A stretch of DNA of 64,000 bases, taken from IMG/VR virus record IMGVR_UViG_3300029708_000226. One strand, written 5' to 3'. A model generated the notes under the pieces. That model did no database searches, had not been told where the DNA came from, and saw only the letters and a list, made by a program, of their open reading frames with translations. A program made the translations under genes and the position numbers. Origin of the DNA: a virus. Its lineage: Duplodnaviria; Heunggongvirae; Uroviricota; Caudoviricetes. How positions within the stretch are numbered: the first letter of the stretch is position 1; the number at the start of each line of letters is the position of its first letter. Positions 1-64,000 of this stretch are shown here, in pieces.

Positions 1-82
1 ATTGATCAAGTACACACTTTTTGAACCCAAAACAAGAAAAACGCTTCTGGAGTGCTGACCAAAAGCGTTTTGTCTACAGTCT

Positions 83-107
83 GATAGGCTCACATTGTGA
101 GCCTAAT
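83..107. terminator. Perfect palindrome TAGGCTCACATTGTGAGCCTA followed by a T-run; a second copy lies at 440-464
   Basis: 9-bp arms AGGCTCACA/TGTGAGCCT are visible in the sequence; the two copies flank a small gene. Confidence 0.5.
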
Positions 108-145
108 TTTTATTGTTTGATATTTTCCTTTATTTCTACATTGCA

Positions 146-310
146 TTATGTCAATGGTTTGCCTAATCTGTTTCTCCAATAGTTGTCTTCACATTCTTGT
201 ACTCTTTGTTCCCATTGACGTTTTTGTTCTCTCTCAGACTTCTGCTGAAACTCCTGTTTCTTACATTTCCTTTGCTTCTCCAAAATGCAGTTCATTATAA
301 AAGTATTCAT
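146..310 (-). CDS. Small basic protein (~54 aa; starts MNTFIMNCILEKQRK), hypothetical
   Basis: ATG at 310 preceded by GGAAGGA RBS; the conserved promoter motif sits upstream at 345-365; not in the ORF track because it is <60 aa. Confidence 0.4.
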   Translation of the reverse strand: MNTFIMNCILEKQRKCKKQEFQQKSEREQKRQWEQRVQECEDNYWRNRLGKPLT

Positions 311-344
311 TCAAGTGCTCCTTCCTGGGCGGATATCTATTTTG

Positions 345-365
345 ATATTATTAATATGAAGGAAA
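345..365 (-). promoter_or_regulatory. Conserved cassette promoter-like motif (plus-strand reading ATTATTAATATGAAGGAAAAG)
   Basis: Member of the ~37-copy motif family found 25-60 nt upstream of minus-strand start codons. Confidence 0.5.
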
Positions 366-439
366 AGAACTATAAAAATGCGTAGACTATATGTAGTGGA
401 TATACTGTAGAAGAATATAAAATATTGATTTAGAATATA

Positions 440-464
440 GGCTCACAATGTGAGCCTAATATGC
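440..464. terminator. Second copy of the palindrome TAGGCTCACAATGTGAGCCTA
   Basis: Near-identical to the copy at 83-107. Confidence 0.45.
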
Positions 465-598
465 CGCAAAGCCGCATAAATAAAGGGTTTCGTTAAAAAC
501 AAGATGTCGTAGAGAGGGTCGAAAACGGTACAATATCTTGATTTATTTTACCTTCTATTTTGACATAAAAAGAGCCCCATTTCTGAGGCTCCTGAGTT

Positions 599-1738
599 TT
601 AATGTTCTTCTCCCTGAGTAATAATTGGTTTAATTCGTTTCTCTGATAAGGTTTGCTGTTCCTGTTTGGTTTCTTCGACAACAGAGTCAACATAATCAAG
701 AAACTCGGACGATTCATCGATTTCTTCTACATCAGACGGTTCGGTGTATTTTTCTAAGTAGCTATTTTCCTGTTCTATACTTTTCAATTCAAGTCTTATT
801 TTTGCCATTTGTTCATTGCTTAATTCTGGATTAGCATAGACAGAGGCATCAAGTCCTTCTTTTAAGCCTTCTCTTATTTCTTCCATTTGATCAATATCAA
901 ATACGGGATTAGCATAAATTGACGCATCAATGTCGTTTTCCAAACCCCATCTTATTTCTTGCATTTGAGGCCAACTAAATTCAGAATTAGCATAAATAGA
1001 GACATCGATCCCATTCCTCAGACCTTCTCTTATTTGGCTCATTTGATAGCATTCGAATTCGGGTTTAGCATAAATGGAGACATCAAAGCCTTCTTCTAGG
1101 CCTGTTCTTATTTGAGACATTTGAGATTCATCGAAATTAGGGTTGGCGTAAATAGAAATATCAACGCCCGTCTCTAAACCTTTTCTTATTTCTTGCATTT
1201 GAGATTCATCGAAATTAGGGTTGGCGTAGACGGATGCATCTATTCCATTCTCCAACCCCTTTTTTATTTCGCGCATTTGCCATAAATTGAACTTCGGGTC
1301 TGCATAAACGGAGATATCGAGTTTGGCTTCCAGCCCTTCTCTTATCTGTCTCATTTGATCGCAATTAAATTCTGGTTTAGCATAAGGAGAGACATTAATC
1401 CCATTCTCTAAACCAATTTTTATTTCACACATTTGCCATAAATTGAGCTTCGGATCTGCATAAAAGGATACATCGAGTTTAGATTCCAAACCATATCTTA
1501 TTTCATGCATTTGTTCATCGTCAAATTCAGGTTTGGCATAGATGGAAACATCGAGTCTGGATTCCAGACCTTCTCTTATCTGTCTCATTTGATCGCAATT
1601 AAATTCTGGTTTAGCATAAATAGAGGTATCGATACCAGACTCCAACCCACTTTTTATCTCTTCTTTTATTTGCTCCAGTTGATACTGATCAAATTTAGAT
1701 TTATTAAGCCATTCCGGAAAATTATATCTTTTCGACAT
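599..1738 (-). CDS. Tandem-repeat protein, ~11 copies of a 26-aa unit (xYAxPxFxxxQMxEIRxGLExGxDVS); function unknown
   Basis: 379-aa ORF; a 78-nt DNA periodicity is visible across ~800-1700; RBS AGGAGG precedes the ATG at 1738; its C-terminal ~40 aa resemble those of the next gene. Confidence 0.75.
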   Translation of the reverse strand: MSKRYNFPEWLNKSKFDQYQLEQIKEEIKSGLESGIDTSIYAKPEFNCDQMRQIREGLESRLDVSIYAKPEFDDEQMHEIRYGLESKLDVSFYADPKLNLWQMCEIKIGLENGINVSPYAKPEFNCDQMRQIREGLEAKLDISVYADPKFNLWQMREIKKGLENGIDASVYANPNFDESQMQEIRKGLETGVDISIYANPNFDESQMSQIRTGLEEGFDVSIYAKPEFECYQMSQIREGLRNGIDVSIYANSEFSWPQMQEIRWGLENDIDASIYANPVFDIDQMEEIREGLKEGLDASVYANPELSNEQMAKIRLELKSIEQENSYLEKYTEPSDVEEIDESSEFLDYVDSVVEETKQEQQTLSEKRIKPIITQGEEH

Positions 1739-1780
1739 TTTTGTTTACCTCCTAATAAAAATATTCCGAGTTAATTTGCT

Positions 1781-1802
1781 CTGACATTATTATGAAAGAA
1801 AA
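1781..1802 (-). promoter_or_regulatory. Conserved cassette promoter-like motif (CTGACATTATTATGAAAGAAAA on plus)
   Basis: Lies between the terminator hairpin at 1824-1850 and the RBS/ATG of the 599..1738 gene. Confidence 0.55.
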
Positions 1803-1823
1803 TATACTTACAAAAATATAAAA

Positions 1824-1850
1824 AGAGCCGCATTTTTTGCGGCTCCATCA
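1824..1850 (-). terminator. Intrinsic terminator hairpin (GGAGCCGCAAAAAATGCGGCTCTTT on the minus strand)
   Basis: GC stem plus T-run immediately after the stop of the upstream gene. Confidence 0.6.
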
Positions 1851-1855
1851 AAGTA

Positions 1856-2731
1856 TTAATGTTGCTCAACCTGGGTGATAAACGGTTTAGTTTGTTTCTC
1901 CGTTAATGCCCGCTGCTCTCGTTTGGTTTCCTCGACGACAGCTTCAATATGCTTCATAAAATCAGAAGGTTCATCAATTTCTATATTATTTTCGTTTTCG
2001 GAGCATTCCTTTTCAAAATCTTTTATCGCTGCGTTGATTTCGCGTATTTCGAATTCATTGATTGAATTTTTACTGACTTCTTCGCGAAGTCGATCAATTA
2101 ATTCGTGAGCTTTTTGTCTGATGTTTTGGTCATCGTTATATGCTAAAATATCAATGTGATAATTTCCAAATATTTCTCTTTTTGTTTTTAAGTCAAATTT
2201 TTTAAATTTGGCACGCAAGCTAACATCTTTGCTATTATCCTTAACCAAGACATCAAGATCTTTTTCTCGGCAATAACTTACAGCTTCTTTTCTTATCTCT
2301 TCGTATCGGCTATGAACAAGAAGATCAAGGTCATTGTCCCGACTATGACATAAAACAGCCCTTTGCACATCCTCATCATCGGAATTGACAAGTATATCCA
2401 AGTCTTTATCACGACCATATCTGGCAACAGCTATATCGACAAATGGATCTTCATCATGTACCAAAATATCCAAATCTTTATCCCGTCCATATTCAGCGAC
2501 AGTTATTCTAATCATCGGTTCTTCATCATGTACCAAAATATCCAAATCTTTATCCCGTCCATGTTTAGCAATGGCTATTTTAACGTAGGGTTCTTCACTA
2601 TGTATCAGGATATCCAAATCTTTATCATTTCCTAATTCTGCAAGGCTTCGTTTTATGTGTAAAGGAGCATTTAATAATTTCAAATCTTCTTTGACCTGTG
2701 GCGTATTTTCTTGCGTGTTTTCTGTTTTCAT
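1856..2731 (-). CDS. Repeat protein with ~6 copies of a 24-aa LRV/HEAT-like unit (KDLDILVHDEEPxVRIAVAxYGRD)
   Basis: Start refined to MKTENTQ (ATG at 2731, RBS AGGAGG); repeats are visible as a 72-nt periodicity over 2290-2640; the C-terminal tail EIDEPSDF...VVEETKREQ...TEKQTKPFITQVEQH is shared with the 599..1738 product. Confidence 0.7.
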   Translation of the reverse strand: MKTENTQENTPQVKEDLKLLNAPLHIKRSLAELGNDKDLDILIHSEEPYVKIAIAKHGRDKDLDILVHDEEPMIRITVAEYGRDKDLDILVHDEDPFVDIAVARYGRDKDLDILVNSDDEDVQRAVLCHSRDNDLDLLVHSRYEEIRKEAVSYCREKDLDVLVKDNSKDVSLRAKFKKFDLKTKREIFGNYHIDILAYNDDQNIRQKAHELIDRLREEVSKNSINEFEIREINAAIKDFEKECSENENNIEIDEPSDFMKHIEAVVEETKREQRALTEKQTKPFITQVEQH

Positions 2732-2768
2732 AATTTTTCCTCCTAAAAGTATTTCTGGATTAATTTGT

Positions 2769-2791
2769 CCTGACATTATTATGTCAGAAAA
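2769..2791 (-). promoter_or_regulatory. Conserved cassette promoter-like motif (CCTGACATTATTATGTCAGAAAA)
   Basis: Same family; sits between the terminator at 2806-2833 and the RBS. Confidence 0.55.
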
Positions 2792-2843
2792 TAGATTTAT
2801 AAAAATATAAAAAAGAGCCACATTTCTGTGACTCTTTAAAAAA

Positions 2844-3785
2844 CTATTTTTCTGCCGTCGTTGTCCCATCGGTTACATTACCAATATCCAAAATCAAATT
2901 GCTGGAATCAGAATTCATAACGCTGGGTAACTTTCCGTCCCACTTGTCATAATACTGCTGTTTCAAAATCTTTTCCGTGATGGAGTCATTTAGCAGCTTA
3001 TTTGCGTCTGCTTCACCCTGTGCCTTAATAACCGCCGCATCGGCTTCCGCTTTTGCCTGGGTCGTCTTCACCTTCGCTTCGGCCTCGGCCGCCTCAATCT
3101 GCCGCTTATTTTCGATCTGCTGCTTTTCGTAAGCAAGCTGCGCGGTCTGTTTGTCGGCGATTGCCTGATTGTAAGACTCCTCGAAATCAGTATTGGCGAT
3201 AACTACTTTGTTGATAAATACCACTTCGTCACCGTATTTCTGATTCAACGCTTCCTGAATCTTCTCCTGCGCGAGAGGTTCAATAATTCCTCTGTTTGTC
3301 GCATCGGTGGAATTTAATTCCTTACTACTGCTCTTGATTGCAGAAGCAACCAGGCTATCAGAAATCAGATTCTTTTTATAATCTGATATGTTTGCATAGA
3401 TCCATGCGCTTTTTTCGGAATTGATCGTATAGGTAACAGTTACGCCCTCATAATACAAAATCGTTCTTTCGGATGTTTCGCTCCATACCTGCCCGGTGTA
3501 AGCAATATCCTGTTGCTTATTGTTTACCTGGCTGATTTTCTGAACAAAGGGAATCTTCCAGTTAAACCCATTCTGGACGGTTCGATTATCAATCTGTCCA
3601 AAAGTAATCCGGACACCGGTATATCCCGTGGGGATAATTGCAAAGGACTGGCTGAGAACACAAATTGCTAATCCCAAAAAAACTCCGGGAGCGGCGTGTC
3701 TCATCGTTTTTTCCTTTTCGTTTACAACCCAGATGATGCTTGCAATAGCAATTACGATACCAATAATTAATAATGCGATATTCAT
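2844..3785 (-). CDS. SPFH/band-7 (prohibitin/HflC-like) membrane protein
   Basis: N-terminal TM helix, SPFH-like core and an Ala/Glu/Lys-rich coiled-coil tail (AEAEAKVKTTQAKAEADAAVIKAQGEADA). Confidence 0.75.
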   Translation of the reverse strand: MNIALLIIGIVIAIASIIWVVNEKEKTMRHAAPGVFLGLAICVLSQSFAIIPTGYTGVRITFGQIDNRTVQNGFNWKIPFVQKISQVNNKQQDIAYTGQVWSETSERTILYYEGVTVTYTINSEKSAWIYANISDYKKNLISDSLVASAIKSSSKELNSTDATNRGIIEPLAQEKIQEALNQKYGDEVVFINKVVIANTDFEESYNQAIADKQTAQLAYEKQQIENKRQIEAAEAEAKVKTTQAKAEADAAVIKAQGEADANKLLNDSITEKILKQQYYDKWDGKLPSVMNSDSSNLILDIGNVTDGTTTAEK

Positions 3786-3900
3786 AAAATATCCTTTCTG
3801 TTTTTAATGGTTTTCTCCATTTTTCTTCAGTTATAAAATTATTATGAAAGAAAATCATGATATAAAAACAGAAAACTCCGGAAATATTCCGGAGTTAATG

Positions 3901-4272
3901 TTACCTTTCTGAAATTGCCGCCGCATACGCCAAATAACATGCAATATCGCCAAGATCTTTTCTGCCAAATTCTTTTTCCAAAGGCATTTTATTATACCTA
4001 AGAAAAATATTCAGACAATCCATAAACCGATCATGTGACGATGTACGATATTTGTCGTTTTCTATCTTCCACATACTATCATGTATTGCCCAGTCCATAC
4101 GGTATTTTGCATACTTGATTGCTGCATTAAGCAAATCCGTCGCTAACTCCCTATTATCCTCATCTTCGCCAGATAGAGCATTCGGAAGCATGGTGCTTAC
4201 GAGTATAGCGATATCTTCACATTCGGAATTGGTAAAAAAACTATTCATAGAAAAGTTCCTCCTTCCGGTCAT
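3901..4272 (-). CDS. Hypothetical protein (123 aa)
   Basis: ORF with its own upstream motif and terminator. Confidence 0.5.
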   Translation of the reverse strand: MTGRRNFSMNSFFTNSECEDIAILVSTMLPNALSGEDEDNRELATDLLNAAIKYAKYRMDWAIHDSMWKIENDKYRTSSHDRFMDCLNIFLRYNKMPLEKEFGRKDLGDIACYLAYAAAISER

Positions 4273-4588
4273 CTAGCTCATGAAATAGCTCTTTTACGTT
4301 TGTATACTCTTCTATTATCTGATCCATATCTGCTTCAGACAGATTAACTGCAGAATAACTTTCGATATGTTTATCGTTAAAGATCGGATCATAAACTGGT
4401 TTAAATATAAAATGAAATTCATTTTTGCATTTTGTTGGAAGTATGGAAACATGTTTTTCGGTAAATTCTTCTCCGGTATCAAAAACGAGCCGGACATCAT
4501 ATCCATAGCCCTGTAATATGCGAACAATGTGCTTTCCGCCGTCAGGATTAGATGTTTTTTCTTCCTTTATAACTTTAAGCTGATACAT
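4241..4588 (-). CDS. Hypothetical protein (115 aa)
   Basis: ORF; promoter motif at ~4618-4634. Confidence 0.5.
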   Translation of the reverse strand: MYQLKVIKEEKTSNPDGGKHIVRILQGYGYDVRLVFDTGEEFTEKHVSILPTKCKNEFHFIFKPVYDPIFNDKHIESYSAVNLSEADMDQIIEEYTNVKELFHELDDRKEELFYE

Positions 4589-4650
4589 TCGTCTCCTCCA
4601 TTTCTCTAGTATTGTATCATTAATATGTCAGAAATGGGAAGAGTAAATAT

Positions 4651-5520
4651 TCAGCGTTCAATATCCTTTGCTGAACAGCCATTGGAATGTTCATAATTGC
4701 CATTTAGCACATCCTGCAGAAGAGAAGATCTTTCCGGTACTTTTTCTTCTATCTGTACTGCCCCTCCGTGATCGCTCGATATTTCCATGACTACATTTTT
4801 GAAAATTTCCTTTCCTATATACCCGTTTTCGCTTTTATCAAAATAACACGATGCACCGCCAAGAGAAATATTACCGACCGTTTCAATGTCGTATTCTCCA
4901 TATTTTGTAGGATTTTCGAGGCTGATCTGACAACCATCGCGAAAAGTGACTATGCCGGTTTTGCGTTCGTTCATGAAAATCTGTAAATCTTCCGATATAT
5001 CTGCGGAAGCGTATTCATTGAATTTTTCTGTCATTTCGTTTTTATTCAGCTCTGGATAAGATTTTTCCTTTGCTTTTTCTACAACCTGGTCCAGGAGATG
5101 CTCTGATTTCTCGAGTGTTCCTTTTTCGAACAATTCGTTTGTCAGGTCTGCACAAAATTTTGCAACACGGTAGTGATTGTCCTGGCTGAATTTTAGTAAT
5201 CCATGTTCCTGTGTCATCTGGGGTTCAAAATCAAATATTTTTTGCTGTCCATTTCGTCTTGCAATATCATTGATATTTTTACAGGCAGCGCAGGCCTTGT
5301 CATGAACTTTATTTCTTTCGTCGTTTGCCTTTTCGATTCTTGCTATATATTCCGACTGATCTATTCTTTCGGAAATAAGGAATGCGCGATTTCTTTCAAT
5401 AGCAAGTTCCTGATTAGCGACTGTATTGACATATTTGGTTAATGTCTGTGCGTATTCAACGATTTCATCTGCACTCCCGGGAACTTTTTCCATAAGTGCG
5501 CTAAGTTTTTCTATATACAT
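4651..5520 (-). CDS. Hypothetical protein (289 aa)
   Basis: ORF; promoter motif at 5541-5558. Confidence 0.55.
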   Translation of the reverse strand: MYIEKLSALMEKVPGSADEIVEYAQTLTKYVNTVANQELAIERNRAFLISERIDQSEYIARIEKANDERNKVHDKACAACKNINDIARRNGQQKIFDFEPQMTQEHGLLKFSQDNHYRVAKFCADLTNELFEKGTLEKSEHLLDQVVEKAKEKSYPELNKNEMTEKFNEYASADISEDLQIFMNERKTGIVTFRDGCQISLENPTKYGEYDIETVGNISLGGASCYFDKSENGYIGKEIFKNVVMEISSDHGGAVQIEEKVPERSSLLQDVLNGNYEHSNGCSAKDIER

Positions 5521-5573
5521 AAAAACACCATCCTTTCTGCCATTAATATGACAGAAAGAACGGGTACAAAATC

Positions 5574-6026
5574 CTAAAGCAGTATCTTCTCTAACAGTAT
5601 CTTCCGCTCATACTCCTCTCGTACTGCGTTCAGGTCAGTTGGTTCCTTTATGGTAAAACGAGCTCTTAGGAATCTCTCCATATCTTTTTCGATATTCTCT
5701 ATAGTTCCTTTTGCGGTTTTTCCAGGTCCTGCTGTAAGATAAAAAGTCCATTTTCCGAGAGCGTTATTGCCACGTCTCCCGTTTTCATCCGGAGCGAGGT
5801 CGCAGCGAATTTCGATTCCGGACAAAGATATCTCCTTACATTCCGGTATCCAACGGTAATCTGTTATTACTCTCATTGCACCGCAAAATAACTGAAACAA
5901 CACGTTTCGAACTTCATTCCAGTGTTCTGCACAGTCTATTTCTATCGTCTGCAGAAACCATTCGAACTCAAAATCCATATCAAGACGGGATCCGGGTGCT
6001 TCTGCCGCTTTTGTTCCTTCAAACAT
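5574..6026 (-). CDS. Hypothetical protein (150 aa)
   Basis: ORF; motif at ~6054-6070 and hairpin TCCCGGAGCGGGGACTCCGGGA upstream. Confidence 0.5.
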   Translation of the reverse strand: MFEGTKAAEAPGSRLDMDFEFEWFLQTIEIDCAEHWNEVRNVLFQLFCGAMRVITDYRWIPECKEISLSGIEIRCDLAPDENGRRGNNALGKWTFYLTAGPGKTAKGTIENIEKDMERFLRARFTIKEPTDLNAVREEYERKILLEKILL

Positions 6027-6357
6027 AATTTTCTCCTATTCTGTTATATATAACTATTATGAAAGATATTTTTTTAAATAACAAAATTTCCCGGAGCGGG
6101 GACTCCGGGAAACGCATCAAAGATAAAAGGGGAATCAGATCTATTTTCATCTGATAATACTATTATAACAGCTTTGAAATTTATTGCAAATTTCTGCACA
6201 GAAATTATTACAAAGAAAAATAAACAAAAATAACAATACAAAACAGTATGTATTTAACAAAACAACTGTTCCATATTGTATTAATTTTAAAAATATGATA
6301 TTTTCGTTATGGCAAAAGTAGATAGATGTTTTTGTTTACGAAAGAGAGGCGAAAATC

Positions 6358-6471
6358 ATGGAAAATAATCATGAAACAAGCGGATCTAATGGACAACCAC
6401 AATCAAATCTAACCGAGCTTCTTTTATTCCTTCTTCTTATTTTTTTAATTCTTGTTCTAATTAAATTCTAA
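6358..6471 (+). CDS. Candidate 37-aa peptide MENNHETSGSNGQPQSNLTELLLFLLLIFLILVLIKF with a hydrophobic C-terminal tail
   Basis: RBS GAGAGG 8 nt upstream of the ATG; a strong hairpin terminator (GGAGATCTACT...AGTAGATCTC) follows at 6487-6515; it is the only plus-strand gene in this neighbourhood. Confidence 0.3.
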   Translation: MENNHETSGSNGQPQSNLTELLLFLLLIFLILVLIKF

Positions 6472-6744
6472 TTTTTCTTCTAAAGGAGATCTACTGTGCA
6501 TTAGTAGATCTCTTTTTCTAATTGAATTCGCCTCTAACCACCATCATAATAGCAAAAAAATATTAAAAAAACTATATTTAATAGCTACAATTTTTTGCTA
6601 CATTATTTGGAAAATGTGCACAAAAAACATTTTTTAATTTTGTATAGTATTTATTTATGTAATGGTTTAATATTTTTTTAAAAAGGTTATAATGATACGA
6701 AAACATATGTTCCGCCGAAAACTAAATTCATTCTTTGAAAGTAT

Positions 6745-7179
6745 TTATTGATTAACAAAAAAATAAACGTCATAAACATCTGCATTTTGATGTGATGAGA
6801 TTTTAAAATATGCCTCGCATATTTTTAAGTAGTCAACTCTCCTTTTGGGAGGAATTGCTATTTCATATCTCGGATAAATGTAACGATACCAAAACAGATC
6901 CAGACACCGGTTTTGTTCGTAATACTCCATCCTTGGTTCAATAATTTGCAGAATTCCGCCTGATTTTAAATATCTGTGGAGACACTGAATCACCTTCGGT
7001 ATATCAGCATGATGTAGTACGTTTTTAAGGCGAAATTCATCAACGGATCCTTCTTGCAATCCAATAATTTCGTTTGTTTCTGTATTGTATACATAATTTA
7101 AATAGGGACCTTGAGTAATATCACATGTTTTATATCCAGGATATGGATTATATCCGCTGCCAAAATCAATTTTAAGCAT
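6745..7179 (-). CDS. Small class-I SAM-dependent methyltransferase-like protein (144 aa)
   Basis: Motif-I-like IDFGSGYNPYPGYKTCDI and LKSGGILQII; tightly linked downstream of the radical-SAM genes. Confidence 0.5.
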   Translation of the reverse strand: MLKIDFGSGYNPYPGYKTCDITQGPYLNYVYNTETNEIIGLQEGSVDEFRLKNVLHHADIPKVIQCLHRYLKSGGILQIIEPRMEYYEQNRCLDLFWYRYIYPRYEIAIPPKRRVDYLKICEAYFKISSHQNADVYDVYFFVNQ

Positions 7180-7188
7180 ACTGCACTC

Positions 7189-7989
7189 CTACGCCAAGTC
7201 GTGGTTTCCTATATCATGGCAGTAATCTTCCCACACAGAATAGACTTTATGGGAATACCGTTCATTAGAATGACAATTCGGTGCAATGATAATATCTGTC
7301 TTTTCGTATCCGGCTTCTTCCGTATCTGCGGATGCGTTTTTATCTCCATGATACCCAAACAGCCCAAATTCTTTTCCCTTCCACTCAAACGTGAAGAAAT
7401 TATGTCCATCACTACGTAATAATTTAGCGCCCATGCCATAAAGCAGATCTTCATAGCTGTCTTTATAGTTTAAATTGTATCTGCCCATAAGATCTTCACA
7501 TACAACCACGCCGATATCATCTGCTAAAATCATATCAACAAGTTCATATAACTTTTCCCCAGTAGACTCCCAAGATTTTGGAAGATTGATGCGTAAATTA
7601 GGCACGTACTTTTTTGCAATCAGTATCTGTTCTCTTCTGGCCTTATATTGTTCTTTAGAAGATATAGAGATTGCCATTTCTTCCAGTCCATTTTCCACTA
7701 AAGCTTTTGTTAATTCTTCAGTTAATTTTGTACCATTTGTTACCAGACAAATTGTATTTACGTATTTATTCACTACTTCGAAATAATCTACGATATTCGG
7801 TAAAAGCAAACTCTCTCCGCCCATAATGGTGGCTCTTTCCAGCATACCTACTTTTTTCATAGTCTCTTCCATTTTTTCAATATCTAATATCTTTTCTCGC
7901 TTCTCCGGCTGAAAGCAAAAATAGCAGTTTTGATTACAATGAAAATTTGTGATAATTCGATACCGGAACACTCTATGATTATGTAACAT
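7189..7989 (-). CDS. Radical SAM enzyme (CxxxCxxC: NFHCNQNCYFCF), 266 aa
   Basis: Start refined to MLHNHRV (GGAGG RBS 8 nt upstream); the hairpin at 8003-8030 separates it from the upstream peptide gene. Confidence 0.75.
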   Translation of the reverse strand: MLHNHRVFRYRIITNFHCNQNCYFCFQPEKREKILDIEKMEETMKKVGMLERATIMGGESLLLPNIVDYFEVVNKYVNTICLVTNGTKLTEELTKALVENGLEEMAISISSKEQYKARREQILIAKKYVPNLRINLPKSWESTGEKLYELVDMILADDIGVVVCEDLMGRYNLNYKDSYEDLLYGMGAKLLRSDGHNFFTFEWKGKEFGLFGYHGDKNASADTEEAGYEKTDIIIAPNCHSNERYSHKVYSVWEDYCHDIGNHDLA

Positions 7990-8037
7990 ATTTTCCTCCA
8001 TAGAAAATGCCCCTGAATGGGGCATTTCTGTTAACGA

Positions 8038-8163
8038 TTACTTATTCTCAGTAATAATAGCTAACTGACCGCATGCAGCTTTTGCAGTAATTTCTGCTTC
8101 AGTCGCAATGGCAACTGCGTAATCATAACCTGCTGCTCTTAACTGATTTGCGATTTTTTCCAT
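8038..8163 (-). CDS. 41-aa peptide MEKIANQLRAAGYDYAVAIATEAEITAKAACGQLAIITENK; candidate substrate or partner of the flanking radical-SAM enzymes
   Basis: GGAGG RBS; sits between two radical-SAM genes with 22-nt and 48-nt gaps; not in the ORF track (<60 aa). Confidence 0.4.
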   Translation of the reverse strand: MEKIANQLRAAGYDYAVAIATEAEITAKAACGQLAIITENK

Positions 8164-8184
8164 GAATTTTTCCTCCTTTATGTA

Positions 8185-8979
8185 TTACATCAAATTTCTT
8201 TTCTCGATAATACCAGATCCCATATGATTTTTCTCAGAAATCTCGTTCTCGTTAATAGGACTTAATTTTATAAAGAAATATCTAGGATCAAAATATTTGG
8301 TCAAGATATTGATGTCAAAATCTTCATAGTCTACCAATGTCATATTGACAGTTGTTTTCAAATTACTATTTGTCCGAATCTGGCCCAGTTCTTCGATAGA
8401 CATCAGATTACTGATAGGAATTAAATTGTGTCGTCTTTCCTCATTAAGACTATGTAAGCTTACTTGTAACGTAATATTGTCTTTAATCCAGCTAAAATCA
8501 CTTCCCTGTAATCCAACTGTAGAGATATAATGATGCGTTCCTGGATATTTTTCGTCAATTATCTGAATGGCTTTTTTTACTTCTTCTATATTTAGGAACG
8601 GCTCTCCCATTCTGGTGTAATTGATTTTATGTTCCCAAGCATCTTCAAATCGATATTCCGGATTCTGTTTGATAATAAATTCCACCTGGGCTACAATCTC
8701 TTCGGCTGTTAAGCAACGCCATCTTTTAAGTTTTCCGGTTGCGCAAAATTTACAATGCACAGGACAACCGCTCATACAACTAACACCAATCATCCATCGA
8801 TTGGTCCGGTCTCCAACTTCATATGTCTTCAGTGTGTTTTCATTGTTATTGATTGCGTCCTTTGTATAATTTGGTAAAAAAGTATCGGTGACTTCCAATG
8901 GATATTCATCCTCTGTTTCTAATGCATATACCTTTCCATTTGTAAAGGATCTGCTGCGTAATTCTTTTAACATAAGCAC
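8185..8979 (-). CDS. RlmN/Cfr-family radical SAM methyltransferase homolog, C-terminally truncated (264 aa)
   Basis: GCPVHCKFCATG, LTAEEIVAQV, MGEPFLN, ISTVG and LQVSLHSLNEERRHNLIPI mirror conserved RlmN blocks; it lacks the C-terminal region that carries the methyl-carrier Cys in RlmN. Confidence 0.7.
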   Translation of the reverse strand: MLMLKELRSRSFTNGKVYALETEDEYPLEVTDTFLPNYTKDAINNNENTLKTYEVGDRTNRWMIGVSCMSGCPVHCKFCATGKLKRWRCLTAEEIVAQVEFIIKQNPEYRFEDAWEHKINYTRMGEPFLNIEEVKKAIQIIDEKYPGTHHYISTVGLQGSDFSWIKDNITLQVSLHSLNEERRHNLIPISNLMSIEELGQIRTNSNLKTTVNMTLVDYEDFDINILTKYFDPRYFFIKLSPINENEISEKNHMGSGIIEKRNLM

Positions 8980-8996
8980 CTCCGTTTATTTTTCTA

Positions 8997-9017
8997 CCAT
9001 TAATATGACAGAAAAAG
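8997..9017 (-). promoter_or_regulatory. Conserved cassette promoter-like motif (CCATTAATATGACAGAAAAAG) heading the radical-SAM operon
   Basis: Motif family; the four genes downstream have no internal motif, so they appear co-transcribed. Confidence 0.55.
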
Positions 9018-9234
9018 AGACAAAAAGATCATTTCTAAAAATTATAAGCTATATGTTAAAAGGATAATATTATATCCATCATATGATTGAAAGTGATAGA
9101 ATTATGTTCCTTTAATTAATGAATTTAAAGGAATAGTGTATTATCCCTTTATGCAACCGGCACAGATTATTGTCCCGCTCATATTAAAAGTACCAATATA
9201 CTATCCCTCTCAAAACAATAAAAAAGAGGAACAG

Positions 9235-9774
9235 CTATCTGTCCCTCTCCGTTATTATTGGTAATATTTCATTTACAGCTTTTTTAAATTCATCCAAATT
9301 ACCGTATGCTCCCGCATTAATAATTGGAATATTATGATCCATAGCTATGCGGATCGCCTGCCCGGTTCCGCCGTCTACTCTCCCACCTGCCGTATAGCAA
9401 ATAATGAAATCAACTGGATCATTAAGATTTTGTCCCAATATCTGATAAGCATCTCTTGCAATTAATTTCTTTGCTGCCGGCTTTAGTGCAAACCAATTCG
9501 GATGATAGTGGATGCTAATCTTTTCTACTGTTTCCGGAATAGGATCTGGCAAAATCAATTCAGAACCATTTCCATTAAATCCTTTCCATGGAAGATAAAT
9601 CTCTTTAGGTCCACTATATATATCACAGCCATCTTCGAAAGCTGTATCGGCGCCATCAGCGGCTCCAGATCTTAATAGAAATCTTCGTTTGGCAAAATAT
9701 CGACCAAGGTAGTCAAAGAGTCCAAGGATTTCTTTTGGAGTTTTTCGGCTACCAATTCCTGCATACTTACTCAT
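9235..9774 (-). CDS. SLOG-superfamily (DprA/Smf/LOG-like) Rossmann-fold protein
   Basis: GIGSR...LLRSGAADGADTAFEDG and a second Gly-rich block AGGRVDGGTGQAIRIA. Confidence 0.5.
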   Translation of the reverse strand: MSKYAGIGSRKTPKEILGLFDYLGRYFAKRRFLLRSGAADGADTAFEDGCDIYSGPKEIYLPWKGFNGNGSELILPDPIPETVEKISIHYHPNWFALKPAAKKLIARDAYQILGQNLNDPVDFIICYTAGGRVDGGTGQAIRIAMDHNIPIINAGAYGNLDEFKKAVNEILPIITERDR

Positions 9775-9798
9775 TTACTCTTCTCCATTTACAAATAA

Positions 9799-10578
9799 CT
9801 AAGTGGGAACAAATAAAATTTGCTCATATAAGCAAATATCCTGCATAGACACCTGTTTATTGATATGCATATGTCCGAAATACCATTTCTTATATTCCGT
9901 TGTGGCTCGCACTTCTTCCAGATAGTTAGAAATAATATCCGCCTGGTAAAGGCCTTTGCCGCCCATTAAGAACATATCACTGGTGCACGGACTATGGGAA
10001 ATAATATAGTCCACTTTATTTTCGTATTTCTTAAGATTTTCGATTCCTTCAGACATCTCCTGCTCGCTAGGAAGTTCACGTTCCCACCAGGATACTCTCT
10101 TGATACGGTACATGGCTCTTCTATCATCTAACTTCTTTTTATCTTCTTTGAATAGAGGATCTTTTATTCCGCACTGATAATTATCCGGATCCAAAATACC
10201 ATCCTGTATATCATGGGAAGATGCTCCTCCAAACGTAAAGAATGTTTTTCCACAAAGAGTAAATACCTGGCCTCGTATTAAATGAATAACATTAGGTCTT
10301 ACAAAGTGAACATTTCCGCCATTCCATTCAGATACTGGCATAGCATCCAATCTATCATGATTTTCATGATTACCATCTACGAATAATGTAGTGAACGGCT
10401 TATTCTGAAGCCAGTTAAGCCAATATTCTTCTGTTCTTGATTCCATTTGATCCCATACGAGTCCAAAATCTCCACAGACAATAACGTAATCCTCTTTTGT
10501 CATTTTTGATTGTTCTGGAAACGCTTCTTTGGAAAATCTTGTGGGATCTCCATGAATATCTCCTGTAATATAGATCAT
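9799..10578 (-). CDS. Calcineurin-like metallophosphoesterase (Ser/Thr phosphatase-type)
   Basis: GDIHGD, GDFG and GNHE motifs. Confidence 0.8.
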   Translation of the reverse strand: MIYITGDIHGDPTRFSKEAFPEQSKMTKEDYVIVCGDFGLVWDQMESRTEEYWLNWLQNKPFTTLFVDGNHENHDRLDAMPVSEWNGGNVHFVRPNVIHLIRGQVFTLCGKTFFTFGGASSHDIQDGILDPDNYQCGIKDPLFKEDKKKLDDRRAMYRIKRVSWWERELPSEQEMSEGIENLKKYENKVDYIISHSPCTSDMFLMGGKGLYQADIISNYLEEVRATTEYKKWYFGHMHINKQVSMQDICLYEQILFVPT

Positions 10579-10955
10579 TTTCGTTCCTCCATCATTTTTT
10601 GCATTTCCAGAATATCACTATTTGTTCCATATCGAATATTCCATGGCAGATATCCGGCAAATGCTTCTTTATCCAACATATCCATCGTGATTTCTTTAAT
10701 GGTTATTCCGCTGACTGACTGGAATATACAGGCAGATGAATAAGGAAGATAATTCTTTGATCGCAGAAAATAAATATTGTAAAAAGGCAATTCTCTGCCA
10801 TTTATCATTCTATTATTTCCGCGTTCTGCAAGAAAAACTGCGCCTGCTTTTATTGTAATTCTTCCGTCATCACATGAATAAATATCAAAATCACTCGTGA
10901 GTTCATAAATATGCCCATTTTCAAGATGTATCATGTAATAAACCTCCTTATCCAT
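10575..10955 (-). CDS. Hypothetical protein (126 aa)
   Basis: ORF. Confidence 0.5.
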   Translation of the reverse strand: MDKEVYYMIHLENGHIYELTSDFDIYSCDDGRITIKAGAVFLAERGNNRMINGRELPFYNIYFLRSKNYLPYSSACIFQSVSGITIKEITMDMLDKEAFAGYLPWNIRYGTNSDILEMQKMMEERK

Positions 10956-11016
10956 AAGAACGGCAGTTTCCCGCCGTTCTTATCTATTTCAATCTAAGAA
11001 AAACATCACTTCCTCC

Positions 11017-11148
11017 ATTTTGTAAGCTCTTGTTTAGTTGCGTTTCTTATTCCATTCTTTTTCCGCAATTTCGCAGCCTTCAGTCAATGAGTAGCCTTCG
11101 TAATCTGCCAGATATTCAGCTCTACCCATAATATAAATATCCTTTTTA
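11017..11148 (-). CDS. Small hypothetical protein (~44 aa, MSKKDIYIMGRAEYLADYEGY...)
   Basis: GGAGGA RBS; below the ORF-track length cutoff. Confidence 0.3.
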
Positions 11149-11155
11149 CTCATTA

Positions 11156-11755
11156 TTAGTCCTCCTTCACTTTCCAATTAACAATCCATTTTGCAGACAC
11201 ATAAGTCCAATCCGCTGCATTGAACCAAAATGGTCTTTTGAACTGATATGCTGGAGCATGTTTCAATAGCTCTACTTCAACTCCATCATTTCTCGTCCAA
11301 ATGATTTTTGTTCCAATTGGTAACTTGGAAAGATTATGTGTTTTCTTTTTCTCATTTTCTTCCCAGCAATGTTTTCGCCAATTTAGAGCATGCTCAGAAT
11401 GCGTCTCACTAAGAAGCTTTAAAATAGACTCCGGACAATCATAGTAGCTGGGTCCCATGTCTTCAGAAATATCCTTGTAATAAAACATTCCATTTTTGAC
11501 GGACGTAAGAAAAACATATCCCCGTACTTTTCCGTCATCTATCGGGACATAGATACTGTGTTCTTTTTCATCTTTACCTGCATATCGTACCATATCCTTT
11601 ACGGCTGCATAATACACGCTGCCTTTCATTGCAGATTTTAATACCTGGAAGTTGCCTTTATTGGGACCTTCCATAAAATAAGCATCACATTCTGCTTTAC
11701 GGTCTACTATTCCACCTTTTTTTAAGTGAGTTGGCTGATATCCTGTCCATCCCAT
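11156..11755 (-). CDS. Hypothetical protein (199 aa)
   Basis: ORF. Confidence 0.5.
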   Translation of the reverse strand: MGWTGYQPTHLKKGGIVDRKAECDAYFMEGPNKGNFQVLKSAMKGSVYYAAVKDMVRYAGKDEKEHSIYVPIDDGKVRGYVFLTSVKNGMFYYKDISEDMGPSYYDCPESILKLLSETHSEHALNWRKHCWEENEKKKTHNLSKLPIGTKIIWTRNDGVEVELLKHAPAYQFKRPFWFNAADWTYVSAKWIVNWKVKED

Positions 11756-11765
11756 AATTATCCTC

Positions 11766-12065
11766 CTATTTTTTGATAAACTGCTCTATCCAATCGCTGC
11801 TTGTTTTACAGAATTTGTAACTCAGGTGAATCACATTCAATTCTGTAGCAATCTGGTACAGCCACATCTTTGCTTTTTCGCTGCCATCTTCCGCGAGTAA
11901 TGACATCAATTTCCTAATCAGAAACGTTGGTCCGCCGCAGTTTTTACTTGCCAGAAAGTCCGAATAATAATCCTTGGCGTTCTGTGTTACTTCGCCTGTT
12001 GTATATCCGCCTTTCCAGGCTGCGTTGCCGTATTCGGCTATGTTATAGAAATCTTCATATTTCAT
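11766..12065 (-). CDS. Hypothetical protein (99 aa)
   Basis: ORF; motif module at 12095-12157. Confidence 0.5.
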   Translation of the reverse strand: MKYEDFYNIAEYGNAAWKGGYTTGEVTQNAKDYYSDFLASKNCGGPTFLIRKLMSLLAEDGSEKAKMWLYQIATELNVIHLSYKFCKTSSDWIEQFIKK

Positions 12066-12094
12066 AATTTTTCTCCTTTTTTCTTATATTTTGT

Positions 12095-12157
12095 AGTATT
12101 AATATGACAGATAAAAGGGCGCAAAAGAAAAAGAAGCCCGTGGGCTTCTTTTAAACC
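12095..12157 (-). repeat. 58-bp promoter/terminator module, near-identical to the one at 13383-13445
   Basis: ATTAATATGACAGATAAAAGG(G/A)C(G/A)CAAAAGAAAAAGAAGCCCG(TG/AA)GGCTTCTTTTAA flanks the methyltransferase gene on both sides; a third diverged copy is at 14706-14765. Confidence 0.6.
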
Positions 12158-12336
12158 TGTGTTAATCCGCCGTCAGCGGTAATATGGATTCCATACTGAT
12201 CAAGCTCTTCTTTTGTGCAATCTAATTCATTCTGGATCATTTTAAACCATTCTTCTTCGTCATCATACTGTTCAAATGTTTCATCTATCAAAAGGCTAAT
12301 CGCATTGTACAATATTGTTTTTAATCTCTCTTCCAT
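12151..12336 (-). CDS. Small acidic protein (61 aa)
   Basis: ORF. Confidence 0.4.
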   Translation of the reverse strand: MEERLKTILYNAISLLIDETFEQYDDEEEWFKMIQNELDCTKEELDQYGIHITADGGLTQV

Positions 12337-12355
12337 TTATTTCTCCTTATTCTTC

Positions 12356-13354
12356 TTAAAATTCGATTTCACCAATATTCATAAGCTTCTTAAAGATATG
12401 CTGTAACACAGGAACACAAATAGAATTCCCGGCCAGATGAAAAATCTGAGAGTCTGTTAAACCAACTCTCTTCATCGCTGCGTAATCCTTATCCTTAAAC
12501 CCCATTAATCTCCAACATTCCTTTGCGGACAACATCCGCAGGACACCGTTTGTGTACACTGCCTGACGGGGACTCGTTGTTAATGTCTTTGCGACGCCTT
12601 TTCCAACTCTTCCTCTTCTGGTTTTGGAATTAGGAAATGCAACATTAACGCAGTCTCCGTCTTCTACCAGTTTATAGCCGATCTTTGTGGCTTCCCTGAC
12701 ATACAAATTACCGTTATTTGTGAAAAACAGCTGCTTCTCCGCATCAGATAACGCATAATCCGCAGGATTGATTGTTTTGTCAAGATAATCGACTAAATGG
12801 TACTTCAGAGGAATTTCTTCCGGAAATTTGAATTCTTTCCCGGACAGCAGACTTACCACATACAGTCTTTCTCTTGCCTGCGGAATACCGTATTTGCTTG
12901 CATCGAGAATGGCGTAAGCACTGCGATACCCCAATCGTTCCATGGTCTCGATATAATGATCGAGATGATGCTTATGGGACACCTTTTTGCCCTGGGAGGC
13001 GAGGTTTGGAACGTTTTCCCAGATTACCACGGGCGGTCTCTTATGCAGACCACTTTCGATGATTTCAAGGGTGCGGTTATACAGTATTGATCTTCCTGTA
13101 TTAATATCGTTTTTGCCCTCTTTTGTGAAATCCTGGCACGGTGATCCGTGAATAAGAATATCCACATCCATATTCCAGTTGATAATATTTTGCGGCTTGT
13201 AACTGATGTCGAAAATATTGTTATATGCCATTACTGCATAAGGCAGGATCTCCACATAATCAATAGACTTGACGTTCAAACCACAAAGTTCCAATGCTCT
13301 TCTGGGGGCGCCAACACCACCAAATAGTTCCAAAATATTTGTTGTTCCTTTCAT
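12356..13354 (-). CDS. DNA (cytosine-5)-methyltransferase
   Basis: Motif I LFGGVGA, motif [10 protein letters not shown] and motif VI ENV; start refined to [11 protein letters not shown] (RBS GGAGA). Confidence 0.85.
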
Positions 13355-13382
13355 ATTTTTTCTCCTTCTATCTACTTTGATG

Positions 13383-13445
13383 ACATTAATATGACAGATA
13401 AAAGGACACAAAAGAAAAAGAAGCCCGAAGGCTTCTTTTAACTAT
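13383..13445 (-). repeat. Second copy of the 58-bp promoter/terminator module
   Basis: See 12095-12157. Confidence 0.6.
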
Positions 13446-13704
13446 GATATAGCTGTTCAGCAATTTCAAGCAGACAATTGCTGTCAACGCATGTGATTAT
13501 TGCTTGAACAAAACGGGTATATTCTTTTCCTCGATAGATGCACCCTCCAGGCCATCCGTCTTCGAAATTTTCCTGCCCTACGCAGCGATATTCGATTTTT
13601 CTTTGATCCAAGAAATCCTTGACCTTCATCGCTGCGATATTCGGTAAAATACACAACTGTGGTTCATCAGTTTTTATAATATTTATTTTTTCGATATCAA
13701 CCAT
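13438..13704 (-). CDS. Small protein (88 aa) of a three-member paralog family ([23 protein letters not shown]...CLxKIAExL)
   Basis: Paralogs at 46743..47048 and 47021..47347. Confidence 0.5.
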
Positions 13705-13772
13705 ATATTTGTTCCTCCTGATATTTGCATTTTAACATATCTACCTGTATTAGACAAATTTCTGCATAGAAA

Positions 13773-14684
13773 TTAACGCACTTCGTCGCCCTTATGTGCT
13801 TTTTTGTAAGTAATATCAGTTTCTTTAATGTTTTCTTTAGCTTTTTCACGAATAATATTTTGTATGTTCTGGATATCACTGATTACTTTACTTTCTTCCT
13901 CATGATGAAAGAAACATTCGGAAAAATTAATTTTTCGTGTTTCATTTGAAGAAATGTGCTTGATTGAGGTATCGTTGTTCGTGATAAAAGCCTCAATTCT
14001 GCCGTCTTCTCTTTCCGGGAAAATGAGCTTTATATAAGGTTCTTTTGTGCCTGGATCCGTTCTTTGATAAATTTTAACATCCTTGTATTTATCGCTGATC
14101 GCGAAGTACAATTTCTGAATGTCAGAATCGAAAGTTATATTGGGTTTGTTGATAATATCCTCTTTTGTGTATTGTAATCCCGTGAAAATTGCGTTTTCGT
14201 GCTGTATATCCGCATAAGCGGTTTTAATGTAGAAACCAAAAGGCGATTCTCCATCCATATCTCTTTGCAAAACAACAGTTACCGCAGAGGTCTCTTTTTC
14301 TTTTACTACGCCGTTGTTGTTACTGAATCCATGTCCAATAGAATCGCCACCTATATCCGCCGATATACATAATTTCTGATAATCTTTTGGGTTTTTAAAT
14401 TCATATCTCTCCTTAAAAAGCCATTTGGTGATGGCATGAGAGCGGTATGCAACCACATTTGAGACTCCATCTTTTAATGATTCATCGTCCCAAAAGCTTG
14501 AAATATTTTCTTTTTCTTCTGTTATGATTCGTTTAATTAGCTCTTCATTAGCTATGTTTTCATGCAGTTCCTGAGAATGTCCCTTTGAGATATTGAGCAT
14601 TGCGTTGATTTCATCGAAAGCAGCATCTTCGAGCATTTCTTGATATGTATTCTGATCCATGTTTTTCAATGTTTCTCTATCCAT
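13773..14684 (-). CDS. 303-aa protein, paralog of 47391..48242 (MDRxTxxxMD...NxxKGHSxxLH...ESPFGFxxKTAYxDIxHE)
   Basis: Clear collinear similarity between the two ORF translations. Confidence 0.55.
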   Translation of the reverse strand: MDRETLKNMDQNTYQEMLEDAAFDEINAMLNISKGHSQELHENIANEELIKRIITEEKENISSFWDDESLKDGVSNVVAYRSHAITKWLFKERYEFKNPKDYQKLCISADIGGDSIGHGFSNNNGVVKEKETSAVTVVLQRDMDGESPFGFYIKTAYADIQHENAIFTGLQYTKEDIINKPNITFDSDIQKLYFAISDKYKDVKIYQRTDPGTKEPYIKLIFPEREDGRIEAFITNNDTSIKHISSNETRKINFSECFFHHEEESKVISDIQNIQNIIREKAKENIKETDITYKKAHKGDEVR

Positions 14685-14769
14685 AAAGATCTCCTTTGCT
14701 GTTTATGATATTAATATGAAAGATAAAAGAGAGTAAAAGAAAAAGAAGCCTTTTGGCTTCTCTTTCAAA

Positions 14770-15093
14770 CTACCAGCAAATGACCCAGTACGGATCCTGT
14801 CTTACTCCGCCGCAGATGTCATCCGTAACATAACGGAAGGAAAAACCATTGCCGGTAAAATATTCTCTTAATTCTTTTTCTACGTTGAATTCGCAATATT
14901 TTTCGCTATCGCCGTATTTTTTCTGAAATTCTTTAAAAGGGCCGGGGTGATGGTTAAATGAAACATAACATTCGCGAAAACCCCTTTTTGCATATTCCAT
15001 CATCTTTTCCTCAATGGTTTTAATGCCATAATCAACGGCGTTTTTTCTCAGGGAGCAACCATCTGAGATTTTTCTCATTTCTTCTGCTGTCAT
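14770..15093 (-). CDS. Hypothetical protein (107 aa)
   Basis: ORF. Confidence 0.5.
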   Translation of the reverse strand: MTAEEMRKISDGCSLRKNAVDYGIKTIEEKMMEYAKRGFRECYVSFNHHPGPFKEFQKKYGDSEKYCEFNVEKELREYFTGNGFSFRYVTDDICGGVRQDPYWVICW

Positions 15094-15614
15094 CAGTTTA
15101 CCTTTTTCCTTTCCGGAAATAATTTTAACATACGCTGCTTAATTTCCTCATAATCAAACATCTCGGCATCAAAACTTAAATTCAGATCCATACCAAATCC
15201 CTGTTTGTACTTATAAAGATGCCCGTAATAGCCATCTGCTCCAGTATGAAATTCATCAGAACCATATTTGGTATGAATTTCGAAGTGAGCGGTGTCGCAG
15301 CCGAGATCGATATTCTTTACAATTGTTCCGTTGTAATATTGTTCGCCCAGATATGTGTCGAGCATAAACGGTTGACCTGCCTGAAATACAGATACGTCGA
15401 TAATATCCCATTCCAGCTCATTTTCAGTGCAATGGATCTTACGGATCCGAAGCTTTCCAAGCGGCGCCCCAGAAATAGAACCATCGAATACAAGTTTCTT
15501 TTCGCAGCCCCTATCCGTTCCGTTAGCAATATTCTCGAGGTACATCGGATCACCAACGGTCAATTTTGTAGTTCCGCGAACATCGATGATCTCTTCTTTT
15601 AAAATCTTTTCCAT
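15093..15614 (-). CDS. Hypothetical protein (173 aa)
   Basis: ORF. Confidence 0.5.
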   Translation of the reverse strand: MEKILKEEIIDVRGTTKLTVGDPMYLENIANGTDRGCEKKLVFDGSISGAPLGKLRIRKIHCTENELEWDIIDVSVFQAGQPFMLDTYLGEQYYNGTIVKNIDLGCDTAHFEIHTKYGSDEFHTGADGYYGHLYKYKQGFGMDLNLSFDAEMFDYEEIKQRMLKLFPERKKVN

Positions 15615-15616
15615 CG

Positions 15617-15853
15617 TTATTCCTCAACTTGGATCCCGTAATTGCAGAATCCGTATTCATCAGATACCCAGTCGGATGCGTCTTCAACCAGTTCATCTTC
15701 GTGGTATCCGTCTTCGTCAGTATAGTTTTCTTTATTGAATTTTTCCGGGAGTTCGACTTCCGTAGGCAGCGAAGCAAGTGTATCTGCAATTTCTTCTTCG
15801 GTCATTTCTTCTGCTCCGTCAGTTACATCCCATTTGATATTTATTGCTCTCAT
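15617..15853 (-). CDS. Small highly acidic protein (Asp/Glu-rich)
   Basis: Likely start MRAINIKWD; composition resembles DNA-mimic proteins, but no homology is asserted. Confidence 0.4.
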   Translation of the reverse strand: MRAINIKWDVTDGAEEMTEEEIADTLASLPTEVELPEKFNKENYTDEDGYHEDELVEDASDWVSDEYGFCNYGIQVEE

Positions 15854-15961
15854 ATTATTTTCTCCCGTTCTTTCTTCTGCCGGCATGTTTGCACTGAAAG
15901 AAATAATTTTTTCTTTTTATGTCGTTTGAAAAACCTCTATAACGCATATTAGGCCACATAA

Positions 15962-16441
15962 TTATTTTTCGCTCCTTTTTCTTAATTCAGTGATCATTTG
16001 GTTGATGTGCGCGGTATGAATATCATCAAGACCACAGTCTCTCATATGATAATCTGTCTTCCATTCCCAGAACATCGGGCTGGATAAAACAGAATCCATG
16101 AATTTCCGGTTTTCGCCGTAGATGCGTCCATCACTCTTTTTGATCCCTGATACGATTACAAAAGTATTAATCGTATTGTCCAGGCCATATTTTTCGACGA
16201 CCTTATCAACGGTTACTATGGGGCCTTCATCTCTCGTTTCGTTAAAGACATTGACGATATCTTTCCAGATGAAAGCGTAATAATCTCTGGCCGCCCATTT
16301 TAACTCATCCGCATTGTATGCTTCCAGAAATGAATGCAAGCAGATATTGGCTTCCGCCTTGACCTTGGATTCAACAACAAGTTGATCGTATGTCAGCCGA
16401 TGTTGGAAAACTTTTTCAAGAATTTCGGTGTTTTTATTCAT
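15962..16441 (-). CDS. Hypothetical protein (159 aa)
   Basis: ORF; motif at 16475-16492. Confidence 0.5.
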   Translation of the reverse strand: MNKNTEILEKVFQHRLTYDQLVVESKVKAEANICLHSFLEAYNADELKWAARDYYAFIWKDIVNVFNETRDEGPIVTVDKVVEKYGLDNTINTFVIVSGIKKSDGRIYGENRKFMDSVLSSPMFWEWKTDYHMRDCGLDDIHTAHINQMITELRKRSEK

Positions 16442-16538
16442 TTTATATTCCTCCTATTTTCTTTGATGTCGATATTAATATGAAGGAAAATAGGCATAAA
16501 AATATCCCCGGTTTTGATAAAACCGAGGACATCAATTA

Positions 16539-17129
16539 TTAGCTGTGGATGAAGATAACTTTCTTCATTTTCCACAAGTTCAGTTTCCAAAGCGTCTGCG
16601 GGTGCGAATTAATGAAGGTATGGAATTTTTCAGTAACGAATTCCCTCATATGATCTTCCGTCATTGGAAATCCGTCAATATAATCTAAACTAACACAATT
16701 GCCGTCATAATAATACTGAAGTGTGATTCCGGCTCTGCTTACGTAAATTTTTGCTATGTAATTGGAAAATGAAGTTTTTCCGATTAGAATTTTCTCCGGA
16801 AGCGAAAATTTTTGGGACAGTTTGGAAATCTGCTTAAGCCCATGGAAGGCATCAATTACGAAATCGTAATTCTCATAATACATCTCGAAGTTATCCTTAT
16901 ATGCCCTTCTTTTTTGGACATATTTTCCCATTTTGTCAAGTGTTTTGGTCTTAATTTCCAACATTTCTCCGTTTTCGAGATCCACCAGATGATACGCTGT
17001 CTTCTCTTTCCCGAAACTCATTTTCGTACGCTTGCAGATTATCATACGATCGGGTTTAATTCCACCTCTGTCCATCAGGAAGATTTCCCCGGGTTCGGGC
17101 GGTATGACTCTGAATGCTTTGTTTGACAT
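16539..17129 (-). CDS. Hypothetical protein (196 aa)
   Basis: ORF. Confidence 0.5.
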   Translation of the reverse strand: MSNKAFRVIPPEPGEIFLMDRGGIKPDRMIICKRTKMSFGKEKTAYHLVDLENGEMLEIKTKTLDKMGKYVQKRRAYKDNFEMYYENYDFVIDAFHGLKQISKLSQKFSLPEKILIGKTSFSNYIAKIYVSRAGITLQYYYDGNCVSLDYIDGFPMTEDHMREFVTEKFHTFINSHPQTLWKLNLWKMKKVIFIHS

Positions 17130-17153
17130 ATTTTTCTCCTTTATATGTTTTGA

Positions 17154-17378
17154 CTATCTTTGTGCCGGCCGGAAATCTTTGTCTCCGTATACTTTTGCAT
17201 GTACTTTGCAGTATTCTTCGAAGAATAACTGATCAGAACACGGCGCTACTTCAGAATGTACCGTTTCGCGTATAAACGGATCCATCATTGCTTTTGCAAA
17301 TTCAAAGTCGATTTCCTTGCCGTAATTGTTGATTACCTTACCCAAAAAATATTTCTCCTTTTTTCGATTTTTCAACAC
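17154..17378 (-). CDS. Hypothetical protein (74 aa)
   Basis: ORF. Confidence 0.45.
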   Translation of the reverse strand: MLKNRKKEKYFLGKVINNYGKEIDFEFAKAMMDPFIRETVHSEVAPCSDQLFFEEYCKVHAKVYGDKDFRPAQR

Positions 17379-17419
17379 TATTATTATGATAAATTTTTAG
17401 CTCTTTATAAAAAACCGGA

Positions 17420-18091
17420 TCATTCCGGCTTTTCTTCCGCTATCTCTCTTAGCTGTATCGCTTCCTTTTGAATATCTATCGCATAAGAACTATATTCTCC
17501 TGCTTCGTATCTTTTTTTCGCCGTTTCGGCGGTCATATTATAGTACATAAGTGCTTCCGTCGTGTCCCGTTTGCTCTCCAGAAGTTCTGCGAGATAGTCA
17601 GCGGCCACAAGCATATTCTGATATGGATCGTATAGATTATCGCAATCCAGCTTTTCCATTCTGTTTTTGTGGCAATGCTCATTTATCTGACAGAGCCCGA
17701 TACAATTTCCATTGGAGACCGTTGGAATAAAAGCAGATTCTTTTTTCATTAACGCAAGCATAAGATACGGATCAATTTCATAATCCCTGCATATCTGTAA
17801 AAACTGCTTCTGCAATTTTTCATTAGCGAATAGATCCTTCGCTTCTTTCGGGAGTGATTCGAGAAGATGTTGAAATACCGCCAGCTCTTCTGCGTTTGTA
17901 TTTTCAAGAATTTTTATTTCAATAGGATCCGCCTGCGAATTCTCCCGGATTTCATTCTGATGGATAACGGTTTCTTTCTTTATTTCCAAAGCATTTATGG
18001 AATGTGGGTTTACAGGAATCGGTGTAACCGGAGTCACAGACAAAATACCACACATGATTACTCCGATTCCGTCAGTTGCAAGGTTTAACAT
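17420..18091 (-). CDS. Lytic transglycosylase (SLT domain) with N-terminal membrane anchor
   Basis: Catalytic-region motif KKESAFIPTVSNGNCIGLCQINE and a downstream AADYL block. Confidence 0.75.
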   Translation of the reverse strand: MLNLATDGIGVIMCGILSVTPVTPIPVNPHSINALEIKKETVIHQNEIRENSQADPIEIKILENTNAEELAVFQHLLESLPKEAKDLFANEKLQKQFLQICRDYEIDPYLMLALMKKESAFIPTVSNGNCIGLCQINEHCHKNRMEKLDCDNLYDPYQNMLVAADYLAELLESKRDTTEALMYYNMTAETAKKRYEAGEYSSYAIDIQKEAIQLREIAEEKPE

Positions 18092-18099
18092 ACTGAACT

Positions 18100-18723
18100 T
18101 TATTCTCCTCTGTAATATAATGTGATTTCTGTCTGCGGATCTACTTCTGTGCCTGCTTCCGGAGACTGTCTTGTAATCATTCCCATCTCGAATTCATAAG
18201 GGTTTTCTCCGGATTCGTCCTTTAAAATACCTCCGATAGATAAATTATCTTCAATCACTTCGACAACGGCGTCATCGATCGTATATCCGAGATAACTGTT
18301 AACGGTAACTGTATTCTTTTCTTCTATTTCTTCCTGTGGCAGTTCTGTGCTGCTTACAACGATAGTTACAGGAAGGAAAGTGTCTACTGTTTCTCCAGGA
18401 GCAATATCCTGTGACAATACCTCATAAGGGTGTTCTACATCTTCCTCCCAGACGATGTCGTAATATGTTACGCCGGCATTGGTTAATGTTTCTGTGGCTG
18501 CATCAAGTACCATTCCGCATACATCCGGCATAATCACATCTTTTTCAACATATCCTTCTATTTTATCTTCGGACACATCGTTGCCGGAAACGTCGTTACC
18601 TGATACAGATGTTTCTGTGTTTCCTTCGGTGGCTGTCTTTTCATTTCTTATCACCACACCGCAAATGACGGCTGCGATAATACCGATTCCAATCGCGCTA
18701 ACTACGATATTTTTTCTTGACAT
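18100..18723 (-). CDS. Membrane-anchored protein with two extracellular PASTA domains
   Basis: N-terminal TM; two ~65-aa units ending ...QSPEAGTEVDPQTEITLYY / ...QDIAPGETVDTFLPVTIVVS, typical of PASTA. Confidence 0.6.
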   Translation of the reverse strand: MSRKNIVVSAIGIGIIAAVICGVVIRNEKTATEGNTETSVSGNDVSGNDVSEDKIEGYVEKDVIMPDVCGMVLDAATETLTNAGVTYYDIVWEEDVEHPYEVLSQDIAPGETVDTFLPVTIVVSSTELPQEEIEEKNTVTVNSYLGYTIDDAVVEVIEDNLSIGGILKDESGENPYEFEMGMITRQSPEAGTEVDPQTEITLYYRGE

Positions 18724-19325
18724 ATTTGGATCTCCTTTTCTGTTAGCAGTTTTCTCTGTTTCAGAAGATCTACAACAATATCAACATACTTTTTTCGCAA
18801 AGATCCATTTGAAAGAATTTCTTCGATGACGGAAATATCCGTAACAGCTTCCTTATATGGCCGGGTGGATGTCAAAGCATCTAAAATATCGAGAACAGAA
18901 AGGAATTCGCAATACGCTGGTATTTCTCCGTCTTCGAAGTGTACAGGATATCCAGAGCCATCAATCTTTTCGTGATGTAAAAGTGTACACAGGACGACTT
19001 CTTTCGGATAATCCCGAAGCATATGAGCCCCCATTAAAGGATGCTTCTCCATATCCTTTTTTTCTTCCGGAGTATACTGGCTCGGTTTTGTTAGAATTTT
19101 TTCTGATATACCTATCTTTCCGATGTCATGCAGAAGACATCCTGTATAAAATACATTTCCGTCTATGGAAATGAGTTCTGGATATTTTTCTGTGACCGCT
19201 ATGCTGTTCTGCGCTACACGAATGCTGTGATCGTATGTTGTTTTGTCATAATTCTTCAACTGCCGAAGCAGATAAACTGTTTTTTCTTTTAATATGGGAG
19301 TAATCATTATTGTCCCCTTTCGCAA
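18702..19325 (-). CDS. HD-GYP domain phosphodiesterase
   Basis: HD...HDIGK...HP..G and the signature HHEKIDGSGYP. Confidence 0.8.
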   Translation of the reverse strand: MRKGTIMITPILKEKTVYLLRQLKNYDKTTYDHSIRVAQNSIAVTEKYPELISIDGNVFYTGCLLHDIGKIGISEKILTKPSQYTPEEKKDMEKHPLMGAHMLRDYPKEVVLCTLLHHEKIDGSGYPVHFEDGEIPAYCEFLSVLDILDALTSTRPYKEAVTDISVIEEILSNGSLRKKYVDIVVDLLKQRKLLTEKEIQICQEKIS

Positions 19326-19454
19326 AAAATACGGTAAAACAAAGGGGTAAGATGTAAACTCCTATATTTGTTCCATTATTATTATGAAAGATTATTTTTA
19401 ATAACGGAAAATTCTGCATAGAAATACCCGTGGAAGAATCCACGGGTATCTATC

Positions 19455-21065
19455 CTATTCAGTTACTTCCGTATAATCTTTCAACGTTTCCGATGTTTCT
19501 ACGGGATCCTTTTTCTCTGTTGTTTCTCTGTTATTTTTCTTCTGCAGTGCTCCTGTAAGCAGTGATGTCGGATCAATACCAGTAGATTCTTTGATACCAT
19601 CAGAAACCTGCGTTACGGTAGTCATAATATCACCCGCAAGCTGGCTGGTATTTCCACCAAACATCTTTATGGAATCTACGTTCGTATATCCCTTAGCCAC
19701 AGCCTCTGCGATCTTAGGCAGCTGCTCGAAGTATACCTTCAAAGTATCCAGTTCCATCTGCTGTTTTGCAGCGTCACCATACTGTTTCATAGCTTCCGCC
19801 TTCTTTAAGATACCGGCTGCCTCTGCCTCTGCCTTTGCCTGAATTGCTTCTGCTTCTGCCTTACCTTTTGCTGCTACGGCTGCTGCCTCGGCAAGACCTG
19901 CTGCCTTAACTGCCTCCGCTGCCTGTTCCTTAGCGAATCTCTCTGCCTCGGACTTTGCTTTCTCAGCTTCTGCCTGTCTCTGGATCTCGAAGAGTTCTGC
20001 CTCTGCTCTCTTCTGTCTCTCATACTGCTCAGCATCTGCCTTCTGCTGTGCTGCGTATTTATTCGCTTCTGCAGTCTTCTTGACCTCAGCTTCCAGAGCT
20101 TTCTCCTTGATGGATACTTCTCTCTCCTTTAATTCCAGTTCCTTCTCCTGACGGGCCAGGTTCGCGTTCGCTGTAGTGATCTCCACGGTCTTACGCTGTT
20201 CCTCTTCCTGAATCTTATATGCTGCATCTGCCTCAGCCTTCTTAATATCAGACTCTTTCTTCAGCTCTGCTTTCTTAATAGCCAGTTCGGTCTGCTTCTG
20301 TGCAATCTCAGTATCCGCAATGACCTGTGCATCATTGGCATCCTTCTGTGCCTGTGCTCTTGCAATCGCCACATCTCTGTCTGCCTGTGCCTTTGCAACG
20401 GAAGCATCCTTCTGAATCTGGGACATGTTATCCTGTCCCAAAGCAGTGATCAGGTTGTTCTCATCCTCGATCTTCTGAATATTACAGGACTCGATCCAGA
20501 TACCCAGGGCATTCATATCCTTCTGTGCCTTTGCCTGTACCTCGTCACCGAAGGTCTTACGATCATTACACAACTCCTTTAAACACTGGGTACCGATAAT
20601 CTCACGCATATTACCCTGTAAGGAATCGGTCAAAGCATCACGAATTCCCTGCTCCCTCATATTAAGGAAGTTCTTCATAGCGGCCTGTGCCATTTCATGA
20701 GTCACTCTCTTATTGGAATCTGCCCCGGGAAGTAACTGTCCATTTTTATCAATGGTAACATCCTTTTCCGTAAGGACTCGTACCTTAGCCACGGCATCGA
20801 TATCTACACCAATGAAATCCTTAGTTGGAATATATCCATTTGTCTTAATGTCGATACTGATCTGCTTTAACATCAATTCATCTTTCTTCTCCAAAAAAGG
20901 AATTTTAATACCGGCACGACCAATGAGTACTTTGGGTTCCTTTTTCAGACCGGATATAATATATGCCTTATCAGGAGATGCCTTTACATATCCAGACATC
21001 AGAATACCAAGTACTACTACAACAGCTACTACTGCTACAATAACTCCAATGTTAATTCCATTCAT
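19455..21065 (-). CDS. Flotillin-like SPFH protein (YqiK/FloT type) with long Ala/Glu/Lys coiled coil
   Basis: N-terminal TM, SPFH core and a ~250-aa EA/KA-rich coiled coil. Confidence 0.8.
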   Translation of the reverse strand: MNGINIGVIVAVVAVVVVLGILMSGYVKASPDKAYIISGLKKEPKVLIGRAGIKIPFLEKKDELMLKQISIDIKTNGYIPTKDFIGVDIDAVAKVRVLTEKDVTIDKNGQLLPGADSNKRVTHEMAQAAMKNFLNMREQGIRDALTDSLQGNMREIIGTQCLKELCNDRKTFGDEVQAKAQKDMNALGIWIESCNIQKIEDENNLITALGQDNMSQIQKDASVAKAQADRDVAIARAQAQKDANDAQVIADTEIAQKQTELAIKKAELKKESDIKKAEADAAYKIQEEEQRKTVEITTANANLARQEKELELKEREVSIKEKALEAEVKKTAEANKYAAQQKADAEQYERQKRAEAELFEIQRQAEAEKAKSEAERFAKEQAAEAVKAAGLAEAAAVAAKGKAEAEAIQAKAEAEAAGILKKAEAMKQYGDAAKQQMELDTLKVYFEQLPKIAEAVAKGYTNVDSIKMFGGNTSQLAGDIMTTVTQVSDGIKESTGIDPTSLLTGALQKKNNRETTEKKDPVETSETLKDYTEVTE

Positions 21066-21066
21066 T

Positions 21067-21207
21067 TTAATTTTCTCCTTTTGTGTTTTTTATTTTGCCC
21101 CAATAACGTTCTATATCCTCTTGGGGAATTTCTTTCATATATTTTTGTGCTTCTTTTAGAGTCACATTTTTTTGTTTTGATTTATGATCTATATCTTTAT
21201 TTCCCAT
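21067..21207 (-). CDS. Small protein (~46 aa, MGNKDIDHKSKQKNVTLKEAQKYMKEIPQED...)
   Basis: RBS AGGAGAAAG; abuts the flotillin start. Confidence 0.35.
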   Translation of the reverse strand: MGNKDIDHKSKQKNVTLKEAQKYMKEIPQEDIERYWGKIKNTKGEN

Positions 21208-21220
21208 TTTCTTTCTCCTA

Positions 21221-21505
21221 TCAATATCCTGCTGGAGGAATCACATTAAACTCCCATGTTACTATATTATGGAAAAAGAATACTATACTCGCAAGGATGA
21301 AAAAGAATCCAAGCACCAACTGAATCGCAAAATCCGGATCATGACAATGTTTTATAGCATATACGATTCTCCAAATCCCTATAATGAAACTTATAGGCGG
21401 TAATATATATAATAAATGTCCCATATATTCTTCCTTTTCGGTTTCCTTACTGATTAAATAGTTCCGATACATTGGGTGCTTCTGAGGCATTGTCACTTGC
21501 TTCAA
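21221..21505 (-). CDS. Small membrane protein (94 aa)
   Basis: Two hydrophobic segments. Confidence 0.5.
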   Translation of the reverse strand: MKQVTMPQKHPMYRNYLISKETEKEEYMGHLLYILPPISFIIGIWRIVYAIKHCHDPDFAIQLVLGFFFILASIVFFFHNIVTWEFNVIPPAGY

Positions 21506-22004
21506 AATAATATCTGCTATCTACACCATACATATTTGCAATGATATTCATGGGGAAGGAACGAATCTTTTTGTTTAAGGAACTTACGGCGTCATTATAG
21601 TCTTTTCTTGCTACGGCAATTCGATTTTCGGTACCTGCAAGATCAGTCATCAACTGACTATACTCTTCACTTGCCTTTAATTCCGGATATGCTTCCACAG
21701 CAATATTGAATTCTTTCATTGCGGACTGATAAGCGGAATCTGCGGCAGCTTCTTCACCCAAAGTGCCATCCCCGCGCAGAGCAACAACACTTTCCAATGT
21801 AGATGCTTCATAATCGGAGTACTGCTTTACTACGGCTACCAACTGTGGAATCAGATCATATCTACGCTGTAACTGATTTTCCACCTGTGCCCATTTTTCA
21901 TTTACATTTTCATCTGCACGCTGTAAAGAGTTATAAGAGCCTCCAAACAAAAGCACAATTACACAGATTACTACAACTAATACTACCCATCCTTTATTTT
22001 TCAT
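21447..22004 (-). CDS. LemA family protein
   Basis: N-terminal TM plus YNSLQRADENVNEKWAQVENQLQRRYDLIPQLV matches the LemA signature. Confidence 0.8.
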   Translation of the reverse strand: MKNKGWVVLVVVICVIVLLFGGSYNSLQRADENVNEKWAQVENQLQRRYDLIPQLVAVVKQYSDYEASTLESVVALRGDGTLGEEAAADSAYQSAMKEFNIAVEAYPELKASEEYSQLMTDLAGTENRIAVARKDYNDAVSSLNKKIRSFPMNIIANMYGVDSRYYFEASDNASEAPNVSELFNQ

Positions 22005-22045
22005 ATGTTATCTCCTTTTTAATTTGATTTGAAATTTTTACATAA

Positions 22046-22282
22046 CTAAATCTGCATAATTCTTTTATGGATTATATTAAAACCAATAAGCATCAATAGC
22101 GGAATCAATGGATTTACTGTTACAAAAAGATTCGCAATGAGTATTCCGATAAAGCAAAATGGTGCTAACTGCATAATCTGGTAAAGTGTATTAATTTCTT
22201 TTTCTGTAAGCTGATGATAATATATCCATTTCTTAAACATTACGAGTAGTAACGCACTTAAGGAAATTTTAATGACCAACAT
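22046..22282 (-). CDS. Small membrane protein (~78 aa)
   Basis: Start MLVIKIS with GGGAGG RBS; two TM segments. Confidence 0.4.
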   Translation of the reverse strand: MLVIKISLSALLLVMFKKWIYYHQLTEKEINTLYQIMQLAPFCFIGILIANLFVTVNPLIPLLMLIGFNIIHKRIMQI

Positions 22283-22283
22283 C

Positions 22284-23036
22284 TTACCAACCTCCCGAAG
22301 CGCCACCGCCTCCAAAGCTACCACCGCCAAAGGATCCGCTCGAATGGGAACTACTGCTATATCCGCTTGAATAATAATGACCTGATAATGAGGAACCAGA
22401 ACCACCATCAACGAATGCTGAAATCACACATAATACAACAATAAATACAATGACGACAATCATTCCTACCAGTAGGTCGTCATCATCTGTGTCTGTCTCT
22501 ACAACATAGTTGTCATCCTGCGAAATTGTATATTCCCCGGAATCATTCAAAACAGATACTGTCTTAGTAATCGCAGCTAAAAGACCGTCCGCATATTTTT
22601 CTTCTTTAAAGAAAGATGGCATACAATCGATAATCTTTTTTGCCTGTGAATCCGGAATCACGCCTTCCAGTCCATAACCTACTTCCATTCGAAATTCTCT
22701 GTCTGCCAGGGCTACGTAAATAAGTAAACCTGTGTTATCCTCTTTATCACCAACCCCTAATTTTCTACCGGCTTCCAAAGATGCTTCTTCGATGGTTTTA
22801 CCATCCAGTGATGGTGCCAGATAGATAGCATATTCAATGTTTGTCTGTTCATAGATTTGATACAAGGCATTTTCAATCTTTGCCTCGTCCTCATTTGTCA
22901 ACATATCCGCATTATCCATAACAAGCATATCTGAAGTTGGAGCAGCAAATACTATGGTCCCAATCATCAGAGTAGTCATTACAATTAATGCCAATGTAAT
23001 ACTTACAATAGAAATTGCTCTACGCTGTTTATTCAT
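22284..23036 (-). CDS. TPM-domain protein (classic LemA partner) with Gly/Ser-rich C-terminus
   Basis: Signal/TM, TPM-like core (LLIYVALADREFRMEVGYGLEG), C-terminal TM and GGSFGGGGASGGW tail. Confidence 0.75.
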   Translation of the reverse strand: MNKQRRAISIVSITLALIVMTTLMIGTIVFAAPTSDMLVMDNADMLTNEDEAKIENALYQIYEQTNIEYAIYLAPSLDGKTIEEASLEAGRKLGVGDKEDNTGLLIYVALADREFRMEVGYGLEGVIPDSQAKKIIDCMPSFFKEEKYADGLLAAITKTVSVLNDSGEYTISQDDNYVVETDTDDDDLLVGMIVVIVFIVVLCVISAFVDGGSGSSLSGHYYSSGYSSSSHSSGSFGGGSFGGGGASGGW

Positions 23037-23298
23037 CTGTATTCTCCTGTTTAAATAATATTTCGAGATCCGCTTTCGAAATAACCGGCAATACTAAGCC
23101 ACAATTAGGGCATATGTAGTAATTAGGGTTGATAAAATAGCCTACTTCCACTTCTTTCTTGGAAAATAATCCCTCTATAATTTCTGTCTTTTTTACAATC
23201 AAAGAATTTGTATTTGCTCCATAAGGCATATAAGCATGTTCCAGGCCTCTGATATCATCCCGATAAATCATTTCCTTATTACAATTAAAACATTTCAT
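23029..23298 (-). CDS. Zinc-ribbon protein (CxxC...CxxC), 89 aa
   Basis: CFNC ... CPNC. Confidence 0.55.
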   Translation of the reverse strand: MKCFNCNKEMIYRDDIRGLEHAYMPYGANTNSLIVKKTEIIEGLFSKKEVEVGYFINPNYYICPNCGLVLPVISKADLEILFKQENTDE

Positions 23299-23315
23299 AG
23301 TGACTCCTTTATGTA

Positions 23316-23549
23316 TTATTCTATAGCAATAAACTCCCTAATTGCTTCTACTACTTCTTCTTCATTATCAGAGTTAATGGTAAGTGATATCGGCTTCGAT
23401 AAATCCAGACTGAAAATACCCATAATACTTCTTGCATCTACGATATAACGTCCGGTTCCGAGATCAAAATCACCTTCTAACGGAAAGATTTTTGTGTTGA
23501 ACTCCTTTACTTTTTCTACGCTAGGCAAGCTAACTAATACTGTTTTCAA
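23316..23549 (-). CDS. HPr-like phosphocarrier-fold protein lacking the active-site His
   Basis: C-terminal half VDARSIMGIFSLDLSKPISLTINSDNEEEVVEAI parallels HPr (VNAKSIMGVMSLG...I...G.DE..A); the N-terminal region has no His15 equivalent. Confidence 0.5.
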   Translation of the reverse strand: MKTVLVSLPSVEKVKEFNTKIFPLEGDFDLGTGRYIVDARSIMGIFSLDLSKPISLTINSDNEEEVVEAIREFIAIE

Positions 23550-23699
23550 TTTATTTTCCTCCTTGTGTAGTATTTTCTTTTATTATTATGACAGATTTTG
23601 AAAAAATGGATTTTTCTGCACAGAAAAAGAGCCTCTTTTATAAACTTTGCCGTAAAACTACACTCCTTTATGGTGCGCTGTTGTGATTTGTCTTATTTT

Positions 23700-24698
23700 T
23701 TATTCTTCGCTTGTCCAAAAGGTATAGGTGTCTTTGTTAATTGCTTTTGCATGTAAAGTCTGCTCTTTTTTCTTTTCTGTAGTATGAGGTTCCTGCATTT
23801 CTTCCTGCATAGAGGAATATCCATCTCTCTTATAGATGTCTTCGCATACATCAGCTTTACAATCCATATCCATAACGATTTCTCCTGCTGCCTTTTTTAC
23901 CTCTACATTGGCTACTTTATAAGATAAATCTACAATTTTTTCATAATGCTTTTTTGCTTCTGCTGTCATTTCTTTTACATGGAAACTTTTTACATTCTGA
24001 TATTGTTCATATGCCTGCATAATTTCAGGAATATAATAACTTTCCAGTTTCCTTGTATAGCTTTCTTTTCCCTGATCATTTAAAAACTTTACAGCCCAAA
24101 CAATATAAGCGATTTTAGAATCCTTTTCTGCCAATTTATCAATATTGATTCCTTTTTTCTGTTTTTGCGTAGGAATCTTTTTAATAAAAGGATTATCTTC
24201 TGAATTTTCATTTGCTTCTCTTACAAATTTTTCAGTTTTGGTTTCTTTATTCTTTTTTGAAAAACAGATTTCAATAAGATCGACAGTAGAATCGGTAATG
24301 CAGTCTATTAAGCCTAATAAAATAAAAAGAAGTGCCGGACTAAATATAATAAGCATAATAATTATAATTGTTCCCATGCCGACTCCTTCTGTTTCTTCGG
24401 AGGTTTCTGGACTTTTCTCACTTTCTACAGCGTCCTCTCCTCTGAAAGAAGCTATTAGATTCTTCACAACGTCAGTTTCTGTTGTTGTAGATTCTACTTC
24501 TGTTGTCTTTGTAGCCGCCGGTTCTGTTAGCGTATCAGAGGAAATATATTCTGCTATTCCAAAACATAATAGTAAAGTCAAAATAATTCCAATAAAAGCC
24601 ATTGTTGCATTGTCATCAGCGATGCCAGCGAGTATGATGGATAAAAATAATATAAAAAGAATAACCGCGACTATTGTAATCAAAATCGTAATAATCAT
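23700..24698 (-). CDS. Membrane protein (332 aa; N-terminal and central TM clusters)
   Basis: Hydrophobicity pattern. Confidence 0.55.
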   Translation of the reverse strand: MIITILITIVAVILFILFLSIILAGIADDNATMAFIGIILTLLLCFGIAEYISSDTLTEPAATKTTEVESTTTETDVVKNLIASFRGEDAVESEKSPETSEETEGVGMGTIIIIMLIIFSPALLFILLGLIDCITDSTVDLIEICFSKKNKETKTEKFVREANENSEDNPFIKKIPTQKQKKGINIDKLAEKDSKIAYIVWAVKFLNDQGKESYTRKLESYYIPEIMQAYEQYQNVKSFHVKEMTAEAKKHYEKIVDLSYKVANVEVKKAAGEIVMDMDCKADVCEDIYKRDGYSSMQEEMQEPHTTEKKKEQTLHAKAINKDTYTFWTSEE

Positions 24699-24753
24699 AT
24701 TTATCTCCTATTTTACTTATAAAAATTACTCCTTCTCTTATATTATGACGGAT

Positions 24754-25155
24754 TTAGTGAAGTTTGGATTTTTCTGCACAGAAAGATTCTTCGTCCGGAT
24801 ATATTCCTGAAACAGATTCTCTTCTTTTGTAGTAGTATCCATTTTTCTTTCCTTTTGAATTCTTTTTCTTTCTTTTTAGCTGTTCGATAGCCTGCGATTT
24901 CAGATTATTTGGTATCGGAAAAACCGTGACAAGTTCCAAATTTGCAAATATCCAGATCTTCTCTGCGTAGATACGGATATTGTTAGCGGATTCATTACGG
25001 TTGAAAACTTTCGTTATATATGCTTTTAACTGTCCGGTCGCTTCGGCGTGCGTCAGGCCATTCTCAAATGCGATTTTAGCAATACGATCACAGCTTGCTT
25101 TGTTGATTCCACATCGTTCCTGGATGCGGTCTCGTGCATGATCTGAAGTATACAT
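24754..25155 (-). CDS. DUF4258-like small protein (HARDRIQERCGI motif)
   Basis: Start refined to MYTSDHARDRIQERCGI (RBS GGAG); the H-x2-R-x2-ERGI pattern is characteristic of DUF4258. Confidence 0.45.
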   Translation of the reverse strand: MYTSDHARDRIQERCGINKASCDRIAKIAFENGLTHAEATGQLKAYITKVFNRNESANNIRIYAEKIWIFANLELVTVFPIPNNLKSQAIEQLKRKKKNSKGKKNGYYYKRRESVSGIYPDEESFCAEKSKLH

Positions 25156-25259
25156 AAATCTCCTCTCTTCCATTTTATATTCTATTATTATTATGAAAGA
25201 AAACGGCAAACAGCCAAAATTCTACATAAGAAAATGGAGCCGTTTCCGACTCCATTAAA

Positions 25260-25739
25260 TTAATTTTCGTAATCCTCCGCGTTACGGCTGATTCCGATAA
25301 TATTTGCAAATTTGTCTGCGAGTTCATCGTAGTCGCTGCCGTAAATAATAGCGGCATCCGGATCGTCTTCTCTCTCATCATTCGGGATGTCATTTTTTGT
25401 GATTCCCTTTTCTTCGAGAAAATCTTCTACTGTGTCAACCATTGCTCCGATGGTTTCGCAGGCATCGGAATAACTTCTAATTGCTGCCGGCAAAGGATTA
25501 TCATCAGGAAATTCTACGATCTGCCAAATGCAGCTATCGGTTCCATCTGCTTCATGACTGCAGAAGTTCGCAGCTTTACAGGCTCCGCATTCGGGATCTG
25601 CTTCGAAATCATTATCTCTTTCATCGTATTCCTTAAACATCTGTTCCTGCGCACGTTCAAATCCTGTTTTATTGTCCTTGTCCTCAAAAATAGTGTAGTT
25701 TAAAGAATGTCCGTCGGACCAAATCAACATTGCTCTCAT
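25260..25739 (-). CDS. Highly acidic hypothetical protein (159 aa)
   Basis: ORF. Confidence 0.5.
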   Translation of the reverse strand: MRAMLIWSDGHSLNYTIFEDKDNKTGFERAQEQMFKEYDERDNDFEADPECGACKAANFCSHEADGTDSCIWQIVEFPDDNPLPAAIRSYSDACETIGAMVDTVEDFLEEKGITKNDIPNDEREDDPDAAIIYGSDYDELADKFANIIGISRNAEDYEN

Positions 25740-25829
25740 ATGTTTTCTCCTTTTTAATTACTGTTAAAATTTGCCATATTTTTTGTTTGTGAACTTTTTT
25801 CCCATTCGTGGTGGAAATTTCAGTTTAAA

Positions 25830-26234
25830 TTATTTCATATTCAAATATATAGAACTTAGTTCATCAATAATAATTTTCTCAGGGAATGTTAAGCAAGTAA
25901 TAATGTTAAATGTTTGATATAATATAACGATAATTCCAGCAATAATCATACAACCAGTGATAACTCCAAACAGAATTGCACCAAAATCGTAATCCGAATA
26001 TATATCTTCTTTATACTTGCTCCAAAAATATTTTGTTTTTGTAAATATATACTTAGAAAAAATTAAACATAATATACCAATTACCAACCACGTAACACTA
26101 GTAGCAATTTCATAAGTAATATACTTACTGCACAACTCTTGTAAATACGGAATTACATTTGTTGACGTCCAATCAACAGCTACACCGAACCTTTCAGCTA
26201 AATTATCTAATACTTTAATGATTTCTTCTGACAT
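25830..26234 (-). CDS. Membrane protein (134 aa)
   Basis: Three or four TM segments. Confidence 0.5.
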   Translation of the reverse strand: MSEEIIKVLDNLAERFGVAVDWTSTNVIPYLQELCSKYITYEIATSVTWLVIGILCLIFSKYIFTKTKYFWSKYKEDIYSDYDFGAILFGVITGCMIIAGIIVILYQTFNIITCLTFPEKIIIDELSSIYLNMK

Positions 26235-26257
26235 TTTGTTTCTACCTCCGTTAACTT

Positions 26258-26536
26258 TCAGTTTAACAATTCATATTTTTTATTGAATACATCAGGTTTA
26301 CATGGATAAAACTCCCCTCTTAAACCTTTGATAATATAATCATTTCTGTTAGCAACCATATCTCCTTCTAATGTGTGAATAATTAACTTTTCATGTGGTA
26401 TTCCTTTTCCGACTTTCCACGCGCTATCTTCCACTGAATACGTGCAACTATTTCCGCAAAACATTTCTACTTCTTTTGCATTACCAGTCCATTGAATTGC
26501 TTCGATTTCACACGGTTTTGTTCTATATTTTGCCAT
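26258..26536 (-). CDS. Hypothetical protein (92 aa)
   Basis: ORF. Confidence 0.5.
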   Translation of the reverse strand: MAKYRTKPCEIEAIQWTGNAKEVEMFCGNSCTYSVEDSAWKVGKGIPHEKLIIHTLEGDMVANRNDYIIKGLRGEFYPCKPDVFNKKYELLN

Positions 26537-26561
26537 TACTTTACCTCCACTAAATTCTAAG

Positions 26562-26903
26562 TTACGCTTTCAAATATTCTACGCATTTCCTGTAAACTTC
26601 CGGATCAAATTCTTTCCGCTCATGTTCATATGCGCTATATTCCGCAGGACTGCAACCTGCAATCTGTGCTATTTTGTACATTGATACTCTCGCATCTTTT
26701 CTTTTAGCTGCTATATACCCTGCATACATTTCTTTAGCTCCATTGAGTTCCTGTATATGCATTCTGTCTTTCATTGCCTTCGATTCCGAAATTCTATGCA
26801 ATTGATTAACAACACATTCCGTATTTTTGCAATCATACAAACAACCATGCTTTCCTTTATCACCATCAAAAATCCAGTTACAGATTTTGTTGGTTCTGAA
26901 CAT
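26562..26903 (-). CDS. Hypothetical protein (113 aa), possible C-terminal HTH
   Basis: SMYKIAQIAGCSPAEYSAYE resembles an XRE-type HTH. Confidence 0.4.
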   Translation of the reverse strand: MFRTNKICNWIFDGDKGKHGCLYDCKNTECVVNQLHRISESKAMKDRMHIQELNGAKEMYAGYIAAKRKDARVSMYKIAQIAGCSPAEYSAYEHERKEFDPEVYRKCVEYLKA

Positions 26904-27034
26904 GCATTACATTTTGCATTTATGAACATTGCTTCACCTCCATTTTCCTAATTTCATCTTCTCTATCTCCATTTTTCTAAGTTATCAAATCAACATATCA
27001 ACTTAATACATCAATTTCACATTTACAATAAAGA

Positions 27035-27238
27035 TTAGTACTTTTCGGTAGCTGCTCTCCTTACCGTATGCTCGCCGTCTTCGCGTTTCCACTCATACCC
27101 CGCCATTTCCAGCGCTTTGAGGGATCCGTTATAATAACTTACGTCCTGTGGTCTTGCGTCCGGCATATTTGCAATATACCACCTTTCGTTCAGAAACTTT
27201 TCTATCCGTTCTATTTGCTCATTTCGTTCAGTTTTCAC
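27035..27238 (-). CDS. Hypothetical protein (67 aa)
   Basis: ORF. Confidence 0.4.
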   Translation of the reverse strand: MKTERNEQIERIEKFLNERWYIANMPDARPQDVSYYNGSLKALEMAGYEWKREDGEHTVRRAATEKY

Positions 27239-27572
27239 TCTTTCCCTCCCGTTTTGTTAAAATCGCTGCCTCGTATTTTTCCATTACATCAACGCAATCC
27301 TGGCAGTATTCATCGAATTCGCATCCAACAAACAGCTTGAACATTTGTCTGAATGTATTTTTGTCAGCCGCCTGTTCGTAAATAGAAAACAGTTCATCAG
27401 CAACACCACTTTGTTCATGAAATTCGTCCCAATGGCTTCCCATAATGTCATCGAGCATAGTATCCGCATCACGAATGATTCCATTGACATTTTTAAGCTC
27501 GCTGTGCATTCGTTTTGCGTGTTCAAACCACATTTTTTCATATTTTTCATTTTCCGTAGTTAATTTTTCCAT
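27228..27572 (-). CDS. Hypothetical protein (114 aa)
   Basis: ORF; motif at 27599-27617. Confidence 0.5.
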   Translation of the reverse strand: MEKLTTENEKYEKMWFEHAKRMHSELKNVNGIIRDADTMLDDIMGSHWDEFHEQSGVADELFSIYEQAADKNTFRQMFKLFVGCEFDEYCQDCVDVMEKYEAAILTKREGKSEN

Positions 27573-27696
27573 TTTTCTCCACCTTTCTATATTGATAAAA
27601 TTAATATGAAAGAAAATAATGTTTGGAATCTTATACCAGATTTTTTACTGCTTTTTCGCAGCTTTTCTTTATTTTTGCCTTCGGCAAAATAAAAAA

Positions 27697-27722
27697 GCTC
27701 CCCGGAGGGAGCTTAAAATTAA
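27697..27722. terminator. Hairpin AAAGCTCCCCGGAGGGAGCTTAAAAT, identical to the copy at 28868-28893
   Basis: Two identical 26-bp copies bracket the pentapeptide-repeat gene. Confidence 0.6.
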
Positions 27723-28795
27723 TTGGTTCTGATTCCGGTACATTGAAAGAAAATTTCAGCATCAAAGTTTGGAATTGCCTTGATGATATTTTTCTGATGG
27801 TTAGACAGACTATCCCACCACAACTGACCGCATTCAGTTTCATCAAGCTTTTTTAAATAACCGTCTGTTGTTTTATATGTCGGGTGTTGTTCTTTTTCTT
27901 CATCCGTCATATTATCTGAATAAATCCATTCAACAACATCCTTTGGTATCTGATTCAGTAAATACCTTGCATCAGATTTACACCAATCACGATAGGTCAT
28001 ATCTGACTGTTTATTAAACAACATGATTTTCTGTTCAACAGTATTAAAACAACCGGTATTGAAAGATGATTTGTTCCAGTCCCCGGTGTTGCAGTCTCCA
28101 GTATTGCTGTCTCCAGTATTGCGGTTTCCGGTGTTGCAGCATCCAGTATTGCAGTATCCAATATTGCGGTTCCCGGTATTGTAGTATCCAGTGTTGTTGT
28201 CCCCGGTGTTGCAGCATCCAGTATTGCGGTCTCCAGTATTGCGGTTTCCGGTGTTGCAGCATCCAGTATTGCAGTATCCAATATTGCGGTTTCCGGTGTT
28301 GCAGTATCCGGTATTGTAGTCTCCGGTATTGTAGTCTCCGGTATTGCGTTCTCCAGTATTGCGGTTTCCGGTGTTGTTGTCCCCGGTGTTGCAGCATCCA
28401 GTATTGCGGTCTCCAGTATTGCGGTTTCCGGTGTTGTTGTCTCCAGTATTGCAAAAGCCTGTGCAATTCTTTCCAAGGTTGACGGTCCGCAAGACTTCAT
28501 CCCACGTGATTTCACGCACTATTTCCAGTTTATTAGTGCAAGACTTGTCATCTTCTGTCAGCACTTCACCATAGGCTATGACTTCTGCGACTTTGTTGTT
28601 GCTGTCAAAATCATAATAATTGAAGCAGTCAGCAGCGGTCTGACAGAAGTGCATACCGTGATCACAAATATAAAGTTCCCCTTCTTCCTCAAATTTTCCA
28701 GGGCAAGCGTACTGTTTAGTGTTGCCGTTAGGGGAACATGTCCAGTCTGGATTAAAAACTTTAAAACCATGTACTGTATTCTGCGTATTTTTCAT
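27719..28795 (-). CDS. Pentapeptide-repeat protein with ~40 consecutive NTGxx units between unique N- and C-terminal domains
   Basis: A 15-nt DNA periodicity (ccNgtRttgNNNNNt) over ~28060-28470 encodes NTGNR/NTGDR/NTGCC/NTGDY...; the unique N-domain is Cys/His-rich. Confidence 0.7.
   Translation of the reverse strand: MKNTQNTVHGFKVFNPDWTCSPNGNTKQYACPGKFEEEGELYICDHGMHFCQTAADCFNYYDFDSNNKVAEVIAYGEVLTEDDKSCTNKLEIVREITWDEVLRTVNLGKNCTGFCNTGDNNTGNRNTGDRNTGCCNTGDNNTGNRNTGERNTGDYNTGDYNTGYCNTGNRNIGYCNTGCCNTGNRNTGDRNTGCCNTGDNNTGYYNTGNRNIGYCNTGCCNTGNRNTGDSNTGDCNTGDWNKSSFNTGCFNTVEQKIMLFNKQSDMTYRDWCKSDARYLLNQIPKDVVEWIYSDNMTDEEKEQHPTYKTTDGYLKKLDETECGQLWWDSLSNHQKNIIKAIPNFDAEIFFQCTGIRTN
28060..28470. repeat. 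~27 tandem copies of a 15-bp unit (coding, inside the pentapeptide-repeat gene)
   Basis: Visible periodicity; explains the stop-free ORFs in several frames of both strands. Confidence 0.8.
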
Positions 28796-28867
28796 TTTCT
28801 TTTCTCCTTTTATCTATATTGTTGATATTATTATGATAGAAATGAATGTACGAATATTCTTTTTGTA

Positions 28868-28893
28868 CGAAAAAGCTCCCCGGAGGGAGCTTA
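28868..28893. terminator. Second identical copy of the AAAGCTCCCCGGAGGGAGCTTAAAAT hairpin
   Basis: See 27697-27722. Confidence 0.6.
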
Positions 28894-28896
28894 AAA

Positions 28897-29547
28897 TCAT
28901 TTTATGATCAGGTCTTCGATACAGGTAAAGCCGATTTCATCTGAATAATCTTCTGACTGGTAATCGCCCCATACCACGGCCCGCAGAACATTTTCGTTAT
29001 TTTCTACAAGAATGCGCGGGCGGATATATAGTCCGTCATCGGAAATTTTCTCTTCCTTATCCGAAATATATTCCACGTCCACGCCAGGATAATCCGGATC
29101 CTGGGATACGGAAATATCGAGATGTCCGTCCTTGATCGGGACCGTATAATTCACACCCGGCAGCATCTCGTTTGTAACCGCAAGCTTCAATCCCGTGAAC
29201 CGCTCCCAAAGGTGCTTAAAATTTTTGCCGTCAAACATTACCGACAATAATCCGTCCATGTAACCAGCGTCAAGATACTCCGCATTAAGGAATTCTTCTT
29301 TGCAGACGAATAATGATCCGCTTCCGAATCCTTCGTCCTGAAACATTTCTTCCGCTGCGTCAAAAAGGTTTTTTGTTTCTTCTGCATTTGTCGGAAGTTT
29401 TTCAATGGGCTCTTCTTCGATGCATTCACTTGCCAGCTCCGACAGAAGTTTTCTGTAATCGCTGAGAGAGTATCCATGGCTGATCATCCAGTCGAGCTGA
29501 TATGCCTCATAGCACTTATTTTCAAATTGTTCTTTTGTCATTATCAT
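28897..29547 (-). CDS. Acidic hypothetical protein (216 aa)
   Basis: ORF. Confidence 0.5.
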   Translation of the reverse strand: MIMTKEQFENKCYEAYQLDWMISHGYSLSDYRKLLSELASECIEEEPIEKLPTNAEETKNLFDAAEEMFQDEGFGSGSLFVCKEEFLNAEYLDAGYMDGLLSVMFDGKNFKHLWERFTGLKLAVTNEMLPGVNYTVPIKDGHLDISVSQDPDYPGVDVEYISDKEEKISDDGLYIRPRILVENNENVLRAVVWGDYQSEDYSDEIGFTCIEDLIIK

Positions 29548-29553
29548 TTTCTC

Positions 29554-30273
29554 CTAATTTGCATGATCGAAGCTCAAACATTTTTCAAAAGCATATTTAT
29601 AAAGAGTTACAACCATGTCTTTTTCCAACTGTTCTTTCCAGTCATCCGCCTTCCAGTCAACATTTACCGGCGCGTCAATATAATCGAAAGATTCCCAATC
29701 GGTATCTTTATCTCCGTGTTTGACACAACAGAAATAGCTACAGACGGGTGTGTAATCTTCCCGTTTATTTTCATCCCGCGTACACTGCGCAACACTGTGG
29801 ATGTTCAGTTCGATATCGAGGTATCCGCTTTCAAGTACCGCTGTGCCTATGATCGGATCGCCGTTTTCGAGCAGATCCGGCATCCAGTTCCTTCTAAGGC
29901 CATCGAGCGTATCAGTGGACTCAATGCTGGCGCAGCTGAACTTGTAACCGGATCTTTTCTTCGCCTCTTTTAACAGGATATCAGCGGCATATTCGCGGCA
30001 GTTGATCCAGTTTTCATCTGCAAAATCATTGCAGATTTCAAGAGCTTCTTCTGCTTCGTAGATATGCCCTCCGGTTCCGAGATATGCACCCCAGTATTCG
30101 CCATCTTCAATACTTTTTAAAGCGAGTTCGGCAGCATGATCTTCTGAAATACAATAGTAACAAAGTGCGCCGTTTTCGCTGTACTGGAATATATATACCT
30201 CTTTTACGGGATTATATAAATCTCCGTTATTGCAAAGATAATGATACATCCCTTCTGCTGAATTAAATTTCAT
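29554..30273 (-). CDS. Hypothetical protein (239 aa)
   Basis: ORF. Confidence 0.5.
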   Translation of the reverse strand: MKFNSAEGMYHYLCNNGDLYNPVKEVYIFQYSENGALCYYCISEDHAAELALKSIEDGEYWGAYLGTGGHIYEAEEALEICNDFADENWINCREYAADILLKEAKKRSGYKFSCASIESTDTLDGLRRNWMPDLLENGDPIIGTAVLESGYLDIELNIHSVAQCTRDENKREDYTPVCSYFCCVKHGDKDTDWESFDYIDAPVNVDWKADDWKEQLEKDMVVTLYKYAFEKCLSFDHAN

Positions 30274-30288
30274 CTTATTTTTCTCCTT

Positions 30289-30852
30289 TTAGTATTTGAT
30301 TTTGCAGCCACATTTCGAGCAATATGTCGGTCGCATTTCGCGATAATCGTTATTTGCAGCGAGTACTTCGTCACAATGAGGACATTTGATATAGTCGGCG
30401 TCATCGTCACCTTCATAGACGGCAGGCTCCGCTTTTCCTTTAGTCACACTATATCCTCTGCCAATCAATTCTTCAATTAAGGATCTATCGCTTGCGTCCA
30501 TGATTGCGATCTCATCAGTGGATAATATACGCAGCTTTGAAGAATCTTTCTCGAGGGTATAACGGCCTTCGATACCTGTATCTCCTCCGTCACCGTAGAA
30601 ATCTATCTGAACCTTGGCTCTAATTTTCAGATTATCGAGAATATCGATGGCTCTTTTCAACTGTTCCTCAATGCAACCATCTACGCCAACGCTATAATAA
30701 TCTTCCAGTTCGAGAAGTGCCTCATTTTTGAATGCGCGAATCATTTTTCTGGCTTCTAATACATCTTCTACTAATCCGGATATTACTACGGCAAAAAGAA
30801 GATTGCCGATGTGATTTTTATGAACAGATATTGTTCCGTTGTTGTAAATCAT
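30289..30852 (-). CDS. Hypothetical protein with C-terminal zinc ribbon (CPHC...CSKCGC)
   Basis: Start refined to MIYNNGTISV (RBS GGAGG); motif at 30887-30905. Confidence 0.5.
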   Translation of the reverse strand: MIYNNGTISVHKNHIGNLLFAVVISGLVEDVLEARKMIRAFKNEALLELEDYYSVGVDGCIEEQLKRAIDILDNLKIRAKVQIDFYGDGGDTGIEGRYTLEKDSSKLRILSTDEIAIMDASDRSLIEELIGRGYSVTKGKAEPAVYEGDDDADYIKCPHCDEVLAANNDYREMRPTYCSKCGCKIKY

Positions 30853-31067
30853 AATTTTTTTCCTCCACTTGTCTTGGCTTTGTATTCTTATTATGAAAGA
30901 AAAAGCCTCCCGGAAGATATCCGGAAGGCTTATAATTATTTCTTTATCTTCGCTTTCCATTCGACCATGGCATCATAAATAGGATCGTTGTCGTCAATAG
31001 AATTGATCATATTTGAGCGAAAACGGAAAATTTCTGCATAAGAAAAGCGCCATCAAGGCGCCGTTTC

Positions 31068-31493
31068 TTATAATTCAATCAGCTGCTTCGCACACCAGCT
31101 CTGCATCATAGCTTTATAAGCATTCTCGTGATGTTTCGGTTTTCTCCAGACATTTTCTCTGTGTGTGCCGCCGTCGTATCTGTTCGGAACATTGATCCAG
31201 CCTCTGTGACCAAAACTCTTACCGAATCTCTCTGCTTCCAGAAGTGTTTCTGCTGTAATTTCATGAAGCATGTTTTCATTACAACGACATCCATCTCCAA
31301 ATTCGCGGGAAGGCTCATAATGATATACGATATTGAGTCCGTCTGATTCAAAATCGATCGACATCCAGGAATTGTTCGGGGTAATTATATACAACCATTC
31401 CGACATTTCGCTTTGAAACAAAAATGATCTGAATCCTTCCGGTTTAATTTCTGCCGCCAGTTCTCTGTAAAAATTAATCTCTTCATTCATCAT
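31068..31493 (-). CDS. Hypothetical protein (~141 aa)
   Basis: Start refined to MMNEEINFY (RBS GGAGG). Confidence 0.5.
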   Translation of the reverse strand: MMNEEINFYRELAAEIKPEGFRSFLFQSEMSEWLYIITPNNSWMSIDFESDGLNIVYHYEPSREFGDGCRCNENMLHEITAETLLEAERFGKSFGHRGWINVPNRYDGGTHRENVWRKPKHHENAYKAMMQSWCAKQLIEL

Positions 31494-31577
31494 AAAAATA
31501 CTCTTCCTCCGTTTTTCTTTGATGCAATTAATATGAAAGAAAACAGTGAGGAAAAACAGCCGCAAGGGCTGCTTCTC

Positions 31578-31838
31578 TTATAATTTTTCATATAAAATTT
31601 TCTGGTCTTCTTCCGGAAGTGCTTCGTGATCTACTTGTTTTTCAGCATCTGAGTCTGTGCCGTTGCAGCCGTAATCGCAGAATTTGTAATTGCAACTTTC
31701 ACACATACTACACGGAGCGAGCGGCTTACCGCAAAGACATCTTGTGATACCTTTTGCGTAGATCACCTGCTCTTTTCCGCACCATGGGCAGATCTCAATC
31801 GTGAAGTGCTTCGGATTATATTTCATTTTCTTTGCCAT
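31578..31838 (-). CDS. Cys-rich zinc-finger protein (86 aa)
   Basis: CPWC...CLC...CSMCESC...C..GC; a TATAAT-containing element lies upstream at ~31870. Confidence 0.5.
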   Translation of the reverse strand: MAKKMKYNPKHFTIEICPWCGKEQVIYAKGITRCLCGKPLAPCSMCESCNYKFCDYGCNGTDSDAEKQVDHEALPEEDQKILYEKL

Positions 31839-32052
31839 CTAGTGATTCTCTCCCTGTGATTATTTTGCAACCTCTGCCGTGATTATACCAATACAGGGTT
31901 TCATAGAATAAATTGTGTCTTTAACATCTTTTATGTCTTTGAGTTCGACACATGTAGCTAGCTTCTTGTCTGCGACAACCTCGACAAAAGTTTTGGCGAA
32001 ACGCAAATATCCTTTTCTTGTTTTTAAATATACTTTTATGTTTTTCTCTCCT

Positions 32053-32901
32053 TTAATTTACATAAACATACCACCAGCCGGTATGTTCGGTTTCTTCTCC
32101 ATTTCTTTTATCTTCCTCAGGATCGTAATATCCGGTATTTACGGATATTTCTTCTCCCTGCGATCTGTAGAAGGCTTCAATGAGGTCGGCTACAACATTA
32201 GCTGTTTCTTCTGTTGCCACAAGAATCTGTCCGTCGTCATCGCACCAGATAGCGTCGCTTTCGTTTCCAGCAAGCATATCTGCAATGGCCACGATCCAGT
32301 TTGTTTTCGGCTTTTGAGGGAGGCTACCACTGTAATCCGCAGAAATAAATTCCTGTGCCTCTTCCGCCGTCATCAGATCCGCCATCATATTAATTTTACT
32401 GATATTACGTTTGCAGGTCTGAATAGCTTCTTTGCCGTTGCATTCTGACACTTTATTCCAGTCAGAACCGATATCCCACTCCATATACTCTACTGATGAT
32501 AACGGCGTATCGCTTTCCGAGGTAAGAAACGCATACTTAATGTTATCGGCATTATCGATATCGATCAGTAATCTTCCATCGTTATTATCCTGACAATAGA
32601 ACAGAACATCGTTAAGAGAATCCTCTGGGCAATATAATTCCTGATACTCTTTCAAAATATCGCTGCTGATCACGCAGTCGCCCATATCGAAATTCGTATC
32701 GAGAATTCTTGGAATTTTTTCAGCGCAAGCTGAAATATATTTATTATTTTCTTTCAACCATTCCATTGTATGCCTTGCTCGACTGATCATGCGCTCTCCG
32801 TAATTCCAGCCATAATATCTTGCCACCAATTTGCGGGTTCCGTCCGTTTCCTGATAGCGTACAAAAATCTGCGATCTCTGTCCCATAATATTTTCCTCCA
32901 T
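32053..32901 (-). CDS. Hypothetical protein (282 aa)
   Basis: ORF; motif at 32921-32939. Confidence 0.55.
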   Translation of the reverse strand: MEENIMGQRSQIFVRYQETDGTRKLVARYYGWNYGERMISRARHTMEWLKENNKYISACAEKIPRILDTNFDMGDCVISSDILKEYQELYCPEDSLNDVLFYCQDNNDGRLLIDIDNADNIKYAFLTSESDTPLSSVEYMEWDIGSDWNKVSECNGKEAIQTCKRNISKINMMADLMTAEEAQEFISADYSGSLPQKPKTNWIVAIADMLAGNESDAIWCDDDGQILVATEETANVVADLIEAFYRSQGEEISVNTGYYDPEEDKRNGEETEHTGWWYVYVN

Positions 32902-32985
32902 TTATCTATTTTGATATATTTAATATGAAAGAAAAAGCCTTCCGGAAGTTATCCGGAAGGTTTGGAATATTATTATAAATATTAA

Positions 32986-33076
32986 CGCCGTGGCGGGGAG
33001 TCGAACCCCGAAACCGGATTTTACTCCGAGATGGTGGATTAGCAATCCACTGCTGTACCATTTGAGCCACCACGGC
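32986..33076 (-). tRNA. tRNA-Ser (anticodon GCT), class II
   Basis: Manual fold: GCCGTGG acceptor, anticodon loop TTGCTAA, long variable arm, T-loop TTCGACT. Confidence 0.65.
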
Positions 33077-33089
33077 AAGAAATATAAAC

Positions 33090-33159
33090 GGCCCATTGCG
33101 GATTCGAACCGCAGTCCCTGGGGTCAAGGCCCAGTGCATTGACCGCTATGCTAATGGGC
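33090..33159 (-). tRNA. tRNA, probably Gln (anticodon TTG); loop atypical
   Basis: Acceptor GCCCATT/AATGGGC, T-arm TGCGGTTCGAATCCGCA; anticodon loop CCTTGAC has C at position 33. Confidence 0.4.
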
Positions 33160-33165
33160 TAAAAA

Positions 33166-33257
33166 ACGCCAGTGACAGGACTCGAACCTGTACGTCGACA
33201 TAAATGCCGGCTTGCCTGTGTTCGAAGCAGGTGCTGTACCACTTGAGCCACACTGGC
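33166..33257 (-). tRNA. tRNA-Ser (anticodon CGA), class II
   Basis: Loop TTCGAAC; long variable arm; T-loop TTCGAGT. Confidence 0.6.
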
Positions 33258-33400
33258 AGACTCCCGTGCCCCGCAGATTGGCAGGTTTATCACGAATACC
33301 GCAGCCGTTAGTCAATTTCGACTGAAATACCGTTTAGCACGGGCTTTTTGCATATACACTGAATAGAAACAGGTGACTAATCTGCTTCGCACAGCTTAAA
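33258..33400 (-). ncRNA. Unassigned structured spacer within the tRNA array (no tRNA fold found)
   Basis: Long-range stem CCCGTGC (33262) / GCACGGG (33337) followed by CTTTTT; no ORF. Confidence 0.2.
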
Positions 33401-33407
33401 TGCAAAG

Positions 33408-33481
33408 ACATCGGTGGGATTCGAACCCACGATAAAACCTGTTTTGCAGACAGGCGCCTTAGACCACTCGACCACGATGCC
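33408..33481 (-). tRNA. tRNA-Cys (GCA)
   Basis: Anticodon arm CCTGT-CTGCAAA-ACAGG; T-loop TTCGAAT. Confidence 0.65.
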
Positions 33482-33489
33482 ATAATACT

Positions 33490-33562
33490 ACGGACAGCGG
33501 GACTCGAACCCGCAAAGTACGATTTAGAAGACCGTTGTTTTATCCAATTAGACATGCCCGTA
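33490..33562 (-). tRNA. tRNA-Arg (TCT)
   Basis: Loop CTTCTAA; T-loop TTCGAGT. Confidence 0.6.
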
Positions 33563-33572
33563 TAAAATATCC

Positions 33573-33645
33573 CCAGGCAGATTTGAACTGCCGTTCCCTG
33601 CGTGAGAGGCAGATGTCCTTGACCGCTAGACTATGGGGACTTAAC
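33573..33645 (-). tRNA. tRNA-Glu (CTC)
   Basis: Loop CTCTCAC; T-loop TTCAAAT. Confidence 0.55.
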
Positions 33646-33648
33646 GCT

Positions 33649-33737
33649 GTGACAGGGATTCGAACCCTGAAAGCGGGAATCTCACCCGACATGCCGGATT
33701 TCAAGGCCGGTGCTGTACCAGTTGAGCCATCACAGCA
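33649..33737 (-). tRNA. tRNA-Ser (TGA), class II
   Basis: Loop CTTGAAA; long variable arm. Confidence 0.6.
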
Positions 33738-33741
33738 AAAG

Positions 33742-33832
33742 CGGAACGGGAGGGACTTGAACCCTCAAAGCGTGGATTGACACGACATGTCCGGCTTCCA
33801 ACCGGGTCCTGTACCAATTGAGGCACCGCTCC
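33742..33832 (-). tRNA. tRNA-Ser (GGA), class II
   Basis: Loop TTGGAAG; long variable arm; T-loop TTCAAGT. Confidence 0.55.
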
Positions 33833-33860
33833 ATATCAGGCTCTTTAACAAGAGCCTTTA

Positions 33861-34382
33861 TCATTTTGAAATTTTATCAGCAATTCCGGATGCAACATAA
33901 GACTCCGGCTTAACCTTTGCCTCAAAACCCATTGAAGTGACCCAGCCTATGAGCTCAGGAATCAATTCCTTCGTCTTACCATGTTCAGAATAACCAGCAT
34001 CAATATGAATAGAAAACTCTGTGTTCAAAAATACGTCTTCATATTCCGTTGTCTCAAATATTGTAATAAGCTGTTCTGCTATTTCAAGTGAATCGCCGGT
34101 TTCCACACGAAGTTTTGTTCTTACATCTGAAATACGGTCACGTGCGTTAATCTTATAAAAGAAAATACCGCCGTGTCCTTCACAGATCACAGCAATTACA
34201 CTTACTTCTTTCGTATAATCAAAATTCTGCGAATCCGTACCGATCGTAATATGAATACCGGTACCATACTCTTTCATTCTTTCATAGTAAGCTTTTATAT
34301 ATTTTGGAATTTCCTGTATCATAAGCTCACCGTGTGATGGCGAAATCCAGTTTTCACTGTAATGTTTCTTACTCATGATCAC
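33861..34382 (-). CDS. Hypothetical protein (173 aa) embedded in the tRNA array
   Basis: ORF with a terminator hairpin (AGGCTCTTGTTAAAGAGCCT) at 33840-33860; no family recognised. Confidence 0.5.
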   Translation of the reverse strand: MIMSKKHYSENWISPSHGELMIQEIPKYIKAYYERMKEYGTGIHITIGTDSQNFDYTKEVSVIAVICEGHGGIFFYKINARDRISDVRTKLRVETGDSLEIAEQLITIFETTEYEDVFLNTEFSIHIDAGYSEHGKTKELIPELIGWVTSMGFEAKVKPESYVASGIADKISK

Positions 34383-34409
34383 GTTGCTCCTTTCTGATAT
34401 TTTTTAGCA

Positions 34410-34483
34410 GGCGCGGAGGGATTCGAACCCCCAGACAATCACGGTTTTGGAGACCGTTGCTGTACCAGTTGAGCCACGCACCC
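34410..34483 (-). tRNA. tRNA-Trp (CCA)
   Basis: Anticodon arm ACGGT-CTCCAAA-ACCGT. Confidence 0.65.
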
Positions 34484-34725
34484 ATAATAATGAACAATAA
34501 AAAACAGCCTCTTTTGATAAACTTTTTATCAGAAGATGCTGCAGAGAATGCCGGTAATTTTGTTATGCGAAAATTTTTGCATCAACAAATAAAGCAGTAC
34601 ATCTTCTTATCATGTCTACTCTCTGACCACGAACTATTGGATTGTCTGCTACATCTGTTTACGTTATGCATAATTATTTACTCCTTCCTGCAATTTTTCT
34701 GTATCTGCATAAAAACTGGAAAAAT

Positions 34726-34799
34726 ACGCCAAATCGGATTCGAACCGATACTAACAGGGGCTTAAACCCTGTGCCTCTGCCGATTGGGCTATTGGCGCA
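34726..34799 (-). tRNA. tRNA with Leu-type anticodon TAA but class-I architecture (5-nt variable region), A73
   Basis: GCGCCAA acceptor; anticodon arm CAGGG-TTTAAGC-CCCTG; variable region TTAGT; T-arm ATCGGTTCGAATCCGAT. Confidence 0.5.
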
Positions 34800-34803
34800 T
34801 AAT

Positions 34804-34876
34804 GGGTATGACAGGCCATGATCCTGCAACCTTCGGCTTAAGAGGCCGATACTCTGCCACTTGAGTTACATACCCG
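34804..34876 (-). tRNA. tRNA-Lys (CTT); non-canonical T-loop
   Basis: Anticodon arm TCGGC-CTCTTAA-GCCGA; T-loop ATCATGG. Confidence 0.55.
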
Positions 34877-34898
34877 TGGATACACATGCGGTATCAGT

Positions 34899-34982
34899 GC
34901 ACCCGACGAGACTCGAACTCGCATGGAAAGTAATTCCGCCAGATTAAAAGTCTGGTGCCATACCAATTAGGCGACGGATGCA
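34899..34982 (-). tRNA. Class-II tRNA (16-nt variable arm, A73) with anticodon TTT; identity unclear
   Basis: Anticodon arm CCAGA-CTTTTAA-TCTGG; variable arm CGGAATTACTTTCCAT; T-loop TTCGAGT. Confidence 0.45.
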
Positions 34983-35062
34983 TACATTATAACTTTGATA
35001 ATCGCTTGCATAACTGTTTTCGTTTCATGATTATTTCTCCTTTATTATAAAGATTTTCAATC

Positions 35063-35137
35063 CCAAGGACAGGATTTGAACCTGCGTTTGCCGGGTATGA
35101 ACCGGCCGTACTCGCCGCTATACTACCCTGGAGTAGC
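35063..35137 (-). tRNA. tRNA-Met/fMet/Ile2 (CAT)
   Basis: Anticodon arm GCCGG-TTCATAC-CCGGC. Confidence 0.55.
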
Positions 35138-35138
35138 G

Positions 35139-35209
35139 GGTCCAGGAGTCGAAGCCTGGTATCGCAAGGGTTATGAGCCCTGCATGGTAAATCCGTTCCA
35201 CTCACCCGC
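35139..35209 (-). tRNA. tRNA (CAT), second copy, atypical T-arm
   Basis: Loop CTCATAA; T-region CCAGGCTTCGACTCCTGG. Confidence 0.4.
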
Positions 35210-35212
35210 AAA

Positions 35213-35288
35213 TGCTGATAACAGGACTCGAACCTGTAACCCCATGCTTGTAAGGCATATGCTCTCCCAGTTGAGCTACATCAGCATA
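35213..35288 (-). tRNA. tRNA-Val (TAC)
   Basis: GCTGATG acceptor; loop CTTACAA; T-loop TTCGAGT. Confidence 0.6.
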
Positions 35289-35289
35289 G

Positions 35290-35362
35290 TTGTGGTGGAC
35301 AGAGTCGGACTGTCGTTAACCGCTCATCAGACGGTCTTTCTACCATTGAAATACACCACAAT
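35290..35362 (-). tRNA. tRNA-Ile (GAT)
   Basis: Loop CTGATGA. Confidence 0.45.
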
Positions 35363-35376
35363 ATTTTTTATGAAGC

Positions 35377-35449
35377 CTGTGACAAGATTTGAACTTGCAA
35401 CCCTCTACTTACGAGATAGACGCTCTGCCAATTAGAGCTACACAGGCAT
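35377..35449 (-). tRNA. tRNA-Thr (CGT)
   Basis: GCCTGTG acceptor; loop CTCGTAA; T-loop TTCAAAT. Confidence 0.65.
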
Positions 35450-35451
35450 TT

Positions 35452-35526
35452 TACAGTGCTCCCATGGCGACTCGAACGCCAACTACAGAGTTCGTAGCCC
35501 TGCCGTCTATCCATTAGCGTATGAGA
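35452..35526 (-). tRNA. tRNA-Arg (ACG)
   Basis: Anticodon arm CAGGG-CTACGAA-CTCTG; T-loop TTCGAGT. Confidence 0.55.
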
Positions 35527-35527
35527 G

Positions 35528-35600
35528 CATAGCAGGCGGTAACCGAATCGAACGGGTGTCTCACGGCTCAGAACCGCACGGTTTACCTCTAACCTAACCG
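35528..35600 (-). tRNA. tRNA, probably Gln (CTG)
   Basis: Loop TTCTGAG; T-loop TTCGATT. Confidence 0.4.
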
Positions 35601-35608
35601 CCTATAAG

Positions 35609-35682
35609 CCGCAGAAGGGACTCGAACCCTTAATCCCCTGATTACAAAGCAGGTGCATTACCATTGTGCTACAGCGGCATAT
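35609..35682 (-). tRNA. tRNA-Thr (TGT)
   Basis: Loop TTTGTAA; T-loop TTCGAGT. Confidence 0.55.
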
Positions 35683-35691
35683 TTAATTTCA

Positions 35692-35776
35692 GGGAGACCA
35701 GTGGGGCTCGAACCCACGTAGGAATTGCTTCCGCAGAGCCACAATCTGCTGCCTAACCAACTCGGTCACAGCCTCC
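35692..35776 (-). tRNA. tRNA-His (GTG) with G-1:C73 but an unusual 15-nt variable arm (85 nt)
   Basis: G-1 then GAGGCTG; anticodon arm GCAGA-TTGTGGC-TCTGC; variable arm GGAAGCAATTCCTAC; T-loop TTCGAGC; 3' GGTCTCC then C. Confidence 0.5.
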
Positions 35777-35779
35777 ATA

Positions 35780-35853
35780 GCTGGAATGGCGGGACTTGAA
35801 CCCACAACCTACCGGTTAACAGCCGGTCGCTCTACCATTGAGCTACAAACCAA
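35780..35853 (-). tRNA. tRNA-Asn (GTT) with two U-U mismatches in the acceptor stem
   Basis: Anticodon arm ACCGG-CTGTTAA-CCGGT; T-loop TTCAAGT; acceptor UGGUUUG/CAUUCCA. Confidence 0.5.
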
Positions 35854-35870
35854 TACTATATTATCTAAAT

Positions 35871-35945
35871 GGGGCGAGTGAGAATCGAACTCACGACACA
35901 CGGCTTATAAGGCCGCTGCTCTTGACCCCTGAGCTACCACCCCTT
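35871..35945 (-). tRNA. tRNA-Ile (TAT), the rare AUA decoder
   Basis: Anticodon arm GCGGC-CTTATAA-GCCGT; T-loop TTCGATT. Confidence 0.55.
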
Positions 35946-36037
35946 ATGAAATAAGGTTCGGTATAGATATTCGTCTCATGGTCTTGTTTCTCCTTTATAT
36001 TTGTTATACTCTTTCTACAGGAAAGAAAATGTACCAG

Positions 36038-36111
36038 AAGGGATTCGAACCCATAGAAAACCGGATTTGAGCCGGCCCCGTCTGCCAGTTGCGGCACTGA
36101 TGCATACAGTC
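36038..36111 (-). tRNA. tRNA with Leu-type anticodon CAA, class-I architecture, A73
   Basis: Anticodon arm GCCGG-CTCAAAT-CCGGT; 5-nt variable region; T-loop TTCGAAT. Confidence 0.5.
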
Positions 36112-36114
36112 GGA

Positions 36115-36188
36115 ATGACAGGTCTCGAACCTGCAGCCTCATGATCCCAAATCACGCGCGCTACCAATTGCGCCACATCCCGATACAG
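36115..36188 (-). tRNA. tRNA-Pro (TGG)
   Basis: Anticodon arm CGTGA-TTTGGGA-TCATG; T-loop TTCGAGA. Confidence 0.55.
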
Positions 36189-36264
36189 TGCCCATGAGTG
36201 GATTCGAACCACCAACCTCTGCCATCTGAAGACAGTTCGTCTGCCAATTGCGCCACATGGACAT
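36189..36264 (-). tRNA. tRNA with Leu-type anticodon CAG, class-I architecture, A73
   Basis: Anticodon arm CTGTC-TTCAGAT-GGCAG; variable region AGGTT; T-loop TTCGAAT. Confidence 0.5.
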
Positions 36265-36267
36265 CAC

Positions 36268-36347
36268 AGTACCTCGAATGGGAGTCGAACCCATAAACAA
36301 TCACAGAGTCCTTAGCTCTGCCGCTTTGCCAATTTGCGTACCGAGGC
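36268..36347 (-). tRNA. tRNA with Leu-type anticodon AAG; intermediate 9-nt variable region
   Basis: Anticodon arm CAGAG-CTAAGGA-CTCTG; T-loop TTCGACT. Confidence 0.45.
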
Positions 36348-36361
36348 ATATTTATTTTAAG

Positions 36362-36445
36362 TGGGCGAAGAAGGACTTGAACCTTCAGAAGCCGAAGCCA
36401 ACTGTTTTACAGACAGTACCGCTGCCAATTACGGGATATTCGCCC
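36362..36445 (-). tRNA. tRNA-Tyr (GTA), class II
   Basis: GGGCGAA/TTCGCCC acceptor, A73; loop CTGTAAA; long variable arm; T-loop TTCAAGT. Confidence 0.65.
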
Positions 36446-36450
36446 AAAAG

Positions 36451-36538
36451 TCGGCAGGGTGAGAGTCGAACTCACAATGTTTACCACGAGGGTCACAGTT
36501 TTACAGACTGCTTGCTTCAGCCTTTTGCATACCTGCCG
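36451..36538 (-). tRNA. Second tRNA-Tyr (GTA), class II, diverged sequence
   Basis: CGGCAGG/CCTGCCG acceptor, A73; loop CTGTAAA; ~19-nt variable arm. Confidence 0.55.
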
Positions 36539-36607
36539 TTAATAATATTCAGTTCCCATATAATAATAGTCTGGCATATCAGTCATCTCCTTTACATTTC
36601 TTAAGCT

Positions 36608-36681
36608 CTCACAGCAGGACTTGAACCTGCAACATCCCGGTTAACAGCCGGACGCTCTACCGATTGAGCTATGCGAGAATA
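36608..36681 (-). tRNA. tRNA-Asn (GTT), second copy
   Basis: Anticodon arm TCCGG-CTGTTAA-CCGGG; T-loop TTCAAGT. Confidence 0.6.
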
Positions 36682-36683
36682 GA

Positions 36684-36757
36684 GTGCGTGAACGGATTCG
36701 AACCGTCCCTTTCTGCTTGGAAGGCAGATGTGCTATCCGCTGACACTACACACACAT
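36684..36757 (-). tRNA. tRNA-Gly (TCC)
   Basis: Anticodon arm TCTGC-CTTCCAA-GCAGA; T-loop TTCGAAT. Confidence 0.6.
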
Positions 36758-36763
36758 AAGCGA

Positions 36764-36838
36764 CTCCAACGGGATTTGAACCCGTGTTATTCCTGCGTGA
36801 CAGGCAGGTGCCATAAACCAGCTAGGCGATGGAGCCAT
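36764..36838 (-). tRNA. tRNA-Asp (GTC)
   Basis: Anticodon arm CCTGC-CTGTCAC-GCAGG; T-loop TTCAAAT; G73. Confidence 0.6.
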
Positions 36839-36841
36839 AAT

Positions 36842-36915
36842 GCCTCGTTTCGGTTACGATCCGATCCTCTGGAGCTTCAATCCAGCGCTTCTACCAAGTT
36901 AGCTTACGAGGCTCG
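36842..36915 (-). tRNA. tRNA-Phe (GAA) with non-canonical T-loop
   Basis: GCCTCGT/ACGAGGC acceptor; loop TTGAAGC; T-loop ATCGTAA. Confidence 0.5.
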
Positions 36916-37025
36916 GTAAAGTCAGTATCGTCTTTACCGCCATAAAATCGTTTATCCATATTTTTTCAATGTCCTTTCGTATATTGTATAAATCCTGAGT
37001 GCCTGGTTCAGAATTTAAGAGCAGA

Positions 37026-37096
37026 TGACGGAACTCGAATCCGCATTTCTGACTTGGCAAGCCAGTGTATTAGCCAGCTATACGACATCTGCATGT
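37026..37096 (-). tRNA. tRNA-Gly (GCC)
   Basis: GCAGATG acceptor, U73; loop TTGCCAA; T-loop TTCGAGT. Confidence 0.6.
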
Positions 37097-37159
37097 GGGA
37101 CAAACGGAGTGCCTGGTTCCATAAGTCCCTGTTTTGTTGTATTACGGATATTTCCGTAG

Positions 37160-37232
37160 CGACCGATGCGGGATTCGAACCCACGTCTCGGGAGTGAAAT
37201 TCCCGTGACCTCGTCCTCTAGTCGAATCGGCC
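37160..37232 (-). tRNA. tRNA-Glu (TTC)
   Basis: Anticodon arm CGGGA-ATTTCAC-TCCCG; T-loop TTCGAAT. Confidence 0.5.
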
Positions 37233-37239
37233 AAATCAA

Positions 37240-37316
37240 TGGAGCATATGGGAATCGAACCCATCTGTTTTTCCTGTTTGCAAAACAGGCGACCACCCCT
37301 TGCAGTCCCATACCCC
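37240..37316 (-). tRNA. tRNA-Ala (TGC) with G3:U70
   Basis: GGGGTAT/ATGCTCC acceptor gives the G3-U70 Ala identity pair, A73; loop TTTGCAA. Confidence 0.65.
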
Positions 37317-37403
37317 ATATAATTAAAAAGACCACTAAACTAAGACAATTTCTTAATCCAGTGGTCATGATTTCATATTTCCAATCTATGCGCGGTTCCT
37401 GTT

Positions 37404-37646
37404 CTACCGGGTGCCTGTTCCGATATCTGCTGACCGCTTGAAACGGCTATGAAAAGAACCACTGAATGAATTATGTAATTGTCTGAGATACGCTATAATC
37501 GCTGAAAAAAGACTGCATTCCGGCTTACTATCGACAATAAGATCCCATCCATAATGATAATTAGAGCGCACCAAACCAAGCCCTGTTTCCAGTGCGAATG
37601 ACATCTGTGTGAACTGAGGTTTGTTTTTCATAATCATTGCTATCAT
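37404..37646 (-). CDS. Small hypothetical protein (~80 aa)
   Basis: ORF at the edge of the tRNA array; weak RBS. Confidence 0.3.
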   Translation of the reverse strand: MIAMIMKNKPQFTQMSFALETGLGLVRSNYHYGWDLIVDSKPECSLFSAIIAYLRQLHNSFSGSFHSRFKRSADIGTGTR

Positions 37647-37922
37647 GGTCTTTCTTTTCCTTTCTAAAAATTTTTGCATAAAAATACGGAGTCCAACAGC
37701 TAATCTCAGATAGAAAATCTAAGACTCGCGGCAGGCACTCCGTTCATCTACTGATACTATAACACCTACCGGAAGTATTGTCAACATATTTTTATTTCTT
37801 TTTCACTATTATTATGATAGATTTTTTATAAAAACAAAACCTCCCGAGAAATTCCCGGGAGGTCTCAAGTTAAAATAAAGGACCGCCGCTTCCGTGCATA
37901 ACAATCACTCCTTTCTTCACGT

Positions 37923-38393
37923 CTATACAAGACTGAAATTTTCTCTATCTTTCAGCAGTCTTTCACGCAGATCAGCAAGCGTATAGATCTTATTTTCGTT
38001 CAAAAAAGCATAACCGTACCGATGTCCATACATAATAACTTCGATAACGTGACAAGAATCAAGCGCAATTCCTTTCTGCGTACCCATGAACTGAAGAAAA
38101 CAACCAATGTTCGCAAAAGGTCTTTCTCCTCCAATTTCACTGAGCTGAATGCGAATTTTTTCAACTTCTTTGATATAATTTTCAATCTCGTAGTCATCAA
38201 TTATCTCGCCCTGCCATAAACCGAGTTCGTGCATTATATCCTTTGTTGTCTCGGACAGAGAATAAGTAAAATCACCGTCTACGATATAATTTATCTTCTT
38301 TTCCAGGTCCAGTTTAGACCATAATTCGCGGTAGTCTAGAAACGAAGATCTACCAATCAGTTCCTTCATTTTTTCGTTAATTTTATTTGTCAT
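37923..38393 (-). CDS. Hypothetical protein (156 aa)
   Basis: ORF; motif at 38433-38450. Confidence 0.5.
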   Translation of the reverse strand: MTNKINEKMKELIGRSSFLDYRELWSKLDLEKKINYIVDGDFTYSLSETTKDIMHELGLWQGEIIDDYEIENYIKEVEKIRIQLSEIGGERPFANIGCFLQFMGTQKGIALDSCHVIEVIMYGHRYGYAFLNENKIYTLADLRERLLKDRENFSLV

Positions 38394-38598
38394 GAATTTT
38401 TACCTCCGATTTTCTTTGATGATATTAATATGAAAGAAAAAGAGTTGGAAAAACCGATTTTGATTTTCTTGTATTAATCAAATTCCCTTATTTTATTTGT
38501 TTTACGACAATAACATGAAAAATATTCGACAAATTATACTTTTCATTTTTGCTAAATATTGATATGATGGAAATGCATCAAAGAAAAAGAGGGATAAT

Positions 38599-39567
38599 AT
38601 GGAAAAGAAAAATGAACCGAAATTATATCATATCGAAGAAATGGAAGAATATCTCAATTCAATATTACCGGATTCTTCGAACTCTTTTAAATACCTTTAT
38701 CTTAAAAAGCAGATTATGGCACATTTTTCTTTAGCAAGAAATGGCTATACTAATCGCATTTCCTCTTATACTGAAGCCAAAAGAGAAGCTTTAGATAAGC
38801 TTTGTTGTAAAATAGCTGAAGAATATGGAACAACTGAAAAAACATGGGCTCAACTGGCGAAGGAAAATGACATTAATATCTCGACAGTTCAACATTATAT
38901 TAAAAAATACGACCAAGAGCATCCAGGCTATTTTTCTCAAAAACCTAATAGAATAAATGAACATGAAATTATTGAAATGTATTTTGAGAAAAAATATACA
39001 GCCAATGAAATAGCGGAAAAATTAGGGTGTTCCGCTTCTACCGTGTGGCGCGCAATCCGCAGTTATAGAAATATACATAAGGAGTTGGAGACGGACTGTA
39101 GTTTAACAAGAAATTTTTTAAACAAAGAAGATATAGAGATTGCCTGTGCATATCTCAATACGAACAGCACTTATAAAGAAGTGGCTGCAAAGTATTCATG
39201 TAGTATTTCGACTGTCCAGTATTGCATTAAAAAATACAAGGCCGCTACGGCGAAAATGGAAGAAATTTCTCCCACTGTAGATAATAGTAATTTTGTGCGC
39301 TTGTATTTTGTAAAAAATGTTTCCATCGAGCAATTGACGGCCTATGGAAAATATTCCAGGGAAGATATAGAAAATGGTATAAAAGAATATTTGAGCGAAT
39401 TATGTAAAAAATATACGGCTGATGAATTGATTGCGGAGCAGATTATTGAGGATTACATTAATGGTGAAAAAGCACACTCTTTAGCTAAAAAATACCATAA
39501 AGCAACAACAACCGTAACGGAGATCATAGAATTATATAAAAATTCCACACAAAAAGAACCGGGATAA
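38599..39567 (+). CDS. Multi-HTH DNA-binding regulator with four or five tandem xSxSTVxxxIKKY helix-turn-helix units
   Basis: ISTVQHYIKKY, ASTVWRAIRSY, ISTVQYCIKKY, TTVTEIIELYK; plus-strand, divergently placed; AT-rich upstream region with TATGAT; terminator at 39575-39597. Confidence 0.65.
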   Translation: MEKKNEPKLYHIEEMEEYLNSILPDSSNSFKYLYLKKQIMAHFSLARNGYTNRISSYTEAKREALDKLCCKIAEEYGTTEKTWAQLAKENDINISTVQHYIKKYDQEHPGYFSQKPNRINEHEIIEMYFEKKYTANEIAEKLGCSASTVWRAIRSYRNIHKELETDCSLTRNFLNKEDIEIACAYLNTNSTYKEVAAKYSCSISTVQYCIKKYKAATAKMEEISPTVDNSNFVRLYFVKNVSIEQLTAYGKYSREDIENGIKEYLSELCKKYTADELIAEQIIEDYINGEKAHSLAKKYHKATTTVTEIIELYKNSTQKEPG

Positions 39568-39650
39568 AATCCGGTTCTTTTCATCTTAAGGTACTGCGCA
39601 ATCTTGTCAATAAAGATAAATGATTCTCGCGTGTAAATCCCAAATCGACT

Positions 39651-41083
39651 TTAATCGCTCAGAGAGGTATCACCAGGTATCCAATTCTCTTCTGCTTTCT
39701 TCCTGAATTTCGGTGCTACCGTCTCTTTATAAAACGCGGATTCTGAAGCCATAGCCATATCAATGATCCAGAATTCATCTCCGTTTTGCATCACGTCGAT
39801 CGACCACTGACCGCTTAAATTAACGTCCGGCAGCAGTTCTTCGATTTCTTTCACAACGAGGCTTTTGTTTGATACATATTTCCGATACAATTCTTTTTCA
39901 TGTATAGAATAAATAACATAATCATGCCGGTCATGGATATTAGAATTACGTGCAAAACGTTTTTTCATTGTTTCTGCGTCCCAGTAGGCATGAATGCCAA
40001 GTACCATGTCTATATCAAAGTCAACGAATATGCGATATTCTGTATGAAGCGGCAGCCCTTTGTAAATAGTGGGATTATTCTCCTTATCCTGAATAAATTC
40101 GCGGACCACCCATTCATTTGTTGTAGAAACACCGTAAATAGGATGCGGAATTGTCGTGGGAGCAGCCATCTGCAACGCCTGCCAGTGGATAAATAACAGA
40201 TATTCTCCCAATTCCCGTACTTCTTTTGCACCAAATACATGTGCATTACGAAAATCAAATTTGGAAGAATAGGTTCCGGTTTTGATAAAATAGTCCTTAT
40301 CTTCGCTCAATTCAAATGCTTTTCTGCAGTATGCATCCACGATATCCAGTGTCGTTCTGTTGAATGACATATAATCCAGCCTCGTGAGCTGAAGTAATGT
40401 AAGCGGCACTTTAATGATTGTTGTTGCCGGGATTTTAAAAAATCCTCTGTCTAGGACTGGTCGGATCATTTGTGGCAGCCAGTACCCCATGGAATTTCTG
40501 TTACATCCGATCATATCATAGAGTCCGGAATCCATATCCAAAATATCCAGCCCCTGCCGGAACATTCCATAAAACGAAGCTGCTTTCTGTTCGTCTCCCG
40601 CTGCTTTTGCTTCCATATATTTCTGAAGCATAAGGTATACTATCTCACTGCTTGACTCTTTCATATCCTTTGCCACAAACGTTCCTGTAAACTGAGGTCT
40701 TACATCTTTTGAAATCTTGAGTAACTCTTCCTTGAGTACTTTGGCATCGGTTTCAGGAAGGCTTTTTGTATCAAGCGTCCCGTTTACTCTCTTCCCGTCA
40801 AATTTCCACACAACGGTCTGCGAGAGAAGTTCATCGACGATACGGTCAATGATATCCTGGCTGCATCCGTCTGATAGGATACCTTCTTTTTCTTCGGCGG
40901 CCTGTTTTGCATTAATATCAAAAAGATTGTCGCTGCCGTTTTCAGAATCAGCCTTTCGGTACATTTTCTCGAATTTATCAAGAAATTTCGGATCTGCTTT
41001 TAATATCCTTGCGGCTTCGTCAAGTGATAAAGTCTTTGTGTTTTTGCGTTTTTGCAGAAATATCTTCTCTAAAAAGTTCACTT
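39651..41083 (-). CDS. Large hypothetical protein (~477 aa) with GTG start
   Basis: The ORF-track start at 41222 lies inside the upstream terminator and promoter motif (AAAATCTCCCTTCGGGGAGATTTT, then TTCTGACATATTAATA, then AGGAGG, then GTG at 41081-41083), so the start was moved. Confidence 0.55.
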
Positions 41084-41161
41084 TCTCTTCCTCCTGTTTT
41101 CTAATTTCTATTAATATGTCAGAATTGGGATATAGAAAAATCTCCCCGAAGGGAGATTTTC

Positions 41162-43222
41162 TTAATTGTGTGTTGATAAACATGACCTCGTTATTTGCAA
41201 TAAAAACTTGCATTTTTCGCATTTCTTACACAAGTCAAAACCTCTGCTCTGTCCTTTGCAAGTACCAACGGCATTCTCTACAGTCGCTTTTTCCGTTGTC
41301 GCATTTATGAAATGACTTCTCTCGTAACATCTCGGTAATCCGCTTTTCCAGAAAGATTCTCTTGCGACACCGGCCTCGTCCTGGCAACCGTAGGTTTCTT
41401 CTACACTCAAAACCACCGCAAAGACAAATTCTTCCTCATTGTAGTGATCTTTAACAGCCCAATCCATCGGATCGTAGTTGTCGAGCAGATGATTTCCCTG
41501 ATGATAGAGACCATAATTATAATGCCGGAGTTCTTCAGGAAGTTCCGAAACCGTAACGTTACATAATTTTGCGAGTTCTTCCGCCGTTCTCGCCTGGAAC
41601 GTCAACACCACGGAAGGTTTCTTGCCGGTAAAATAGCTCTTATAATAAGCTTTTACCCAGTTATTTTTCCCTCTGTGAAATACCTTCGTATAACCATAAA
41701 GACCATTTTCGTAAAACGCATCAAAAGTTCCTTTTTCCATGGGAATTTCGTCGCGGAAACCCGCAAGAATTGTTTCTCTCAAACTTCTCCCAAACATCTC
41801 GGTGATGGTCCTTATTATAGAATTATGGTTATGTTCATAATCCTTTTCTTCCATGTCTGCGATCGCTTTTGCAATATTGTATCTGGCGAGCCAGCTCTGA
41901 TCGTATTTAAGCTCCTTTTCCGTCCGCAGGTCGTTCAGATTTATGGATTCGTATCTCGGAATGATTTTTGTTTTCCAGTCATTTGTTTTACTATTTTCAG
42001 GAAGCAACATAAATTCGTTATCTCTTCCGTCTACGAGATCCATTATTTTTGGATTTATCTTATTAATATATCTCTCGATAAGATAATCGTATAAATGCTG
42101 TGAAGGATGACTGTCATATTCCAACCCATTTGTGTCATCGAGAGTCGGAGTCGTGAGGGTAATTAATGGGATAGTGCCGGCAGCAACGATCTCTTTTCTT
42201 CCGTTGTCTTCCAAACCTGGACAGATAATATTTGCCTTGCAGTAGGATAATTCCGGACAGGATATTTTTTCGTCATAGAATTTTTCTTTGATCAGCTGGA
42301 ACATGTAAACAGTCCAGAAGGCTTCGCACTGATCCATGGATTTCAAAGTGCCGATTTTTACTCTGACGGCATCATCTTCTATGATGTTAGATAGCTCCGC
42401 ATCTGTTTCACTTACACCGTATCGGCTGCCGCCCCACAGATCACTTATATCAATTCCTGAAAGCGACGAATAAGGGAACCAGTTGCCTTCGATACGCCTG
42501 CTCATATCTCTTCCAGGACATCTTGAAAAATTTCTCTGAATCGGATACTTGTGGATGGGCCGATCAGATAAAATATAAAGATTTTCACCGTTTCTGATCA
42601 GAAATGCGAAATAACTTTCATCTATATTTTTTTCATTCCTGATATAACATAGAGATACACCGGTGATGACTCCTTTTGCCGCATAACGAATCACGTCGCT
42701 GATGCTTCTGTACATATAGATTTCGTTGGAAGCTTTAAAGGACGTTTCGTCAAATCTGCCTTTAGCAATCTGATCAAGTTTTAATCCCTTATTAACACAA
42801 TGCTTTGCAGATGTGACAATATCCATGATATTTTCTGCGTTAAGTCTATCGGATTCCAAATCATAGAAATCTAATGCAGATTTTGTATTTCTGATGATCT
42901 CCTCTTCTGCTCCCGTTTCCAGGATTGCCTGATACAATTTTTTGCAATCTTCAGCCAATTCCTGCATTTCTGTATTTAAAATAATATCCATTAAGGAAAC
43001 GGTCTTTTCTTTGATAAATTTCTTGAAATAGATACCAAGATAAGCTTCTGCAAATAATCCAGTCTCATCAATCTGAAGCACCTCTTTGATCTTATCGTCC
43101 ATAACTTTGATGTCGTAATCAGATAATTTCCCGGACAGATTGATTGAAAAAGAAGTTTTTTCTTCACTGGGATCCAATCCCGTGATCTTCACCCATAAAT
43201 TCAGTTTTTCTTTTAATGTCAT
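41162..43222 (-). CDS. Large hypothetical protein (~686 aa) with Cys-rich C-terminus
   Basis: Start refined to MTLKEKLNLW (RBS AAGGAGA); no family recognised. Confidence 0.55.
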   Translation of the reverse strand: MTLKEKLNLWVKITGLDPSEEKTSFSINLSGKLSDYDIKVMDDKIKEVLQIDETGLFAEAYLGIYFKKFIKEKTVSLMDIILNTEMQELAEDCKKLYQAILETGAEEEIIRNTKSALDFYDLESDRLNAENIMDIVTSAKHCVNKGLKLDQIAKGRFDETSFKASNEIYMYRSISDVIRYAAKGVITGVSLCYIRNEKNIDESYFAFLIRNGENLYILSDRPIHKYPIQRNFSRCPGRDMSRRIEGNWFPYSSLSGIDISDLWGGSRYGVSETDAELSNIIEDDAVRVKIGTLKSMDQCEAFWTVYMFQLIKEKFYDEKISCPELSYCKANIICPGLEDNGRKEIVAAGTIPLITLTTPTLDDTNGLEYDSHPSQHLYDYLIERYINKINPKIMDLVDGRDNEFMLLPENSKTNDWKTKIIPRYESINLNDLRTEKELKYDQSWLARYNIAKAIADMEEKDYEHNHNSIIRTITEMFGRSLRETILAGFRDEIPMEKGTFDAFYENGLYGYTKVFHRGKNNWVKAYYKSYFTGKKPSVVLTFQARTAEELAKLCNVTVSELPEELRHYNYGLYHQGNHLLDNYDPMDWAVKDHYNEEEFVFAVVLSVEETYGCQDEAGVARESFWKSGLPRCYERSHFINATTEKATVENAVGTCKGQSRGFDLCKKCEKCKFLLQITRSCLSTHN

Positions 43223-43233
43223 ATTTTTTCTCC

Positions 43234-43752
43234 TTATAAAATACCTGCGAATCTCAATACCTTGTTGCAATCAAGCTCATAAATATGAGAGTCCCAGTCG
43301 TCTCCCGGTTGCGTTTTCTGTACCGCAATCGGACATTTACAGACGGCGTCGAAATTCTTTACAAGCCAGTCATAAACATATTGATTCTGACCATTCCAGA
43401 TATACTCGATATGAGCCGGAATACCAAAAATGGTTTTCATGTCGCGTATGGCTGATGCAAGAACAACTGTACCAATTCCACGGTTTTTATAGCCATCTTC
43501 TGTAAACCATGCAGGAATTACCCAAGTATTTGCATCATTGCTCTTCTTGTGCATCTCGCAGTGGCAGATAATATCATCTCCTGCCTTTGCAATGTATTCG
43601 AGCAATCCATTCTCTTCGTCTAAAAATCCGCAGCAGATAGTGATCCGGCGAAGATTATTTCTTTCCTCAAATTTCTTCAAGGATTTTTCATTTTCTTCAA
43701 ACACTGTTTTATTGTGTTCGCTGTGATCAAAATAATATGTGGATTTTGTCAT
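43234..43752 (-). CDS. GNAT-family N-acetyltransferase-like protein
   Basis: YKNRGIGTVVLASAI resembles the acetyl-CoA-binding motif A (R/Q-x-x-G-x-G/A). Confidence 0.5.
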   Translation of the reverse strand: MTKSTYYFDHSEHNKTVFEENEKSLKKFEERNNLRRITICCGFLDEENGLLEYIAKAGDDIICHCEMHKKSNDANTWVIPAWFTEDGYKNRGIGTVVLASAIRDMKTIFGIPAHIEYIWNGQNQYVYDWLVKNFDAVCKCPIAVQKTQPGDDWDSHIYELDCNKVLRFAGIL

Positions 43753-43986
43753 TGTGTATCTCGCCCTTCGCGCTTCCCATGAATCTAATACATCTGTTGT
43801 TGTATTATAATGTTTTATTTCACAGGCTTGAATTTCATTGCGATCAAGAGATTTTTTTCACATACTTCACATTCATATTGCGAAATCATTCTTCGTATCA
43901 TCTTCTTCTCCCTCTTTCTTTAATTTGACAGTATTAATATGATAGATAAGAAGGTGCGAAAAATCCTCCCCTAAGGGAGGATCTTG

Positions 43987-44682
43987 TTAATTTTTTAATT
44001 CCTCGTAATGTTCCGTTAATTCCCCATTCAGCGCTTTTCCATCCTCACCGAACAACATCTTCAACTGGAACGGAAGTCCGATCTCTTTGTCGGAAGCATT
44101 TGTTATAGCTTTTTTAATTTCATCCATGCGTTTGCTGTATTCGCAGCCGGTCTTTTCTTCGGCAATCTTCACCAGTTTTTCCAGGAGTTCGTCAGTGGGC
44201 GTATTTTCCGGTGGATTCATCATCGGTGTCTCCTCTTCCTTTGCTGCAACCGGTTCCGAATCTTCATTTTTCAACTCTTTTACACCTTTCGGTTCAGCTG
44301 TTTTTCTCGGAGTTCTCGGTTTCGATGCTTTTTTATCGGAATTTTTTGCGGCAGCAGCCATGGATAAAAGCTCAATCTCCTGCTCTTTCGCAAAATCCGC
44401 CATATCCCTGGGCACAGAGGAAATAGTGCATACACGCGATTCTTTCCGCTCCTTTAACATCCCGAGAACAAACAACAATGTATCTCTTTTCTCGGGAAGC
44501 GCCGTAGAAAGATCCAGTTTATCATCCGGAATAGGCAGCTGGCGAAGCTTGTTATATTCGCTGATCCGCAGTTCAGTTCCAAGGACTGTGAACTTATCGA
44601 ACATAGACGGGAGTTTTTTGTTTTCTTTAATCAGATCTGATAATTTCTGGATTTCGTCGCTCCAAATAAGCAATGTTGACAT
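43987..44682 (-). CDS. Hypothetical protein (231 aa) with a Lys/Pro/Glu-rich disordered centre
   Basis: ORF. Confidence 0.5.
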   Translation of the reverse strand: MSTLLIWSDEIQKLSDLIKENKKLPSMFDKFTVLGTELRISEYNKLRQLPIPDDKLDLSTALPEKRDTLLFVLGMLKERKESRVCTISSVPRDMADFAKEQEIELLSMAAAAKNSDKKASKPRTPRKTAEPKGVKELKNEDSEPVAAKEEETPMMNPPENTPTDELLEKLVKIAEEKTGCEYSKRMDEIKKAITNASDKEIGLPFQLKMLFGEDGKALNGELTEHYEELKN

Positions 44683-44781
44683 ATGTTATACCTCCTTCTT
44701 TTAATATTATTATGACAGATTTTTTATGGAACGGAAATTTCTGCACAAAAAAGAGCGAATAATACATTCGCTCTTCTCATA

Positions 44782-45057
44782 TCAGGCAATAGACAAAATT
44801 TCAAATTTCTCGTTAAATGTTGCGACCATAGAGGTTCTTTCGGTTTTGTCATTCCATGCGCCCAGGTCATTGCCATATTCATCTTCGGTCACGGTTTTTA
44901 AGACACGATCGAAATGAACGGTGAATTCTCCGGTAACTTCATCCGGGAGGATGTTAGATATAGCTATATCCTCGTAATAATGTACACCACGATAGTTTTC
45001 ATAATCATTATCTATTCCGAATTTTATTCTCAGTTTGTTTTTTATTTTCTCTTCCAT
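44782..45057 (-). CDS. Hypothetical protein (91 aa)
   Basis: ORF; motif at 45089-45106. Confidence 0.5.
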   Translation of the reverse strand: MEEKIKNKLRIKFGIDNDYENYRGVHYYEDIAISNILPDEVTGEFTVHFDRVLKTVTEDEYGNDLGAWNDKTERTSMVATFNEKFEILSIA

Positions 45058-45117
45058 AAAAAATTCCTCCGATTTTCATTTTTATTATTATGAAAGAAAA
45101 TAAACGCAAATTTCCAT

Positions 45118-45146
45118 TGACAAGCAGAACATATGTTTGTATAGTA
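45118..45146 (+). promoter_or_regulatory. Canonical sigma-70/sigma-A promoter TTGACA-N17-TATAGT
   Basis: TTGACAagcagaacatatgtttgTATAGT, followed by GGAGGG RBS and ATGATG. Confidence 0.55.
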
Positions 45147-45164
45147 TTTACGGAGGGATTTATA

Positions 45165-45443
45165 ATGATGATTTCAGATTCTGTTTTCGATGCCAAACAT
45201 ATACGCTGCGTTCCGGTCATTGCCGTATTTTCGACTTCTGGTGCTATTAAGCCATTATATGTGACAATTAATTGGATAAAATTCAAAATAGAAAACTACA
45301 CTGTCCAAAACAATGCATTCGGAGATAACTGGATCTATTTCCTGTGCAATGTTATGGACGGCAATAAAAAGAAACAAATCAAACTGCAATACAATCTGTC
45401 AGAGCACGCCTGGTTCGTGGACGCCAAATATCTCAGCTCATAA
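45165..45443 (+). CDS. Hypothetical protein (~92 aa, MMISDSVFDAKHIRC...), a lone plus-strand gene
   Basis: The track ORF 45090..45443 begins inside the minus-gene promoter motif; the real start is likely the ATGATG after the GGAGGG RBS. Confidence 0.5.
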   Translation: MMISDSVFDAKHIRCVPVIAVFSTSGAIKPLYVTINWIKFKIENYTVQNNAFGDNWIYFLCNVMDGNKKKQIKLQYNLSEHAWFVDAKYLSS

Positions 45444-45445
45444 GA

Positions 45446-45697
45446 CTATGCCGCACATATTCCGACATAACCACAACCATGTATAACTTTATATCTGTCA
45501 TCTTTCTCAAAACAGAAATCCAGACTTTCTTCGGGACACTCTTCCGGATCAATCCATCCGGTCCGGTTTGCTCGCATGATCGTCCCATCTTCGCACCGCC
45601 AGATAATATCTCCTTTTTCGAAAGTTGTGTCCGTACTACTTTTCGTCACCTTATACACAACATTTTTCTCCATTACTGCTTTTCTCCTGTATTCCAC
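45446..45697 (-). CDS. Hypothetical protein (83 aa)
   Basis: ORF. Confidence 0.45.
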   Translation of the reverse strand: MEYRRKAVMEKNVVYKVTKSSTDTTFEKGDIIWRCEDGTIMRANRTGWIDPEECPEESLDFCFEKDDRYKVIHGCGYVGICAA

Positions 45698-46218
45698 GGA
45701 GCGACAATACCCAGAAGTTTCAAATAAGCATATACTTCTTTATATCCGCCTATCCCGAACATACAAATCTTATTCAGATTTCCGTAGTCGATAATATCGC
45801 CCACGGTTTTGATTCCGGCACGACGAAGAACGCTATAAGTTCGGTGGGAAAATTCGAAATCCTCCAGGGTCAAATTCCGCTTTTCTTCCATAGATAAAGA
45901 TGCGTAGGTTTTCTTTTTCTCGATCCAGTGATTCAAACCGTAGCACAAAAGCTCCGGACGATAGGCACGGCGCATATATGCAATAAAAATACGGATGCGG
46001 TTCGTAACAGTTTCCGGTATGATGCCATCCTCTTCCGCAATCTTTTCAATAGACTCTCCGTACATATAGTGCCTGATAACAGTGTTTGTAATCGTTTCCG
46101 GGACATCAGCGGCGGCATAGCGTAGCGCTTCATCAAAATCCTTACATGGCGTAATATCCTCTTTAAATATTTGACGGTACAATTCTTCCTGCCAGGTTTT
46201 ATTGTATTTCTCTGCCAT
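45673..46218 (-). CDS. Transcription-factor-like protein: sigma-70 region-4-type HTH plus an RNA polymerase alpha-CTD-like HhH domain
   Basis: ESIEKIAEEDGIIPETVTNRIRIFIAYMRR (sigma region 4-like); LEDFEFSHRTYSVLRRAGIKTVGDII matches the alpha-CTD consensus LxELxLSVRSxNCLKRAGIxTVGDL. Confidence 0.6.
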   Translation of the reverse strand: MAEKYNKTWQEELYRQIFKEDITPCKDFDEALRYAAADVPETITNTVIRHYMYGESIEKIAEEDGIIPETVTNRIRIFIAYMRRAYRPELLCYGLNHWIEKKKTYASLSMEEKRNLTLEDFEFSHRTYSVLRRAGIKTVGDIIDYGNLNKICMFGIGGYKEVYAYLKLLGIVAPWNTGEKQ

Positions 46219-46489
46219 TTTCTTCCTCCCCGATCACGTTTCCTCGGATAACATTTTCCTCGGACATCACATTGATCTTTTGCCCACAGTACTTACAGAA
46301 ACGGTCCTCTTTTCCAATCTTATTTTCGCATGCCGGACACTTTCTGACAACAATTTTCTTCCCAGCCCGTTCATATTTGCGAATGATCGGACTTTTAGCC
46401 ACGTCTCTTCCGTTTTTACATTTCAGGATCTTTTCATCAGTAGCGATCCGGATCTGGTCGCTTTCCCAGTCGAGCCCTCTCCAATCCAC
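46199..46489 (-). CDS. Zinc-ribbon protein (96 aa)
   Basis: CPACENK...CKYCGQK. Confidence 0.5.
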   Translation of the reverse strand: MDWRGLDWESDQIRIATDEKILKCKNGRDVAKSPIIRKYERAGKKIVVRKCPACENKIGKEDRFCKYCGQKINVMSEENVIRGNVIGEEENGREIQ

Positions 46490-46653
46490 GCAGCGTACAC
46501 AAAGGCGCGGCCGCCAATGCTCCTGTCCGCGGTTGTGATCATGATCGGCGTGTCTTTCCTCATCTTTTTGATCCGCAGCATTCTCGATGCCGCATCGTAG
46601 AGTTCCTGCAATGTTAAAATATGCGGCTCTACGGGCGAACTATTTTTATCCAT
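46423..46653 (-). CDS. Hypothetical protein (76 aa)
   Basis: ORF. Confidence 0.4.
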   Translation of the reverse strand: MDKNSSPVEPHILTLQELYDAASRMLRIKKMRKDTPIMITTADRSIGGRAFVYAAWIGEGSTGKATRSGSLLMKRS

Positions 46654-46742
46654 AACGAATCTCCTTCTAATACTATTATGAATGATTTTACGGGAAACGA
46701 AAATACCTGCACAGAAAAAGCCGACAATATGCCGGCTTTTTC

Positions 46743-47048
46743 TTAAATCTCGCTGTCATCGATATTTCGCAGTTCTTCCGCTATCTTCAGCAGGCAATCG
46801 CTGTCGATGTATGAAATAACCGCCACGGTATTGCGATATCCGCTTAACTTACCATACTTCCAATAGGCTCCCCATTCGTCGTTGTAATCTTCTTTTCCGG
46901 GGCTTGTCACTTTATATTCAATTTTTCTTTTTTGCAGGAACGGCTCCAGTTTATTCAGCGCTACTCCGGGAAGAAGCAGGTGCTGCTTTTCGTTTCGGTA
47001 TGTAATTTCGGGATTGTACATTACATTACCTTTCTCCCACCGAAGCAA
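46743..47048 (-). CDS. Small protein, paralog family member (101 aa)
   Basis: Similar to 13438..13704 and 47021..47347. Confidence 0.5.
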   Translation of the reverse strand: MLRWEKGNVMYNPEITYRNEKQHLLLPGVALNKLEPFLQKRKIEYKVTSPGKEDYNDEWGAYWKYGKLSGYRNTVAVISYIDSDCLLKIAEELRNIDDSEI

Positions 47049-47347
47049 GGATCATTGGCGCTTACATGAAGCAGGTCTTCTGCGATCTTATGCAGGCATT
47101 CAGTATCGACTTTTGCTACTACGGCGGCGACACCATTGATTCTAGGTCTGCCGCGGTATACGCACCCACCGGGCCAGCCGTCTTCGAATTCACTTTGGGG
47201 AACCGTTCTATATTCAATTTTATTTTCTTCCATAAAAGGAATCAGTTTATTTAAAATTACTCCCGGAACAACGGTAACTTCTTCTTTTTCAGAATATACA
47301 ATTTGTGGATTATACATTTCTGCCTCCTTATTCATTTGATGAATCAA
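47021..47347 (-). CDS. Small protein, paralog family member (start probably MYNPQIVYSE at ~47317)
   Basis: [13 protein letters not shown] motif shared with 13438..13704. Confidence 0.5.
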   Translation of the reverse strand: MIHQMNKEAEMYNPQIVYSEKEEVTVVPGVILNKLIPFMEENKIEYRTVPQSEFEDGWPGGCVYRGRPRINGVAAVVAKVDTECLHKIAEDLLHVSANDPCFGGRKVM

Positions 47348-47390
47348 TTATAATACAAATATTAACGACAGTCAAAATTCTGCACAGAAA

Positions 47391-48242
47391 CTAATGAGTT
47401 ATATCCTGCTTCTTACTTTGTGTTATATTTCTGTTATGTGTTACATTATCTGCATAAGTCAGCATTTCGGTCAATTTGGGGCATTCAAGATAACATTCCA
47501 AAGAACTTGCTGTTCGTATATGATCAATTTCAGCCTTTTTGATTTTTGTTCCCAGTTCGCTTATGTAAGCAATGTATTTGTTATCGCCATTATCTTCTGA
47601 AATTTTAATTTCAGAATTTCCTTTATTATTTTGCAGCCAGATCTTCTTATCTGGATATTCATGTTTTAAACAATGATAAGCTTTTTCGATATTTGATGTG
47701 AACGGCATTTTGTTCTGAATAAAATCCGAAATATTGACTCTTAATCCAGTTTCTTCGGCACGTTCGTGAAAAATATCTACGTATGCCGTTTTAACGAAAA
47801 ATCCAAATGGCGATTCGTCAGAAAAATCTCTTTGAAGAACAACCGTCGTCATTGTTGTAGCCAGTTCTCTTCCATCAATCGTTATTCCGTGTCCTACCGG
47901 ATCGTCTCCCATATCTAATGTAAACGTCAGTGTATGATAATTTTGGGGTTCTTTGAAATCTATCTTTTCTGATGTGATCCAGTTTGAGATTTCTTTCGCT
48001 TTGTAATATATCGCATCCTGTAGTGTACTAACTAATGTTTCCGCATCGTAAAAACTGGAAACAGCCTGTTTCTCTTCTTTGACCATTCTAGTAATCATAT
48101 CATCTATCGATATATCTGTATGTAATGTGGAAGAATGTCCTTTATTAACATTTAAAATACAGGATACATCATCCATAACTGCTTCTTCAAGCTTTTCCTG
48201 ATATAATTCCGGGTCCATTCGCCTAATTGTGTCTCTATCCAT
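47391..48242 (-). CDS. 283-aa protein, paralog of 13773..14684
   Basis: Collinear similarity; same gene order (large protein then small paralog genes) as the 13.4-14.7 kb module. Confidence 0.55.
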   Translation of the reverse strand: MDRDTIRRMDPELYQEKLEEAVMDDVSCILNVNKGHSSTLHTDISIDDMITRMVKEEKQAVSSFYDAETLVSTLQDAIYYKAKEISNWITSEKIDFKEPQNYHTLTFTLDMGDDPVGHGITIDGRELATTMTTVVLQRDFSDESPFGFFVKTAYVDIFHERAEETGLRVNISDFIQNKMPFTSNIEKAYHCLKHEYPDKKIWLQNNKGNSEIKISEDNGDNKYIAYISELGTKIKKAEIDHIRTASSLECYLECPKLTEMLTYADNVTHNRNITQSKKQDITH

Positions 48243-48342
48243 AACAATTACCTCCCATATTCATTAATATGAAAGATAAATACATGAGAAATACACAAAA
48301 CAGCAGCCTTTGAGACTGCTGTTCCGCTACGTTTCATATTAT

Positions 48343-48459
48343 TTTTCTTCCATCACAAATACTCTTTTTGTATCCCGATGTTTCTCTTTCAATACACATA
48401 TATCAGCCGGTTCCGGCAAAATATCATTAACAACGCTCCCTTTGGTCTTTTTACTCATA
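48343..48459 (-). CDS. Small protein (~38 aa, MSKKTKGSVVNDILPEPADICVLKEKHRDTKRVFVMEEK)
   Basis: Has its own promoter motif (48479-48497); weak RBS. Confidence 0.3.
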
Positions 48460-48718
48460 ACATTCATCCTGTTCCATTATTAATATGACAGATAAATATA
48501 AAAGAAAAGCCCGCGGTATCCACGAGCGTTTCTTCATCATTTATCAATTTCATCGCATTCCGCGTATGCGTCATCGATCAATGCCGTAACCTGGCACTTT
48601 TCACAAATACCATAGCAGGAAGCCTCCCGTCTTCAGACTGTGAGGAGGAATGCGTCTTTCTGTGCAGAAATCTGCACGGAACACATAATCTGTCATAATA
48701 CTTATATAAGGAGTATTT

Positions 48719-50185
48719 ATGACAGAATCATATGTTTTGACGCTAAAACTGAATACTTCTCCTGAACAGGATGTATGGCTGAGCCACACTTTCTGGTGTG
48801 GACAGCAGATCTATAACGTTCTCGTGCGGCACTGCAAGAAGCAGCTCCGGAAGTTAATACAGGATCCGGAGTATCGAGATCTTCTGGTTGCGAGGAAGGA
48901 GTCCGGTTTTTCGAAAGCTGACAAGAACCGCATCAATCAGGAACTCGCAGATATCCGCATAGGTTATGGACTTAGTGAATATCAACTGCACGCATATGTT
49001 TCCGTACAGCAGCACAGATACAAGAAATCCATTGACTCTGATGTAGCCCAGAAGATCGCTTCTTCCGTATGGCGTTCTGTAGAGAAGTATCTGTTTGATA
49101 ACGGGAAATGCATTCATTTCAGGAAATACGATGAATTTGAAAGCATGGAGGGTAAGAAAAATACTTCCGGCATGCGGTTTAAAGACGGCCGGCTTCATTG
49201 GCGTGGGCAGGTGATCCAGCCGCAGATCCGGACGGATTATGACCGGAAAGCTCTGAAATCCCGTGTAAAGTACTGCCGTATCCAGAGGAAGCCCGTGGGT
49301 ACGAAATACCACTACTACTTGCAGCTGGTTCTGGAAGGAAAGCCCCCGGTAAAGCATCCGGTCGGTCATGGAACCGCCGGACTGGATATCGGGATCTCTA
49401 CCGCGGCTATCGTGACCAAGGATTCCTGTAAACTGACGGTACTCAGTTCCGATGCAAAAGATCATTCTGCGCAGATCAGGCGGACTCAGAGAGCCATGGA
49501 CCGGAGCAGACGCATCACGAATCCGGATAATTATCTGCCGGACGGCACTGTCCGCAAGGGTGCAAGGAAGTGGATTCGTTCGAAGCACTACAGGAAGCTT
49601 CAGTTCCGCAAGAAGTCCATGGAACGCCGGCATGCCGATGCGATAAATACCGGCCACCACCGGCTTGCGAATGAAATTGCCTCGAAGGCAGATACCGCGT
49701 ACGTGGAAAAGATGTTTTTCCATGGTCTTGCACGGAGATCGAAGTCTGCCACGAAGAAAGCCGATGGCCGGTTCCGGAGCAGGAAGCGGTTCGGAAAGTC
49801 CATAGGCAACCACGCACCGGCGGCATTCCTAAAAATTCTGGAAAGCCGGCTTGCTTCTAGCGGCGGGGAGTTAATTAAGATCGATACCGTAAGCTTCCGT
49901 GCCAGCCAGTACAATCATGTAACGGATGACTACGTCCGAAAGAAGCTTTCCTGCCGGGGAAGTTTTGTTGGCAGCCGTTATGTACAGAGAGACCTGTATT
50001 CGGCGTTCCTGCTAAAGAACAGTAACGACACCGGCACGGCTGCCGACAGACAGAAGTGCATCGACACCTTCCCCATGTTCCTGATAACACATAACGCCTG
50101 CATGGACGCGCTCCTTGCAGAGAACAAGAAATATCCTTCGAGCTTCGGTCTCCGGAGCTACAAATACCATAAACGTAACTGTTAA
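48719..50185 (+). CDS. tnpB: TnpB (IS200/IS605 OrfB-type RNA-guided nuclease)
   Basis: 488 aa; RuvC-I-like GLDIGISTAAIV; Arg/Lys-rich; C-terminal Cys-containing region; preceded by a plus-orientation copy of the cassette promoter motif and the palindrome. Confidence 0.8.
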   Translation: MTESYVLTLKLNTSPEQDVWLSHTFWCGQQIYNVLVRHCKKQLRKLIQDPEYRDLLVARKESGFSKADKNRINQELADIRIGYGLSEYQLHAYVSVQQHRYKKSIDSDVAQKIASSVWRSVEKYLFDNGKCIHFRKYDEFESMEGKKNTSGMRFKDGRLHWRGQVIQPQIRTDYDRKALKSRVKYCRIQRKPVGTKYHYYLQLVLEGKPPVKHPVGHGTAGLDIGISTAAIVTKDSCKLTVLSSDAKDHSAQIRRTQRAMDRSRRITNPDNYLPDGTVRKGARKWIRSKHYRKLQFRKKSMERRHADAINTGHHRLANEIASKADTAYVEKMFFHGLARRSKSATKKADGRFRSRKRFGKSIGNHAPAAFLKILESRLASSGGELIKIDTVSFRASQYNHVTDDYVRKKLSCRGSFVGSRYVQRDLYSAFLLKNSNDTGTAADRQKCIDTFPMFLITHNACMDALLAENKKYPSSFGLRSYKYHKRNC

Positions 50186-50189
50186 TCAT

Positions 50190-50345
50190 GTAAACGGGTT
50201 CGACAGGATCCGGCCGCGTGAAGCACTCGTCGGAGTGCTTGCGGCGAAATTCTGGTTAAGGTACGGCAGCTATAACAAACACTGTTCTGCATAAAAAAAG
50301 ATCCGCTTCCTGACCGTAAAGATCAGAAACCGGATCCGTTGTAAG
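50190..50345 (+). ncRNA. Candidate omega-RNA/reRNA scaffold of TnpB
   Basis: GC-rich stem-loops (GGATCCGGCCGCGTGAAGCACTCGTCGGAGTGCTTGCGGCG...GGATCCG) immediately 3' of tnpB, as expected for IS605-family right ends. Confidence 0.4.
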
Positions 50346-50363
50346 AATTGTCAAGTGATGCTG

Positions 50364-50468
50364 TTATGTACCCGGAACCTGCCAGTCTTTAGACTGTGCA
50401 GAGCTGTCAGAGAATCCGCATAATTTGTCGCGGGCATCCAGCAGCTCGCTTAATTCTTCTCTACTCAT
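50364..50468 (-). CDS. Small protein (~34 aa, MSREELSELLDARDKLCGFSDSSAQSKDWQVPGT)
   Basis: AAGGAG RBS 7 nt upstream; overlaps the right-hand 17-bp repeat. Confidence 0.3.
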   Translation of the reverse strand: MSREELSELLDARDKLCGFSDSSAQSKDWQVPGT

Positions 50469-50481
50469 TCCGATTTTCTCC

Positions 50482-50715
50482 TTATACCCAGGCGATTCCC
50501 TGGAAAATTTCCGGCAGTTCGGTAACATCCGGATGATCCTCAAATTTCGAATTTTCTTCGAAAGGAATGATTTTGATATTCACGCATTCCGGATTAAATT
50601 CCGGTCCGCCGTGATCGATATAAGCGTTCATAACCTTCTTTGCAGCCTCTTCCTGATCCACTGCTGATACGATACCGCGGATGTCTGAGTCAATCACATA
50701 TACGAACATTTTCAT
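50482..50715 (-). CDS. Hypothetical protein (77 aa)
   Basis: ORF. Confidence 0.5.
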   Translation of the reverse strand: MKMFVYVIDSDIRGIVSAVDQEEAAKKVMNAYIDHGGPEFNPECVNIKIIPFEENSKFEDHPDVTELPEIFQGIAWV

Positions 50716-51324
50716 TTATTTTTCCTCCTTGAATTCCTTGACCTTTTCATTTTCGGAATCATCATACTCAATGGATCCGTCCTGCTCTACTCTGTAGGCT
50801 TCTCCCCCGAGCTTTTCAATAATTTTTCTCAGAAGATTATTGACCACCCAGATCTGACTTACGAATCCAGCAACAATGCCGTTCGTTTTTGCCGTGAGGA
50901 TCTGCGCCGTCTTGAGTATATCAATAACATTTTTCTTATCGATCAAATCAATTCCACGTCTTTTCAGCTCTCTCAGCAGCTCTTCGTCAGAAAAATCCCG
51001 GATGCTGCACTCGCTGCCGCACAGATCAACTGCCTGACCGTCTTCGATCAGGAGTACTCCAACTCCGTTCTCATTTGTGTAGTGAACATTCATCTCTACG
51101 TCAATGCCTTCAGAAATAAGCTTATTTGCCATGTTTACGAGTTCTGTGGTATTATCGCCGCCCTCTTCGTATTCAAAATAAATGGCAGCCTTTCCATCAG
51201 TGTTTGAATTGAGAACTTCTTCCTCACACGTTTCTATCAGAGAGGTCATTGTATTGAATGCTTCCACTAACTGTTTTGCATATTTTTTATCTACAGAAAT
51301 TTCACCATCATAATAAGTTAACAT
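50716..51324 (-). CDS. Acidic hypothetical protein (202 aa)
   Basis: ORF. Confidence 0.5.
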   Translation of the reverse strand: MLTYYDGEISVDKKYAKQLVEAFNTMTSLIETCEEEVLNSNTDGKAAIYFEYEEGGDNTTELVNMANKLISEGIDVEMNVHYTNENGVGVLLIEDGQAVDLCGSECSIRDFSDEELLRELKRRGIDLIDKKNVIDILKTAQILTAKTNGIVAGFVSQIWVVNNLLRKIIEKLGGEAYRVEQDGSIEYDDSENEKVKEFKEEK

Positions 51325-51339
51325 ACTTTTTCTCCTTTT

Positions 51340-51420
51340 CTATGCAGTTTACTTTCAATTCCGTCTTCTGACAACCGTAAATGAAAAAACTAATCCCCCA
51401 GCTATGCTGAGGTGAATTCT
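51340..51420 (-). CDS. 26-aa peptide MRKPKKRIHLSIAGGLVFSFTVVRRRN
   Basis: Strong AGGAGG RBS and its own promoter motif (51470-51488). Confidence 0.3.
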
Positions 51421-51922
51421 TTTCTTTGGTTTTCTCATTACGTTTTCCTCCTGTTATCTTTGCTTTCCTTTAATATGAAAGAAAACGAATATCCAAAGAC
51501 ATAAAAATATCCCCGGTCAGCCTGACCGGGGAACGCATCAAAGATAATTGGGGGAAGTCGGTTGTTTTGTTAACCGATGATCATATTATAGCAGATATTG
51601 AAATAAACGCAAATTTCTGCACAGAAATTTTTTAGAGAAAAACTCCGGGGATTCCGGAGTTGATTTCTCTTTTCACCTTTGATGATGATACAGTCGCCAT
51701 CGGTGGTGATATATTTAATTTTCAGATCCAAAATCGTATCCAGTGGTTTGTTTCACCCATTTTTTTCTTGAATCAAATACGGGATCTTTATCGTGTCACG
51801 TTTCCTCCGTGTTATCTTTGCAGATTCCTCTGTATCAGCCATAATACCTAAGCTATAAGGAATTGTCGGATAATCTTTCTTATGTAAGGTTACGTTACAA
51901 AATCATATTGTCCTCCTAATAT

Positions 51923-52141
51923 TCACCCAATACTATCGAATCCTGTTTCAATTAATCTGTTTCCATATTCGTCTTCTAAATCATAACCTCTGTATGATTT
52001 CCCGATTACTTTAACTTTTGTTCCTTTTTCGAAATAGCCTGCAAGGCTATTCACTTTTTTTGTTGTAGTTGCCCAATCACCAATCTCAAATCCATTTTTA
52101 TTTTTTACATATGCCATATCTTTATCATCCTTTCTAAACAA
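51923..52141 (-). CDS. Small protein (72 aa), possibly a tudor/SH3-like fold
   Basis: NGFEIGDWATT...GTKVKVIG pattern; weak. Confidence 0.4.
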   Translation of the reverse strand: MFRKDDKDMAYVKNKNGFEIGDWATTTKKVNSLAGYFEKGTKVKVIGKSYRGYDLEDEYGNRLIETGFDSIG

Positions 52142-52326
52142 ATACTAAGTTTCATACTAATCTGATAATGAAAGAATTTCAGGTGTAATTATTAACGCCT
52201 GATTTCCATTTACCATTTCAATATGCATTTCTGAAACTTCTGACGCTGTATGATATTTATCATAATCGACAAATCAATACCTTGTAAATATTTTGCATGA
52301 TCATCTACTTCAGTTTGTAATCCAAT

Positions 52327-52776
52327 CTAATTCGTATTCCAAATTTTTTCACACCTTGAATCATCAATTTCTCTTTTTTGAATTAAGTATTCTGCTAAAT
52401 TATGATTAGATTTCAAATCACTGAGGCTATTGATCAAAGAAGCACACCTGCGTATGTACATTTCATTCTCATAAGCTTTAAAAATCTTTCTTGCCAATTC
52501 GTCATTTCTTTCAAATGAATACCAATCTTCTGCAACAACAGATGGATTACCAATATCTTTTACATCAACCTGATAAATTTTACAACCTTTTATATAGATA
52601 TACTGCCTGGAAGTTTCACAAGAAGAGTCCTCTTCATATACTTTAAATACTTCTAATTGCGAAACATTAATCTTGGTATCTTTAGCAAAGCAATAATCTA
52701 ATGGATTTTTAAGATAATAATGATAAATTGTTTTACCAACCAAGGAATTTAATTCTTCTTTTCTTAACTTTACCAT
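52327..52776 (-). CDS. Hypothetical protein (149 aa)
   Basis: ORF. Confidence 0.5.
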   Translation of the reverse strand: MVKLRKEELNSLVGKTIYHYYLKNPLDYCFAKDTKINVSQLEVFKVYEEDSSCETSRQYIYIKGCKIYQVDVKDIGNPSVVAEDWYSFERNDELARKIFKAYENEMYIRRCASLINSLSDLKSNHNLAEYLIQKREIDDSRCEKIWNTN

Positions 52777-52791
52777 ATAGCAACCTCCATT

Positions 52792-53133
52792 TTAATTATG
52801 CTTTGTATTATACTTTTTCCCCCACTTTTGCAATTCTTTTTGGGCTGTTTCCTTTTTCTTCCGCTTTTTCAGGTATTCCTTTGCTGTTCTGTATTCCTCC
52901 ATATAAATAACATGATCATGGGCGCGCTTGCATTTTTCTTCAAGCATGGCGATGTACGTGGACATATTCATATCGGAAAACATTTCCTTCTCATTGTAGC
53001 CGTTCTCGCAGGTAAACATATATATTGACACCGTGCAGTTTGCTTTTGACAGCCAATACGCCGTCTTTGAATTAAACGCATTCTTGATTGGGGTAGCGAC
53101 ATACTCCCCGAATATTTTTTGTTCGTATTTCAT
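52792..53133 (-). CDS. Hypothetical protein (113 aa)
   Basis: ORF; RBS GGAGAAAAAG; no promoter motif of its own. Confidence 0.5.
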   Translation of the reverse strand: MKYEQKIFGEYVATPIKNAFNSKTAYWLSKANCTVSIYMFTCENGYNEKEMFSDMNMSTYIAMLEEKCKRAHDHVIYMEEYRTAKEYLKKRKKKETAQKELQKWGKKYNTKHN

Positions 53134-53333
53134 AACTTTTTCTCCTTAATTTTCAATATATAATTTTTCCAGTTTCCACAGATCTTTCGCAAATCCAAAC
53201 ATTCTGCGGTAACCAGCTGTCATTGCGATGCGGATCGTTATGATCGGACCATCGATTTTTTCAATTTCTGCCGTCGTTTTTCGGAATTCCTGGTTATGAA
53301 AACCTATGTAAATTCCGATGTTAACGATCTGCC

Positions 53334-53771
53334 CTACTTCGTAACTTTTTTGTATTCTTTTTCCTCCAAGCCATAAAACTCTCCAAAATCCGCTTCCAAA
53401 AAAGACGTCTTATAAAGAGTTACCATGTGTTCGTCTTTATCAAAGCCATCAAAAATATCAAAAATAATATCCTTGATTGCCTGACCTTCGACATAGCGTT
53501 CCTCATCTCCCTGCAAAAAGAAATCTGTAACCTTAGCATTCTTTAGATCTTCAAGAACAGCATCGTCAGGTATATCGATATCGGCGCAGTCGCTGAGATT
53601 CAACACGAGAATGTTGCCTGCATAGGATCCAACATATTTATTGAAATCGAATCGATATTTCTTTCTATTCTTTTTCAGACAAATATTTCCGACATATACG
53701 GATTCTTTAGTAGGCTTCTTTTTAAATCCAATGTACACAGTTGCTTTTAAATTCATATTCTTTAGTAACAT
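53334..53771 (-). CDS. Hypothetical protein (145 aa)
   Basis: ORF; motif at 53809-53826. Confidence 0.5.
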   Translation of the reverse strand: MLLKNMNLKATVYIGFKKKPTKESVYVGNICLKKNRKKYRFDFNKYVGSYAGNILVLNLSDCADIDIPDDAVLEDLKNAKVTDFFLQGDEERYVEGQAIKDIIFDIFDGFDKDEHMVTLYKTSFLEADFGEFYGLEEKEYKKVTK

Positions 53772-53930
53772 AATTATTGTAATTCCTCCTCTTTTCTTTG
53801 ATTTCTCTTAATATGAAAGAAAACCGCGGATAAAATCCACGGTTTCTCATAAACTAATTAATAACTTTATGGACAACAGCTACCTGGCATTCCGTTCCCG
53901 ATACATATACCGGTGGAATCCAGTACAGGA

Positions 53931-54194
53931 TCAGTTTTCTTTCACCGTTCCTCGGTTCCGGTCCAGTAATGATACCAGTGTGCCCTCCTTGTGTGTGTCG
54001 GTAAAGAACGTTTTATTACGAATGTTCAGTTCGAATGTTTGCCCTTTACAATTATCTGAAGATTTCTTTTGTTTCTTCTGTGAACGAATTTCTAATCCAT
54101 TTAAAAGTGTCTGTTTGATTACCCTGGTCCATTTATTATTATAAGGCTGACTGTTTGAATCCATTATTTTTGCAAAATATAATGGTGTATGCAT
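53931..54194 (-). CDS. Hypothetical basic protein (87 aa)
   Basis: RBS AAGGAGA. Confidence 0.45.
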   Translation of the reverse strand: MHTPLYFAKIMDSNSQPYNNKWTRVIKQTLLNGLEIRSQKKQKKSSDNCKGQTFELNIRNKTFFTDTHKEGTLVSLLDRNRGTVKEN

Positions 54195-54207
54195 TTGTTC
54201 TCCTTAT

Positions 54208-54627
54208 CTATATTTCTCTGCTGTCTTTGAATGCCTGCAATAATGCTTCAGCAATTTCTTTTTCATACAACCCGCAGCAACCGGTGCAATCAATGTCAGC
54301 GAGTACGCGCTTAAAGAAATCCTCGAACTTGTTATTCAGATAATCCGCTGCGATAATTTCTGGCAATTCCAGGACAACCTTGAGGTTTTTCTTTTCTTCA
54401 GTATAACCGGGAATTTTTAAATCCTGATCGATCCAGTATAACTTTTCGACATTGATCCGGATCCGCCGTTTTTCTCCGTCTCCGAAGATAATTACGTCTA
54501 CCAATGGGCTATTCGGTGACGGCGTTTCTGTAATAACGCCAAATGTCTCTATATAGAAACGATCCGGCTCTTCTCCATAACCCTGTACAAAACACTTGAT
54601 TCCTTTTTTCGCTTCTGTGATATGCAT
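54208..54627 (-). CDS. Hypothetical protein (139 aa)
   Basis: ORF. Confidence 0.5.
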   Translation of the reverse strand: MHITEAKKGIKCFVQGYGEEPDRFYIETFGVITETPSPNSPLVDVIIFGDGEKRRIRINVEKLYWIDQDLKIPGYTEEKKNLKVVLELPEIIAADYLNNKFEDFFKRVLADIDCTGCCGLYEKEIAEALLQAFKDSREI

Positions 54628-54637
54628 ATTTTTTCTC

Positions 54638-54967
54638 CTATTCTTCCAAATATTTACGGATTGCTGCTTCCGCTCTCTTCTGAAAACGTTTATAATCCGT
54701 GGCTGTTACGATAGACTTAAGATCTGTCAGCCAGAGATTGTGATACCAATCGTCATCGGATTCATATAGGTTTATGGAAATTCCTCTTCTTCCATAATCT
54801 CTTATAGTCTCCCACTGTACATCGGCAATATATCGACCTGCGTCTGTATCAATCAAAATATATCCATAAATATCCAGTGTCCGATCGGTGTTCAGCCGCA
54901 TCAGATCTTTTGGTGTGAATCTATGCCAGTTGAATTTAATGTCTCTTTGCATTTTTCTTTCCTCCAC
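54638..54967 (-). CDS. Hypothetical protein (109 aa)
   Basis: ORF; motif at 54988-55006. Confidence 0.5.
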   Translation of the reverse strand: MEERKMQRDIKFNWHRFTPKDLMRLNTDRTLDIYGYILIDTDAGRYIADVQWETIRDYGRRGISINLYESDDDWYHNLWLTDLKSIVTATDYKRFQKRAEAAIRKYLEE

Positions 54968-55064
54968 TTCTCTATTTTATTATATTAATATGAAAGAAAT
55001 AAGATCCCGAATTTGGAATCCTATACCAGATTTTCCTATGGCTTTTCCGCAACTTTTCTTCTGA

Positions 55065-55259
55065 TTATGCCTGCGGCAAAACAGCCACAAATACGACAAT
55101 TGCGGTGAGAAATACAAATAAAAGGAACGGAAGAATATTAACGAAACGATATATGACTCCGGTATAGTTTTGCTCGCGAGAATATCCGGTAAAAGCATCA
55201 ACTGACGCTATCGATATTCCCGCGCTTATGAAAATAATTAGGAAATACACAGCCAACAT
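55065..55259 (-). CDS. Small two-TM membrane protein (64 aa)
   Basis: Hydrophobic ORF. Confidence 0.4.
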   Translation of the reverse strand: MLAVYFLIIFISAGISIASVDAFTGYSREQNYTGVIYRFVNILPFLLFVFLTAIVVFVAVLPQA

Positions 55260-55273
55260 AATTTCCCTCTTTT

Positions 55274-55708
55274 CTAATCGATTTTTCTCATATAATCCTG
55301 ATTCGGACTCTGATATATTGTGACCTGATTTTCGTTTGCGTAGATCATTCCAAGTTCGGTAATTGCACGGCGCTTGATTTCTTCGAGATTCATACTGCTC
55401 TCCAAACGTTCCATTTCCTCGTCATTGCTTCTTTTTATGGTATTTAATTCTTTTTCCAACTGGGATATTTCGCTGATTTTTGCAGTGAGTTCCGCCTGTG
55501 ACTGGATGTAATTTATAAGTACCATGGCGCATAAAAATAAAGCAGCTACAAGAAACAAAACATACCCGATGTTCATATGTTTTGCTTTTTCCCGGTTATG
55601 TCTCGTTTCATTTGATAAAATCCGTGGTTTTGAATTCATTTCGCGAATCAATTCATCAGTGGTTGCTGTGTAAACATATCTCTGCTGTCTTCGTCTGTGT
55701 TCAGTCAT
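55274..55708 (-). CDS. FtsL/DivIC-like bitopic membrane protein (septum-formation-initiator family-like)
   Basis: Basic N-terminus, single TM (IGYVLFLVAALFLCAMVLINYI), coiled coil, then ...RRAITELGMIYANENQ. Confidence 0.5.
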   Translation of the reverse strand: MTEHRRRQQRYVYTATTDELIREMNSKPRILSNETRHNREKAKHMNIGYVLFLVAALFLCAMVLINYIQSQAELTAKISEISQLEKELNTIKRSNDEEMERLESSMNLEEIKRRAITELGMIYANENQVTIYQSPNQDYMRKID

Positions 55709-55804
55709 TTTTCCTCGATTTTGTATAAATAATACGTGTTAATTATTATGATTATTATGATAGAAAAGCAAAAAGAAACTCGCAAATACGCGAGTTTCTC
55801 AACT

Positions 55805-56116
55805 TTAACATTCATGCCATTTTTCTGCTAATTCTATAACTCTTTGAAAATCGTGATCAAAAGCTCTGTTATAAAAAGCCTTGATCTCATCTGGAGCATC
55901 TTCCATGCAGCTTAAGCCGATTGTTTTTATGCGGTAATGTTCCATGAGAGTTTCTGCATTATAAATGCAGATAACGCCCTGACATCCGCCTATAATTTTT
56001 GCGGATACAATCCAGTTTCCAACTATCTGATTTCTGACGGAATCTTTCGGACGGAAATAATTAGCGGGGTTCCGCAGAGCCTTTTCGTATCCTTCCAGCC
56101 ATGCATCGTATGCCAT
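55805..56116 (-). CDS. Hypothetical protein (103 aa)
   Basis: ORF. Confidence 0.5.
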   Translation of the reverse strand: MAYDAWLEGYEKALRNPANYFRPKDSVRNQIVGNWIVSAKIIGGCQGVICIYNAETLMEHYRIKTIGLSCMEDAPDEIKAFYNRAFDHDFQRVIELAEKWHEC

Positions 56117-56131
56117 ATTTTCCCTTTCTTG

Positions 56132-57187
56132 TTATATTAGCGTTAGATTCGATCCGGTTGTTTTCTCAAACAGATTGTAAATATCTCTCTTTTCGAATTT
56201 GAATCCGCCGGCTCCCTTGTGTCCGCCGCCTCCGAACTGTTTGACAATTTCTGCCACATTGATATCTTCCTTGTCACTGCGGATAGAGACCCCGTTTCCG
56301 TAATTAACAATGAACAGATCAAGCTGCGGATACGTATCGCGCATGTAATCCAGAACATCGAATATATATTTGGAATCATCAATGTAGGCAATGTCGTATG
56401 TTCTTGTATAGTTATCTTCCATCGGAATATCCAGTGTCCCGAATTTGATCTGATTCTTAATGTTTTCAACATGCTCTTTTCTTTTTGCTTTTTCTGCTTT
56501 GAGCATAATTCTATCGGTATCGGAGCCATAATAAATTGGAGACAATCCGATTTTTGATAATCTTCTGCGAACATACAGATTATTCCCATAAGCGGCAAAC
56601 AGGAGATTTTCATCCTTAAATTTATAGTTTCCTTCAAAACAGGTTTTCCAATCCCGTGTATCGTAAGCGGAAATCCATAGACATATATTTTCTGCTGTAA
56701 TGCAACTTGCATCAGGAAGAAAATTAATACCACAATAATACATGTAATCTAATATGAGAGAGGTTCCTGAAGAATGCCCGTTTGAATAATAATTGACCAG
56801 GAAGGAATCTTCTAACATATCCCCGAAACTTACGCCCCAGGAATATCTGTTGATATACTGGCTTGTCAGATGATGGTCCAGTAAAACGAACCGGCTGTTA
56901 ATATCAGGCAGGCTATCGATATATTCAGCATCCGCCTCATTGCAGGAAATATCGCAGGCAATAACTTTACCGAAGCTTTCAGCGATAGCCGCATCGGTTA
57001 AAGCTTCCTTGACGCGTCCACTCATCACCCCGTTACTAAGATGTACAACCTTAATATTTTTATCCGGAAACATGCATCTCAAAACGATTTCTGCTCCGGC
57101 TCCATCTGCGTCATCATGTGTCAGTAACAAAATGCGGTCGTCTTTATTGACTTTTGCAAGTTTTCCAAATAATTCGTTTCTAAACAT
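56132..57187 (-). CDS. DHH-DHHA1 family phosphoesterase (NrnA/GdpP-catalytic-domain-like)
   Basis: LLTHDDADGAGAEIV (motif I/II), LLDHH (DHH) and C-terminal GGGGHKGAGGF (DHHA1 GGGH). Confidence 0.8.
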   Translation of the reverse strand: MFRNELFGKLAKVNKDDRILLLTHDDADGAGAEIVLRCMFPDKNIKVVHLSNGVMSGRVKEALTDAAIAESFGKVIACDISCNEADAEYIDSLPDINSRFVLLDHHLTSQYINRYSWGVSFGDMLEDSFLVNYYSNGHSSGTSLILDYMYYCGINFLPDASCITAENICLWISAYDTRDWKTCFEGNYKFKDENLLFAAYGNNLYVRRRLSKIGLSPIYYGSDTDRIMLKAEKAKRKEHVENIKNQIKFGTLDIPMEDNYTRTYDIAYIDDSKYIFDVLDYMRDTYPQLDLFIVNYGNGVSIRSDKEDINVAEIVKQFGGGGHKGAGGFKFEKRDIYNLFEKTTGSNLTLI

Positions 57188-57290
57188 AATTTTCTCCTTC
57201 TTTCTTTGTTTTTATTAATATGAAAGATTTATGTCCATAAAAGAAAACTTCCAGCCGAAGCCGGAAGTTTTATATTTTATTGTTTCCGGC

Positions 57291-57524
57291 TTATAAACCG
57301 AAAATTTTATCAACTTTTACCAGTCCTGCGTTTGCCACAGCCCATGCCATTACAACATAGATCATTGCGACATTTTTGCCGCAATACGTGTTAAGAAATG
57401 CCATAATTAACACGCTGATAACAAAACTTGCAACCATAATGAAAATTAAAGAAATATTTTTCTGCATATTTGATTCCTCCTGTTTTAAGGAGCTCCCTGT
57501 TGCTCCAATTATCTTTGATAACAT
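57291..57524 (-). CDS. Small membrane protein (77 aa)
   Basis: Two TM segments. Confidence 0.45.
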   Translation of the reverse strand: MLSKIIGATGSSLKQEESNMQKNISLIFIMVASFVISVLIMAFLNTYCGKNVAMIYVVMAWAVANAGLVKVDKIFGL

Positions 57525-57558
57525 TAATATGCAGGAAAATATATTTCTAATTCCAAAG

Positions 57559-58275
57559 TTATCCGAAATACTTCAGCACCTTACAACCCTCTTTTGAAAA
57601 ACTGATATAAGCGTATCTGCAGAATCCAATAGAAGGAACATTTGCGACGTTTTCCATCATATTCTCGTGCAAATGGCCATGAAAATGGTACGCAGGCTGT
57701 CTGTTCAGTAGATACCATGTGATCCCCTCAAGTCCTGCGTGCGATCCTTCGTCTCCCGCTTTCTTAGCTTTATCGTGACTGAGCAGAATATCACATTCAG
57801 GAAGTGTTTTTGCGATTTTTACGCTCTCCTCATCCGTCATCATCGGTGCATCTGTATTTTTGTATTTGATACTTCCATGGATGCCTGTAAAACTCACACC
57901 ATTGACTACCACCATTTTCCCGTTTATGTCCGGAAGACCGGTCTCTTCGAGCTGTCCGTAATAATCGTGATTTCCAAGAAGTGCGTATCTTGGAATATCT
58001 GCGTAATACTGTTTGAGAAGCAGCTGTTCTCTTTCACTCATGTCTCCGAGTGCAAATACAATATCCACATCTCTGATGTCGGAAATGAAATTATCCAGTG
58101 CCTGTTTCGTCATATGCCCATGGGTATCTGTTATGAATAGCGCACGAAATTCCCCGGTACATCCCGGAATCTCCCGTTTACGAACCTCAAAACGCTTTTC
58201 TTCCTCGGAAAACATGACTTTTTTCGCTGTATCATTATGCATGATTTTTCTTCTTAACAATCTGTCCAAAAACAT
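57559..58275 (-). CDS. Metallophosphoesterase (calcineurin-like)
   Basis: LFITDTHGH, ALGDMSE, LLGNHDYYG and HFHGHLHE motifs. Confidence 0.75.
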   Translation of the reverse strand: MFLDRLLRRKIMHNDTAKKVMFSEEEKRFEVRKREIPGCTGEFRALFITDTHGHMTKQALDNFISDIRDVDIVFALGDMSEREQLLLKQYYADIPRYALLGNHDYYGQLEETGLPDINGKMVVVNGVSFTGIHGSIKYKNTDAPMMTDEESVKIAKTLPECDILLSHDKAKKAGDEGSHAGLEGITWYLLNRQPAYHFHGHLHENMMENVANVPSIGFCRYAYISFSKEGCKVLKYFG

Positions 58276-58285
58276 AATTTCTCTC

Positions 58286-59971
58286 CTATATTATAAATAC
58301 GCCGACTACTTCATTCAACCGGTCTACGATAGCTTTTACGTCCTTGATCTGCTCATCGATTGCTGCGATCTGTCCTGTCATCTCATTAATCGTAGCTGAG
58401 GTCTCCTCCGTGGATGCAGCATTCTCTTCGGATATCGCAGATAAGGATTCTGCACTTTCGATGATAGCATCTTTGCTGGAATTGATCTCTTTCACTTTTG
58501 CCGCAATTTCAGTAATCTTATCCGATACGCTGCCGATACTTTCCATAACACGTTCGAAGTCGCTATGCATATCTTTTAAGACCTGTTCTTCTTTTGCGAC
58601 TGCTTCACGGATCATTCCGGCAGAAGTTGTGCTTCTTTCGGAAATCGCCAGGATATTTGCGATGATATTTTTGATCTCTGTTGCGGATCCATTGGATTGT
58701 TCTGCGAGATTTTTAATTTCCCCTGCGACAACAGCAAATCCTTTTCCTGCTTCTCCCGCTCTTGCTGCCTCAATAGATGCATTCAGGGAAAGCAGATTTG
58801 TCTGCTCGGCAATGGATGCGATGATCGTGGCCGCTTCGCTGATCTTTTGTACAGCACTATTTGTTTCCATAACACTATCTGCTACTTCGTCGGCTGCTTT
58901 ATTCGTAAGCCCATTTGCAGATAACAGTTCATCCAGCGTTTTCATGGTTGCATTTGAGATTTCACGGATCTGTCCGGAAGCATCCATGGCATTTTCGGAC
59001 AGAACATTCGCGCTCACGATAGCTTCGCCGACTGCCGCCATCTGCTCATTGATATTCTGGGCATGATTTGCCAGGTCCATGGCTCCGCTCGAGATCTCTT
59101 CGACTGCGGTATTGACACTGACGGCAGCATCATTGCAGACAGCAACCTCATGATTGACGAGTCCGGTGTCCTGAAGCAGATTTCCCGATGATTCATTTAC
59201 CCGTTCTATAGTCCGGACCATATTTTGCTTAAGATCTGTTGCTGCACCGATCAGCTGATTGGTTTCCTTCAGAATAGAATGAATCCGGACATCTGCGGTA
59301 AAATTTCCTTTTGAAAATTCTGTGATCACGTATACTATTTTTGCGAGCGGTTTGCAGATCGCTTTTGCTGAGATCATTGCTATAACAATCCAGAACAACA
59401 GAGATGCAGCATAAACGATAATCGACTGTTTTGTGATATTATTTATGCCGCTTAATACATCGGATTCATTTGCCGTTATGACCGCTATGTATTTCTCATT
59501 GATTCCTACATAATAAGCGGCATATTTCAGGGTGCCGTTAAAATTATATTCGATAATATCCGGTTCCGGATGTTTGCCCGCGTTGATCTGACTGATCAAT
59601 GTTTTTACCGCTTCGTTTTCTACGGATTTTCCTACTTTTTCTTTTGTCGGGTGGTACAGCATTTCAGCCGTATAACCGTCAACAATATAAAGATAGGATG
59701 AATCGACATCAGTAACGGTATAATTATTTGCTTTTGCAGATAAAAAATTATAAGAAAGAGCGTCGTCATCTCCTTCGAATAAAGCAGAATCCAGTGTGCT
59801 GCCGCATTGCTCCACAATAGAAAGCATATAATTTTTAGTCAGGCTTTTTACCTCTTTTGAAGTTGCCTTCGTGGATGCTGTCGTCACACCTAAAAGTACT
59901 GCGACAAGCGGCAGGGCTACTGCGAGCAAAAGAACCCGATACATACTGAAAATGTTCTTTTTGTGGTCCAT
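58286..59971 (-). CDS. Methyl-accepting chemotaxis protein (two TM, periplasmic sensor, HAMP, MCP signalling domain)
   Basis: Highly conserved MCP signalling-domain block [38 protein letters not shown]. Confidence 0.85.
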
Positions 59972-60091
59972 AACTTACCTCCATTTAGCTGTTATTTTTT
60001 GTATTTGCTCCAGAGTATCCAAAAATTTTTTGAGTTCCGAATCTATTGTTTTTGGCGGATCTTTAGGTATATTTTTAATTCCAAGCATACT

Positions 60092-60544
60092 TTACCCTCT
60101 TCCACATAAAAGAGCCATATCTCCTTTTATTTCCTGTGTCTGTGCAATAGTCTTTGATACTTTTTGGCTATGCTCTTCCACCATGTATAATGACATGCAG
60201 AAAAATAACGGAAGAATATCTGTTATCTGCGATCCGGATAATTTCACTGTTATTTCTCCGGTCGTCCTGTTTTTCGTAGACATAGCCTTCAGCATATTAT
60301 AAGCAGCCATCAAACTGTCCGCGGAAATGGAGAAATTGCCGGCCTTTGCGATCATTCCGCTCGACTTTTTTATCGCGTTCAGATATTCTTTGTATTCTGC
60401 CTGATTGGAAAAGGTGATGTTCACGATTGGTGAATTAGCGGCGGACAATTTTTTTATATTCAATTTTTTACTCCTTTTATAATATTTTTCATATTTATTA
60501 TGAAAGAATTTGGTAAAAAATAAAGAAAAGCGCTGCTTTTGCAA
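60092..60544 (-). CDS. Hypothetical protein (150 aa)
   Basis: ORF. Confidence 0.5.
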   Translation of the reverse strand: MQKQRFSLFFTKFFHNKYEKYYKRSKKLNIKKLSAANSPIVNITFSNQAEYKEYLNAIKKSSGMIAKAGNFSISADSLMAAYNMLKAMSTKNRTTGEITVKLSGSQITDILPLFFCMSLYMVEEHSQKVSKTIAQTQEIKGDMALLCGRG

Positions 60545-60560
60545 CGCCTTTCATAATTAA

Positions 60561-60953
60561 TTAGCCTACTGCATACTGTTCTACCACAATCGCCGGCCAT
60601 ACAATCTGTGGTTCTACACGACGCATTTCTTCCCCATCGAATAAATATCTTCTCAGATTTCCTTTATTATCAGAAAATTCCAGATAACTTCCCCGCTGAA
60701 TAAAACTACCAATCGCGGAAAGGACTTTATCCAGTGCATAAAATGTATCTTCGGGATAACTATGGTATTTTAATTCTGCACTTGAATCCTTTTTGTCTAT
60801 TACATAGAATCCAATCTCTTCCATGATCGCATCGAAATCGCAGCCTCCAAATTCCACGGCAAGTTCTTTATCTTCGAGAATAGCGTCAACGGCAGAATCT
60901 TTTTTACCTGGTTTTATTCTTAGGGTTCCTTCCCTGTAAATTAAGTCGCACAT
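60561..60953 (-). CDS. Hypothetical protein (130 aa)
   Basis: ORF. Confidence 0.5.
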   Translation of the reverse strand: MCDLIYREGTLRIKPGKKDSAVDAILEDKELAVEFGGCDFDAIMEEIGFYVIDKKDSSAELKYHSYPEDTFYALDKVLSAIGSFIQRGSYLEFSDNKGNLRRYLFDGEEMRRVEPQIVWPAIVVEQYAVG

Positions 60954-60974
60954 ATTTTGCTTTCTCCTTTGGTT

Positions 60975-62075
60975 TTAGGCAATATAATGAATATCCATAT
61001 CATAATTCAATGCGATTTTTACATAAGTAATATGCATATTTTTATATGCATCCATATGGCTCTCATCGATGTAATCATCATTAAAATCTACTTTAACTGC
61101 ATCTCCGGAAACAACAAAGCTGTTTGTTTTCTTTTCATAGATCGCATCTTTCCCTAAAAAAACAATATTGATACTATTATTCGCATTATCATCTACCCAG
61201 AACCTATTTCTATTTGTACCAAACAGATTTAGGCTAACGGATTCATTACAGAAGGTAAAGCCTTCCTGTGTATAAACTGTTACCGAATAAGTAGTATCTT
61301 TTTCGCCGGTATTTACAATATTCAGATCCATAATTGCATCTTCAAAAGTTTCCCCATCATTCAATTCCAAAGCAATCGCAGAAAGACAATCATAATTAAG
61401 CTTAATCTTTTTGGAGAATGCTACTACCTTATGAATCTCAGAATGATATTCCGGTGCTAACTTATCCAATAAGTACTCTCTTACCTCTTCTGCAGTAGGA
61501 TAGTTGAATCTAAAATGATAATGAAATCTACCGGGTCTATTAATTAGATATTCATTTAAAGACCGATATTTATTACAGGTAATTACAAACAACTTCTTTC
61601 CGTGGCTGGTACCATCAAACAAAGAAAGCATCTGCGCCTGCGGATCTTCACTATCTGCGGAAGCGAAGGTTTTATCAAATTCATCAAATAATACCAGCAC
61701 TTCATTTTGAATGCTGTTAATAAAGTCGCTAATTCCGGGAATATATTCATTCACCAAAATCACAGGCATTCCGTTTTCGATTGCCTCATTAGAAAGTAAT
61801 CTGGCAAATAGAGATTTTCCGATTCCTTTATCTCCGCTTAAAATAACACCGAGGTTCTTGTTTGTGTTTTTGAATCTGTTTAAGACCTTTCTTACTTTGG
61901 ATTCATGTACCCCGTAAATCTTTTCCTCTTTAATTTCCAAGTTCGCCTGCTTCTCTAAAAAGAAACCGGTAAATTTAGAAAAGCCTACCTTATAGGTCTG
62001 CGCAGGAAGATTTTCAAGTACGATTAAATCCTCACCATAAATTTTATACGTTGTTCCTGTTTCAATAATTTTCAT
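60975..62075 (-). CDS. AAA+ ATPase (~366 aa)
   Basis: Walker A LSGDKGIGKSLFARLL and Walker B VLVLFDEFD; start refined to MKIIETG (RBS AAGGAGA). Confidence 0.75.
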   Translation of the reverse strand: MKIIETGTTYKIYGEDLIVLENLPAQTYKVGFSKFTGFFLEKQANLEIKEEKIYGVHESKVRKVLNRFKNTNKNLGVILSGDKGIGKSLFARLLSNEAIENGMPVILVNEYIPGISDFINSIQNEVLVLFDEFDKTFASADSEDPQAQMLSLFDGTSHGKKLFVITCNKYRSLNEYLINRPGRFHYHFRFNYPTAEEVREYLLDKLAPEYHSEIHKVVAFSKKIKLNYDCLSAIALELNDGETFEDAIMDLNIVNTGEKDTTYSVTVYTQEGFTFCNESVSLNLFGTNRNRFWVDDNANNSINIVFLGKDAIYEKKTNSFVVSGDAVKVDFNDDYIDESHMDAYKNMHITYVKIALNYDMDIHYIA

Positions 62076-62167
62076 TGATAATTTTCTCCTTTTTTCTTTT
62101 GATGGTATTAATATGAAAGAAAAACAGCAAAGAAAAACAGTCCTGAATGAGACTGTTTTTATAAGTT

Positions 62168-62652
62168 TTATACCGATTTCCTTAAATACAAATCTTCGTA
62201 ACATTCACAATTTTTACCAACACAACATGTGCAACCACCATCGTAATTACGAAAACAATTATAAGGAACTTTCCAATGTATTCTGGTGAGAATAACTTCC
62301 TCAAAACCAAACATATACATAAGGGTATATAAATTTACTTTATCTTTTTTTTGGTAAACGCCAACAGCTACAGTAAATATCGTCATGCGCATCTTTTAAC
62401 ATTTCAACAAACAATGCTTGCATATATCCTTTGTGTCTGTATTGTGGATGAGTGCAGGTCCAATCTATTTCCAAATGGCCATATTCGCTATTCGAAGTAA
62501 GTCCTGTCATTGCAACTAAAACATTGTCTGCAAATTACAAATAATATCTGTCTGTTAAATTTTCATACGGTTCTAAATCATTTTTATTCCCAAAACAAAT
62601 TAGCATAAGCTGTTGGATTATATTTTTATCATTTAATGTACTTTTACGAATC
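62168..62652 (-). pseudogene. Disrupted GNAT acetyltransferase-like gene with an in-frame TAA (~62533-62535) and a frameshift at an A8 run (62343-62350)
   Basis: Strong RBS AGGAGGACGAAAAT-ATG at 62652; the reading frame MIRKST...DRYYL*FADNVLVAMTGLTSNSEYGHLEIDWTCTHPQYRHKGYMQALFVEMLKDA continues across the stop; the C-terminal part (LYTLMYMFGFEEV...) is in another frame reached through the homopolymer. Confidence 0.5.
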
Positions 62653-62684
62653 ATATTTTCGTCCTCCTGTTATTTGTCATTTCT

Positions 62685-63158
62685 TCACATTTTTAATTTT
62701 TCTTCCAGTTCAAATAAATCCGCCGCTACATTCACACCGCATACCTTCAAATTATCGACGATTTCAAGGCAATGGCCAAAAGTATGCGTACAAATAGCGA
62801 AACGGTCCATAAAAATGATTGCCGGATTTGGATATGGGATCCAGTCATTCGCATTATATTTCGAAGACGGAGATCTATATATATAAATGCCGGAAATAAA
62901 ATGCGGAAGTTCCGCGATGATGGCATCTTTTTCTCCATTTTTCAGAAAAAGGACTGATTCTGGGAGTGTGTACTTTGAAAGAAATTTACGGCGGGTTATC
63001 TGATTGTTATCCCAGTCCTTTTTCTGTTTTTCTATTCTTCGATTTTCTTTTCTTTTCAGAATAACTTTATCAATAACATCTGTTATTCTATTTGCGACAA
63101 CGGATATCAGAGCACTGACGAAAAAGATAGTAAATGTCGCTATTAAAGGATTTTGCAT
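62685..63158 (-). CDS. Membrane-anchored hypothetical protein (157 aa)
   Basis: N-terminal TM. Confidence 0.5.
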   Translation of the reverse strand: MQNPLIATFTIFFVSALISVVANRITDVIDKVILKRKENRRIEKQKKDWDNNQITRRKFLSKYTLPESVLFLKNGEKDAIIAELPHFISGIYIYRSPSSKYNANDWIPYPNPAIIFMDRFAICTHTFGHCLEIVDNLKVCGVNVAADLFELEEKLKM

Positions 63159-63229
63159 TAAAACCTCCTAGTATAATTTGATAAACATCCCGTCTGAGAT
63201 TTTAACTGCAGACGGGATGTTGAAGAATA

Positions 63230-64000
63230 TCAGTTTTTGATAATATAAGTTTTTAAATTATCTAATAAACTTCCGCTGATATTGAATTTCTGATGTTCTG
63301 ATAATGTCCTTACGCCAACGGTTTCATTAACAACAATACTGTCCCCGTTCTTGAAAGCAGTAATCTCAATATCATAAGCATCCTTCTCTTCAATATCGTA
63401 AGGAATCGGGAATCGAATGATTTCTGTTCTTACGCCGAAACGTCTCAGGTCCTCTTCATTCGTATCTCCGCCGGATATTGGCTTTTCGTAATAATAATTT
63501 TTCACGGTATCAAAGCCGCTCATTGCGAAATCATCCGGGAATTTTACCTGTACCTGATCTGCATATCCACTGGTCCTAACGATCAGAACTCCAGTTTCGC
63601 CTTTTTTAAAGGTAATACAACCGTTGTCACCTATCGTATCGATACTTGTCTGAGAAGTGATCTGGGTTCTTAATCCAAATTCTCCTAATCCTTTAGATTC
63701 TTCTGTTTCGTTGCCTACATTATCCGAAGCGTAAATAACAAAATTTACATCACCCTGAAAAAGAAGGTCATCATTAATAATGTTGATCGTGATGGTTCCG
63801 TTTTTTCCATCATCAGAAATTGTTCCTATAAATGTCTGCGTTTTCTTATTATCTTCATTTTCGATGACAATATAAAATTCTTTCAGACCGCTTTCATCAT
63901 CTTTTACATCAATGGTGATCTCATAATCATCCGGATAATCTCCCACATCGATATTGTCGATATTTTTCAGGAATTCATATCCGTCTCCGGATATTTCTGG
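63230..64000 (-). CDS. Hypothetical protein, 5'-partial at the window edge (>=256 aa)
   Basis: The frame stays open to position 64000. Confidence 0.5.
   Translation of the reverse strand, partial: PEISGDGYEFLKNIDNIDVGDYPDDYEITIDVKDDESGLKEFYIVIENEDNKKTQTFIGTISDDGKNGTITINIINDDLLFQGDVNFVIYASDNVGNETEESKGLGEFGLRTQITSQTSIDTIGDNGCITFKKGETGVLIVRTSGYADQVQVKFPDDFAMSGFDTVKNYYYEKPISGGDTNEEDLRRFGVRTEIIRFPIPYDIEEKDAYDIEITAFKNGDSIVVNETVGVRTLSEHQKFNISGSLLDNLKTYIIKN

Follow-up and report, generated by a model that had tools for sequence, protein, structure and literature searches.

A recurrent 17-nt extended -10-like motif, probably the core of an element-specific promoter class, in a putative jumbo phage of human-gut Clostridia

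Late promoters with a long -10 box and no -35 element have been described in the Herelleviridae: Kayvirus late promoters carry TGTTATATTA (PMC7698491) and those of P100-like Listeria phages carry TDTGCTATATTA (PMC12282133), and in both cases the authors credit a phage sigma factor. The DNA analysed here, a 64-kb window, is probably part of a giant mobile element of human-gut Clostridia, a putative jumbo phage, whose nearest detectable phage homologues belong to the Herelleviridae; its AAA ATPase (60975-62075), for example, is 48% identical to the Herelleviridae homologues. The window carries about 40 copies of a 17-nt motif, TTWTCTKTCATAWTAAT on the gene strand, which as judged from the DNA are predicted to drive most genes of one long arm of the element, probably by way of its own sigma factor.

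With up to two mismatches allowed, the pattern ATTAWTATGAMAGAWAA gave 35 matches in the window, against 0.62 expected and at most 4 in any shuffle, and 34 of the 35 share the orientation of the minus-strand genes. A position weight matrix (PWM) scan with a cut-off score of ≥11 found 39 class-1 copies on the gene strand, against 0-1 in shuffled sequence, and a single plus-strand copy, which bears out the at least 37 copies of the earlier note; each of the 40 coordinates listed there has a site within about 11 nt. All gene-strand matches are intergenic, in a window with only about 15% intergenic DNA, and they are co-oriented with the genes. A start codon with a GGAGG-type ribosome-binding site follows 34 copies, at 18-55 nt (median about 31) from the end of the motif. 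That the motif stands upstream of almost every minus-strand gene was an overstatement, as only 34 of 92 such genes have it within 80 nt and most lack a copy of their own. The proposed single-gene cassettes went too far as well: the units delimited by the motif average 2.3 genes (range 1-8), and 14 of them consist of one gene.

In promoter coordinates the motif runs from -20 to -4: TTWTCTK comes first as an upstream extension, CATAWT follows as the -10 hexamer, and AAT forms the discriminator. A(-11) and T(-7) never vary, and 34 of the 35 seed copies have C(-12), while G at -14 occurs in only about one third of copies. The predicted start lies 7 nt past the hexamer at a pyrimidine/purine pair, with A as the predicted +1 in 29 of the 35 seed copies. 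The place of the usual TTGACA -35 box holds no conserved -35 element apart from a short T-tract at about -32 to -30, present even in copies without a terminator. Such a layout matches, as had been suggested, a sigma70-family -10/extended -10 promoter that lacks a -35 box, and from it we infer promoter function. Related human-gut contigs, as long as 262 kb, yielded at least 172 non-redundant sites of the element family: 171 of 172 have C(-12), and 159 of 172 have a purine as the predicted +1. When motif position 9 was masked at detection, 269 of 287 sites nevertheless had C there.

Upstream of 25 of the 39 copies, a GC-rich terminator-like hairpin with a T-run ends at 0-30 nt from the motif; one more lies 77 nt away and a 27th overlaps its motif. 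The total of about 70% makes this arrangement usual, but not a property of each copy as had been claimed. In what follows, features lie on the minus strand unless stated otherwise, and hairpins are terminator-like and given with their distance to the motif. The copy at 350-366 (TTTTCCTTCATATTAAT) lies 39 nt ahead of a 54-aa ORF (146-310). Those at 1786-1802 (TTTTCTTTCATAATAAT; hairpin with T-run 1824-1846, 21 nt), 2775-2791 (TTTTCTGACATAATAAT; hairpin 2814-2835, 22 nt) and 3838-3854 (hairpin 3874-3896, 19 nt) precede gene 599-1738, gene 1856-2731 and an SPFH gene (2844-3785), respectively. Genes 4241-4588 and 3901-4248 follow the copy at 4619-4635 (ATTTCTGACATATTAAT), gene 4651-5520 that at 5542-5558, gene 5574-6026 that at 6053-6069 (ATATCTTTCATAATAGT; hairpin 6086-6113, 16 nt), and a radical-SAM unit (6745-8973) that at 8999-9015. 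The next two copies, each within an 86-nt module repeat that includes its hairpin, are those at 12098-12114 (hairpin 12131-12150, 16 nt), ahead of a six-gene unit (9235-12065), and 13385-13401 (hairpin 13418-13437, 16 nt), ahead of a C5 methylase gene (12356-13354). An RNase-A-like gene (13773-14684) lies behind 14710-14726 (hairpin 14739-14766, 12 nt), and a four-gene unit (14770-16441) behind 16474-16490 (hairpin 16505-16529, 14 nt).

Weaker variants occur at three sites: 17380-17396 (AAATTTATCATAATAAT; hairpin 17415-17428, 18 nt), ahead of an AcrIC5-like gene (17154-17345); 24737-24753 (AAATCCGTCATAATATA; given as 24740 in the earlier note), ahead of gene 23700-24698; and 46672-46688 (AAATCATTCATAATAGT, a class-1/box hybrid; hairpin 46718-46738, 29 nt), ahead of the unit with the alpha-CTD-like gene described below. 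The copy at 19378-19394 (TAATCTTTCATAATAAT, with a box variant upstream; hairpin 19425-19448, 30 nt) precedes an HD/PASTA/SLT unit, and the class-1/box hybrid at 23582-23598 (AAATCTGTCATAATAAT) an eight-gene unit (19455-23549; TPM, LemA, flotillin). Gene 24754-25155, a seven-gene unit (25260-27572) and a pentapeptide-repeat gene (27719-28795) stand behind 25187-25203 (hairpin 25233-25256, 29 nt), 27600-27616 (hairpin 27694-27715, 77 nt) and 28827-28843 (hairpin 28874-28891, 30 nt), respectively. In two copies the motif is fused to the terminator: that at 30887-30903 abuts the stem (30903-30931) so that its TTTTCTTT doubles as the T-run, and that at 32919-32935, ahead of gene 32053-32886, abuts the hairpin 32935-32963. 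Between them, 31527-31543 (hairpin 31557-31571, 13 nt) precedes gene 31068-31493.

An array of 35 tRNA genes (32985-37317) lies downstream of the variant AAATCTATCATAATAAT at 37808-37824 (hairpin 37839-37863, 14 nt), which is 23 nt ahead of a canonical sigma-A promoter. The top-scoring copy (29.3), at 38424-38440, precedes gene 37923-38393; gene 39651-41081 follows 41110-41126 (AATTCTGACATATTAAT; hairpin 41139-41158, 12 nt), and a short ORF with genes 43234-43752 and 41162-43222 follows 43933-43949 (hairpin 43964-43981, 14 nt). Further on stand a class-1/box hybrid at 44706-44722 (hairpin 44752-44774, 29 nt; gene 43987-44682) and copies at 45084-45100 (gene 44782-45057), 48263-48279 (hairpin 48299-48323, 19 nt; RNase-A-like gene 47391-48242), 48479-48495 (39-aa ORF 48339-48458) and 51469-51485 (hairpin 51509-51533, 23 nt; a short ORF and gene 50716-51324). 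At 53807-53823, ahead of gene 53334-53771, the motif overlaps the stem 53821-53845. The remaining copies are those at 54984-55000, ahead of unit 53931-54952 and with homology breakpoints at 54999 and 55014; 55751-55767 (hairpin 55773-55800, 5 nt), ahead of gene 55274-55708; 57214-57230 (hairpin 57244-57271, 13 nt), ahead of a DHH gene (56132-57187); 57523-57539 (TTTTCCTGCATATTAAT), ahead of gene 57291-57467; 60494-60510 (AATTCTTTCATAATAAA), ahead of a unit (57559-60463) with an MCP-domain protein; and 62107-62123 (hairpin 62137-62156, 13 nt), ahead of the AAA ATPase gene.

A minority of promoters combine an upstream TTTCTGTGCAGAAA box (class 2) with a -35-like TTGnnn. Boxes lie upstream of the motifs at 23582 (box 23613-23626) and 24737 (24771-24784), and box variants upstream of those at 19378 (19411-19424), 44706 (44738-44751) and 46672 (46704-46717). 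Another variant (13759-13772) with TTGTCT-17-TAAAAT precedes gene 13438-13704, and the box at 47377-47390 abuts a canonical TTGACT-17-TATAAT (47347-47375) ahead of gene 47021-47317. Two boxes are predicted to drive sRNA-like transcripts: that at 6191-6204, abutting TTGCAA-17-TATAAT, drives transcript 1 (6076-6155, about 80 nt), composed of a hairpin, a conserved UUAUCUUUGAUGCG and a terminator (the hairpin 6086-6113); that at 51614-51627, abutting TTGCGT-17-TATAAT, drives the homologous transcript 2 (51501-51578), whose first hairpin is fully compensated and whose 3' end is the hairpin 51509-51533. Canonical TTGACA-17-TATAAT matches occur in the window at chance frequency; perfect intergenic ones (TTGACA-17-TATAGT) stand before the tRNA array (37756-37784) and, on the plus strand (45117-45145), before gene 45165-45443.

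Comparison between strains supports purifying selection on the motif: in 60 diverged orthologous copies its mismatch rate was 2.7%, against 7-9% in the flanks, which is about 3-fold lower, with zero changes at the invariant positions. Terminator and promoter together also appear to be the places at which gene cassettes are swapped. The modules cover 5.8% of the window and contain 21 of 81 homology breakpoints (4.5-fold enrichment, p = 5e-9), one of them, in strain L133, exactly at 13401, one edge of a motif copy. The methylase cassette, flanked on both sides by the 86-nt module repeats, is absent from strain L132. The sole plus-strand copy (TAATCTGTCATAATACT, 48686-48702), reported earlier as a tnpB promoter, is indeed present 16 nt ahead of tnpB (48719-50185), but it belongs to a TnpB-only insertion sequence (48606-50410, plus strand) that is absent from strain L122 and brings its own promoter of box (48657-48670, plus strand) and motif.

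What reads the motif had been proposed to be an element-encoded factor or RNA polymerase. No element-encoded RNA polymerase was seen. For the factor there is a candidate in a related strain (L219), which encodes a SigA-like sigma factor of 304 aa with regions 1.2-4, of which the first 222 residues were read, region 4 lying beyond these. Its top matches are SigA/RpoD, and its region 2.4 has WWIRQSAIRGI where SigA has WWIRQAITRAI, placing Ile at the position of Escherichia coli T440. The substitutions T440I and Q437H are suppressors of a T-to-C change at promoter position -12 (PMC2613000). T440I is a classic change that makes C rather than T preferred there, and the Ile of the L219 protein would fit the near-invariant C(-12). 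The sigma gene sits behind a box and TTTTCTATCATATTAAT, which is the same motif class, and its locus shares 88-96% identity with the matching parts of L217, which is on one contig with L130, a relative of the window's start; in the window's own contig a sigma gene was not seen. The window itself encodes a 181-aa protein with a C-terminal RNA polymerase alpha-CTD-like domain (45673-46218), a candidate transcription accessory factor, and, on the plus strand behind the extended -10 sequence TGATATGAT, a 322-aa protein with several sigma-70 region-4-like helix-turn-helix motifs (38599-39567).

Host RNA polymerase alone could also suffice, because the motif stands ahead of the tnpB genes of two distinct insertion sequences and ahead of a Mob_Pre relaxase gene, and because a 103-nt copy of the 27600-27616 module (91% identical) lies in a valS-ltaS-like intergenic region of a bacterial chromosome fragment. 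The length of the motif, held earlier to exceed the needs of host sigma-A, is by itself no evidence against this. It also counts against the sigma reading that these promoters conserve no more than a T-tract where a full-length sigma factor with region 4 would normally use a -35 element. An element-encoded sigma regulon nevertheless remains the likeliest reading, and we consider it fairly probable that the motif is the core of an element-specific promoter class read by such a sigma.

We propose that host core RNA polymerase, carrying the element's primary-sigma paralogue, would read the motif promoters, the Ile in place of sigma-70 Thr440 turning the -12 preference towards C instead of T. The result would be a private regulon of accessory, tRNA-adjacent, nucleotide-metabolism and replication genes along an arm that exceeds 100 kb and has all its genes in one direction. 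The box and TTGnnn promoters, one of them ahead of the sigma gene, would probably let host sigma-A start the programme. Since the promoter mostly lies directly behind an intrinsic terminator, this order may insulate every 1-8-gene unit, and the repeated modules would offer short homologies for cassette gain, loss and exchange between strains.

Among the Herelleviridae, phage EFDG1 differs in that the gene strand of its equivalent arm carries 17 canonical promoters but not a single class-1 site; the lone PWM match (score 11.6) lies in a plus-strand gene block, opposite to the genes. The late promoters of this family offer a related precedent, having, like the motif described here, a long -10 box without a -35 element. 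The suggested kinship with the promoter/stem-loop (PeSL) modules of T4/T5-type phages does not extend to the element itself, which is not T4- or T5-like, but the breakpoint enrichment and the 86-nt repeats around the methylase cassette favour the comparison at the level of the modules: as in the terminator/promoter PeSL modules of T4, these are composites of terminator and promoter enriched in breakpoints.

Allowing up to two mismatches, ATTAWTATGAMAGAWAA has 35 matches in the window against 0.62 expected from dinucleotide-preserving shuffles, and 34 of the 35 share a single orientation. A position weight matrix (PWM) built from these copies and applied with a cut-off score of ≥11 located 39 sites on the minus strand, which is the gene strand, where mononucleotide shuffles gave 0-1; the single plus-strand site of this class-1 motif lies before tnpB. 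An earlier note had claimed a conserved motif in at least 37 copies and had named the building of such a matrix and the counting of copies as the check; the claim is borne out, and each of its 40 coordinates matches a site, with those at 24740, 17380 and 46672 being weak variants. The gene-strand sites are all intergenic, though about 85% of the window is coding, and at 34 of them a start codon with a ribosome-binding site of the GGAGG type follows 18-55 nt after the end of the motif (median about 31 nt). Promoters of the Bacteroidota type and archaeal promoters were rejected, given these GGAGG ribosome-binding sites and the presence of canonical Firmicute promoters as well. The picture of single-gene cassettes with a motif before almost every minus-strand gene goes too far: a copy of their own is found for only 34 of the 92 minus-strand genes, and the motif-delimited units comprise 1-8 genes (mean 2.3), only 14 being single-gene units.

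The anatomy of the motif was derived from an alignment of the window copies with their flanks, and the analysis was repeated with 172 non-redundant sites of related contigs. The conserved order is a T-tract 10-12 nt 5' of the motif, the 17-mer T-T-W-T-C-T-K-T-C-A-T-A-W-T-A-A-T, a pyrimidine at position 20 and a purine at position 21. With CATAWT as the -10 hexamer, A falls at -11, T at -7 and TCTK at -17 to -14, the place of TRTG in Firmicute promoters; AAT becomes the discriminator and the purine is the predicted +1 at standard spacing (A or G in 159 of the 172 sites). Class-1 sites have the A(-11) and T(-7) of a sigma-70-family -10 element: A(-11), motif position 10, is present in 35/35 window copies and 171/172 sites of the family set, and T(-7), motif position 14, in 35/35 and 170/172. 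The first base of the hexamer, C at -12, is found in 171 of 172 sites, including sites with unrelated flanks, and in 269 of 287 sites (94%) with that position masked from the detection matrix. The -35 half is missing, as no TTGACA-like hexamer is conserved 16-18 bp upstream in the window or in the 172-site set, where only the T-tract at -32 to -30 is seen. No more than about a third of the copies have the TG of an extended -10 element (G at -14), and conservation ends at -4, beyond which only the purine at +1 is kept. Canonical TTGACA-17-TATAAT matches occur in the window at chance frequency only; perfect intergenic examples are located at 37756-37784 (before the tRNA array), 45117-45145 (before a plus-strand gene) and 47347-47375. 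In 60 diverged orthologous copies of 28 window sites, mismatches amount to 2.7% within the 17-mer versus 7-9% in the flanks; the invariant positions of the motif are unchanged throughout, and the T-tract is protected too. Anatomy, placement and selection thus give good backing to a promoter reading of these sequences.

A putative reader of the motif is encoded by the same element in a related strain. The locus L219 contains a gene for a 304-aa SigA-like sigma factor (20800-21467 in the part read, which covers the first 222 residues), a member of the sigma-70 family with regions 1.2, 2, 3 and 4. L219 is not on the window's own contig. Where the two correspond, it shares 88-96% identity with L217, and L217 is on one contig with L130, whose sequence is related to the first 15 kb of the window. 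The first 222 residues have their best matches in SigA/RpoD (E-values of 3e-51 in NCBIfam and 2e-42 among solved SigA structures), with about 50% identity to SigA across regions 1.2-3. Sporulation-sigma promoters, considered for the CATA-type start of the hexamer, were rejected because the factor is SigA-like and SigG/F models score far lower. In region 2.4 it reads FSTYATWWIRQSAIRGI where SigA reads FSTYATWWIRQAITRAI; in E. coli numbering, Q437 and R441 are retained, T440 is replaced by Ile, and positions 438, 439 and 442 differ as well, and the region 3.0 equivalents of H455 and E458 are kept. According to a review (PMC2613000), a T:A-to-C:G change at -12 is suppressed by the substitutions T440I (Siegele 1989) and Q437H (Waldburger 1990), and with primary sigmas of the sigma-70 type C in that position acts as a down mutation. 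C(-12) is the base that distinguishes the class-1 motif from a normal -10 element, and it is the very base of the T440I suppression. This correspondence between specificity residue (Ile at the 440 equivalent) and promoter consensus (C at -12) supports recognition of the motif by an element-encoded sigma factor, as judged from sequence. Recognition by an element-encoded factor or RNA polymerase had been proposed in the earlier note; the first half of that proposal gains a SigA paralogue with a T440I-type residue, and the second half finds no counterpart, as neither an RNA polymerase subunit nor a single-subunit (T7-like) polymerase is present in the sampled loci.

Two further products are candidate transcription accessory factors. 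In a 181-aa protein (window 45673-46218), an HTH-like N-terminus is joined to a domain resembling the RNA polymerase alpha-CTD (Pfam E = 8.6e-6), and a 322-aa protein with several sigma-region-4-like HTH motifs is encoded on the opposite strand (38599-39567) behind a TGATATGAT extended -10 sequence. The homologue search with the alpha-CTD-like protein returned near-identical copies only, and its AlphaFold model (pLDDT 52.6) is too poor for a fold search.

A second conserved element, the class-2 box TTTCTGTGCAGAAA, is found at about ten window sites: at 6191, 13759, 19411, 23613, 24771, 44738, 46704, 47377 and 51614 on the minus strand and at 48657 on the plus strand. Its arms are inverted (TTTCTG/CAGAAA), and a search for this near-palindromic box gave 17 matches over both strands versus 0.8 expected. 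The box adjoins a -35-like TTGnnn, and a TATAAT or CATAAT hexamer follows at a spacing of 17 nt; several copies are hybrids in which the class-1 motif serves as the -10 half. In related strains the box also precedes the sigma, dUTPase and RecG-like genes, and it could be an operator, an activator site or an UP-like element. The sigma gene of L219 is preceded by TTTTTGTGCAGAAA plus TTTTCTATCATATTAAT, suggesting that the host polymerase would start sigma expression through the box and the -35-like half, after which the sigma factor would activate its own gene.

Box-plus-TTGnnn-17-TATAAT promoters also drive, by their position, two homologous sRNA-like genes of about 80 nt each (window 6076-6204 and 51501-51627), in which a first hairpin is followed by the conserved single strand UUAUCUUUGAUGCG and a terminator. 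The stem of the first hairpin is wholly different in sequence between the two copies and yet the pairing is kept; across strains the promoter spacers vary and the transcribed part is nearly constant. UUAUCUUUGAUGCG and the adjoining CCCC run are complementary to the common mRNA leader AUCAAAGAUAA and its ribosome-binding site, and about a dozen leaders pair with the sRNA-like strand at -15 kcal/mol or better. The mean pairing energy, -11.5 kcal/mol, is weakly above the shuffled controls (-10.5 ± 0.4 kcal/mol), and we regard this predicted pairing as a lead.

The motif commonly forms the second half of a terminator-promoter module. The earlier note had a hairpin with a T-run before each motif; such a hairpin ends within 80 nt upstream at 26 of the 39 sites (within 0-30 nt at 25 of them, and mostly at 12-30 nt), and at a twenty-seventh site a terminator-like hairpin (53821-53845) overlaps its own motif, so "each" overstates the case. 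Three modules are fused or overlapping, with the motif's own TTTTCTTT overlapping or providing the T-run of the terminator. Comparison of the window with all related loci yielded 81 distinct homology breakpoints. Twenty-one of them fall inside motif modules, which cover 5.8% of the window (binomial p = 5e-9), and 29 lie within 60 nt of a motif, where 8% would be expected; among intergenic breakpoints, 58% are in modules versus 38% expected. A methylase cassette (about 12154-13357) is bounded on both sides by 86-nt direct repeats consisting of terminator and motif, and in the related locus L132 one such module stands in place of the cassette. Gene order on the arm differs strongly among strains. 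A PeSL-like role of the modules in cassette exchange, after the promoter-early stem-loops of T4-like phages, is therefore supported statistically by these alignments: stem-loop terminators stand directly beside promoters, repeated between ORFs, and indels and replacements start and stop at them. The earlier suggestion of PeSL-like, recombination-prone cassettes is upheld to that extent, by the breakpoint enrichment and the methylase repeats; the T4-type promoter and genome of PeSLs are not found, the promoter being without a -35 element and with C at -12 instead of a host sigma-70 early promoter, and no T4-like genes being seen. Exchange reaches beyond the element, as shown by a 103-nt terminator-promoter-leader copy at L194 1371-1471 that is 91% identical to window 27566-27668 and has valS on one side and an LtaS-like gene on the other in a fragment of a bacterial chromosome; that genome is possibly the host's.

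The genes of the window lie almost all on one strand and encode accessory functions. The products include two SPFH/flotillin proteins, LemA, a TPM-domain protein, two radical-SAM proteins, a C5 methylase, an MCP-signalling-domain protein, an SLT lytic transglycosylase, a DHH phosphoesterase, two RNase-A-like proteins, an AcrIC5-like protein (gene at 17154-17345) and TnpB. An array of 35 tRNA genes is present and rRNA is not; an rRNA operon as the source of the GC-rich stretch at 33-37 kb was rejected, the tRNA array being there. In some strains the same arm carries a type I-C Cas5-Cas8c-Cas7 module (L177 7716-11254 and L223 5731-9309), and another strain has an AcrVA2-like gene (L216 15909-16961). 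Two adjacent genes at 599-2731 encode internally repetitive proteins with repeat units of 78 nt and 72 nt, and a pentapeptide-repeat protein at 27719-28795 has about 23 copies of a 15-nt unit. The paralogous proteins encoded at 13773-14684 and 47391-48242 contain a CdiA-CT RNase-A-like toxin domain, and the small gene following each could encode the immunity partner. A TnpB-only insertion sequence with a 488-aa TnpB (window 48606-50410) is absent from L122, and variants of it, 85-100% identical, occupy several other arm positions in other strains; a second, unrelated IS605-type element with a 377-aa TnpB (L132 6619-8171) is inserted in the SPFH gene of L131, L132 and L134. In both insertion sequences the class-1 motif stands 16-53 nt ahead of tnpB.

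Identical genes are found on many human-gut metagenome contigs with sizes up to 226-262 kb, such as ERZ28578452 scaffold_23 (226,554 bp) and ERZ28564480 scaffold_34 (261,614 bp), and the element is present in the cultured isolate Clostridium sp. AF34-10BH (L206, GCA_003478095.1 QUEC01000004.1, a 167,693-bp contig), which gives experiments a handle. It also lies mid-contig in ERZ28760556 contig_379 (L209, 849,719 bp), which suggests integration or a very large replicon. In the five relatives L130-L134, homology to the window ends at position 84, bases 1-83 differing in the window's source. The pattern CTTTGATN{3,6}ATTAWTATGAMAGAWAA, joining leader and motif, recovered 48 metagenome stretches, about 40 of them of this element family; these have 5-10 co-oriented motifs per roughly 10 kb, many where no sequence is shared with the window. 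No close relative was found in INPHARED, PLSDB or IMG/VR: megablast gave one trivial match in INPHARED (12 kb of query) and none in PLSDB (25 kb of query), and in IMG/VR the bare 17-mer scans gave single chance matches only, the box-plus-motif pattern and a 686-aa protein query zero matches, and the motif-plus-leader pattern one match. The family appears to be absent from IMG/VR. The box pattern run over bacterial genome contigs returned mainly coding-sequence coincidences in Lachnospiraceae and other bacteria and no relatives, and RecG-like helicase matches among "phage" records carried no useful information.

Parts of the element beyond the window were reached via tnpB homologues only. There the motif extends to genes of nucleotide metabolism and replication (dUTPase, thymidylate synthase, RuvB-like, RecG-like and HU), near which it occurs 12-13 times per 21 kb, on the gene strand without exception. 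One edge of the arm carries about a dozen GGGACAATATATTGTCCC-like inverted repeats resembling iterons or a centromere (L215 18050-18800); after them, at 19778-21467, come a Mob_Pre relaxase gene with a perfect class-1 motif before it, and then an integrase gene. A short contig with two cassettes common to the element carries RepA_N, ParA and ParB genes. Virion or structural genes were not encountered in the sampled loci. We therefore call it a giant mobile element. Two proteins have strong PHROG family matches, and an AAA ATPase has homologues of 48% identity in Enterococcus Herelleviridae; a jumbo phage or prophage is its most likely, though unproven, nature.

The first alternative to recognition by the element's own sigma factor is that the sites are ordinary host sigma-A promoters of the -10-only or extended -10 kind, whose uniformity results from PeSL-like duplication of modules and gene conversion. 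Module subfamilies are indeed alike over 50-100 nt outside the motif, breakpoints are concentrated in modules, and several hybrid copies have the -35-like TTGnnn and the box. The motif before tnpB in two insertion sequences and before the relaxase gene, together with the L194 copy between valS and the LtaS-like gene, keeps this alternative alive, although all these copies may have arisen by recombination or as an adaptation to life within the element. Against it, C(-12) persists despite unrelated flanks and under masking and is a down mutation for primary sigmas (PMC2613000), the -35 element is missing, and the TG is confined to about a third of the copies. Selection within the 17-mer indicates that the motif is not kept by recent copying alone, and the element has a SigA paralogue of its own with a T440I-type residue. 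On balance we consider ordinary host promoters unlikely.

A different device of the element, such as a small late sigma factor of the Herelleviridae type, a sigma-appropriating or anti-sigma protein conferring -35 independence, or a non-canonical phage RNA polymerase, is quite improbable in our view. It would accord with the similarity of the motif to the late boxes of Kayvirus (TGTTATATTA, 9/10) and Listeria phages, with the Herelleviridae-like AAA ATPase, with the alpha-CTD-like and sigma-region-4-like HTH proteins, and with the sampled loci being part of contigs of up to about 260 kb. However, no homologue of the late sigma or anti-sigma of EFDG1, a Herelleviridae phage, exists among 855 sampled element proteins, among the 120 listed relatives of the EFDG1 sigma in the database none is on a contig of this element's sizes, and no locus sampled has an RNA polymerase subunit. 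The A(-11), T(-7) and +1 geometry suits a sigma-70-family holoenzyme, and Herelleviridae late promoters combine T(-12) with morphogenesis genes, whereas C(-12) is combined here with accessory and replication genes. That the motif is no promoter at all, being instead an operator bound by protein, a leader or processing signal acting in RNA, or a site of recombination and nothing else, is very improbable: breakpoint enrichment at modules, the semi-conserved leader ATCAAAGAAAA downstream of many copies and the two sRNA-like genes complementary to the leader could be taken that way, but the motif has no dyad symmetry, its strict orientation, place between terminator and ribosome-binding site, base spacing and +1 purine are promoter-like, and the units after terminators would otherwise be promoterless because canonical promoters are at chance level.

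We tentatively propose, with slightly less than even confidence in the whole, that this is a giant mobile element of gut Clostridia (up to about 260 kb) with an orthogonal transcription system, in which a natural SigA paralogue with a T440I-type switch would serve at least 170 promoters with C at -12 and no -35 box. Terminator-promoter modules would be the units of cassette exchange, the same promoter would have been adopted by resident insertion sequences and a mobilisation gene, and two small RNAs complementary to the shared leader may add control. If the pairing of sigma factor and promoter holds, one residue change in a duplicated primary sigma and one base change in the -10 element would create a private, insulated expression channel, and would supply an orthogonal sigma/promoter pair ready for use in the engineering of gut Firmicutes. 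The PeSL idea that regulatory modules are recombination hot-spots for accessory genes would be extended from Gram-negative T4-like phages to a widespread gut element of a very different kind, among whose cargo are anti-CRISPR genes, CRISPR-Cas modules, restriction-modification genes and tRNAs. In practice the motif can also serve as a marker, as one pattern scan led to about 40 contigs of an uncatalogued family in human-gut metagenomes.

The system combines features of known kinds, an element-encoded sigma regulon and composite terminator-promoter modules, and represents PeSL behaviour in an unrelated element with a different type of promoter. PeSLs are composite terminator/promoter modules of T4-like phages with sigma-70 early promoters (PMC2839356, PMC4122927). 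As in those phages, a stem-loop terminator is followed by a promoter, the variable genes that the modules flank are mostly of unknown function, and the modules are repeated many times in plastic regions where differences between genomes start and end at them (PMC4122927). Unlike PeSLs, the promoter half has C at -12 and no -35 box, no T4-like genes are seen, and the modules, not confined to hyperplastic islands, run along an arm exceeding 100 kb with genes of replication and nucleotide metabolism among its content.

The closest promoters on record are the late ones of Herelleviridae, TGTTATATTA in Kayvirus (PMC7698491) and TDTGCTATATTA in Listeria phages of the P100 type (PMC12282133), which have been attributed to a sigma factor of the phage. 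Their -10 box, like that of the class-1 motif, is long and extended upstream by T-rich/TG sequence, and a -35 element is lacking. TKTCATAWTA differs from TGTTATATTA, and from the long -10 box TGYTATAWTA of Herelleviridae late promoters, at one of ten positions, which is C here and T there at -12, with G(-14) in about a third of the copies here. The two also differ in copy number (about 40 per 64 kb versus about 12 per genome) and in the genes downstream, which are accessory, anti-defence, tRNA-adjacent, nucleotide-metabolism and replication genes here and morphogenesis genes there, and the candidate sigma is a SigA paralogue and not a small Herelleviridae sigma. The equivalent arm of EFDG1 has 17 canonical gene-strand promoters in 50 kb and no class-1 site on that strand; its sole PWM match (score 11.6) is opposite to the genes, in a plus-strand gene block.

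The presence of Ile at the T440 equivalent along with presumed C(-12) promoters parallels the laboratory suppressor pairing of the E. coli sigma-70 T440I mutant. Unlike the T440I and Q437H mutants, which are point mutants of a housekeeping sigma, the factor described here is a natural paralogue on a mobile element, and its specificity is a predicted one. Sigma regulons of mobile elements are exemplified by gp28 and gp33/34 of Bacillus phage SPO1 and by SigN of plasmid pBS32, which are highly diverged or ECF-like sigma factors acting at bipartite promoters. The sigma factor of the present element is close to SigA and its presumed promoter is without a recognisable -35 hexamer, in contrast to those regulons; as in them, an element's own sigma factor would turn the host core polymerase to the element's consensus.

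Follow-up and report, generated by a model that had tools for sequence, protein, structure and literature searches.

Analysis of the window, that is, the whole 64,000-nt stretch of DNA, identified 12 copies of a 14-base palindrome, TTTCT(G/A)TGCAGAAA, all of which lie in promoter regions, being either intergenic or on the last codons of a gene, and the element is found at about a quarter of the promoters of this widespread, uncultured human-gut phage. Our preferred reading, to which we give roughly even chances on the sequence as it stands, is that the palindrome may be the site of a dimeric sequence-specific protein that would contact RNA polymerase and activate this set of promoters. It represents a control element of ordinary type, in a virus that has not been studied before.

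Scanning the window with TTTCTGNNCAGAAA at one mismatch or less gave 9 matches against 0.34 expected, a number reached or exceeded in 0/100 shuffles, and the remaining copies were recovered by a 3-mismatch scan. All twelve sites listed by the first-pass annotation are real, with positions shifted by no more than about 10 nt. A thirteenth match at 42591-42604 (TTTCTGATCAGAAA) is located inside ORF 41162-43270, differs in its centre and appears to be a chance match. The symmetry comprises 6+6 positions in a 6-2-6 layout, with the promoter-proximal arm better conserved (C8, A9 and G10 invariant versus 9/11 for C3 and 8/11 for G5). The centre is non-symmetric and reads ...CT(G/A)TGCAG... along transcription at every window site; a centre-free search returned GTGC 44 times, ATGC 3 times and GTAC once, while two GCAC centres were artefacts of reading the opposite strand. 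The sites in the window and what each drives are as follows (gap, palindrome end to -10 hexamer in nt).

6162..6204, minus strand: palindrome promoter; TTTCTGTGCAGAAA at 6191-6204, TTGCAA (-35-like), TGTTATAAT, -10 at 6162-6167, gap 23; drives an ~80-nt sRNA-like hairpin/terminator unit (about 6075-6155) ahead of gene 5574-6026.
13729..13772, minus strand: palindrome promoter; TTTCTATGCAGAAA at 13759-13772, TTGTCT, TGTTAAAAT, -10 at 13729-13734, gap 24; drives the 88-aa gene 13438-13704.
19381..19424, minus strand: palindrome promoter; TTTCTATGCAGAAT at 19411-19424 with a terminator hairpin directly before it, -10 CATAAT at 19381-19386, gap 24; drives the HD-domain gene 18702-19325 and the next genes, including SLT and AcrIC5-like (calls from relatives).
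23585..23626, minus strand: palindrome promoter; TTTCTGTGCAGAAA at 23613-23626, -10 CATAAT at 23585-23590, gap 22; drives the HPr-like 77-aa gene 23316-23549.
24742..24784, minus strand: palindrome promoter; TTTCTGTGCAGAAA at 24771-24784, which overlaps the final codons of the preceding ORF, -10 CATAAT at 24742-24747, gap 23; drives the 332-aa membrane-like gene 23700-24698.
25190..25234, minus strand: variant palindrome promoter; TTTTCTTATGTAGAAT at 25219-25234, whose left arm has a 1-nt insertion and whose right arm has a C-to-T change, -10 CATAAT at 25190-25195 at the usual distance from the right arm; drives gene 24754-~25158.
31031-31046, minus strand: variant palindrome; TTTTCTTATGCAGAAA, after a terminator and upstream of ORF 30289-30960.
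44709..44751, minus strand: palindrome promoter; TTTTTGTGCAGAAA at 44738-44751, after a terminator, -10 CATAAT at 44709-44714, gap 23; drives the 231-aa gene 43987-44682.
46675..46717, minus strand: palindrome promoter; TTTCTGTGCAGGTA at 46704-46717, after a terminator, -10 CATAAT at 46675-46680, gap 23; drives an operon of the Zn-ribbon gene 46199-46653 (frameshifted in the window), the sigma4-alphaCTD gene 45673-46218 and a 75-aa gene.
47347..47390, minus strand: palindrome promoter; TTTCTGTGCAGAAT at 47377-47390 (...GAAT), TTGACT-17-TATAAT, -10 at 47347-47352, gap 24; drives two ~90-aa paralogues, 47054-47347 and 46773-47048.
48657..48699, plus strand: palindrome promoter within the left end of a mobile unit (48598-50347); TTTCTGTGCAGAAA at 48657-48670, -10 CATAAT at 48694-48699, gap 23; drives the TnpB-like transposase gene 48719-50185 (phrog_506).
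51585..51627, minus strand: palindrome promoter; TTTCTGTGCAGAAA at 51614-51627, TTGCGT, TGCTATAAT, -10 at 51585-51590, gap 23; drives another sRNA-like unit of ~80 nt (about 51500-51578, with its terminator at 51510-51532), which precedes gene 50716-51324.

The distance from the palindrome end to the (C/T)ATAAT -10 hexamer is 22-24 nt in 11/12 window copies (21-23 nt to the T of TCATAAT), which, taking the hexamer as -12..-7, places the palindrome at about -49..-36 with its centre at about -42.5, just upstream of the -35 position. The earlier proposal of a site at the -35, 15-20 bp upstream of TCATAATAAT, is corrected accordingly in both distance and location, and its claim that TCATAATAAT is present at each site fails for four of the 12, which carry TATAAT (6191, 47377, 51614) or TAAAAT (13759). 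The 31031 site lacks a good -10 at the usual distance, its best hexamer being TATGAT at gap 19, and is possibly a decayed promoter. Same-family contigs from human-gut metagenomes contributed about 65 further distinct palindrome promoters, and 67 of 77 distinct contexts keep the spacing (23 nt in 51, 24 in 14 and 22 in 2), while the sequence between palindrome and -10 is variable. The TG centre faces the -10 in every real site, in the window and in the family. Two clusters, L196:2263 and L180:20649, have a reverse-oriented palindrome only 15 nt from a main-class -10 box, a geometry that suggests repression. Common descent of the promoter modules, or anchoring of an operator to the -35 hexamer, could also account in part for the fixed spacing.

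Compared with the main TTTTCTKTCATAWTAAT class, palindrome promoters carry TG at -15/-14 (G at -14 in 79% versus 21%) and an A-tract at -21..-18, where the main class is T-rich, and are further set apart by T-33/C-31 and by a difference at -8. These co-varying features, together with the palindrome itself, support the first-pass view of a second promoter class. A generic sigma-70 scan of the 43.9-51.8 kb region recovered only one of five palindrome promoters (47347..47390), so canonical -35 hexamers are mostly absent. TGn is present at most of the promoters, and the cores of some are close to consensus (TTGACT-17-TATAAT at 47377 and TTGCAA-16-TGTTATAAT at the sRNA promoters).

The site is dyad-symmetric and promoter-linked, as had been proposed, and the best reading is still that a dimeric protein uses it as an operator or activator site, for which we infer protein binding, the dimeric state, activation and the timing of expression. 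A dimer, most likely phage-encoded, would bind the palindrome at about -49..-36, adjoining the position of sigma region 4 on one fixed helix face, and from there would touch RNA polymerase and aid initiation at extended -10 promoters (TGn(C/T)ATAAT) with a vestigial -35. Class II activators, and phage Mu Mor at Pm, have this same geometry. The palindrome promoters would then form one co-regulated set, switched as a group, probably with delayed-early or middle timing. Their gene set in the window and the family includes (replication) helicases, thymidylate synthase, HU, an RpoD-like phage sigma factor and tRNAs, along with TnpB, small RNAs, accessory cassettes and many orphan genes, and is typical of the phage middle class.

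Extended -10 promoters can function without an activator (PMC4390567, introduction). With TGn or near-consensus cores the palindrome promoters would on paper need no help, so that a repressor fits these features as well or better, and a repressor operator is the main rival, which we regard as possible but on balance doubtful. Here a phage repressor at -49..-36, with a footprint reaching into the -35, would keep promoters readable by host sigma (TGn, TATAAT, partial -35) off, and the setting could be a carrier or plasmid-prophage state or early shut-off. Consistent with this, the core features found alongside the palindrome are the most host-like ones (e.g., 47377), the presence of ParM-like and Phd/YefM-like genes points to a plasmid-prophage lifestyle, in some relatives a main-class promoter has its -35 region overlapped by a palindrome in reverse orientation, and the phage RpoD-like sigma gene sits behind a palindrome promoter, so that repression would indirectly silence the main promoter class as well. 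Repeated operators are also the means by which the phage P1 C1 and Aca repressors govern many promoters. However, operator position varies in known repressor regulons and usually overlaps the -35, -10 or +1, whereas 67 of the 77 contexts have the palindrome at a single position, adjoining the core promoter without covering it; the orientation is fixed, though steric repression needs none, and no repressor gene was recognisable.

Two encoded proteins had been named as plausible binders.

45673..46218, minus strand: sigma-region-4 + alpha-CTD fusion protein, 181 aa.
38599..39567, plus strand: multi-HTH protein, 322 aa, with four to five tandem three-helix HTH modules.

We consider it unlikely that either of them reads the palindrome, whether as activator or as repressor. 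Homologues and PDB profiles confirmed the domain architecture of the fusion protein, and its own operon lies behind a palindrome promoter, which would permit autoregulation; a LuxR/NarL-like HTH dimer could sit on the 6-2-6 repeat with the alpha-CTD-like domain touching DNA or sigma, and sigma4-like HTH dimers such as NarL do read tight 7-2-7 inverted repeats. In related phages, however, the gene is replaced exactly at the ORF borders by a 45%-identical allele whose putative recognition helix differs at most positions, and in other strains only a degraded 130-aa remnant of it is left, while the palindromes, including that before the operon itself, are the same throughout, which disfavours this protein as the reader. 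The multi-HTH protein is conserved in relatives (74-100% identity, always 322 aa, second HTH invariant) and has weak matches to phage 'late transcriptional activator' PHROGs and to Pfam Mor, the latter at 18.8 bits and below the 24.9-bit threshold. It gave no significant structural match, its own upstream region carries no palindrome, and an array of HTH modules within a single chain would match direct repeats more naturally than a tight 6-2-6 palindrome. Nothing ties it specifically to the element.

Palindromes are unchanged among phage strains with widely varying accessory genes, and no phage binder was found, both of which would fit a host transcription factor site borrowed by the phage. 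We nevertheless hold this to be improbable. In a scan of one genome per bacterial species for the palindrome followed by a correctly spaced -10, which is a weak test, the matches listed were single and scattered over unrelated taxa, with no locus among them holding more than one copy. CodY, CRP/FNR, LexA and sigma-54 patterns do not fit, and to our knowledge the palindrome resembles no known regulator box. Very improbable, in our view, is a recombination or shuffling signal, a part of the upstream terminator, or an UP-like element read by RNA polymerase itself. The strains are cassette mosaics and the palindrome is located at cassette borders, often fused to the T-tract of an upstream terminator (at least 7 of 12 copies), yet mosaic breakpoints fall 50-110 nt from palindromes or at ORF borders, not within them, and most cassettes shuffle without one. 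Some sites (6191, 47377 and 24771) have no upstream terminator, a 6-bp stem with a 2-nt loop is unable to form an RNA hairpin, and the distance to the -10 is fixed while that to the terminator is not. UP elements are A/T-rich, in contrast to the invariant G/C core of the palindrome.

Among known systems, the P1 C1 and Aca repressors resemble the phage described here in placing many copies of one site at many promoters, including those of anti-defence and replication genes, and in that the site could permit autoregulation, but their operators overlap the core promoter at varying positions, unlike the fixed upstream palindrome. T4 middle promoters (MotA box, sigma appropriation) likewise define a class by a phage-specific box and a host-type -10, and they drive replication, nucleotide-metabolism and tRNA genes, a set similar to that behind the palindrome; the MotA box, however, lacks symmetry, has its centre at -30 and takes the place of the -35, in contrast to a palindrome at -42.5. 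Class II activation (CRP/FNR at -41.5; lambda cI at OR2 for PRM) shares the dyad abutting or overlapping the upstream edge of the -35 at a fixed distance, and promoters such as galP1 add an extended -10 to it, but the 6-2-6 half-sites are about 8-9 bp apart centre to centre versus 10-11 bp for CRP, FNR and cI, and the sequence is unrelated to their sites. In phage Mu, the promoter Pm has a -10 and no -35, and a dimer of Mor binds there to a pair of 5-bp inverted repeats within a 16-bp element centred at -43.5 (PMC4390567). Mu differs in using one (Pm) or four (late) promoters rather than dozens per genome, whereas the present phage carries TGn at most promoters, has its own RpoD-like sigma and likely infects a Firmicute, judged by its AGGAGG ribosome-binding sites; no Mor/C-family protein was detected in it apart from the sub-threshold Pfam Mor match of the multi-HTH protein. 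Both systems nevertheless combine a compact pair of short inverted repeats, centred roughly a helical turn upstream of the -35 position (here 6+6 bp within 14 bp, with the centre at about -42.5), with a recognisable -10 and a poor or absent -35, and in both the element marks a temporal class, which for the palindrome promoters would follow from their putative expression timing.

A scan of the window with TTTCTGNNCAGAAA at no more than one mismatch returned nine matches against 0.34 expected, and a looser mismatch scan recovered all twelve intergenic palindromes that the first-pass annotation had reported. Eleven of the twelve are on the strand of the genes (minus) and the remaining one is on the plus strand, before a plus-strand TnpB-like gene; read in the direction of transcription, all have the form TTTCT(G/A)TGCAGAAA. 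The arms (TTCTG/CAGAA) are symmetric, and the central TG points one way in all window sites. An additional, thirteenth match at 42591 (TTTCTGATCAGAAA), located within an ORF and with a different centre, is treated here as a chance occurrence. A (C/T)ATAAT-like hexamer follows the palindrome by 22-24 nt in 11 of the 12 sites. When this hexamer is taken as positions -12 to -7, from which the transcription start was inferred, the palindrome, a 6+6 bp dyad within 14 bp, spans about -49 to -36 and is centred at ~-42.5. Its earlier placement at -35 therefore has to be corrected to a location immediately 5' of that position. The six bases 3' of it (W W T S C A) amount to a weak -35 at best. Among the individual sites, named by their start coordinates, 31031 is without a convincing -10, in 25219 and 31031 one base is inserted into the left arm, and the right arm of 25219 is still spaced normally from the -10. 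In at least seven window sites the TTT run of the palindrome is fused with the T-tract of an upstream terminator, and terminator-free sites also occur. Conservation is highest at G7, C8 and G10, and the promoter-proximal arm is better conserved than the distal arm.

The element extends well beyond the window. Scanning metagenome contigs for the palindrome followed at the right distance by TGT(C/T)ATAAT yielded at least 119 matching human-gut stretches; those overlapping the window are 65-100% identical to it, and many others represent different parts of the genome. A relaxed search of the matched loci with clustering by flanking sequence resulted in 77 distinct contexts, in 67 of which the gap to the -10 was 23 nt (51 contexts), 24 nt (14) or 22 nt (2), and was held at one position across diverged spacers. 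The palindrome and the -10 were part of the seed pattern and are biased by it, but the flanks are free of that bias and are conserved as follows.

Conservation of the flanks of the palindrome, 5' to 3'
Just 5' of the palindrome: W W
3' of the palindrome: W W T S C A
Following 8 nt: spacer, not conserved
After the spacer: AAAA TCTG T

With the four central bases left free, the search gave GTGC 44 times, ATGC three times, GTAC once and GCAC twice. Both GCAC centres were rejected because on inspection they are ordinary promoters read from the opposite strand, so that the orientation is fixed in every real case.

The commonest promoter type of the window, referred to as the main class, has the form TTTTCT(T/G)TCATA(A/T)TAAT, lies directly after a terminator and is without a -35; about 40 such sites occur in the window.

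Main-class promoter sites in the window, examples
12098-12107, minus strand, main-class promoter
13385-13394, minus strand, main-class promoter
14710-14719, minus strand, main-class promoter

Comparing 243 non-redundant main-class promoters with the 42 palindrome promoters having the common TCATAWTAAT box, we observed differences at several positions, in agreement with the proposal of the first-pass annotation that the palindrome defines a second promoter class.

Base composition of the two promoter classes
Position -14: G in 21% of the main class, G in 79% of the palindrome class (extended -10 TG)
Positions -21 to -18: T-rich in the main class, A at 64-86% in the palindrome class
Position -8: A in 55% of the main class, A in 83% of the palindrome class
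Positions -33 and -31: T-rich in the main class, T and C, respectively, in the palindrome class

Beside the TCATAWTAAT type, there is a sub-type of palindrome promoter with TGnTATAAT and TTGCAA or TTGACT (e.g., 6191, 47377 and 51614), and the palindrome is thus, judging from these sequences, a module joined to two kinds of core promoter. The -10 of the palindrome class is clear, and in the -35 region site 47377 carries TTGACT and the promoters of the small RNAs carry TTGCAA; a generic promoter scan of 43.9-51.8 kb recovered one of five palindrome promoters. In two relatives (L196:2263 and L180:20649) the palindrome is reversed and only 15 nt separate it from a downstream main-class -10 box, whose -35 region it overlaps, and in another (L276:3672) one palindrome lies between two divergent promoters.

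Across the family, C occupies position -12 in 95% of the 243 non-redundant main-class promoters, and TG at -15/-14 is found in only 21%. The make-up of the main class suggests reading by a specialised sigma factor and not by the host primary sigma. An RpoD-like sigma factor of 304 aa comprising regions 1.2-4 is encoded in the related locus L288 (region noted, 3523-4437 and 4364-5932); its region 2.4 reads WWIRQSAMR, with a methionine at the equivalent of E. coli sigma-70 T440, and its region 4.2 is canonical. In the light of sigma-70 genetics, the prevalence of C-12 together with the phage's own sigma carrying WWIRQSAMR suggests that the C(-12) main-class box may be read by this RpoD-like sigma. 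The sigma gene itself has a palindrome promoter in front, and the ORF next downstream shows WGR and PARP-like motifs.

The genes behind palindrome promoters are diverse. In the window they comprise two ~80-nt sRNA-like units, an HD/PASTA/SLT/AcrIC5-like operon, an HPr-like gene and two membrane-like genes, an operon encoding a Zn-ribbon protein and a protein with sigma region 4 and alpha-CTD (hereafter sigma4-alphaCTD), a TnpB-like gene and several orphan genes. In relatives they include a Dda/exonuclease V-like helicase and a 665-aa helicase, thymidylate synthase, HU, a PhoH2/PIN protein, a kinase, the RpoD-like sigma factor, a ParM-like actin (L203:4415-5602) and a Phd/YefM-like antitoxin (L207:1649). 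The tRNA array is also behind a palindrome promoter in two relatives (L013:2360 and L307:8028), unlike that of the window, which has a main-class promoter (37808-37817) upstream, and DNA polymerase and NrdD of the relatives have main-class promoters instead of palindrome ones. A family of ~90-aa paralogues (motif ..KIEY..V....F.DGW), for which no family match was obtained, is always located behind the palindrome promoters with the most host-like cores.

Members of the ~90-aa paralogue family
13438-13704, minus strand, window
47054-47347, minus strand, window
46773-47048, minus strand, window
L208:436, relative
L191:967, relative

The sRNA-like units are ~80 nt in length and transcribed from palindrome promoters. 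Each combines a 5' hairpin, in which two base pairs show compensatory changes, with UUCCCC..UUAUCUUUGAUG, conserved and single-stranded, and a terminator of its own; the main-class promoter of the next gene then follows. Judging from the sequence, they look like a phage small-RNA family with a C-rich, possibly anti-Shine-Dalgarno seed.

sRNA-like units
6075-6160, minus strand, window
51495-51585, minus strand, window
L013:6600-6690, relative
L180:11552-11640, relative
L190:2840-2925, relative

Further elements are associated with transposition and CRISPR. The TnpB unit (48598-50347, plus strand) has a palindrome promoter at its left end, a TnpB-like gene of 488 aa (phrog_506) and a structured, guide (omega) RNA-like 3' segment at 50191-50347. 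In L004, another contig, the same palindrome promoter is joined straight to the guide-RNA-like 3' segment, without tnpB and at another site and orientation (160-433). The same contig contains three copies of CGTGAATTGAAA, 55-64 nt apart (656-786), which resemble the 3' end of a type I-C CRISPR repeat, and the last copy adjoins a truncated copy of a palindrome promoter. Elsewhere, a Cas5c (type I-C) gene is located behind a palindrome promoter (L185:2916-3632), and the phage may carry CRISPR-Cas parts. From the motif, a regulon of >65 promoters is predicted, covering helicases, ThyA, HU, the sigma factor, tRNAs, TnpB with its guide RNA, small RNAs, Cas5c and anti-defence cassettes.

Two window proteins had been proposed as binders of the palindrome.

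Candidate binders
45673-46218, minus strand, sigma4-alphaCTD protein, 181 aa
38599-39567, plus strand, multi-HTH protein, 322 aa

The sigma4-alphaCTD protein alone matches only the alpha-CTD of Pfam. Among 1.84 billion representative proteins it has 166 relatives at E ≤ 0.001, of which the full-length ones score for Sigma70_r4 and RNA_pol_A_CTD, and in the PDB the profile of the family hits chains of SigA region 4 and of alpha-CTD; its initial annotation was thus right, and a literature search under these two domain names returned no paper on the architecture. As the reader of the palindrome it is nevertheless disfavoured. Its gene is hypervariable: the allele in L303-L307 is only 45% identical, with no intermediates in the fetched loci, alleles are swapped exactly at the ORF borders in 82-95% identical DNA (the flanks in L307 are 95% identical), and where one allele has PETVTNRIRIF as its putative recognition helix, the other has LATVKLRTDKF. 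In L239 and L298 the protein is reduced to a truncated, frameshifted remnant of 130 aa (L239:2613-3005). Strains with the swapped or degraded gene retain canonical palindromes, including the one before that operon, which has its own palindrome promoter, and because the palindromes stay unchanged in these strains the sigma4-alphaCTD protein is unlikely to be their reader. Its single-sequence structure model is poor (pLDDT 52.6). In the same operon, the Zn-ribbon gene (46199-46653, minus strand) is split into ORFs of 76 and 96 aa in the window and is a single 151-aa ORF in relatives (e.g., L001:9565-10020), the split being due to a frameshift of one base or to an error in sequencing.

The multi-HTH protein is 74-100% identical among relatives, always 322 aa long, and has an invariant second HTH. 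Its model consists of tandem three-helix modules with low-confidence linkers (pLDDT 68, moderate) and gave no significant PDB match; residues 280-319 match Pfam Mor with 18.8 bits, below the cut-off of 24.9, and no member of the Mor/C family (PF08765) was above cut-off in the scanned proteins or in the Pfam lists of related loci. The multi-HTH protein is a possible, as yet unsupported, reader of the palindrome. A shorter paralogue occurs sporadically in some strains on the opposite strand. Behind a palindrome in L219 lies a gene for a 231-aa protein with an HTH-like N-terminus and no family match, and about 20 first genes behind palindromes yielded no recognisable regulator with Pfam, PHROG and NCBIfam.

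Regarding the carrier of this promoter class, GC skew and ORFs place nearly all window genes on the minus strand, with Firmicute-like ribosome-binding sites. The window encodes a tRNA array of 35 genes covering most amino acids (32985-37317, minus strand), orphan cassettes, flotillin, MCP-like, pentapeptide and HD proteins, bacterial RNase A-like proteins and the TnpB-like transposase. A public assembly collection lists exact window proteins in 295 and 442 of its blocks, and the contigs retrieved derive from human-gut assemblies; they reach 137-254 kb, a few being longer, window proteins are also carried by a few contigs >1 Mb, and one contig (L002) is 100% identical to 35673-56218 of the window. 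Related contigs encode a DnaE-type DNA polymerase, helicases, NrdD, ThyA, HU, a ParM-like protein, Cas5c and the RpoD-like sigma. In the phage GenBank collection, megablast with 20 kb of the window gave no match, tblastn with the DNA polymerase reached at most ~35% identity, to unannotated faecal contigs, and no isolated phage close to the window was present; one of these faecal contigs (L308) had neither the palindrome nor a similar promoter motif. In IMG/VR, an exact 17-mer search found one true relative (L013), the other 52 matches being chance occurrences in coding sequence, and neither the sigma4-alphaCTD protein nor the multi-HTH protein nor a helicase led to any relative in locus searches. 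Considering the gene content, the spread over assemblies, the genes of relatives and the remote GenBank matches, the window is part of a large, uncultured and widespread gut phage or phage-plasmid, for which a plasmid-prophage or integrated lifestyle is possible.

How might the palindrome act? Since the dyad is 6+6, the binding protein would dock as a dimer, and from ~-42.5 it would make a stereospecific contact with RNA polymerase and thereby activate transcription. Such a contact fits the single position held over 67 promoters with diverged spacers, the fixed orientation and the better conservation of the promoter-proximal arm. We give about even weight to this activator-type reading, by analogy with the geometry of class II activators and Mu Mor. 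The main rival, a repressor operator in place of an activator site, appears somewhat unlikely to us, although the core features that accompany the palindrome are those that a host-type sigma could read most easily, some of its cores are near consensus, and an extended -10, such as that of the palindrome promoters, can function without an activator (PMC4390567, introduction). With the sigma gene located behind a palindrome, a repressor could moreover silence the whole programme. Operators of known repressor regulons, however, are variably placed and lie over the core promoter, from which the palindrome differs: it ends at ~-36, and only its conserved 3' extension (T-33, C-31) enters the -35 region, except in the two clusters where it is reversed and lies 15 nt from a -10 box. 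A host factor as the binder is a weakened alternative, as a bacterial genome scan for the palindrome and the -10 gave scattered single matches, with no multi-copy locus and no phage relation among the matches listed.

Extending the activator-type reading, one could envisage a self-contained two-tier promoter code, in which the RpoD-like sigma would read the C(-12)ATAWTAAT common to both classes and a new family of small dimeric activators at -42.5 would gate about a quarter of the promoters, the sigma gene included; we consider this unlikely. A bolder variant, with the sigma4-alphaCTD fusion acting here as a portable copy of the DNA-binding modules of RNA polymerase, would be very unlikely in view of the allele swaps.

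Several other known elements were rejected. A sigma-54 (-24/-12) promoter has GG and GC doublets 10 bp apart (TGGCAC-N5-TTGC), while TGTGCAGAAATTTGC is without the GG doublet, TTGC is found in only part of the sites and the -10 at 23 nt is of the sigma-70 type. The CodY box (AATTTTCWGAAAATT) is a palindrome of odd length (15 bp) centred on one W, in contrast to the even 14-bp palindrome with its invariant GTGC centre, whose left flank AA(A) is not conserved. The top conserved positions G7, C8 and G10 speak against an UP element (A/T-rich, -40 to -60, contacted by alpha-CTD in the minor groove), the loop is too short for an RNA hairpin and the 22-nt spacer is too long for an ECF-type -35. A restriction or methylation site, a recombination signal and an IS200/605 end hairpin were likewise dropped.

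A dyad site at ~-42 marking a phage promoter class is a well-known kind of element, and a literature search for the motif itself returned only unrelated primer sequences. The motif does not change the understanding of phage transcription control; it adds one well-defined case in a gut-phage group with none known, serves as a probe for catching the regulator and sorts accessory cassettes into expression classes from sequence alone, offering a ready handle on the gene-expression programme of an unstudied but common gut phage. Among known systems, the Mu Mor element has two 5-bp inverted repeats in 16 bp centred at -43.5, in a promoter with a -10 and no -35 (PMC4390567). Like Mor/C-type promoters, the palindrome is a compact inverted repeat, with its centre at ~-42.5 as compared to -43.5 for Mor, and like class II (CRP/FNR-like) sites, located at ~-41.5, it keeps a fixed position across 67 promoters over a non-conserved spacer.

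What the first reader, a model, noticed from the sequence alone, without database searches (positions are those of the whole stretch)
6358..9017. Radical-SAM operon: truncated RlmN/Cfr-like enzyme, 41-aa peptide, second radical-SAM enzyme and small methyltransferase, with a convergent 37-aa peptide gene
One promoter motif (8997-9017) drives four tightly spaced genes. The first is an RlmN/Cfr-family radical SAM (8185..8979) that retains the GCxxxCxFCATG cluster and several RlmN blocks but lacks the C-terminal region carrying the methyl-carrier cysteine. The second is a 41-aa Ala-rich peptide (8038..8163) followed by a hairpin. The third is a second CxxxCxxC radical-SAM protein (7189..7989). The fourth is a 144-aa SAM-methyltransferase-like protein (6745..7179). 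A plus-strand 37-aa peptide with a hydrophobic tail (6358..6471) converges on the operon with its own terminator. The small gene between two radical-SAM enzymes resembles RiPP precursor/maturase clusters. Alternatively the RlmN/Cfr homolog could modify host rRNA or tRNA, or DNA bases, during takeover.
Basis: partly seen in the sequence, partly recalled or inferred. Interest (0 to 1): 0.75.

Follow-up and report, generated by a model that had tools for sequence, protein, structure and literature searches.

The report
Phage RlmN-like enzyme split in two
The 41-residue "peptide gene" is the detached tail of the neighbouring RlmN/Cfr-like radical SAM methylase and carries its catalytic methyl-carrier cysteine; this two-piece enzyme is conserved in thousands of phages and lacks the second cysteine that normally releases the product.

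Summary
The RiPP reading is not supported. The 41-aa ORF (8038..8163) is collinear with RlmN residues ~326-366, and its only Cys falls on the methyl-carrier Cys355 (AACGQL identical). Appending it to the 262-aa ORF extends the curated RlmN/Cfr profile matches to their C-terminal ends.

The large ORF folds like RlmN/Cfr. It lacks the N-terminal domain and has Gly at the resolving-Cys118 position.

In 133 phage and MAG loci (56 lineages at 80% identity), a tail peptide accompanies the large subunit in 53/56. It may be adjacent, 1-4 kb downstream behind inserted cassettes, upstream, or tandemly duplicated. Distant fused relatives align across the junction.

The second radical SAM (MoaA/viperin-like) and the 144-aa methyltransferase always co-occur, but in only 9/56 lineages. 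They are an accessory cassette.

The 37-aa plus-strand ORF has a Shine-Dalgarno-like site and a terminator but does not travel with the module.

Most likely this is a two-polypeptide class-A radical SAM adenine C-methylase acting on RNA. The substrate and the release step are unknown. I found no description of it in the literature searched. Verdict: new variant of a known kind.

The parts
8997..9013 (-). Recurring promoter-like motif TTCTGTCATATTAATGG, 24 nt upstream of the large-subunit ATG.
   Evidence: 17 copies in the window against 0.41 expected, all on the minus strand. Each lies shortly upstream of a Shine-Dalgarno sequence and a start codon. It is a weak inverted repeat, -7.7 kcal/mol. 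Function as a promoter is inferred.
8185..8973 (-). Large subunit of a split RlmN/Cfr-type (class A) radical SAM methylase, 262 aa. Cluster motif C70-x3-C74-x2-C77. Gly63 sits at the RlmN Cys118 position. Cys66 is specific to this subclade.
   Evidence: TIGR00048 RlmN E 1e-22 over profile positions 101-244. PDB sequence hits are RlmN and Cfr. AlphaFold model pLDDT 86.8. The top six Foldseek PDB hits are RlmN/Cfr, E 5e-13 to 1e-7, TM 0.60-0.72, and the next hit is at 2e-4. 2112 homologs, the best 120 being 257-281 aa.
8038..8163 (-). Small subunit, 41 aa: the detached C-terminal tail (helix, strand and AACGQL loop). Cys31 corresponds to the RlmN Cys355 methyl carrier.
   Evidence: Appending it extends the RlmN profile match to 342/355 and the Cfr matches to 337/338 and 342/348. 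MAFFT and hhalign place it on RlmN 326-366 / 329-362, P = 1.7e-4. It is collinear with fused relatives. At least 2781 free-standing homolog clusters exist. It has its own SD. Invariant residues use all synonymous codons.
8004..8028 (-). Hairpin between the peptide gene and the second radical SAM; a possible attenuator.
   Evidence: -15.6 kcal/mol, z = -3.4, followed by UUUUCU. Any role in setting the expression ratio is inferred.
7189..7989 (-). Accessory radical SAM 2, 266 aa, MoaA/viperin-like. C18-x3-C22-x2-C25 plus conserved C81, C164 and C257.
   Evidence: Pfam Radical_SAM 3e-14. The profile's best PDB hit is MoaA, 5e-13. Model pLDDT 93.5. Foldseek gives MoaA TM 0.70, then viperins, SuiB and AbmM. 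Present in 9/56 lineages, always together with the methyltransferase.
6745..7179 (-). Accessory minimal class I SAM methyltransferase-like protein, 144 aa (DFGSGYNP motif I).
   Evidence: PHROG 5399 at 8e-23; Pfam Methyltransf_11 at 1e-3, just below the cutoff. Co-occurs 9/9 with radical SAM 2. Also found alone in Bacillus phages.
6086..6113 (-). Terminator-like hairpin; the probable end of the transcription unit.
   Evidence: 12-bp stem with 6 GC pairs followed by a T-run. -19.5 kcal/mol, z = -5.1.

Best explanation
The 262-aa ORF and the 41-aa ORF are the two halves of one RlmN/Cfr-type (class A) radical SAM methylase.

Shown:
- The large subunit carries the [4Fe-4S]/SAM core with an RlmN fold.
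- The small subunit is homologous to the RlmN C-terminal helix, strand and loop, and carries the methyl-carrier cysteine in an identical AACGQL motif.
- The pair is conserved as two separate genes across very diverse phages.

Inferred:
- The peptide docks on the open edge of the barrel.
- Its Cys31 is S-methylated by one SAM.
- A 5'-deoxyadenosyl radical from a second SAM converts this to a thiomethylene radical, which attacks C2 or C8 of a target adenine. The most likely target is RNA (tRNA position 37 or 23S rRNA), during infection by a phage that itself encodes 35 tRNAs.

The release step must differ from the textbook one, because the resolving cysteine (RlmN Cys118) is glycine throughout the split family. 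In the window's own subclade, a nearby Cys66 might substitute.

The MoaA/viperin-like radical SAM and the small methyltransferase are an optional accessory cassette, probably nucleotide-directed. They share the operon but are not needed by the core pair.
For: - Profile extension on concatenation: RlmN 101-244 becomes 101-342/355. The Cfr matches reach 337/338 and 342/348. Scores rise by 4-7 bits.
- The reference RlmN sequence was verified as identical to PDB 3RF9.
- MAFFT puts the peptide on RlmN 326-366, with its Cys on C355.
- hhalign independently picks RlmN 329-362, P = 1.7e-4.
- Fused relatives L130-L132 (328-340 aa) align straight across the junction, and L131 reaches the end of the Cfr models.
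- Fold: the top six PDB hits are RlmN/Cfr.
- Census: the peptide is found in 81/83 viral loci and about 45/49 genome-contig loci, or 53/56 dereplicated lineages.
- Gene order varies. The peptide can lie upstream (L090, L125) or be separated by 1-4 kb. The stop codon in the window is TAA and the peptide has its own SD.
- Synonymous codon variation at invariant residues shows selection on the protein.
- JGI's pipeline already labels some of these peptides as RlmN.
- Mechanistic roles of C355 and C118: PMC5130265.
- The window holds 35 tRNA genes. 8/56 lineages have tRNA genes within 4 kb. A fused phage relative sits inside a tRNA array.
Against: - The peptide profile alone does not recover RlmN/Cfr tails from the PDB at E <= 10, and hhalign probability is only 49%. 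Homology of the tail therefore rests on collinearity, the motif, the fused intermediates and co-occurrence taken together.
- All scores are far below the curated RlmN/Cfr cutoffs (about 85 against 290 bits).
- The RlmN N-terminal domain and Cys118 are absent, so neither the substrate nor catalytic turnover can be assumed.
- The tRNA proximity has no control.
- No experimental data exist.
Confidence: 0.72

Rival explanations
1. Consumable carrier peptide. Because no resolving cysteine exists, the thiomethylene radical adds to the target adenine and the 41-aa peptide stays covalently attached through a methylene thioether. The large subunit recycles with fresh peptide. The result is a peptide-tagged tRNA, rRNA or DNA, serving host shut-off or protection.
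For: - The RlmN C118 position is Gly in all 133 split-family loci, and no other cysteine is universally conserved in either subunit.
- C118A RlmN makes no m2A and traps the covalent RNA-protein adduct (PMC5130265).
- A separate, strongly translated gene (AAGGAGG) followed by a hairpin would allow an excess of peptide.
- Vibrio phage D479 encodes two tandem peptide modules in one ORF, as expected for a carrier rather than a structural tail.
Against: - The window's subclade has an invariant Cys66 close to the C118 position.
- Fused phage relatives lacking C(-7) also exist (Versailles; L130-132 with C at -5), so other release routes probably occur.
- A stoichiometric peptide-RNA adduct is costly, and no precedent is known to me.
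- Nothing here shows an adduct.
Confidence: 0.15
2. Same split enzyme, but the substrate is DNA: phage genome adenines are C-methylated to evade restriction, with radical SAM 2 and the methyltransferase elaborating the base further.
For: - The gene lies among replication and nucleotide-metabolism genes in several phages: thymidylate synthase, UvsX and helicase in Moorella phage; HNH, HKD nuclease and DnaB in Kehishuvirus.
- The RNA-binding N-terminal domain of RlmN is missing.
- Radical SAM 2 resembles nucleotide-acting enzymes such as MoaA and viperin.
Against: - All characterised class A radical SAM methylases act on RNA (PMC5130265).
- Two SAM per methyl group is expensive for genome-wide marking.
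- Some relatives sit in or next to tRNA arrays.
- To my knowledge, C2- or C8-methyl-deoxyadenosine has not been reported in phage DNA.
Confidence: 0.1
3. RiPP cluster: the 41-aa ORF is a precursor peptide matured by the two radical SAM enzymes and the methyltransferase into a secreted or active peptide.
For: A small ORF lies between two radical SAM genes. Other loci do carry a cassette that looks RiPP-like, a Cys-tailed small protein plus a third radical SAM.
Against: - The peptide is homologous and collinear with the catalytic tail of RlmN/Cfr.
- It is conserved end to end, with no variable core.
- Radical SAM 2 and the methyltransferase are absent from 47/56 lineages that keep the peptide.
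- No SPASM, twitch or RRE model, protease or exporter was detected.
Confidence: 0.04
4. Not truly split: stop-codon readthrough, recoding or frameshifting yields a single fused protein. Alternatively, the pair is a decaying pseudogene.
For: In this window the peptide ORF is in the same frame as the large ORF, 21 nt after its stop. Some crAss-like phages reassign stop codons (my own knowledge).
Against: - The stop is TAA, and the peptide has its own strong SD.
- In other loci the gap is 2, 4, 7, 8, 10-12, 14, 15, 20 or 23 nt, or negative.
- Two or more genes intervene in about 40 loci.
- The peptide lies upstream in L090 and L125.
- Thousands of intact copies with protein-level selection exist.
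Confidence: 0.01

Closest known systems
RlmN (E. coli YfgB; TIGR00048; PDB 3RF9/5HR6) and Cfr: class A radical SAM adenine C2/C8 methylases
   Same: The CxxxCxxC cluster motif within G-C-x3-C-x-F-C. The MGEP, S-T-x-G, S-L-H and P-x-N blocks. An RlmN-like partial barrel fold. A C-terminal AACGQL loop cysteine, identical to the RlmN C355 motif.
   Different: - The tail is a separate 40-60 aa polypeptide.
- The resolving Cys118 position is Gly.
- The ~85-residue N-terminal domain is absent.
- Scores are far below family cutoffs (about 85 against 290 bits).
- It is encoded by phages.
- Substrate and product are unknown.
RlmN C118A / Cfr equivalent laboratory mutants
   Same: They have the methyl-carrier cysteine but no resolving cysteine. 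By analogy, a covalent protein-CH2-adenine adduct that is not released is expected (PMC5130265).
   Different: Here the state is natural and conserved, and the carrier is a small detachable peptide. Whether an adduct persists was not tested.
Fused phage RlmN-like proteins (Salmonella phage Arash gp133c, Stenotrophomonas phage ANB28 'RlmN', Bacteroides phage Versailles; MAG proteins L130-L132)
   Same: They are short RlmN-like enzymes without the N-terminal domain, and their tail cysteine motif is CGQ or CGN. They align collinearly with the large subunit plus peptide.
   Different: Each is a single polypeptide. Arash and ANB28 keep the canonical Cys at -7. L130-132 have Cys at -5. They are only 28-35% identical to the window protein.
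MoaA (GTP 3',8-cyclase) and viperin/pVip (for the second radical SAM)
   Same: The radical SAM core and overall fold: Foldseek TM 0.70 to MoaA, and N-terminal profile matches to viperin and MoaA.
   Different: Matches are far below family cutoffs (49 against 180 bits, 47 against 231 bits) and cover only the N-terminal ~100-200 residues. The conserved extra cysteines (C81, C164, C257) are not at the MoaA auxiliary-cluster positions. It is always paired with a 144-aa methyltransferase.
Radical SAM RiPP maturase systems (e.g. SuiB/SuiA, SkfB, sactisynthases)
   Same: A small ORF lies next to radical SAM genes. There are weak structural hits to SuiB and SkfB.
   Different: The peptide is an enzyme fragment with a catalytic motif, not a leader/core substrate. 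No RRE, SPASM or twitch domain was detected. The peptide is linked to the RlmN-like subunit, not to the second radical SAM.

Membership tests
RlmN/Cfr (class A radical SAM methylases) | Radical SAM CxxxCxxC cluster motif and SAM-binding core | tested here: met
   GCPVHCKFC at residues 69-77. Pfam Radical_SAM 1.3e-8, above the cutoff.
RlmN/Cfr (class A radical SAM methylases) | RlmN/Cfr-type fold | tested here: met
   The top six Foldseek PDB hits are RlmN (6fz6, 4pl1, 3rf9, 4pl2) and Cfr (9p0p), E 5e-13 to 1e-7, TM 0.60-0.72. The next family is at 2e-4.
RlmN/Cfr (class A radical SAM methylases) | Methyl-carrier cysteine in the C-terminal loop (RlmN C355) on the same polypeptide | tested here: not met
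   It is absent from the 262-aa ORF. It is present in trans on the 41-aa ORF (Cys31, AACGQL), which is collinear with RlmN 326-366.
RlmN/Cfr (class A radical SAM methylases) | Second conserved cysteine that resolves the adduct (RlmN C118, 7 residues before the first cluster Cys) | tested here: not met
   Gly at that position in the window and in all 133 split-family loci. Cys66 (position -4) occurs only in the window's subclade.
RlmN/Cfr (class A radical SAM methylases) | N-terminal accessory domain (about the first 85-100 residues) | tested here: not met
   Profile matches start at RlmN profile position ~101. The alignment shows only the beta-hairpin that precedes the core.
RlmN/Cfr (class A radical SAM methylases) | Score above the curated NCBIfam cutoff (TIGR00048, 290 bits; Cfr models, 468-550 bits) | tested here: not met
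   80 bits alone, 85 bits with the peptide appended. Cfr models score 54-58 bits.
RlmN/Cfr (class A radical SAM methylases) | Methylation of adenine C2 or C8 in 23S rRNA A2503 or tRNA A37 | not testable with these tools
   This needs biochemistry or LC-MS.
Radical SAM RiPP cluster | Precursor peptide with a conserved leader and a variable core, not homologous to the enzyme | tested here: not met
   The peptide is conserved throughout (11 invariant columns of 41) and is homologous to the RlmN tail.
Radical SAM RiPP cluster | Maturase with an RRE or SPASM/twitch auxiliary-cluster domain | tested here: inconclusive
   No SPASM, twitch or RRE model reached significance for either enzyme. Radical SAM 2 has three extra conserved cysteines of unknown role.
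Radical SAM RiPP cluster | Obligate co-occurrence of the peptide with the proposed maturase (radical SAM 2) | tested here: not met
   Peptide in 53/56 lineages, radical SAM 2 in 9/56.
Viperin / pVip (for radical SAM 2) | Full-length match above the curated cutoff | tested here: not met
   NF038283 scores 49 bits against a cutoff of 180, covering residues 29-126 only. The PADLOC pVip match is N-terminal only.
MoaA (for radical SAM 2) | Full-length match above the cutoff and the C-terminal auxiliary-cluster cysteines | tested here: not met
   47 bits against a cutoff of 231. The fold is similar (TM 0.70), but the conserved extra cysteines are at 81, 164 and 257.

The most novel reading that the evidence does not exclude
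The split is functional. The 41-aa peptide is a diffusible, consumable methylene carrier. Because no resolving cysteine exists, it ends up covalently attached through an S-CH2 bridge to C2 or C8 of a target adenine in host (or phage) tRNA, rRNA or DNA. That would make this a natural enzyme-catalysed peptide-nucleic acid conjugation system, used by many phages during takeover. The cassettes lodged between the two genes (MoaA-like radical SAM plus methyltransferase, or a Cys-tailed protein plus a third radical SAM) would process or diversify the adduct.
Probability: 0.15. Interest if true: 0.9.

Novelty: new variant of a known kind. Interest (0 to 1): 0.68.

Why it matters
RlmN and Cfr are the model system for radical SAM C-methylation, and Cfr is a clinically important resistance enzyme. 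In every described member, the methyl-carrier cysteine and the resolving cysteine sit on one chain.

Here a large, phage-borne clade places the carrier cysteine on a separate ~40-residue peptide and has no resolving cysteine. It comprises more than 2000 large-subunit clusters and at least 2781 peptide clusters. It occurs in viruses associated with Bacteroidota, Firmicutes, Proteobacteria, CPR bacteria and DPANN archaea.

This raises three directly testable questions:
- How is the covalent intermediate released?
- Can a methyl-carrier peptide act in trans?
- What nucleic acid do phages modify with it?

It also corrects a likely systematic mis-annotation. Thousands of 40-aa ORFs are left as 'hypothetical', and a 'truncated' radical SAM is easily mistaken for a RiPP cluster or a pseudogene. 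Cultured phages with tractable hosts (Pectobacterium, Yersinia, Vibrio, Bacteroides) carry the system, so experiments are feasible.

If the adduct is not resolved, the system would be a natural peptide-RNA crosslinker with uses as a tool.

Tried and rejected
- Peptide alone against the PDB, by phmmer and by profile: no RlmN/Cfr hit. The signal is too short. Homology had to be shown by concatenation, hhalign, fused intermediates and co-occurrence.
- tblastn of the peptide against isolated phages found only Kehishuvirus, at E = 1. The HMM built from census peptides was needed.
No model of the complex exists.
- Stop-codon readthrough or recoding: rejected (TAA stop, own SD, variable gaps and orders).
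- RiPP reading: rejected (see the rival explanations).
- Known defence systems: PADLOC gave only a partial pVip match for radical SAM 2 and nothing for the others.
- Rfam on 5400-9400: nothing significant, including the 630-nt gap.
- Pfam PF28536, recorded for one peptide homolog, is not in the local Pfam copy, so its identity could not be checked.
- Neighbourhood clustering found no further universal partner.
- tRNA proximity (8/56 lineages) is suggestive but has no control.
- Conservation of the 37-aa ORF could not be judged from relatives that are 95-100% identical. A 77% relative lacks room for it.
- The AFDB50 fold library was unavailable. BFVD hits for radical SAM 2 were uninformative. 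The methyltransferase has no PDB sequence relative.
- Six literature searches found no description of phage or split RlmN-like enzymes. The library is incomplete, so prior description elsewhere cannot be excluded.


Full report
**What is in the window**

The minus strand between 9013 and 6745 carries four closely spaced genes.
- A 262-aa radical SAM protein lies at 8185..8973. The ORF listing starts it at GTG 8979. ATG 8973 has GGAGG 5 nt upstream and gives the 262-aa length called in eight related contigs.
- A 41-aa ORF lies at 8038..8163.
- A 266-aa radical SAM protein lies at 7189..7989.
- A 144-aa methyltransferase-like protein lies at 6745..7179.

The motif at 8997-9013 is one of 17 copies of TTCT[GT][TA]CATATTAAT (0.41 expected by chance). 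All copies are on the minus strand. Nearly all are followed within about 12-25 nt by a Shine-Dalgarno sequence and a start codon.

Other context:
- The window is phage DNA, and 35 tRNA genes lie at 32985-37317.
- Near-identical contigs of 34-234 kb occur in human gut metagenomes.
- The closest large-subunit relatives in genome bins are labelled Clostridia or Bacilli. That fits the strong Shine-Dalgarno sites.

**The key result: the 'peptide' is the missing end of the enzyme**

The large ORF matches RlmN and Cfr models only over profile positions ~101-244 (TIGR00048, E 1e-22). It therefore does lack the C-terminal cysteine region.

The same short radical SAM in Kehishuvirus 'tikkala' (a crAss-like Bacteroides phage) and in Moorella phage MTATph1 is also followed by a 40-43 aa ORF. 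All three share the motif G[YF]DYA.A[IV]AT..EI...AACGQL.

Four lines of evidence tie this ORF to the RlmN tail.
- When the 41-aa ORF is appended to the large ORF, the RlmN match extends to profile position 342/355. The Cfr matches extend to 337/338 and 342/348. Scores rise by 4-7 bits.
- In a MAFFT alignment the peptide lies on E. coli RlmN residues 326-366. Its only cysteine falls on Cys355 within an identical AACGQL. The reference sequence was checked as 100% identical to PDB 3RF9.
- hhalign of the peptide profile against full-length RlmN independently selects residues 329-362, with P = 1.7e-4 and probability 49%.
- Distant relatives of 328-340 aa (L130-L132) are fused and align straight through the junction. 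One of them reaches the end of the Cfr models.

One caveat applies. The peptide profile alone does not retrieve RlmN from the PDB. The tail homology rests on these lines taken together.

**Fold**

An AlphaFold model of the large subunit has pLDDT 86.8, and the last ~12 residues are poorly ordered. Its six best PDB matches are RlmN or Cfr (E 5e-13 to 1e-7, TM 0.60-0.72). The next family scores 2e-4.

**It is a conserved two-gene system, not an accident**

- The large subunit has 2112 homolog clusters. The best 120 are 257-281 aa long.
- The peptide has at least 2781 clusters. The best 120 are free-standing proteins of 40-64 aa, and JGI already labels some of them 'RlmN'.
- I examined 83 viral loci and 49 genome-contig loci. 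An HMM built from the peptides finds one strong hit on the same strand in 81/83 and about 45/49 of them.
- After dereplication at 80% identity there are 56 lineages, and the peptide is found in 53. The three misses are a flank filled with cassettes, a contig end, and a fused relative.
- The position of the peptide gene varies. It can be immediately downstream with gaps of -29 to +23 nt. It can be 1-4 kb downstream behind inserted genes. It lies upstream in L090 and L125.
- In the window the stop is TAA, and the peptide has AAGGAGG 8 nt before its ATG.
- Across 47 lineages the invariant Ala, Cys, Gly and Gln residues use all synonymous codons. There are 8389 same-residue codon differences against 3860 residue-changing ones.

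Readthrough, frameshifting, pseudogene decay and an untranslated ORF are therefore excluded as general explanations.

The system also occurs in cultured phages:
- Pectobacterium phages Arno162 and Wc4;
- Yersinia phage P778;
- Vibrio phage D479, where a 93-aa ORF holds two tandem peptide modules, each with AACGQM.

**What differs from RlmN/Cfr**

The mechanism in PMC5130265 runs as follows.
1. Cys355 is methylated.
2. Its thiomethylene radical adds to adenine, giving a covalent RNA-protein adduct.
3. A second conserved cysteine resolves the adduct.
4. The C118A mutant makes no m2A and traps the adduct.

In the split family the Cys118 position, seven residues before the first cluster cysteine, is glycine in every locus examined (motif [WYF][MIL][IVL]G[VI]S.MSGC). 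No other cysteine is universally conserved in either subunit.

The window's own subclade has an invariant Cys66 at position -4. Other subclades have Thr or Val there.

Fused phage relatives vary:
- Salmonella phage Arash and Stenotrophomonas phage ANB28 keep the canonical -7 cysteine;
- L130-L132 have a cysteine at -5;
- Bacteroides phage Versailles has none.

The RlmN N-terminal domain is absent. All scores lie far below the curated family cutoffs.

I therefore call this a new variant that works like RlmN/Cfr. It is not a member of either equivalog family.

**The other two genes**

Homologs of the second radical SAM and the methyltransferase occur together in 9/56 lineages and never apart.
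- Usually they are lodged between the large subunit and the peptide, with overlapping stop and start codons. L043 is an example: rSAM1 4001-4783, rSAM2 4780-5547, MT 5522-5968, peptide 5955-6074.
- The window has a rarer order with the peptide second. That order is also seen in L143 and, with variations, in L016, L123 and L124.

The last two genes are an optional cassette.

Radical SAM 2:
- The model is confident, with pLDDT 93.5.
- It is closest to MoaA (TM 0.70), then to viperins, SuiB and AbmM.
- Sequence matches cover only the N-terminal part and fall below all cutoffs.
- It has three additional conserved cysteines, C81, C164 and C257.

The methyltransferase belongs to PHROG 5399 (8e-23). 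It also occurs alone in large Bacillus phages.

A nucleotide or nucleoside substrate is the best guess for this pair. It is only a guess.

**The 37-aa plus-strand ORF**

- It has a GAGAGG site 8 nt upstream and a strong plus-strand terminator at 6482-6516 (-18.9 kcal/mol, z = -5.0). It may be a real small membrane peptide.
- It lies in a 630-nt gap specific to this phage lineage.
- No gene caller annotated it.
- A 77% relative with the same gene order starts its next gene 73 nt after the methyltransferase.
- It is not part of the module.

**Most likely function**

This is a two-polypeptide class A radical SAM methylase. The peptide supplies the last helix, the last strand and the methyl-carrier cysteine. 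The target is an adenine carbon, most likely in RNA.

Circumstantial support for RNA:
- all characterised relatives act on RNA;
- the phage encodes 35 tRNAs;
- 8/56 lineages have tRNA genes within 4 kb, and five of them sit next to arrays of 3-13 tRNAs;
- a fused phage relative sits inside a tRNA array.

The RNA target, the site and the release chemistry are inferences.

The most interesting alternative, at about 15%, is that the peptide is consumed and remains attached to the target. Three observations favour it: the universal absence of the resolving cysteine, the separate and well-translated gene, and the tandem-peptide variant.

**Novelty**

Six full-text searches found no description of phage-encoded or split RlmN/Cfr-like enzymes. 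The library is incomplete, so this is absence of evidence only.

Noticed in passing
window 32985-37317 (minus strand): An array of 35 tRNA genes covers nearly all amino acids, including Ile-tat, four Ser and four Leu. It is relevant as a possible substrate pool for an RlmN-like enzyme, but I did not analyse it further.
   Followed up: partly
window, 17 sites, e.g. 5540-5556, 8997-9013, 27598-27614, 38422-38438: The motif TTCT[GT][TA]CATATTAAT recurs (0.41 expected), always on the minus strand. It typically lies 12-25 nt before a Shine-Dalgarno sequence and a start codon. It is probably a phage-specific promoter.
   Followed up: partly
L033 4755-5908; L036 5744-6864; L078 4807-5972; L030 7106-8620; L015 4820-6168; L004 4802-5689: In 10/56 lineages a different cassette lies between the large subunit and its tail peptide. 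It consists of an 80-150 aa protein ending in a Cys-rich tail (...GGCGCGSGHC...SNGRC...TRTSC), followed by a third ~275-310 aa radical SAM with C-terminal C.C.NYLY. It looks like a real RiPP-type pair. No NCBIfam family matches the small proteins.
   Followed up: partly
L147 3803-4084 (Vibrio phage D479, VPHD479_0342): This 93-aa ORF contains two tandem copies of the carrier peptide module, each with its own AACGQM.
   Followed up: partly
L145 2965-3894 (Salmonella phage Arash gp133c); L146 2974-3933 (Stenotrophomonas phage ANB28): These are fused RlmN-like proteins of 309-319 aa that keep both catalytic cysteines (VMCVSTQAGC ... GGGCGQLW). The ANB28 gene sits inside a tRNA gene array: Ile, Pro, Leu and Thr upstream, Ser downstream.
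   Followed up: partly
e.g. L005 802-1836 and 2416-3819: NAD+ salvage genes lie just upstream of the large subunit: NadV-like (nicotinamide phosphoribosyltransferase-like) in 11 of 56 lineages and NadM-like in 9. The methyltransferase homolog in Bacillus phage Tsamsa also lies near PnuC-like and NMN adenylyltransferase genes. The identification is from motifs and annotation only.
   Followed up: no
window 6358-6471 (+), terminator 6482-6516 (+), within the ORF-poor gap 6114-6744: This 37-aa ORF has a hydrophobic tail, an SD-like site and a strong plus-strand terminator. It is the only plus-strand feature noted in this region. It is unchanged in close relatives that differ by 4-5% elsewhere in the gap. 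It could be a small membrane peptide or a toxin-like gene.
   Followed up: partly
L135, L137, L139, L140, about 7184-7435: Close relatives of this phage carry an IS605 OrfB/TnpB (Cas12f-like) gene where others have the Band_7 gene. The genes upstream of the DprA-like gene also vary between metallophosphoesterase and acetyltransferase.
   Followed up: no
L043 4780-5547 (and L020): The second radical SAM of the crAss-like clade has Cx11Cx2C (CNMNESTGVNGNCYFC) instead of the window's Cx3Cx2C cluster motif.
   Followed up: no
window 9235-9774 and 9799-10578 (minus strand): The genes immediately upstream are a DprA-like protein (PHROG 768, 7e-52) and a metallophosphoesterase (PHROG 1649, 3.5e-40). 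They lie before the promoter-like motif and a terminator-like hairpin at 9223-9250, so they are probably a separate transcription unit.
   Followed up: no
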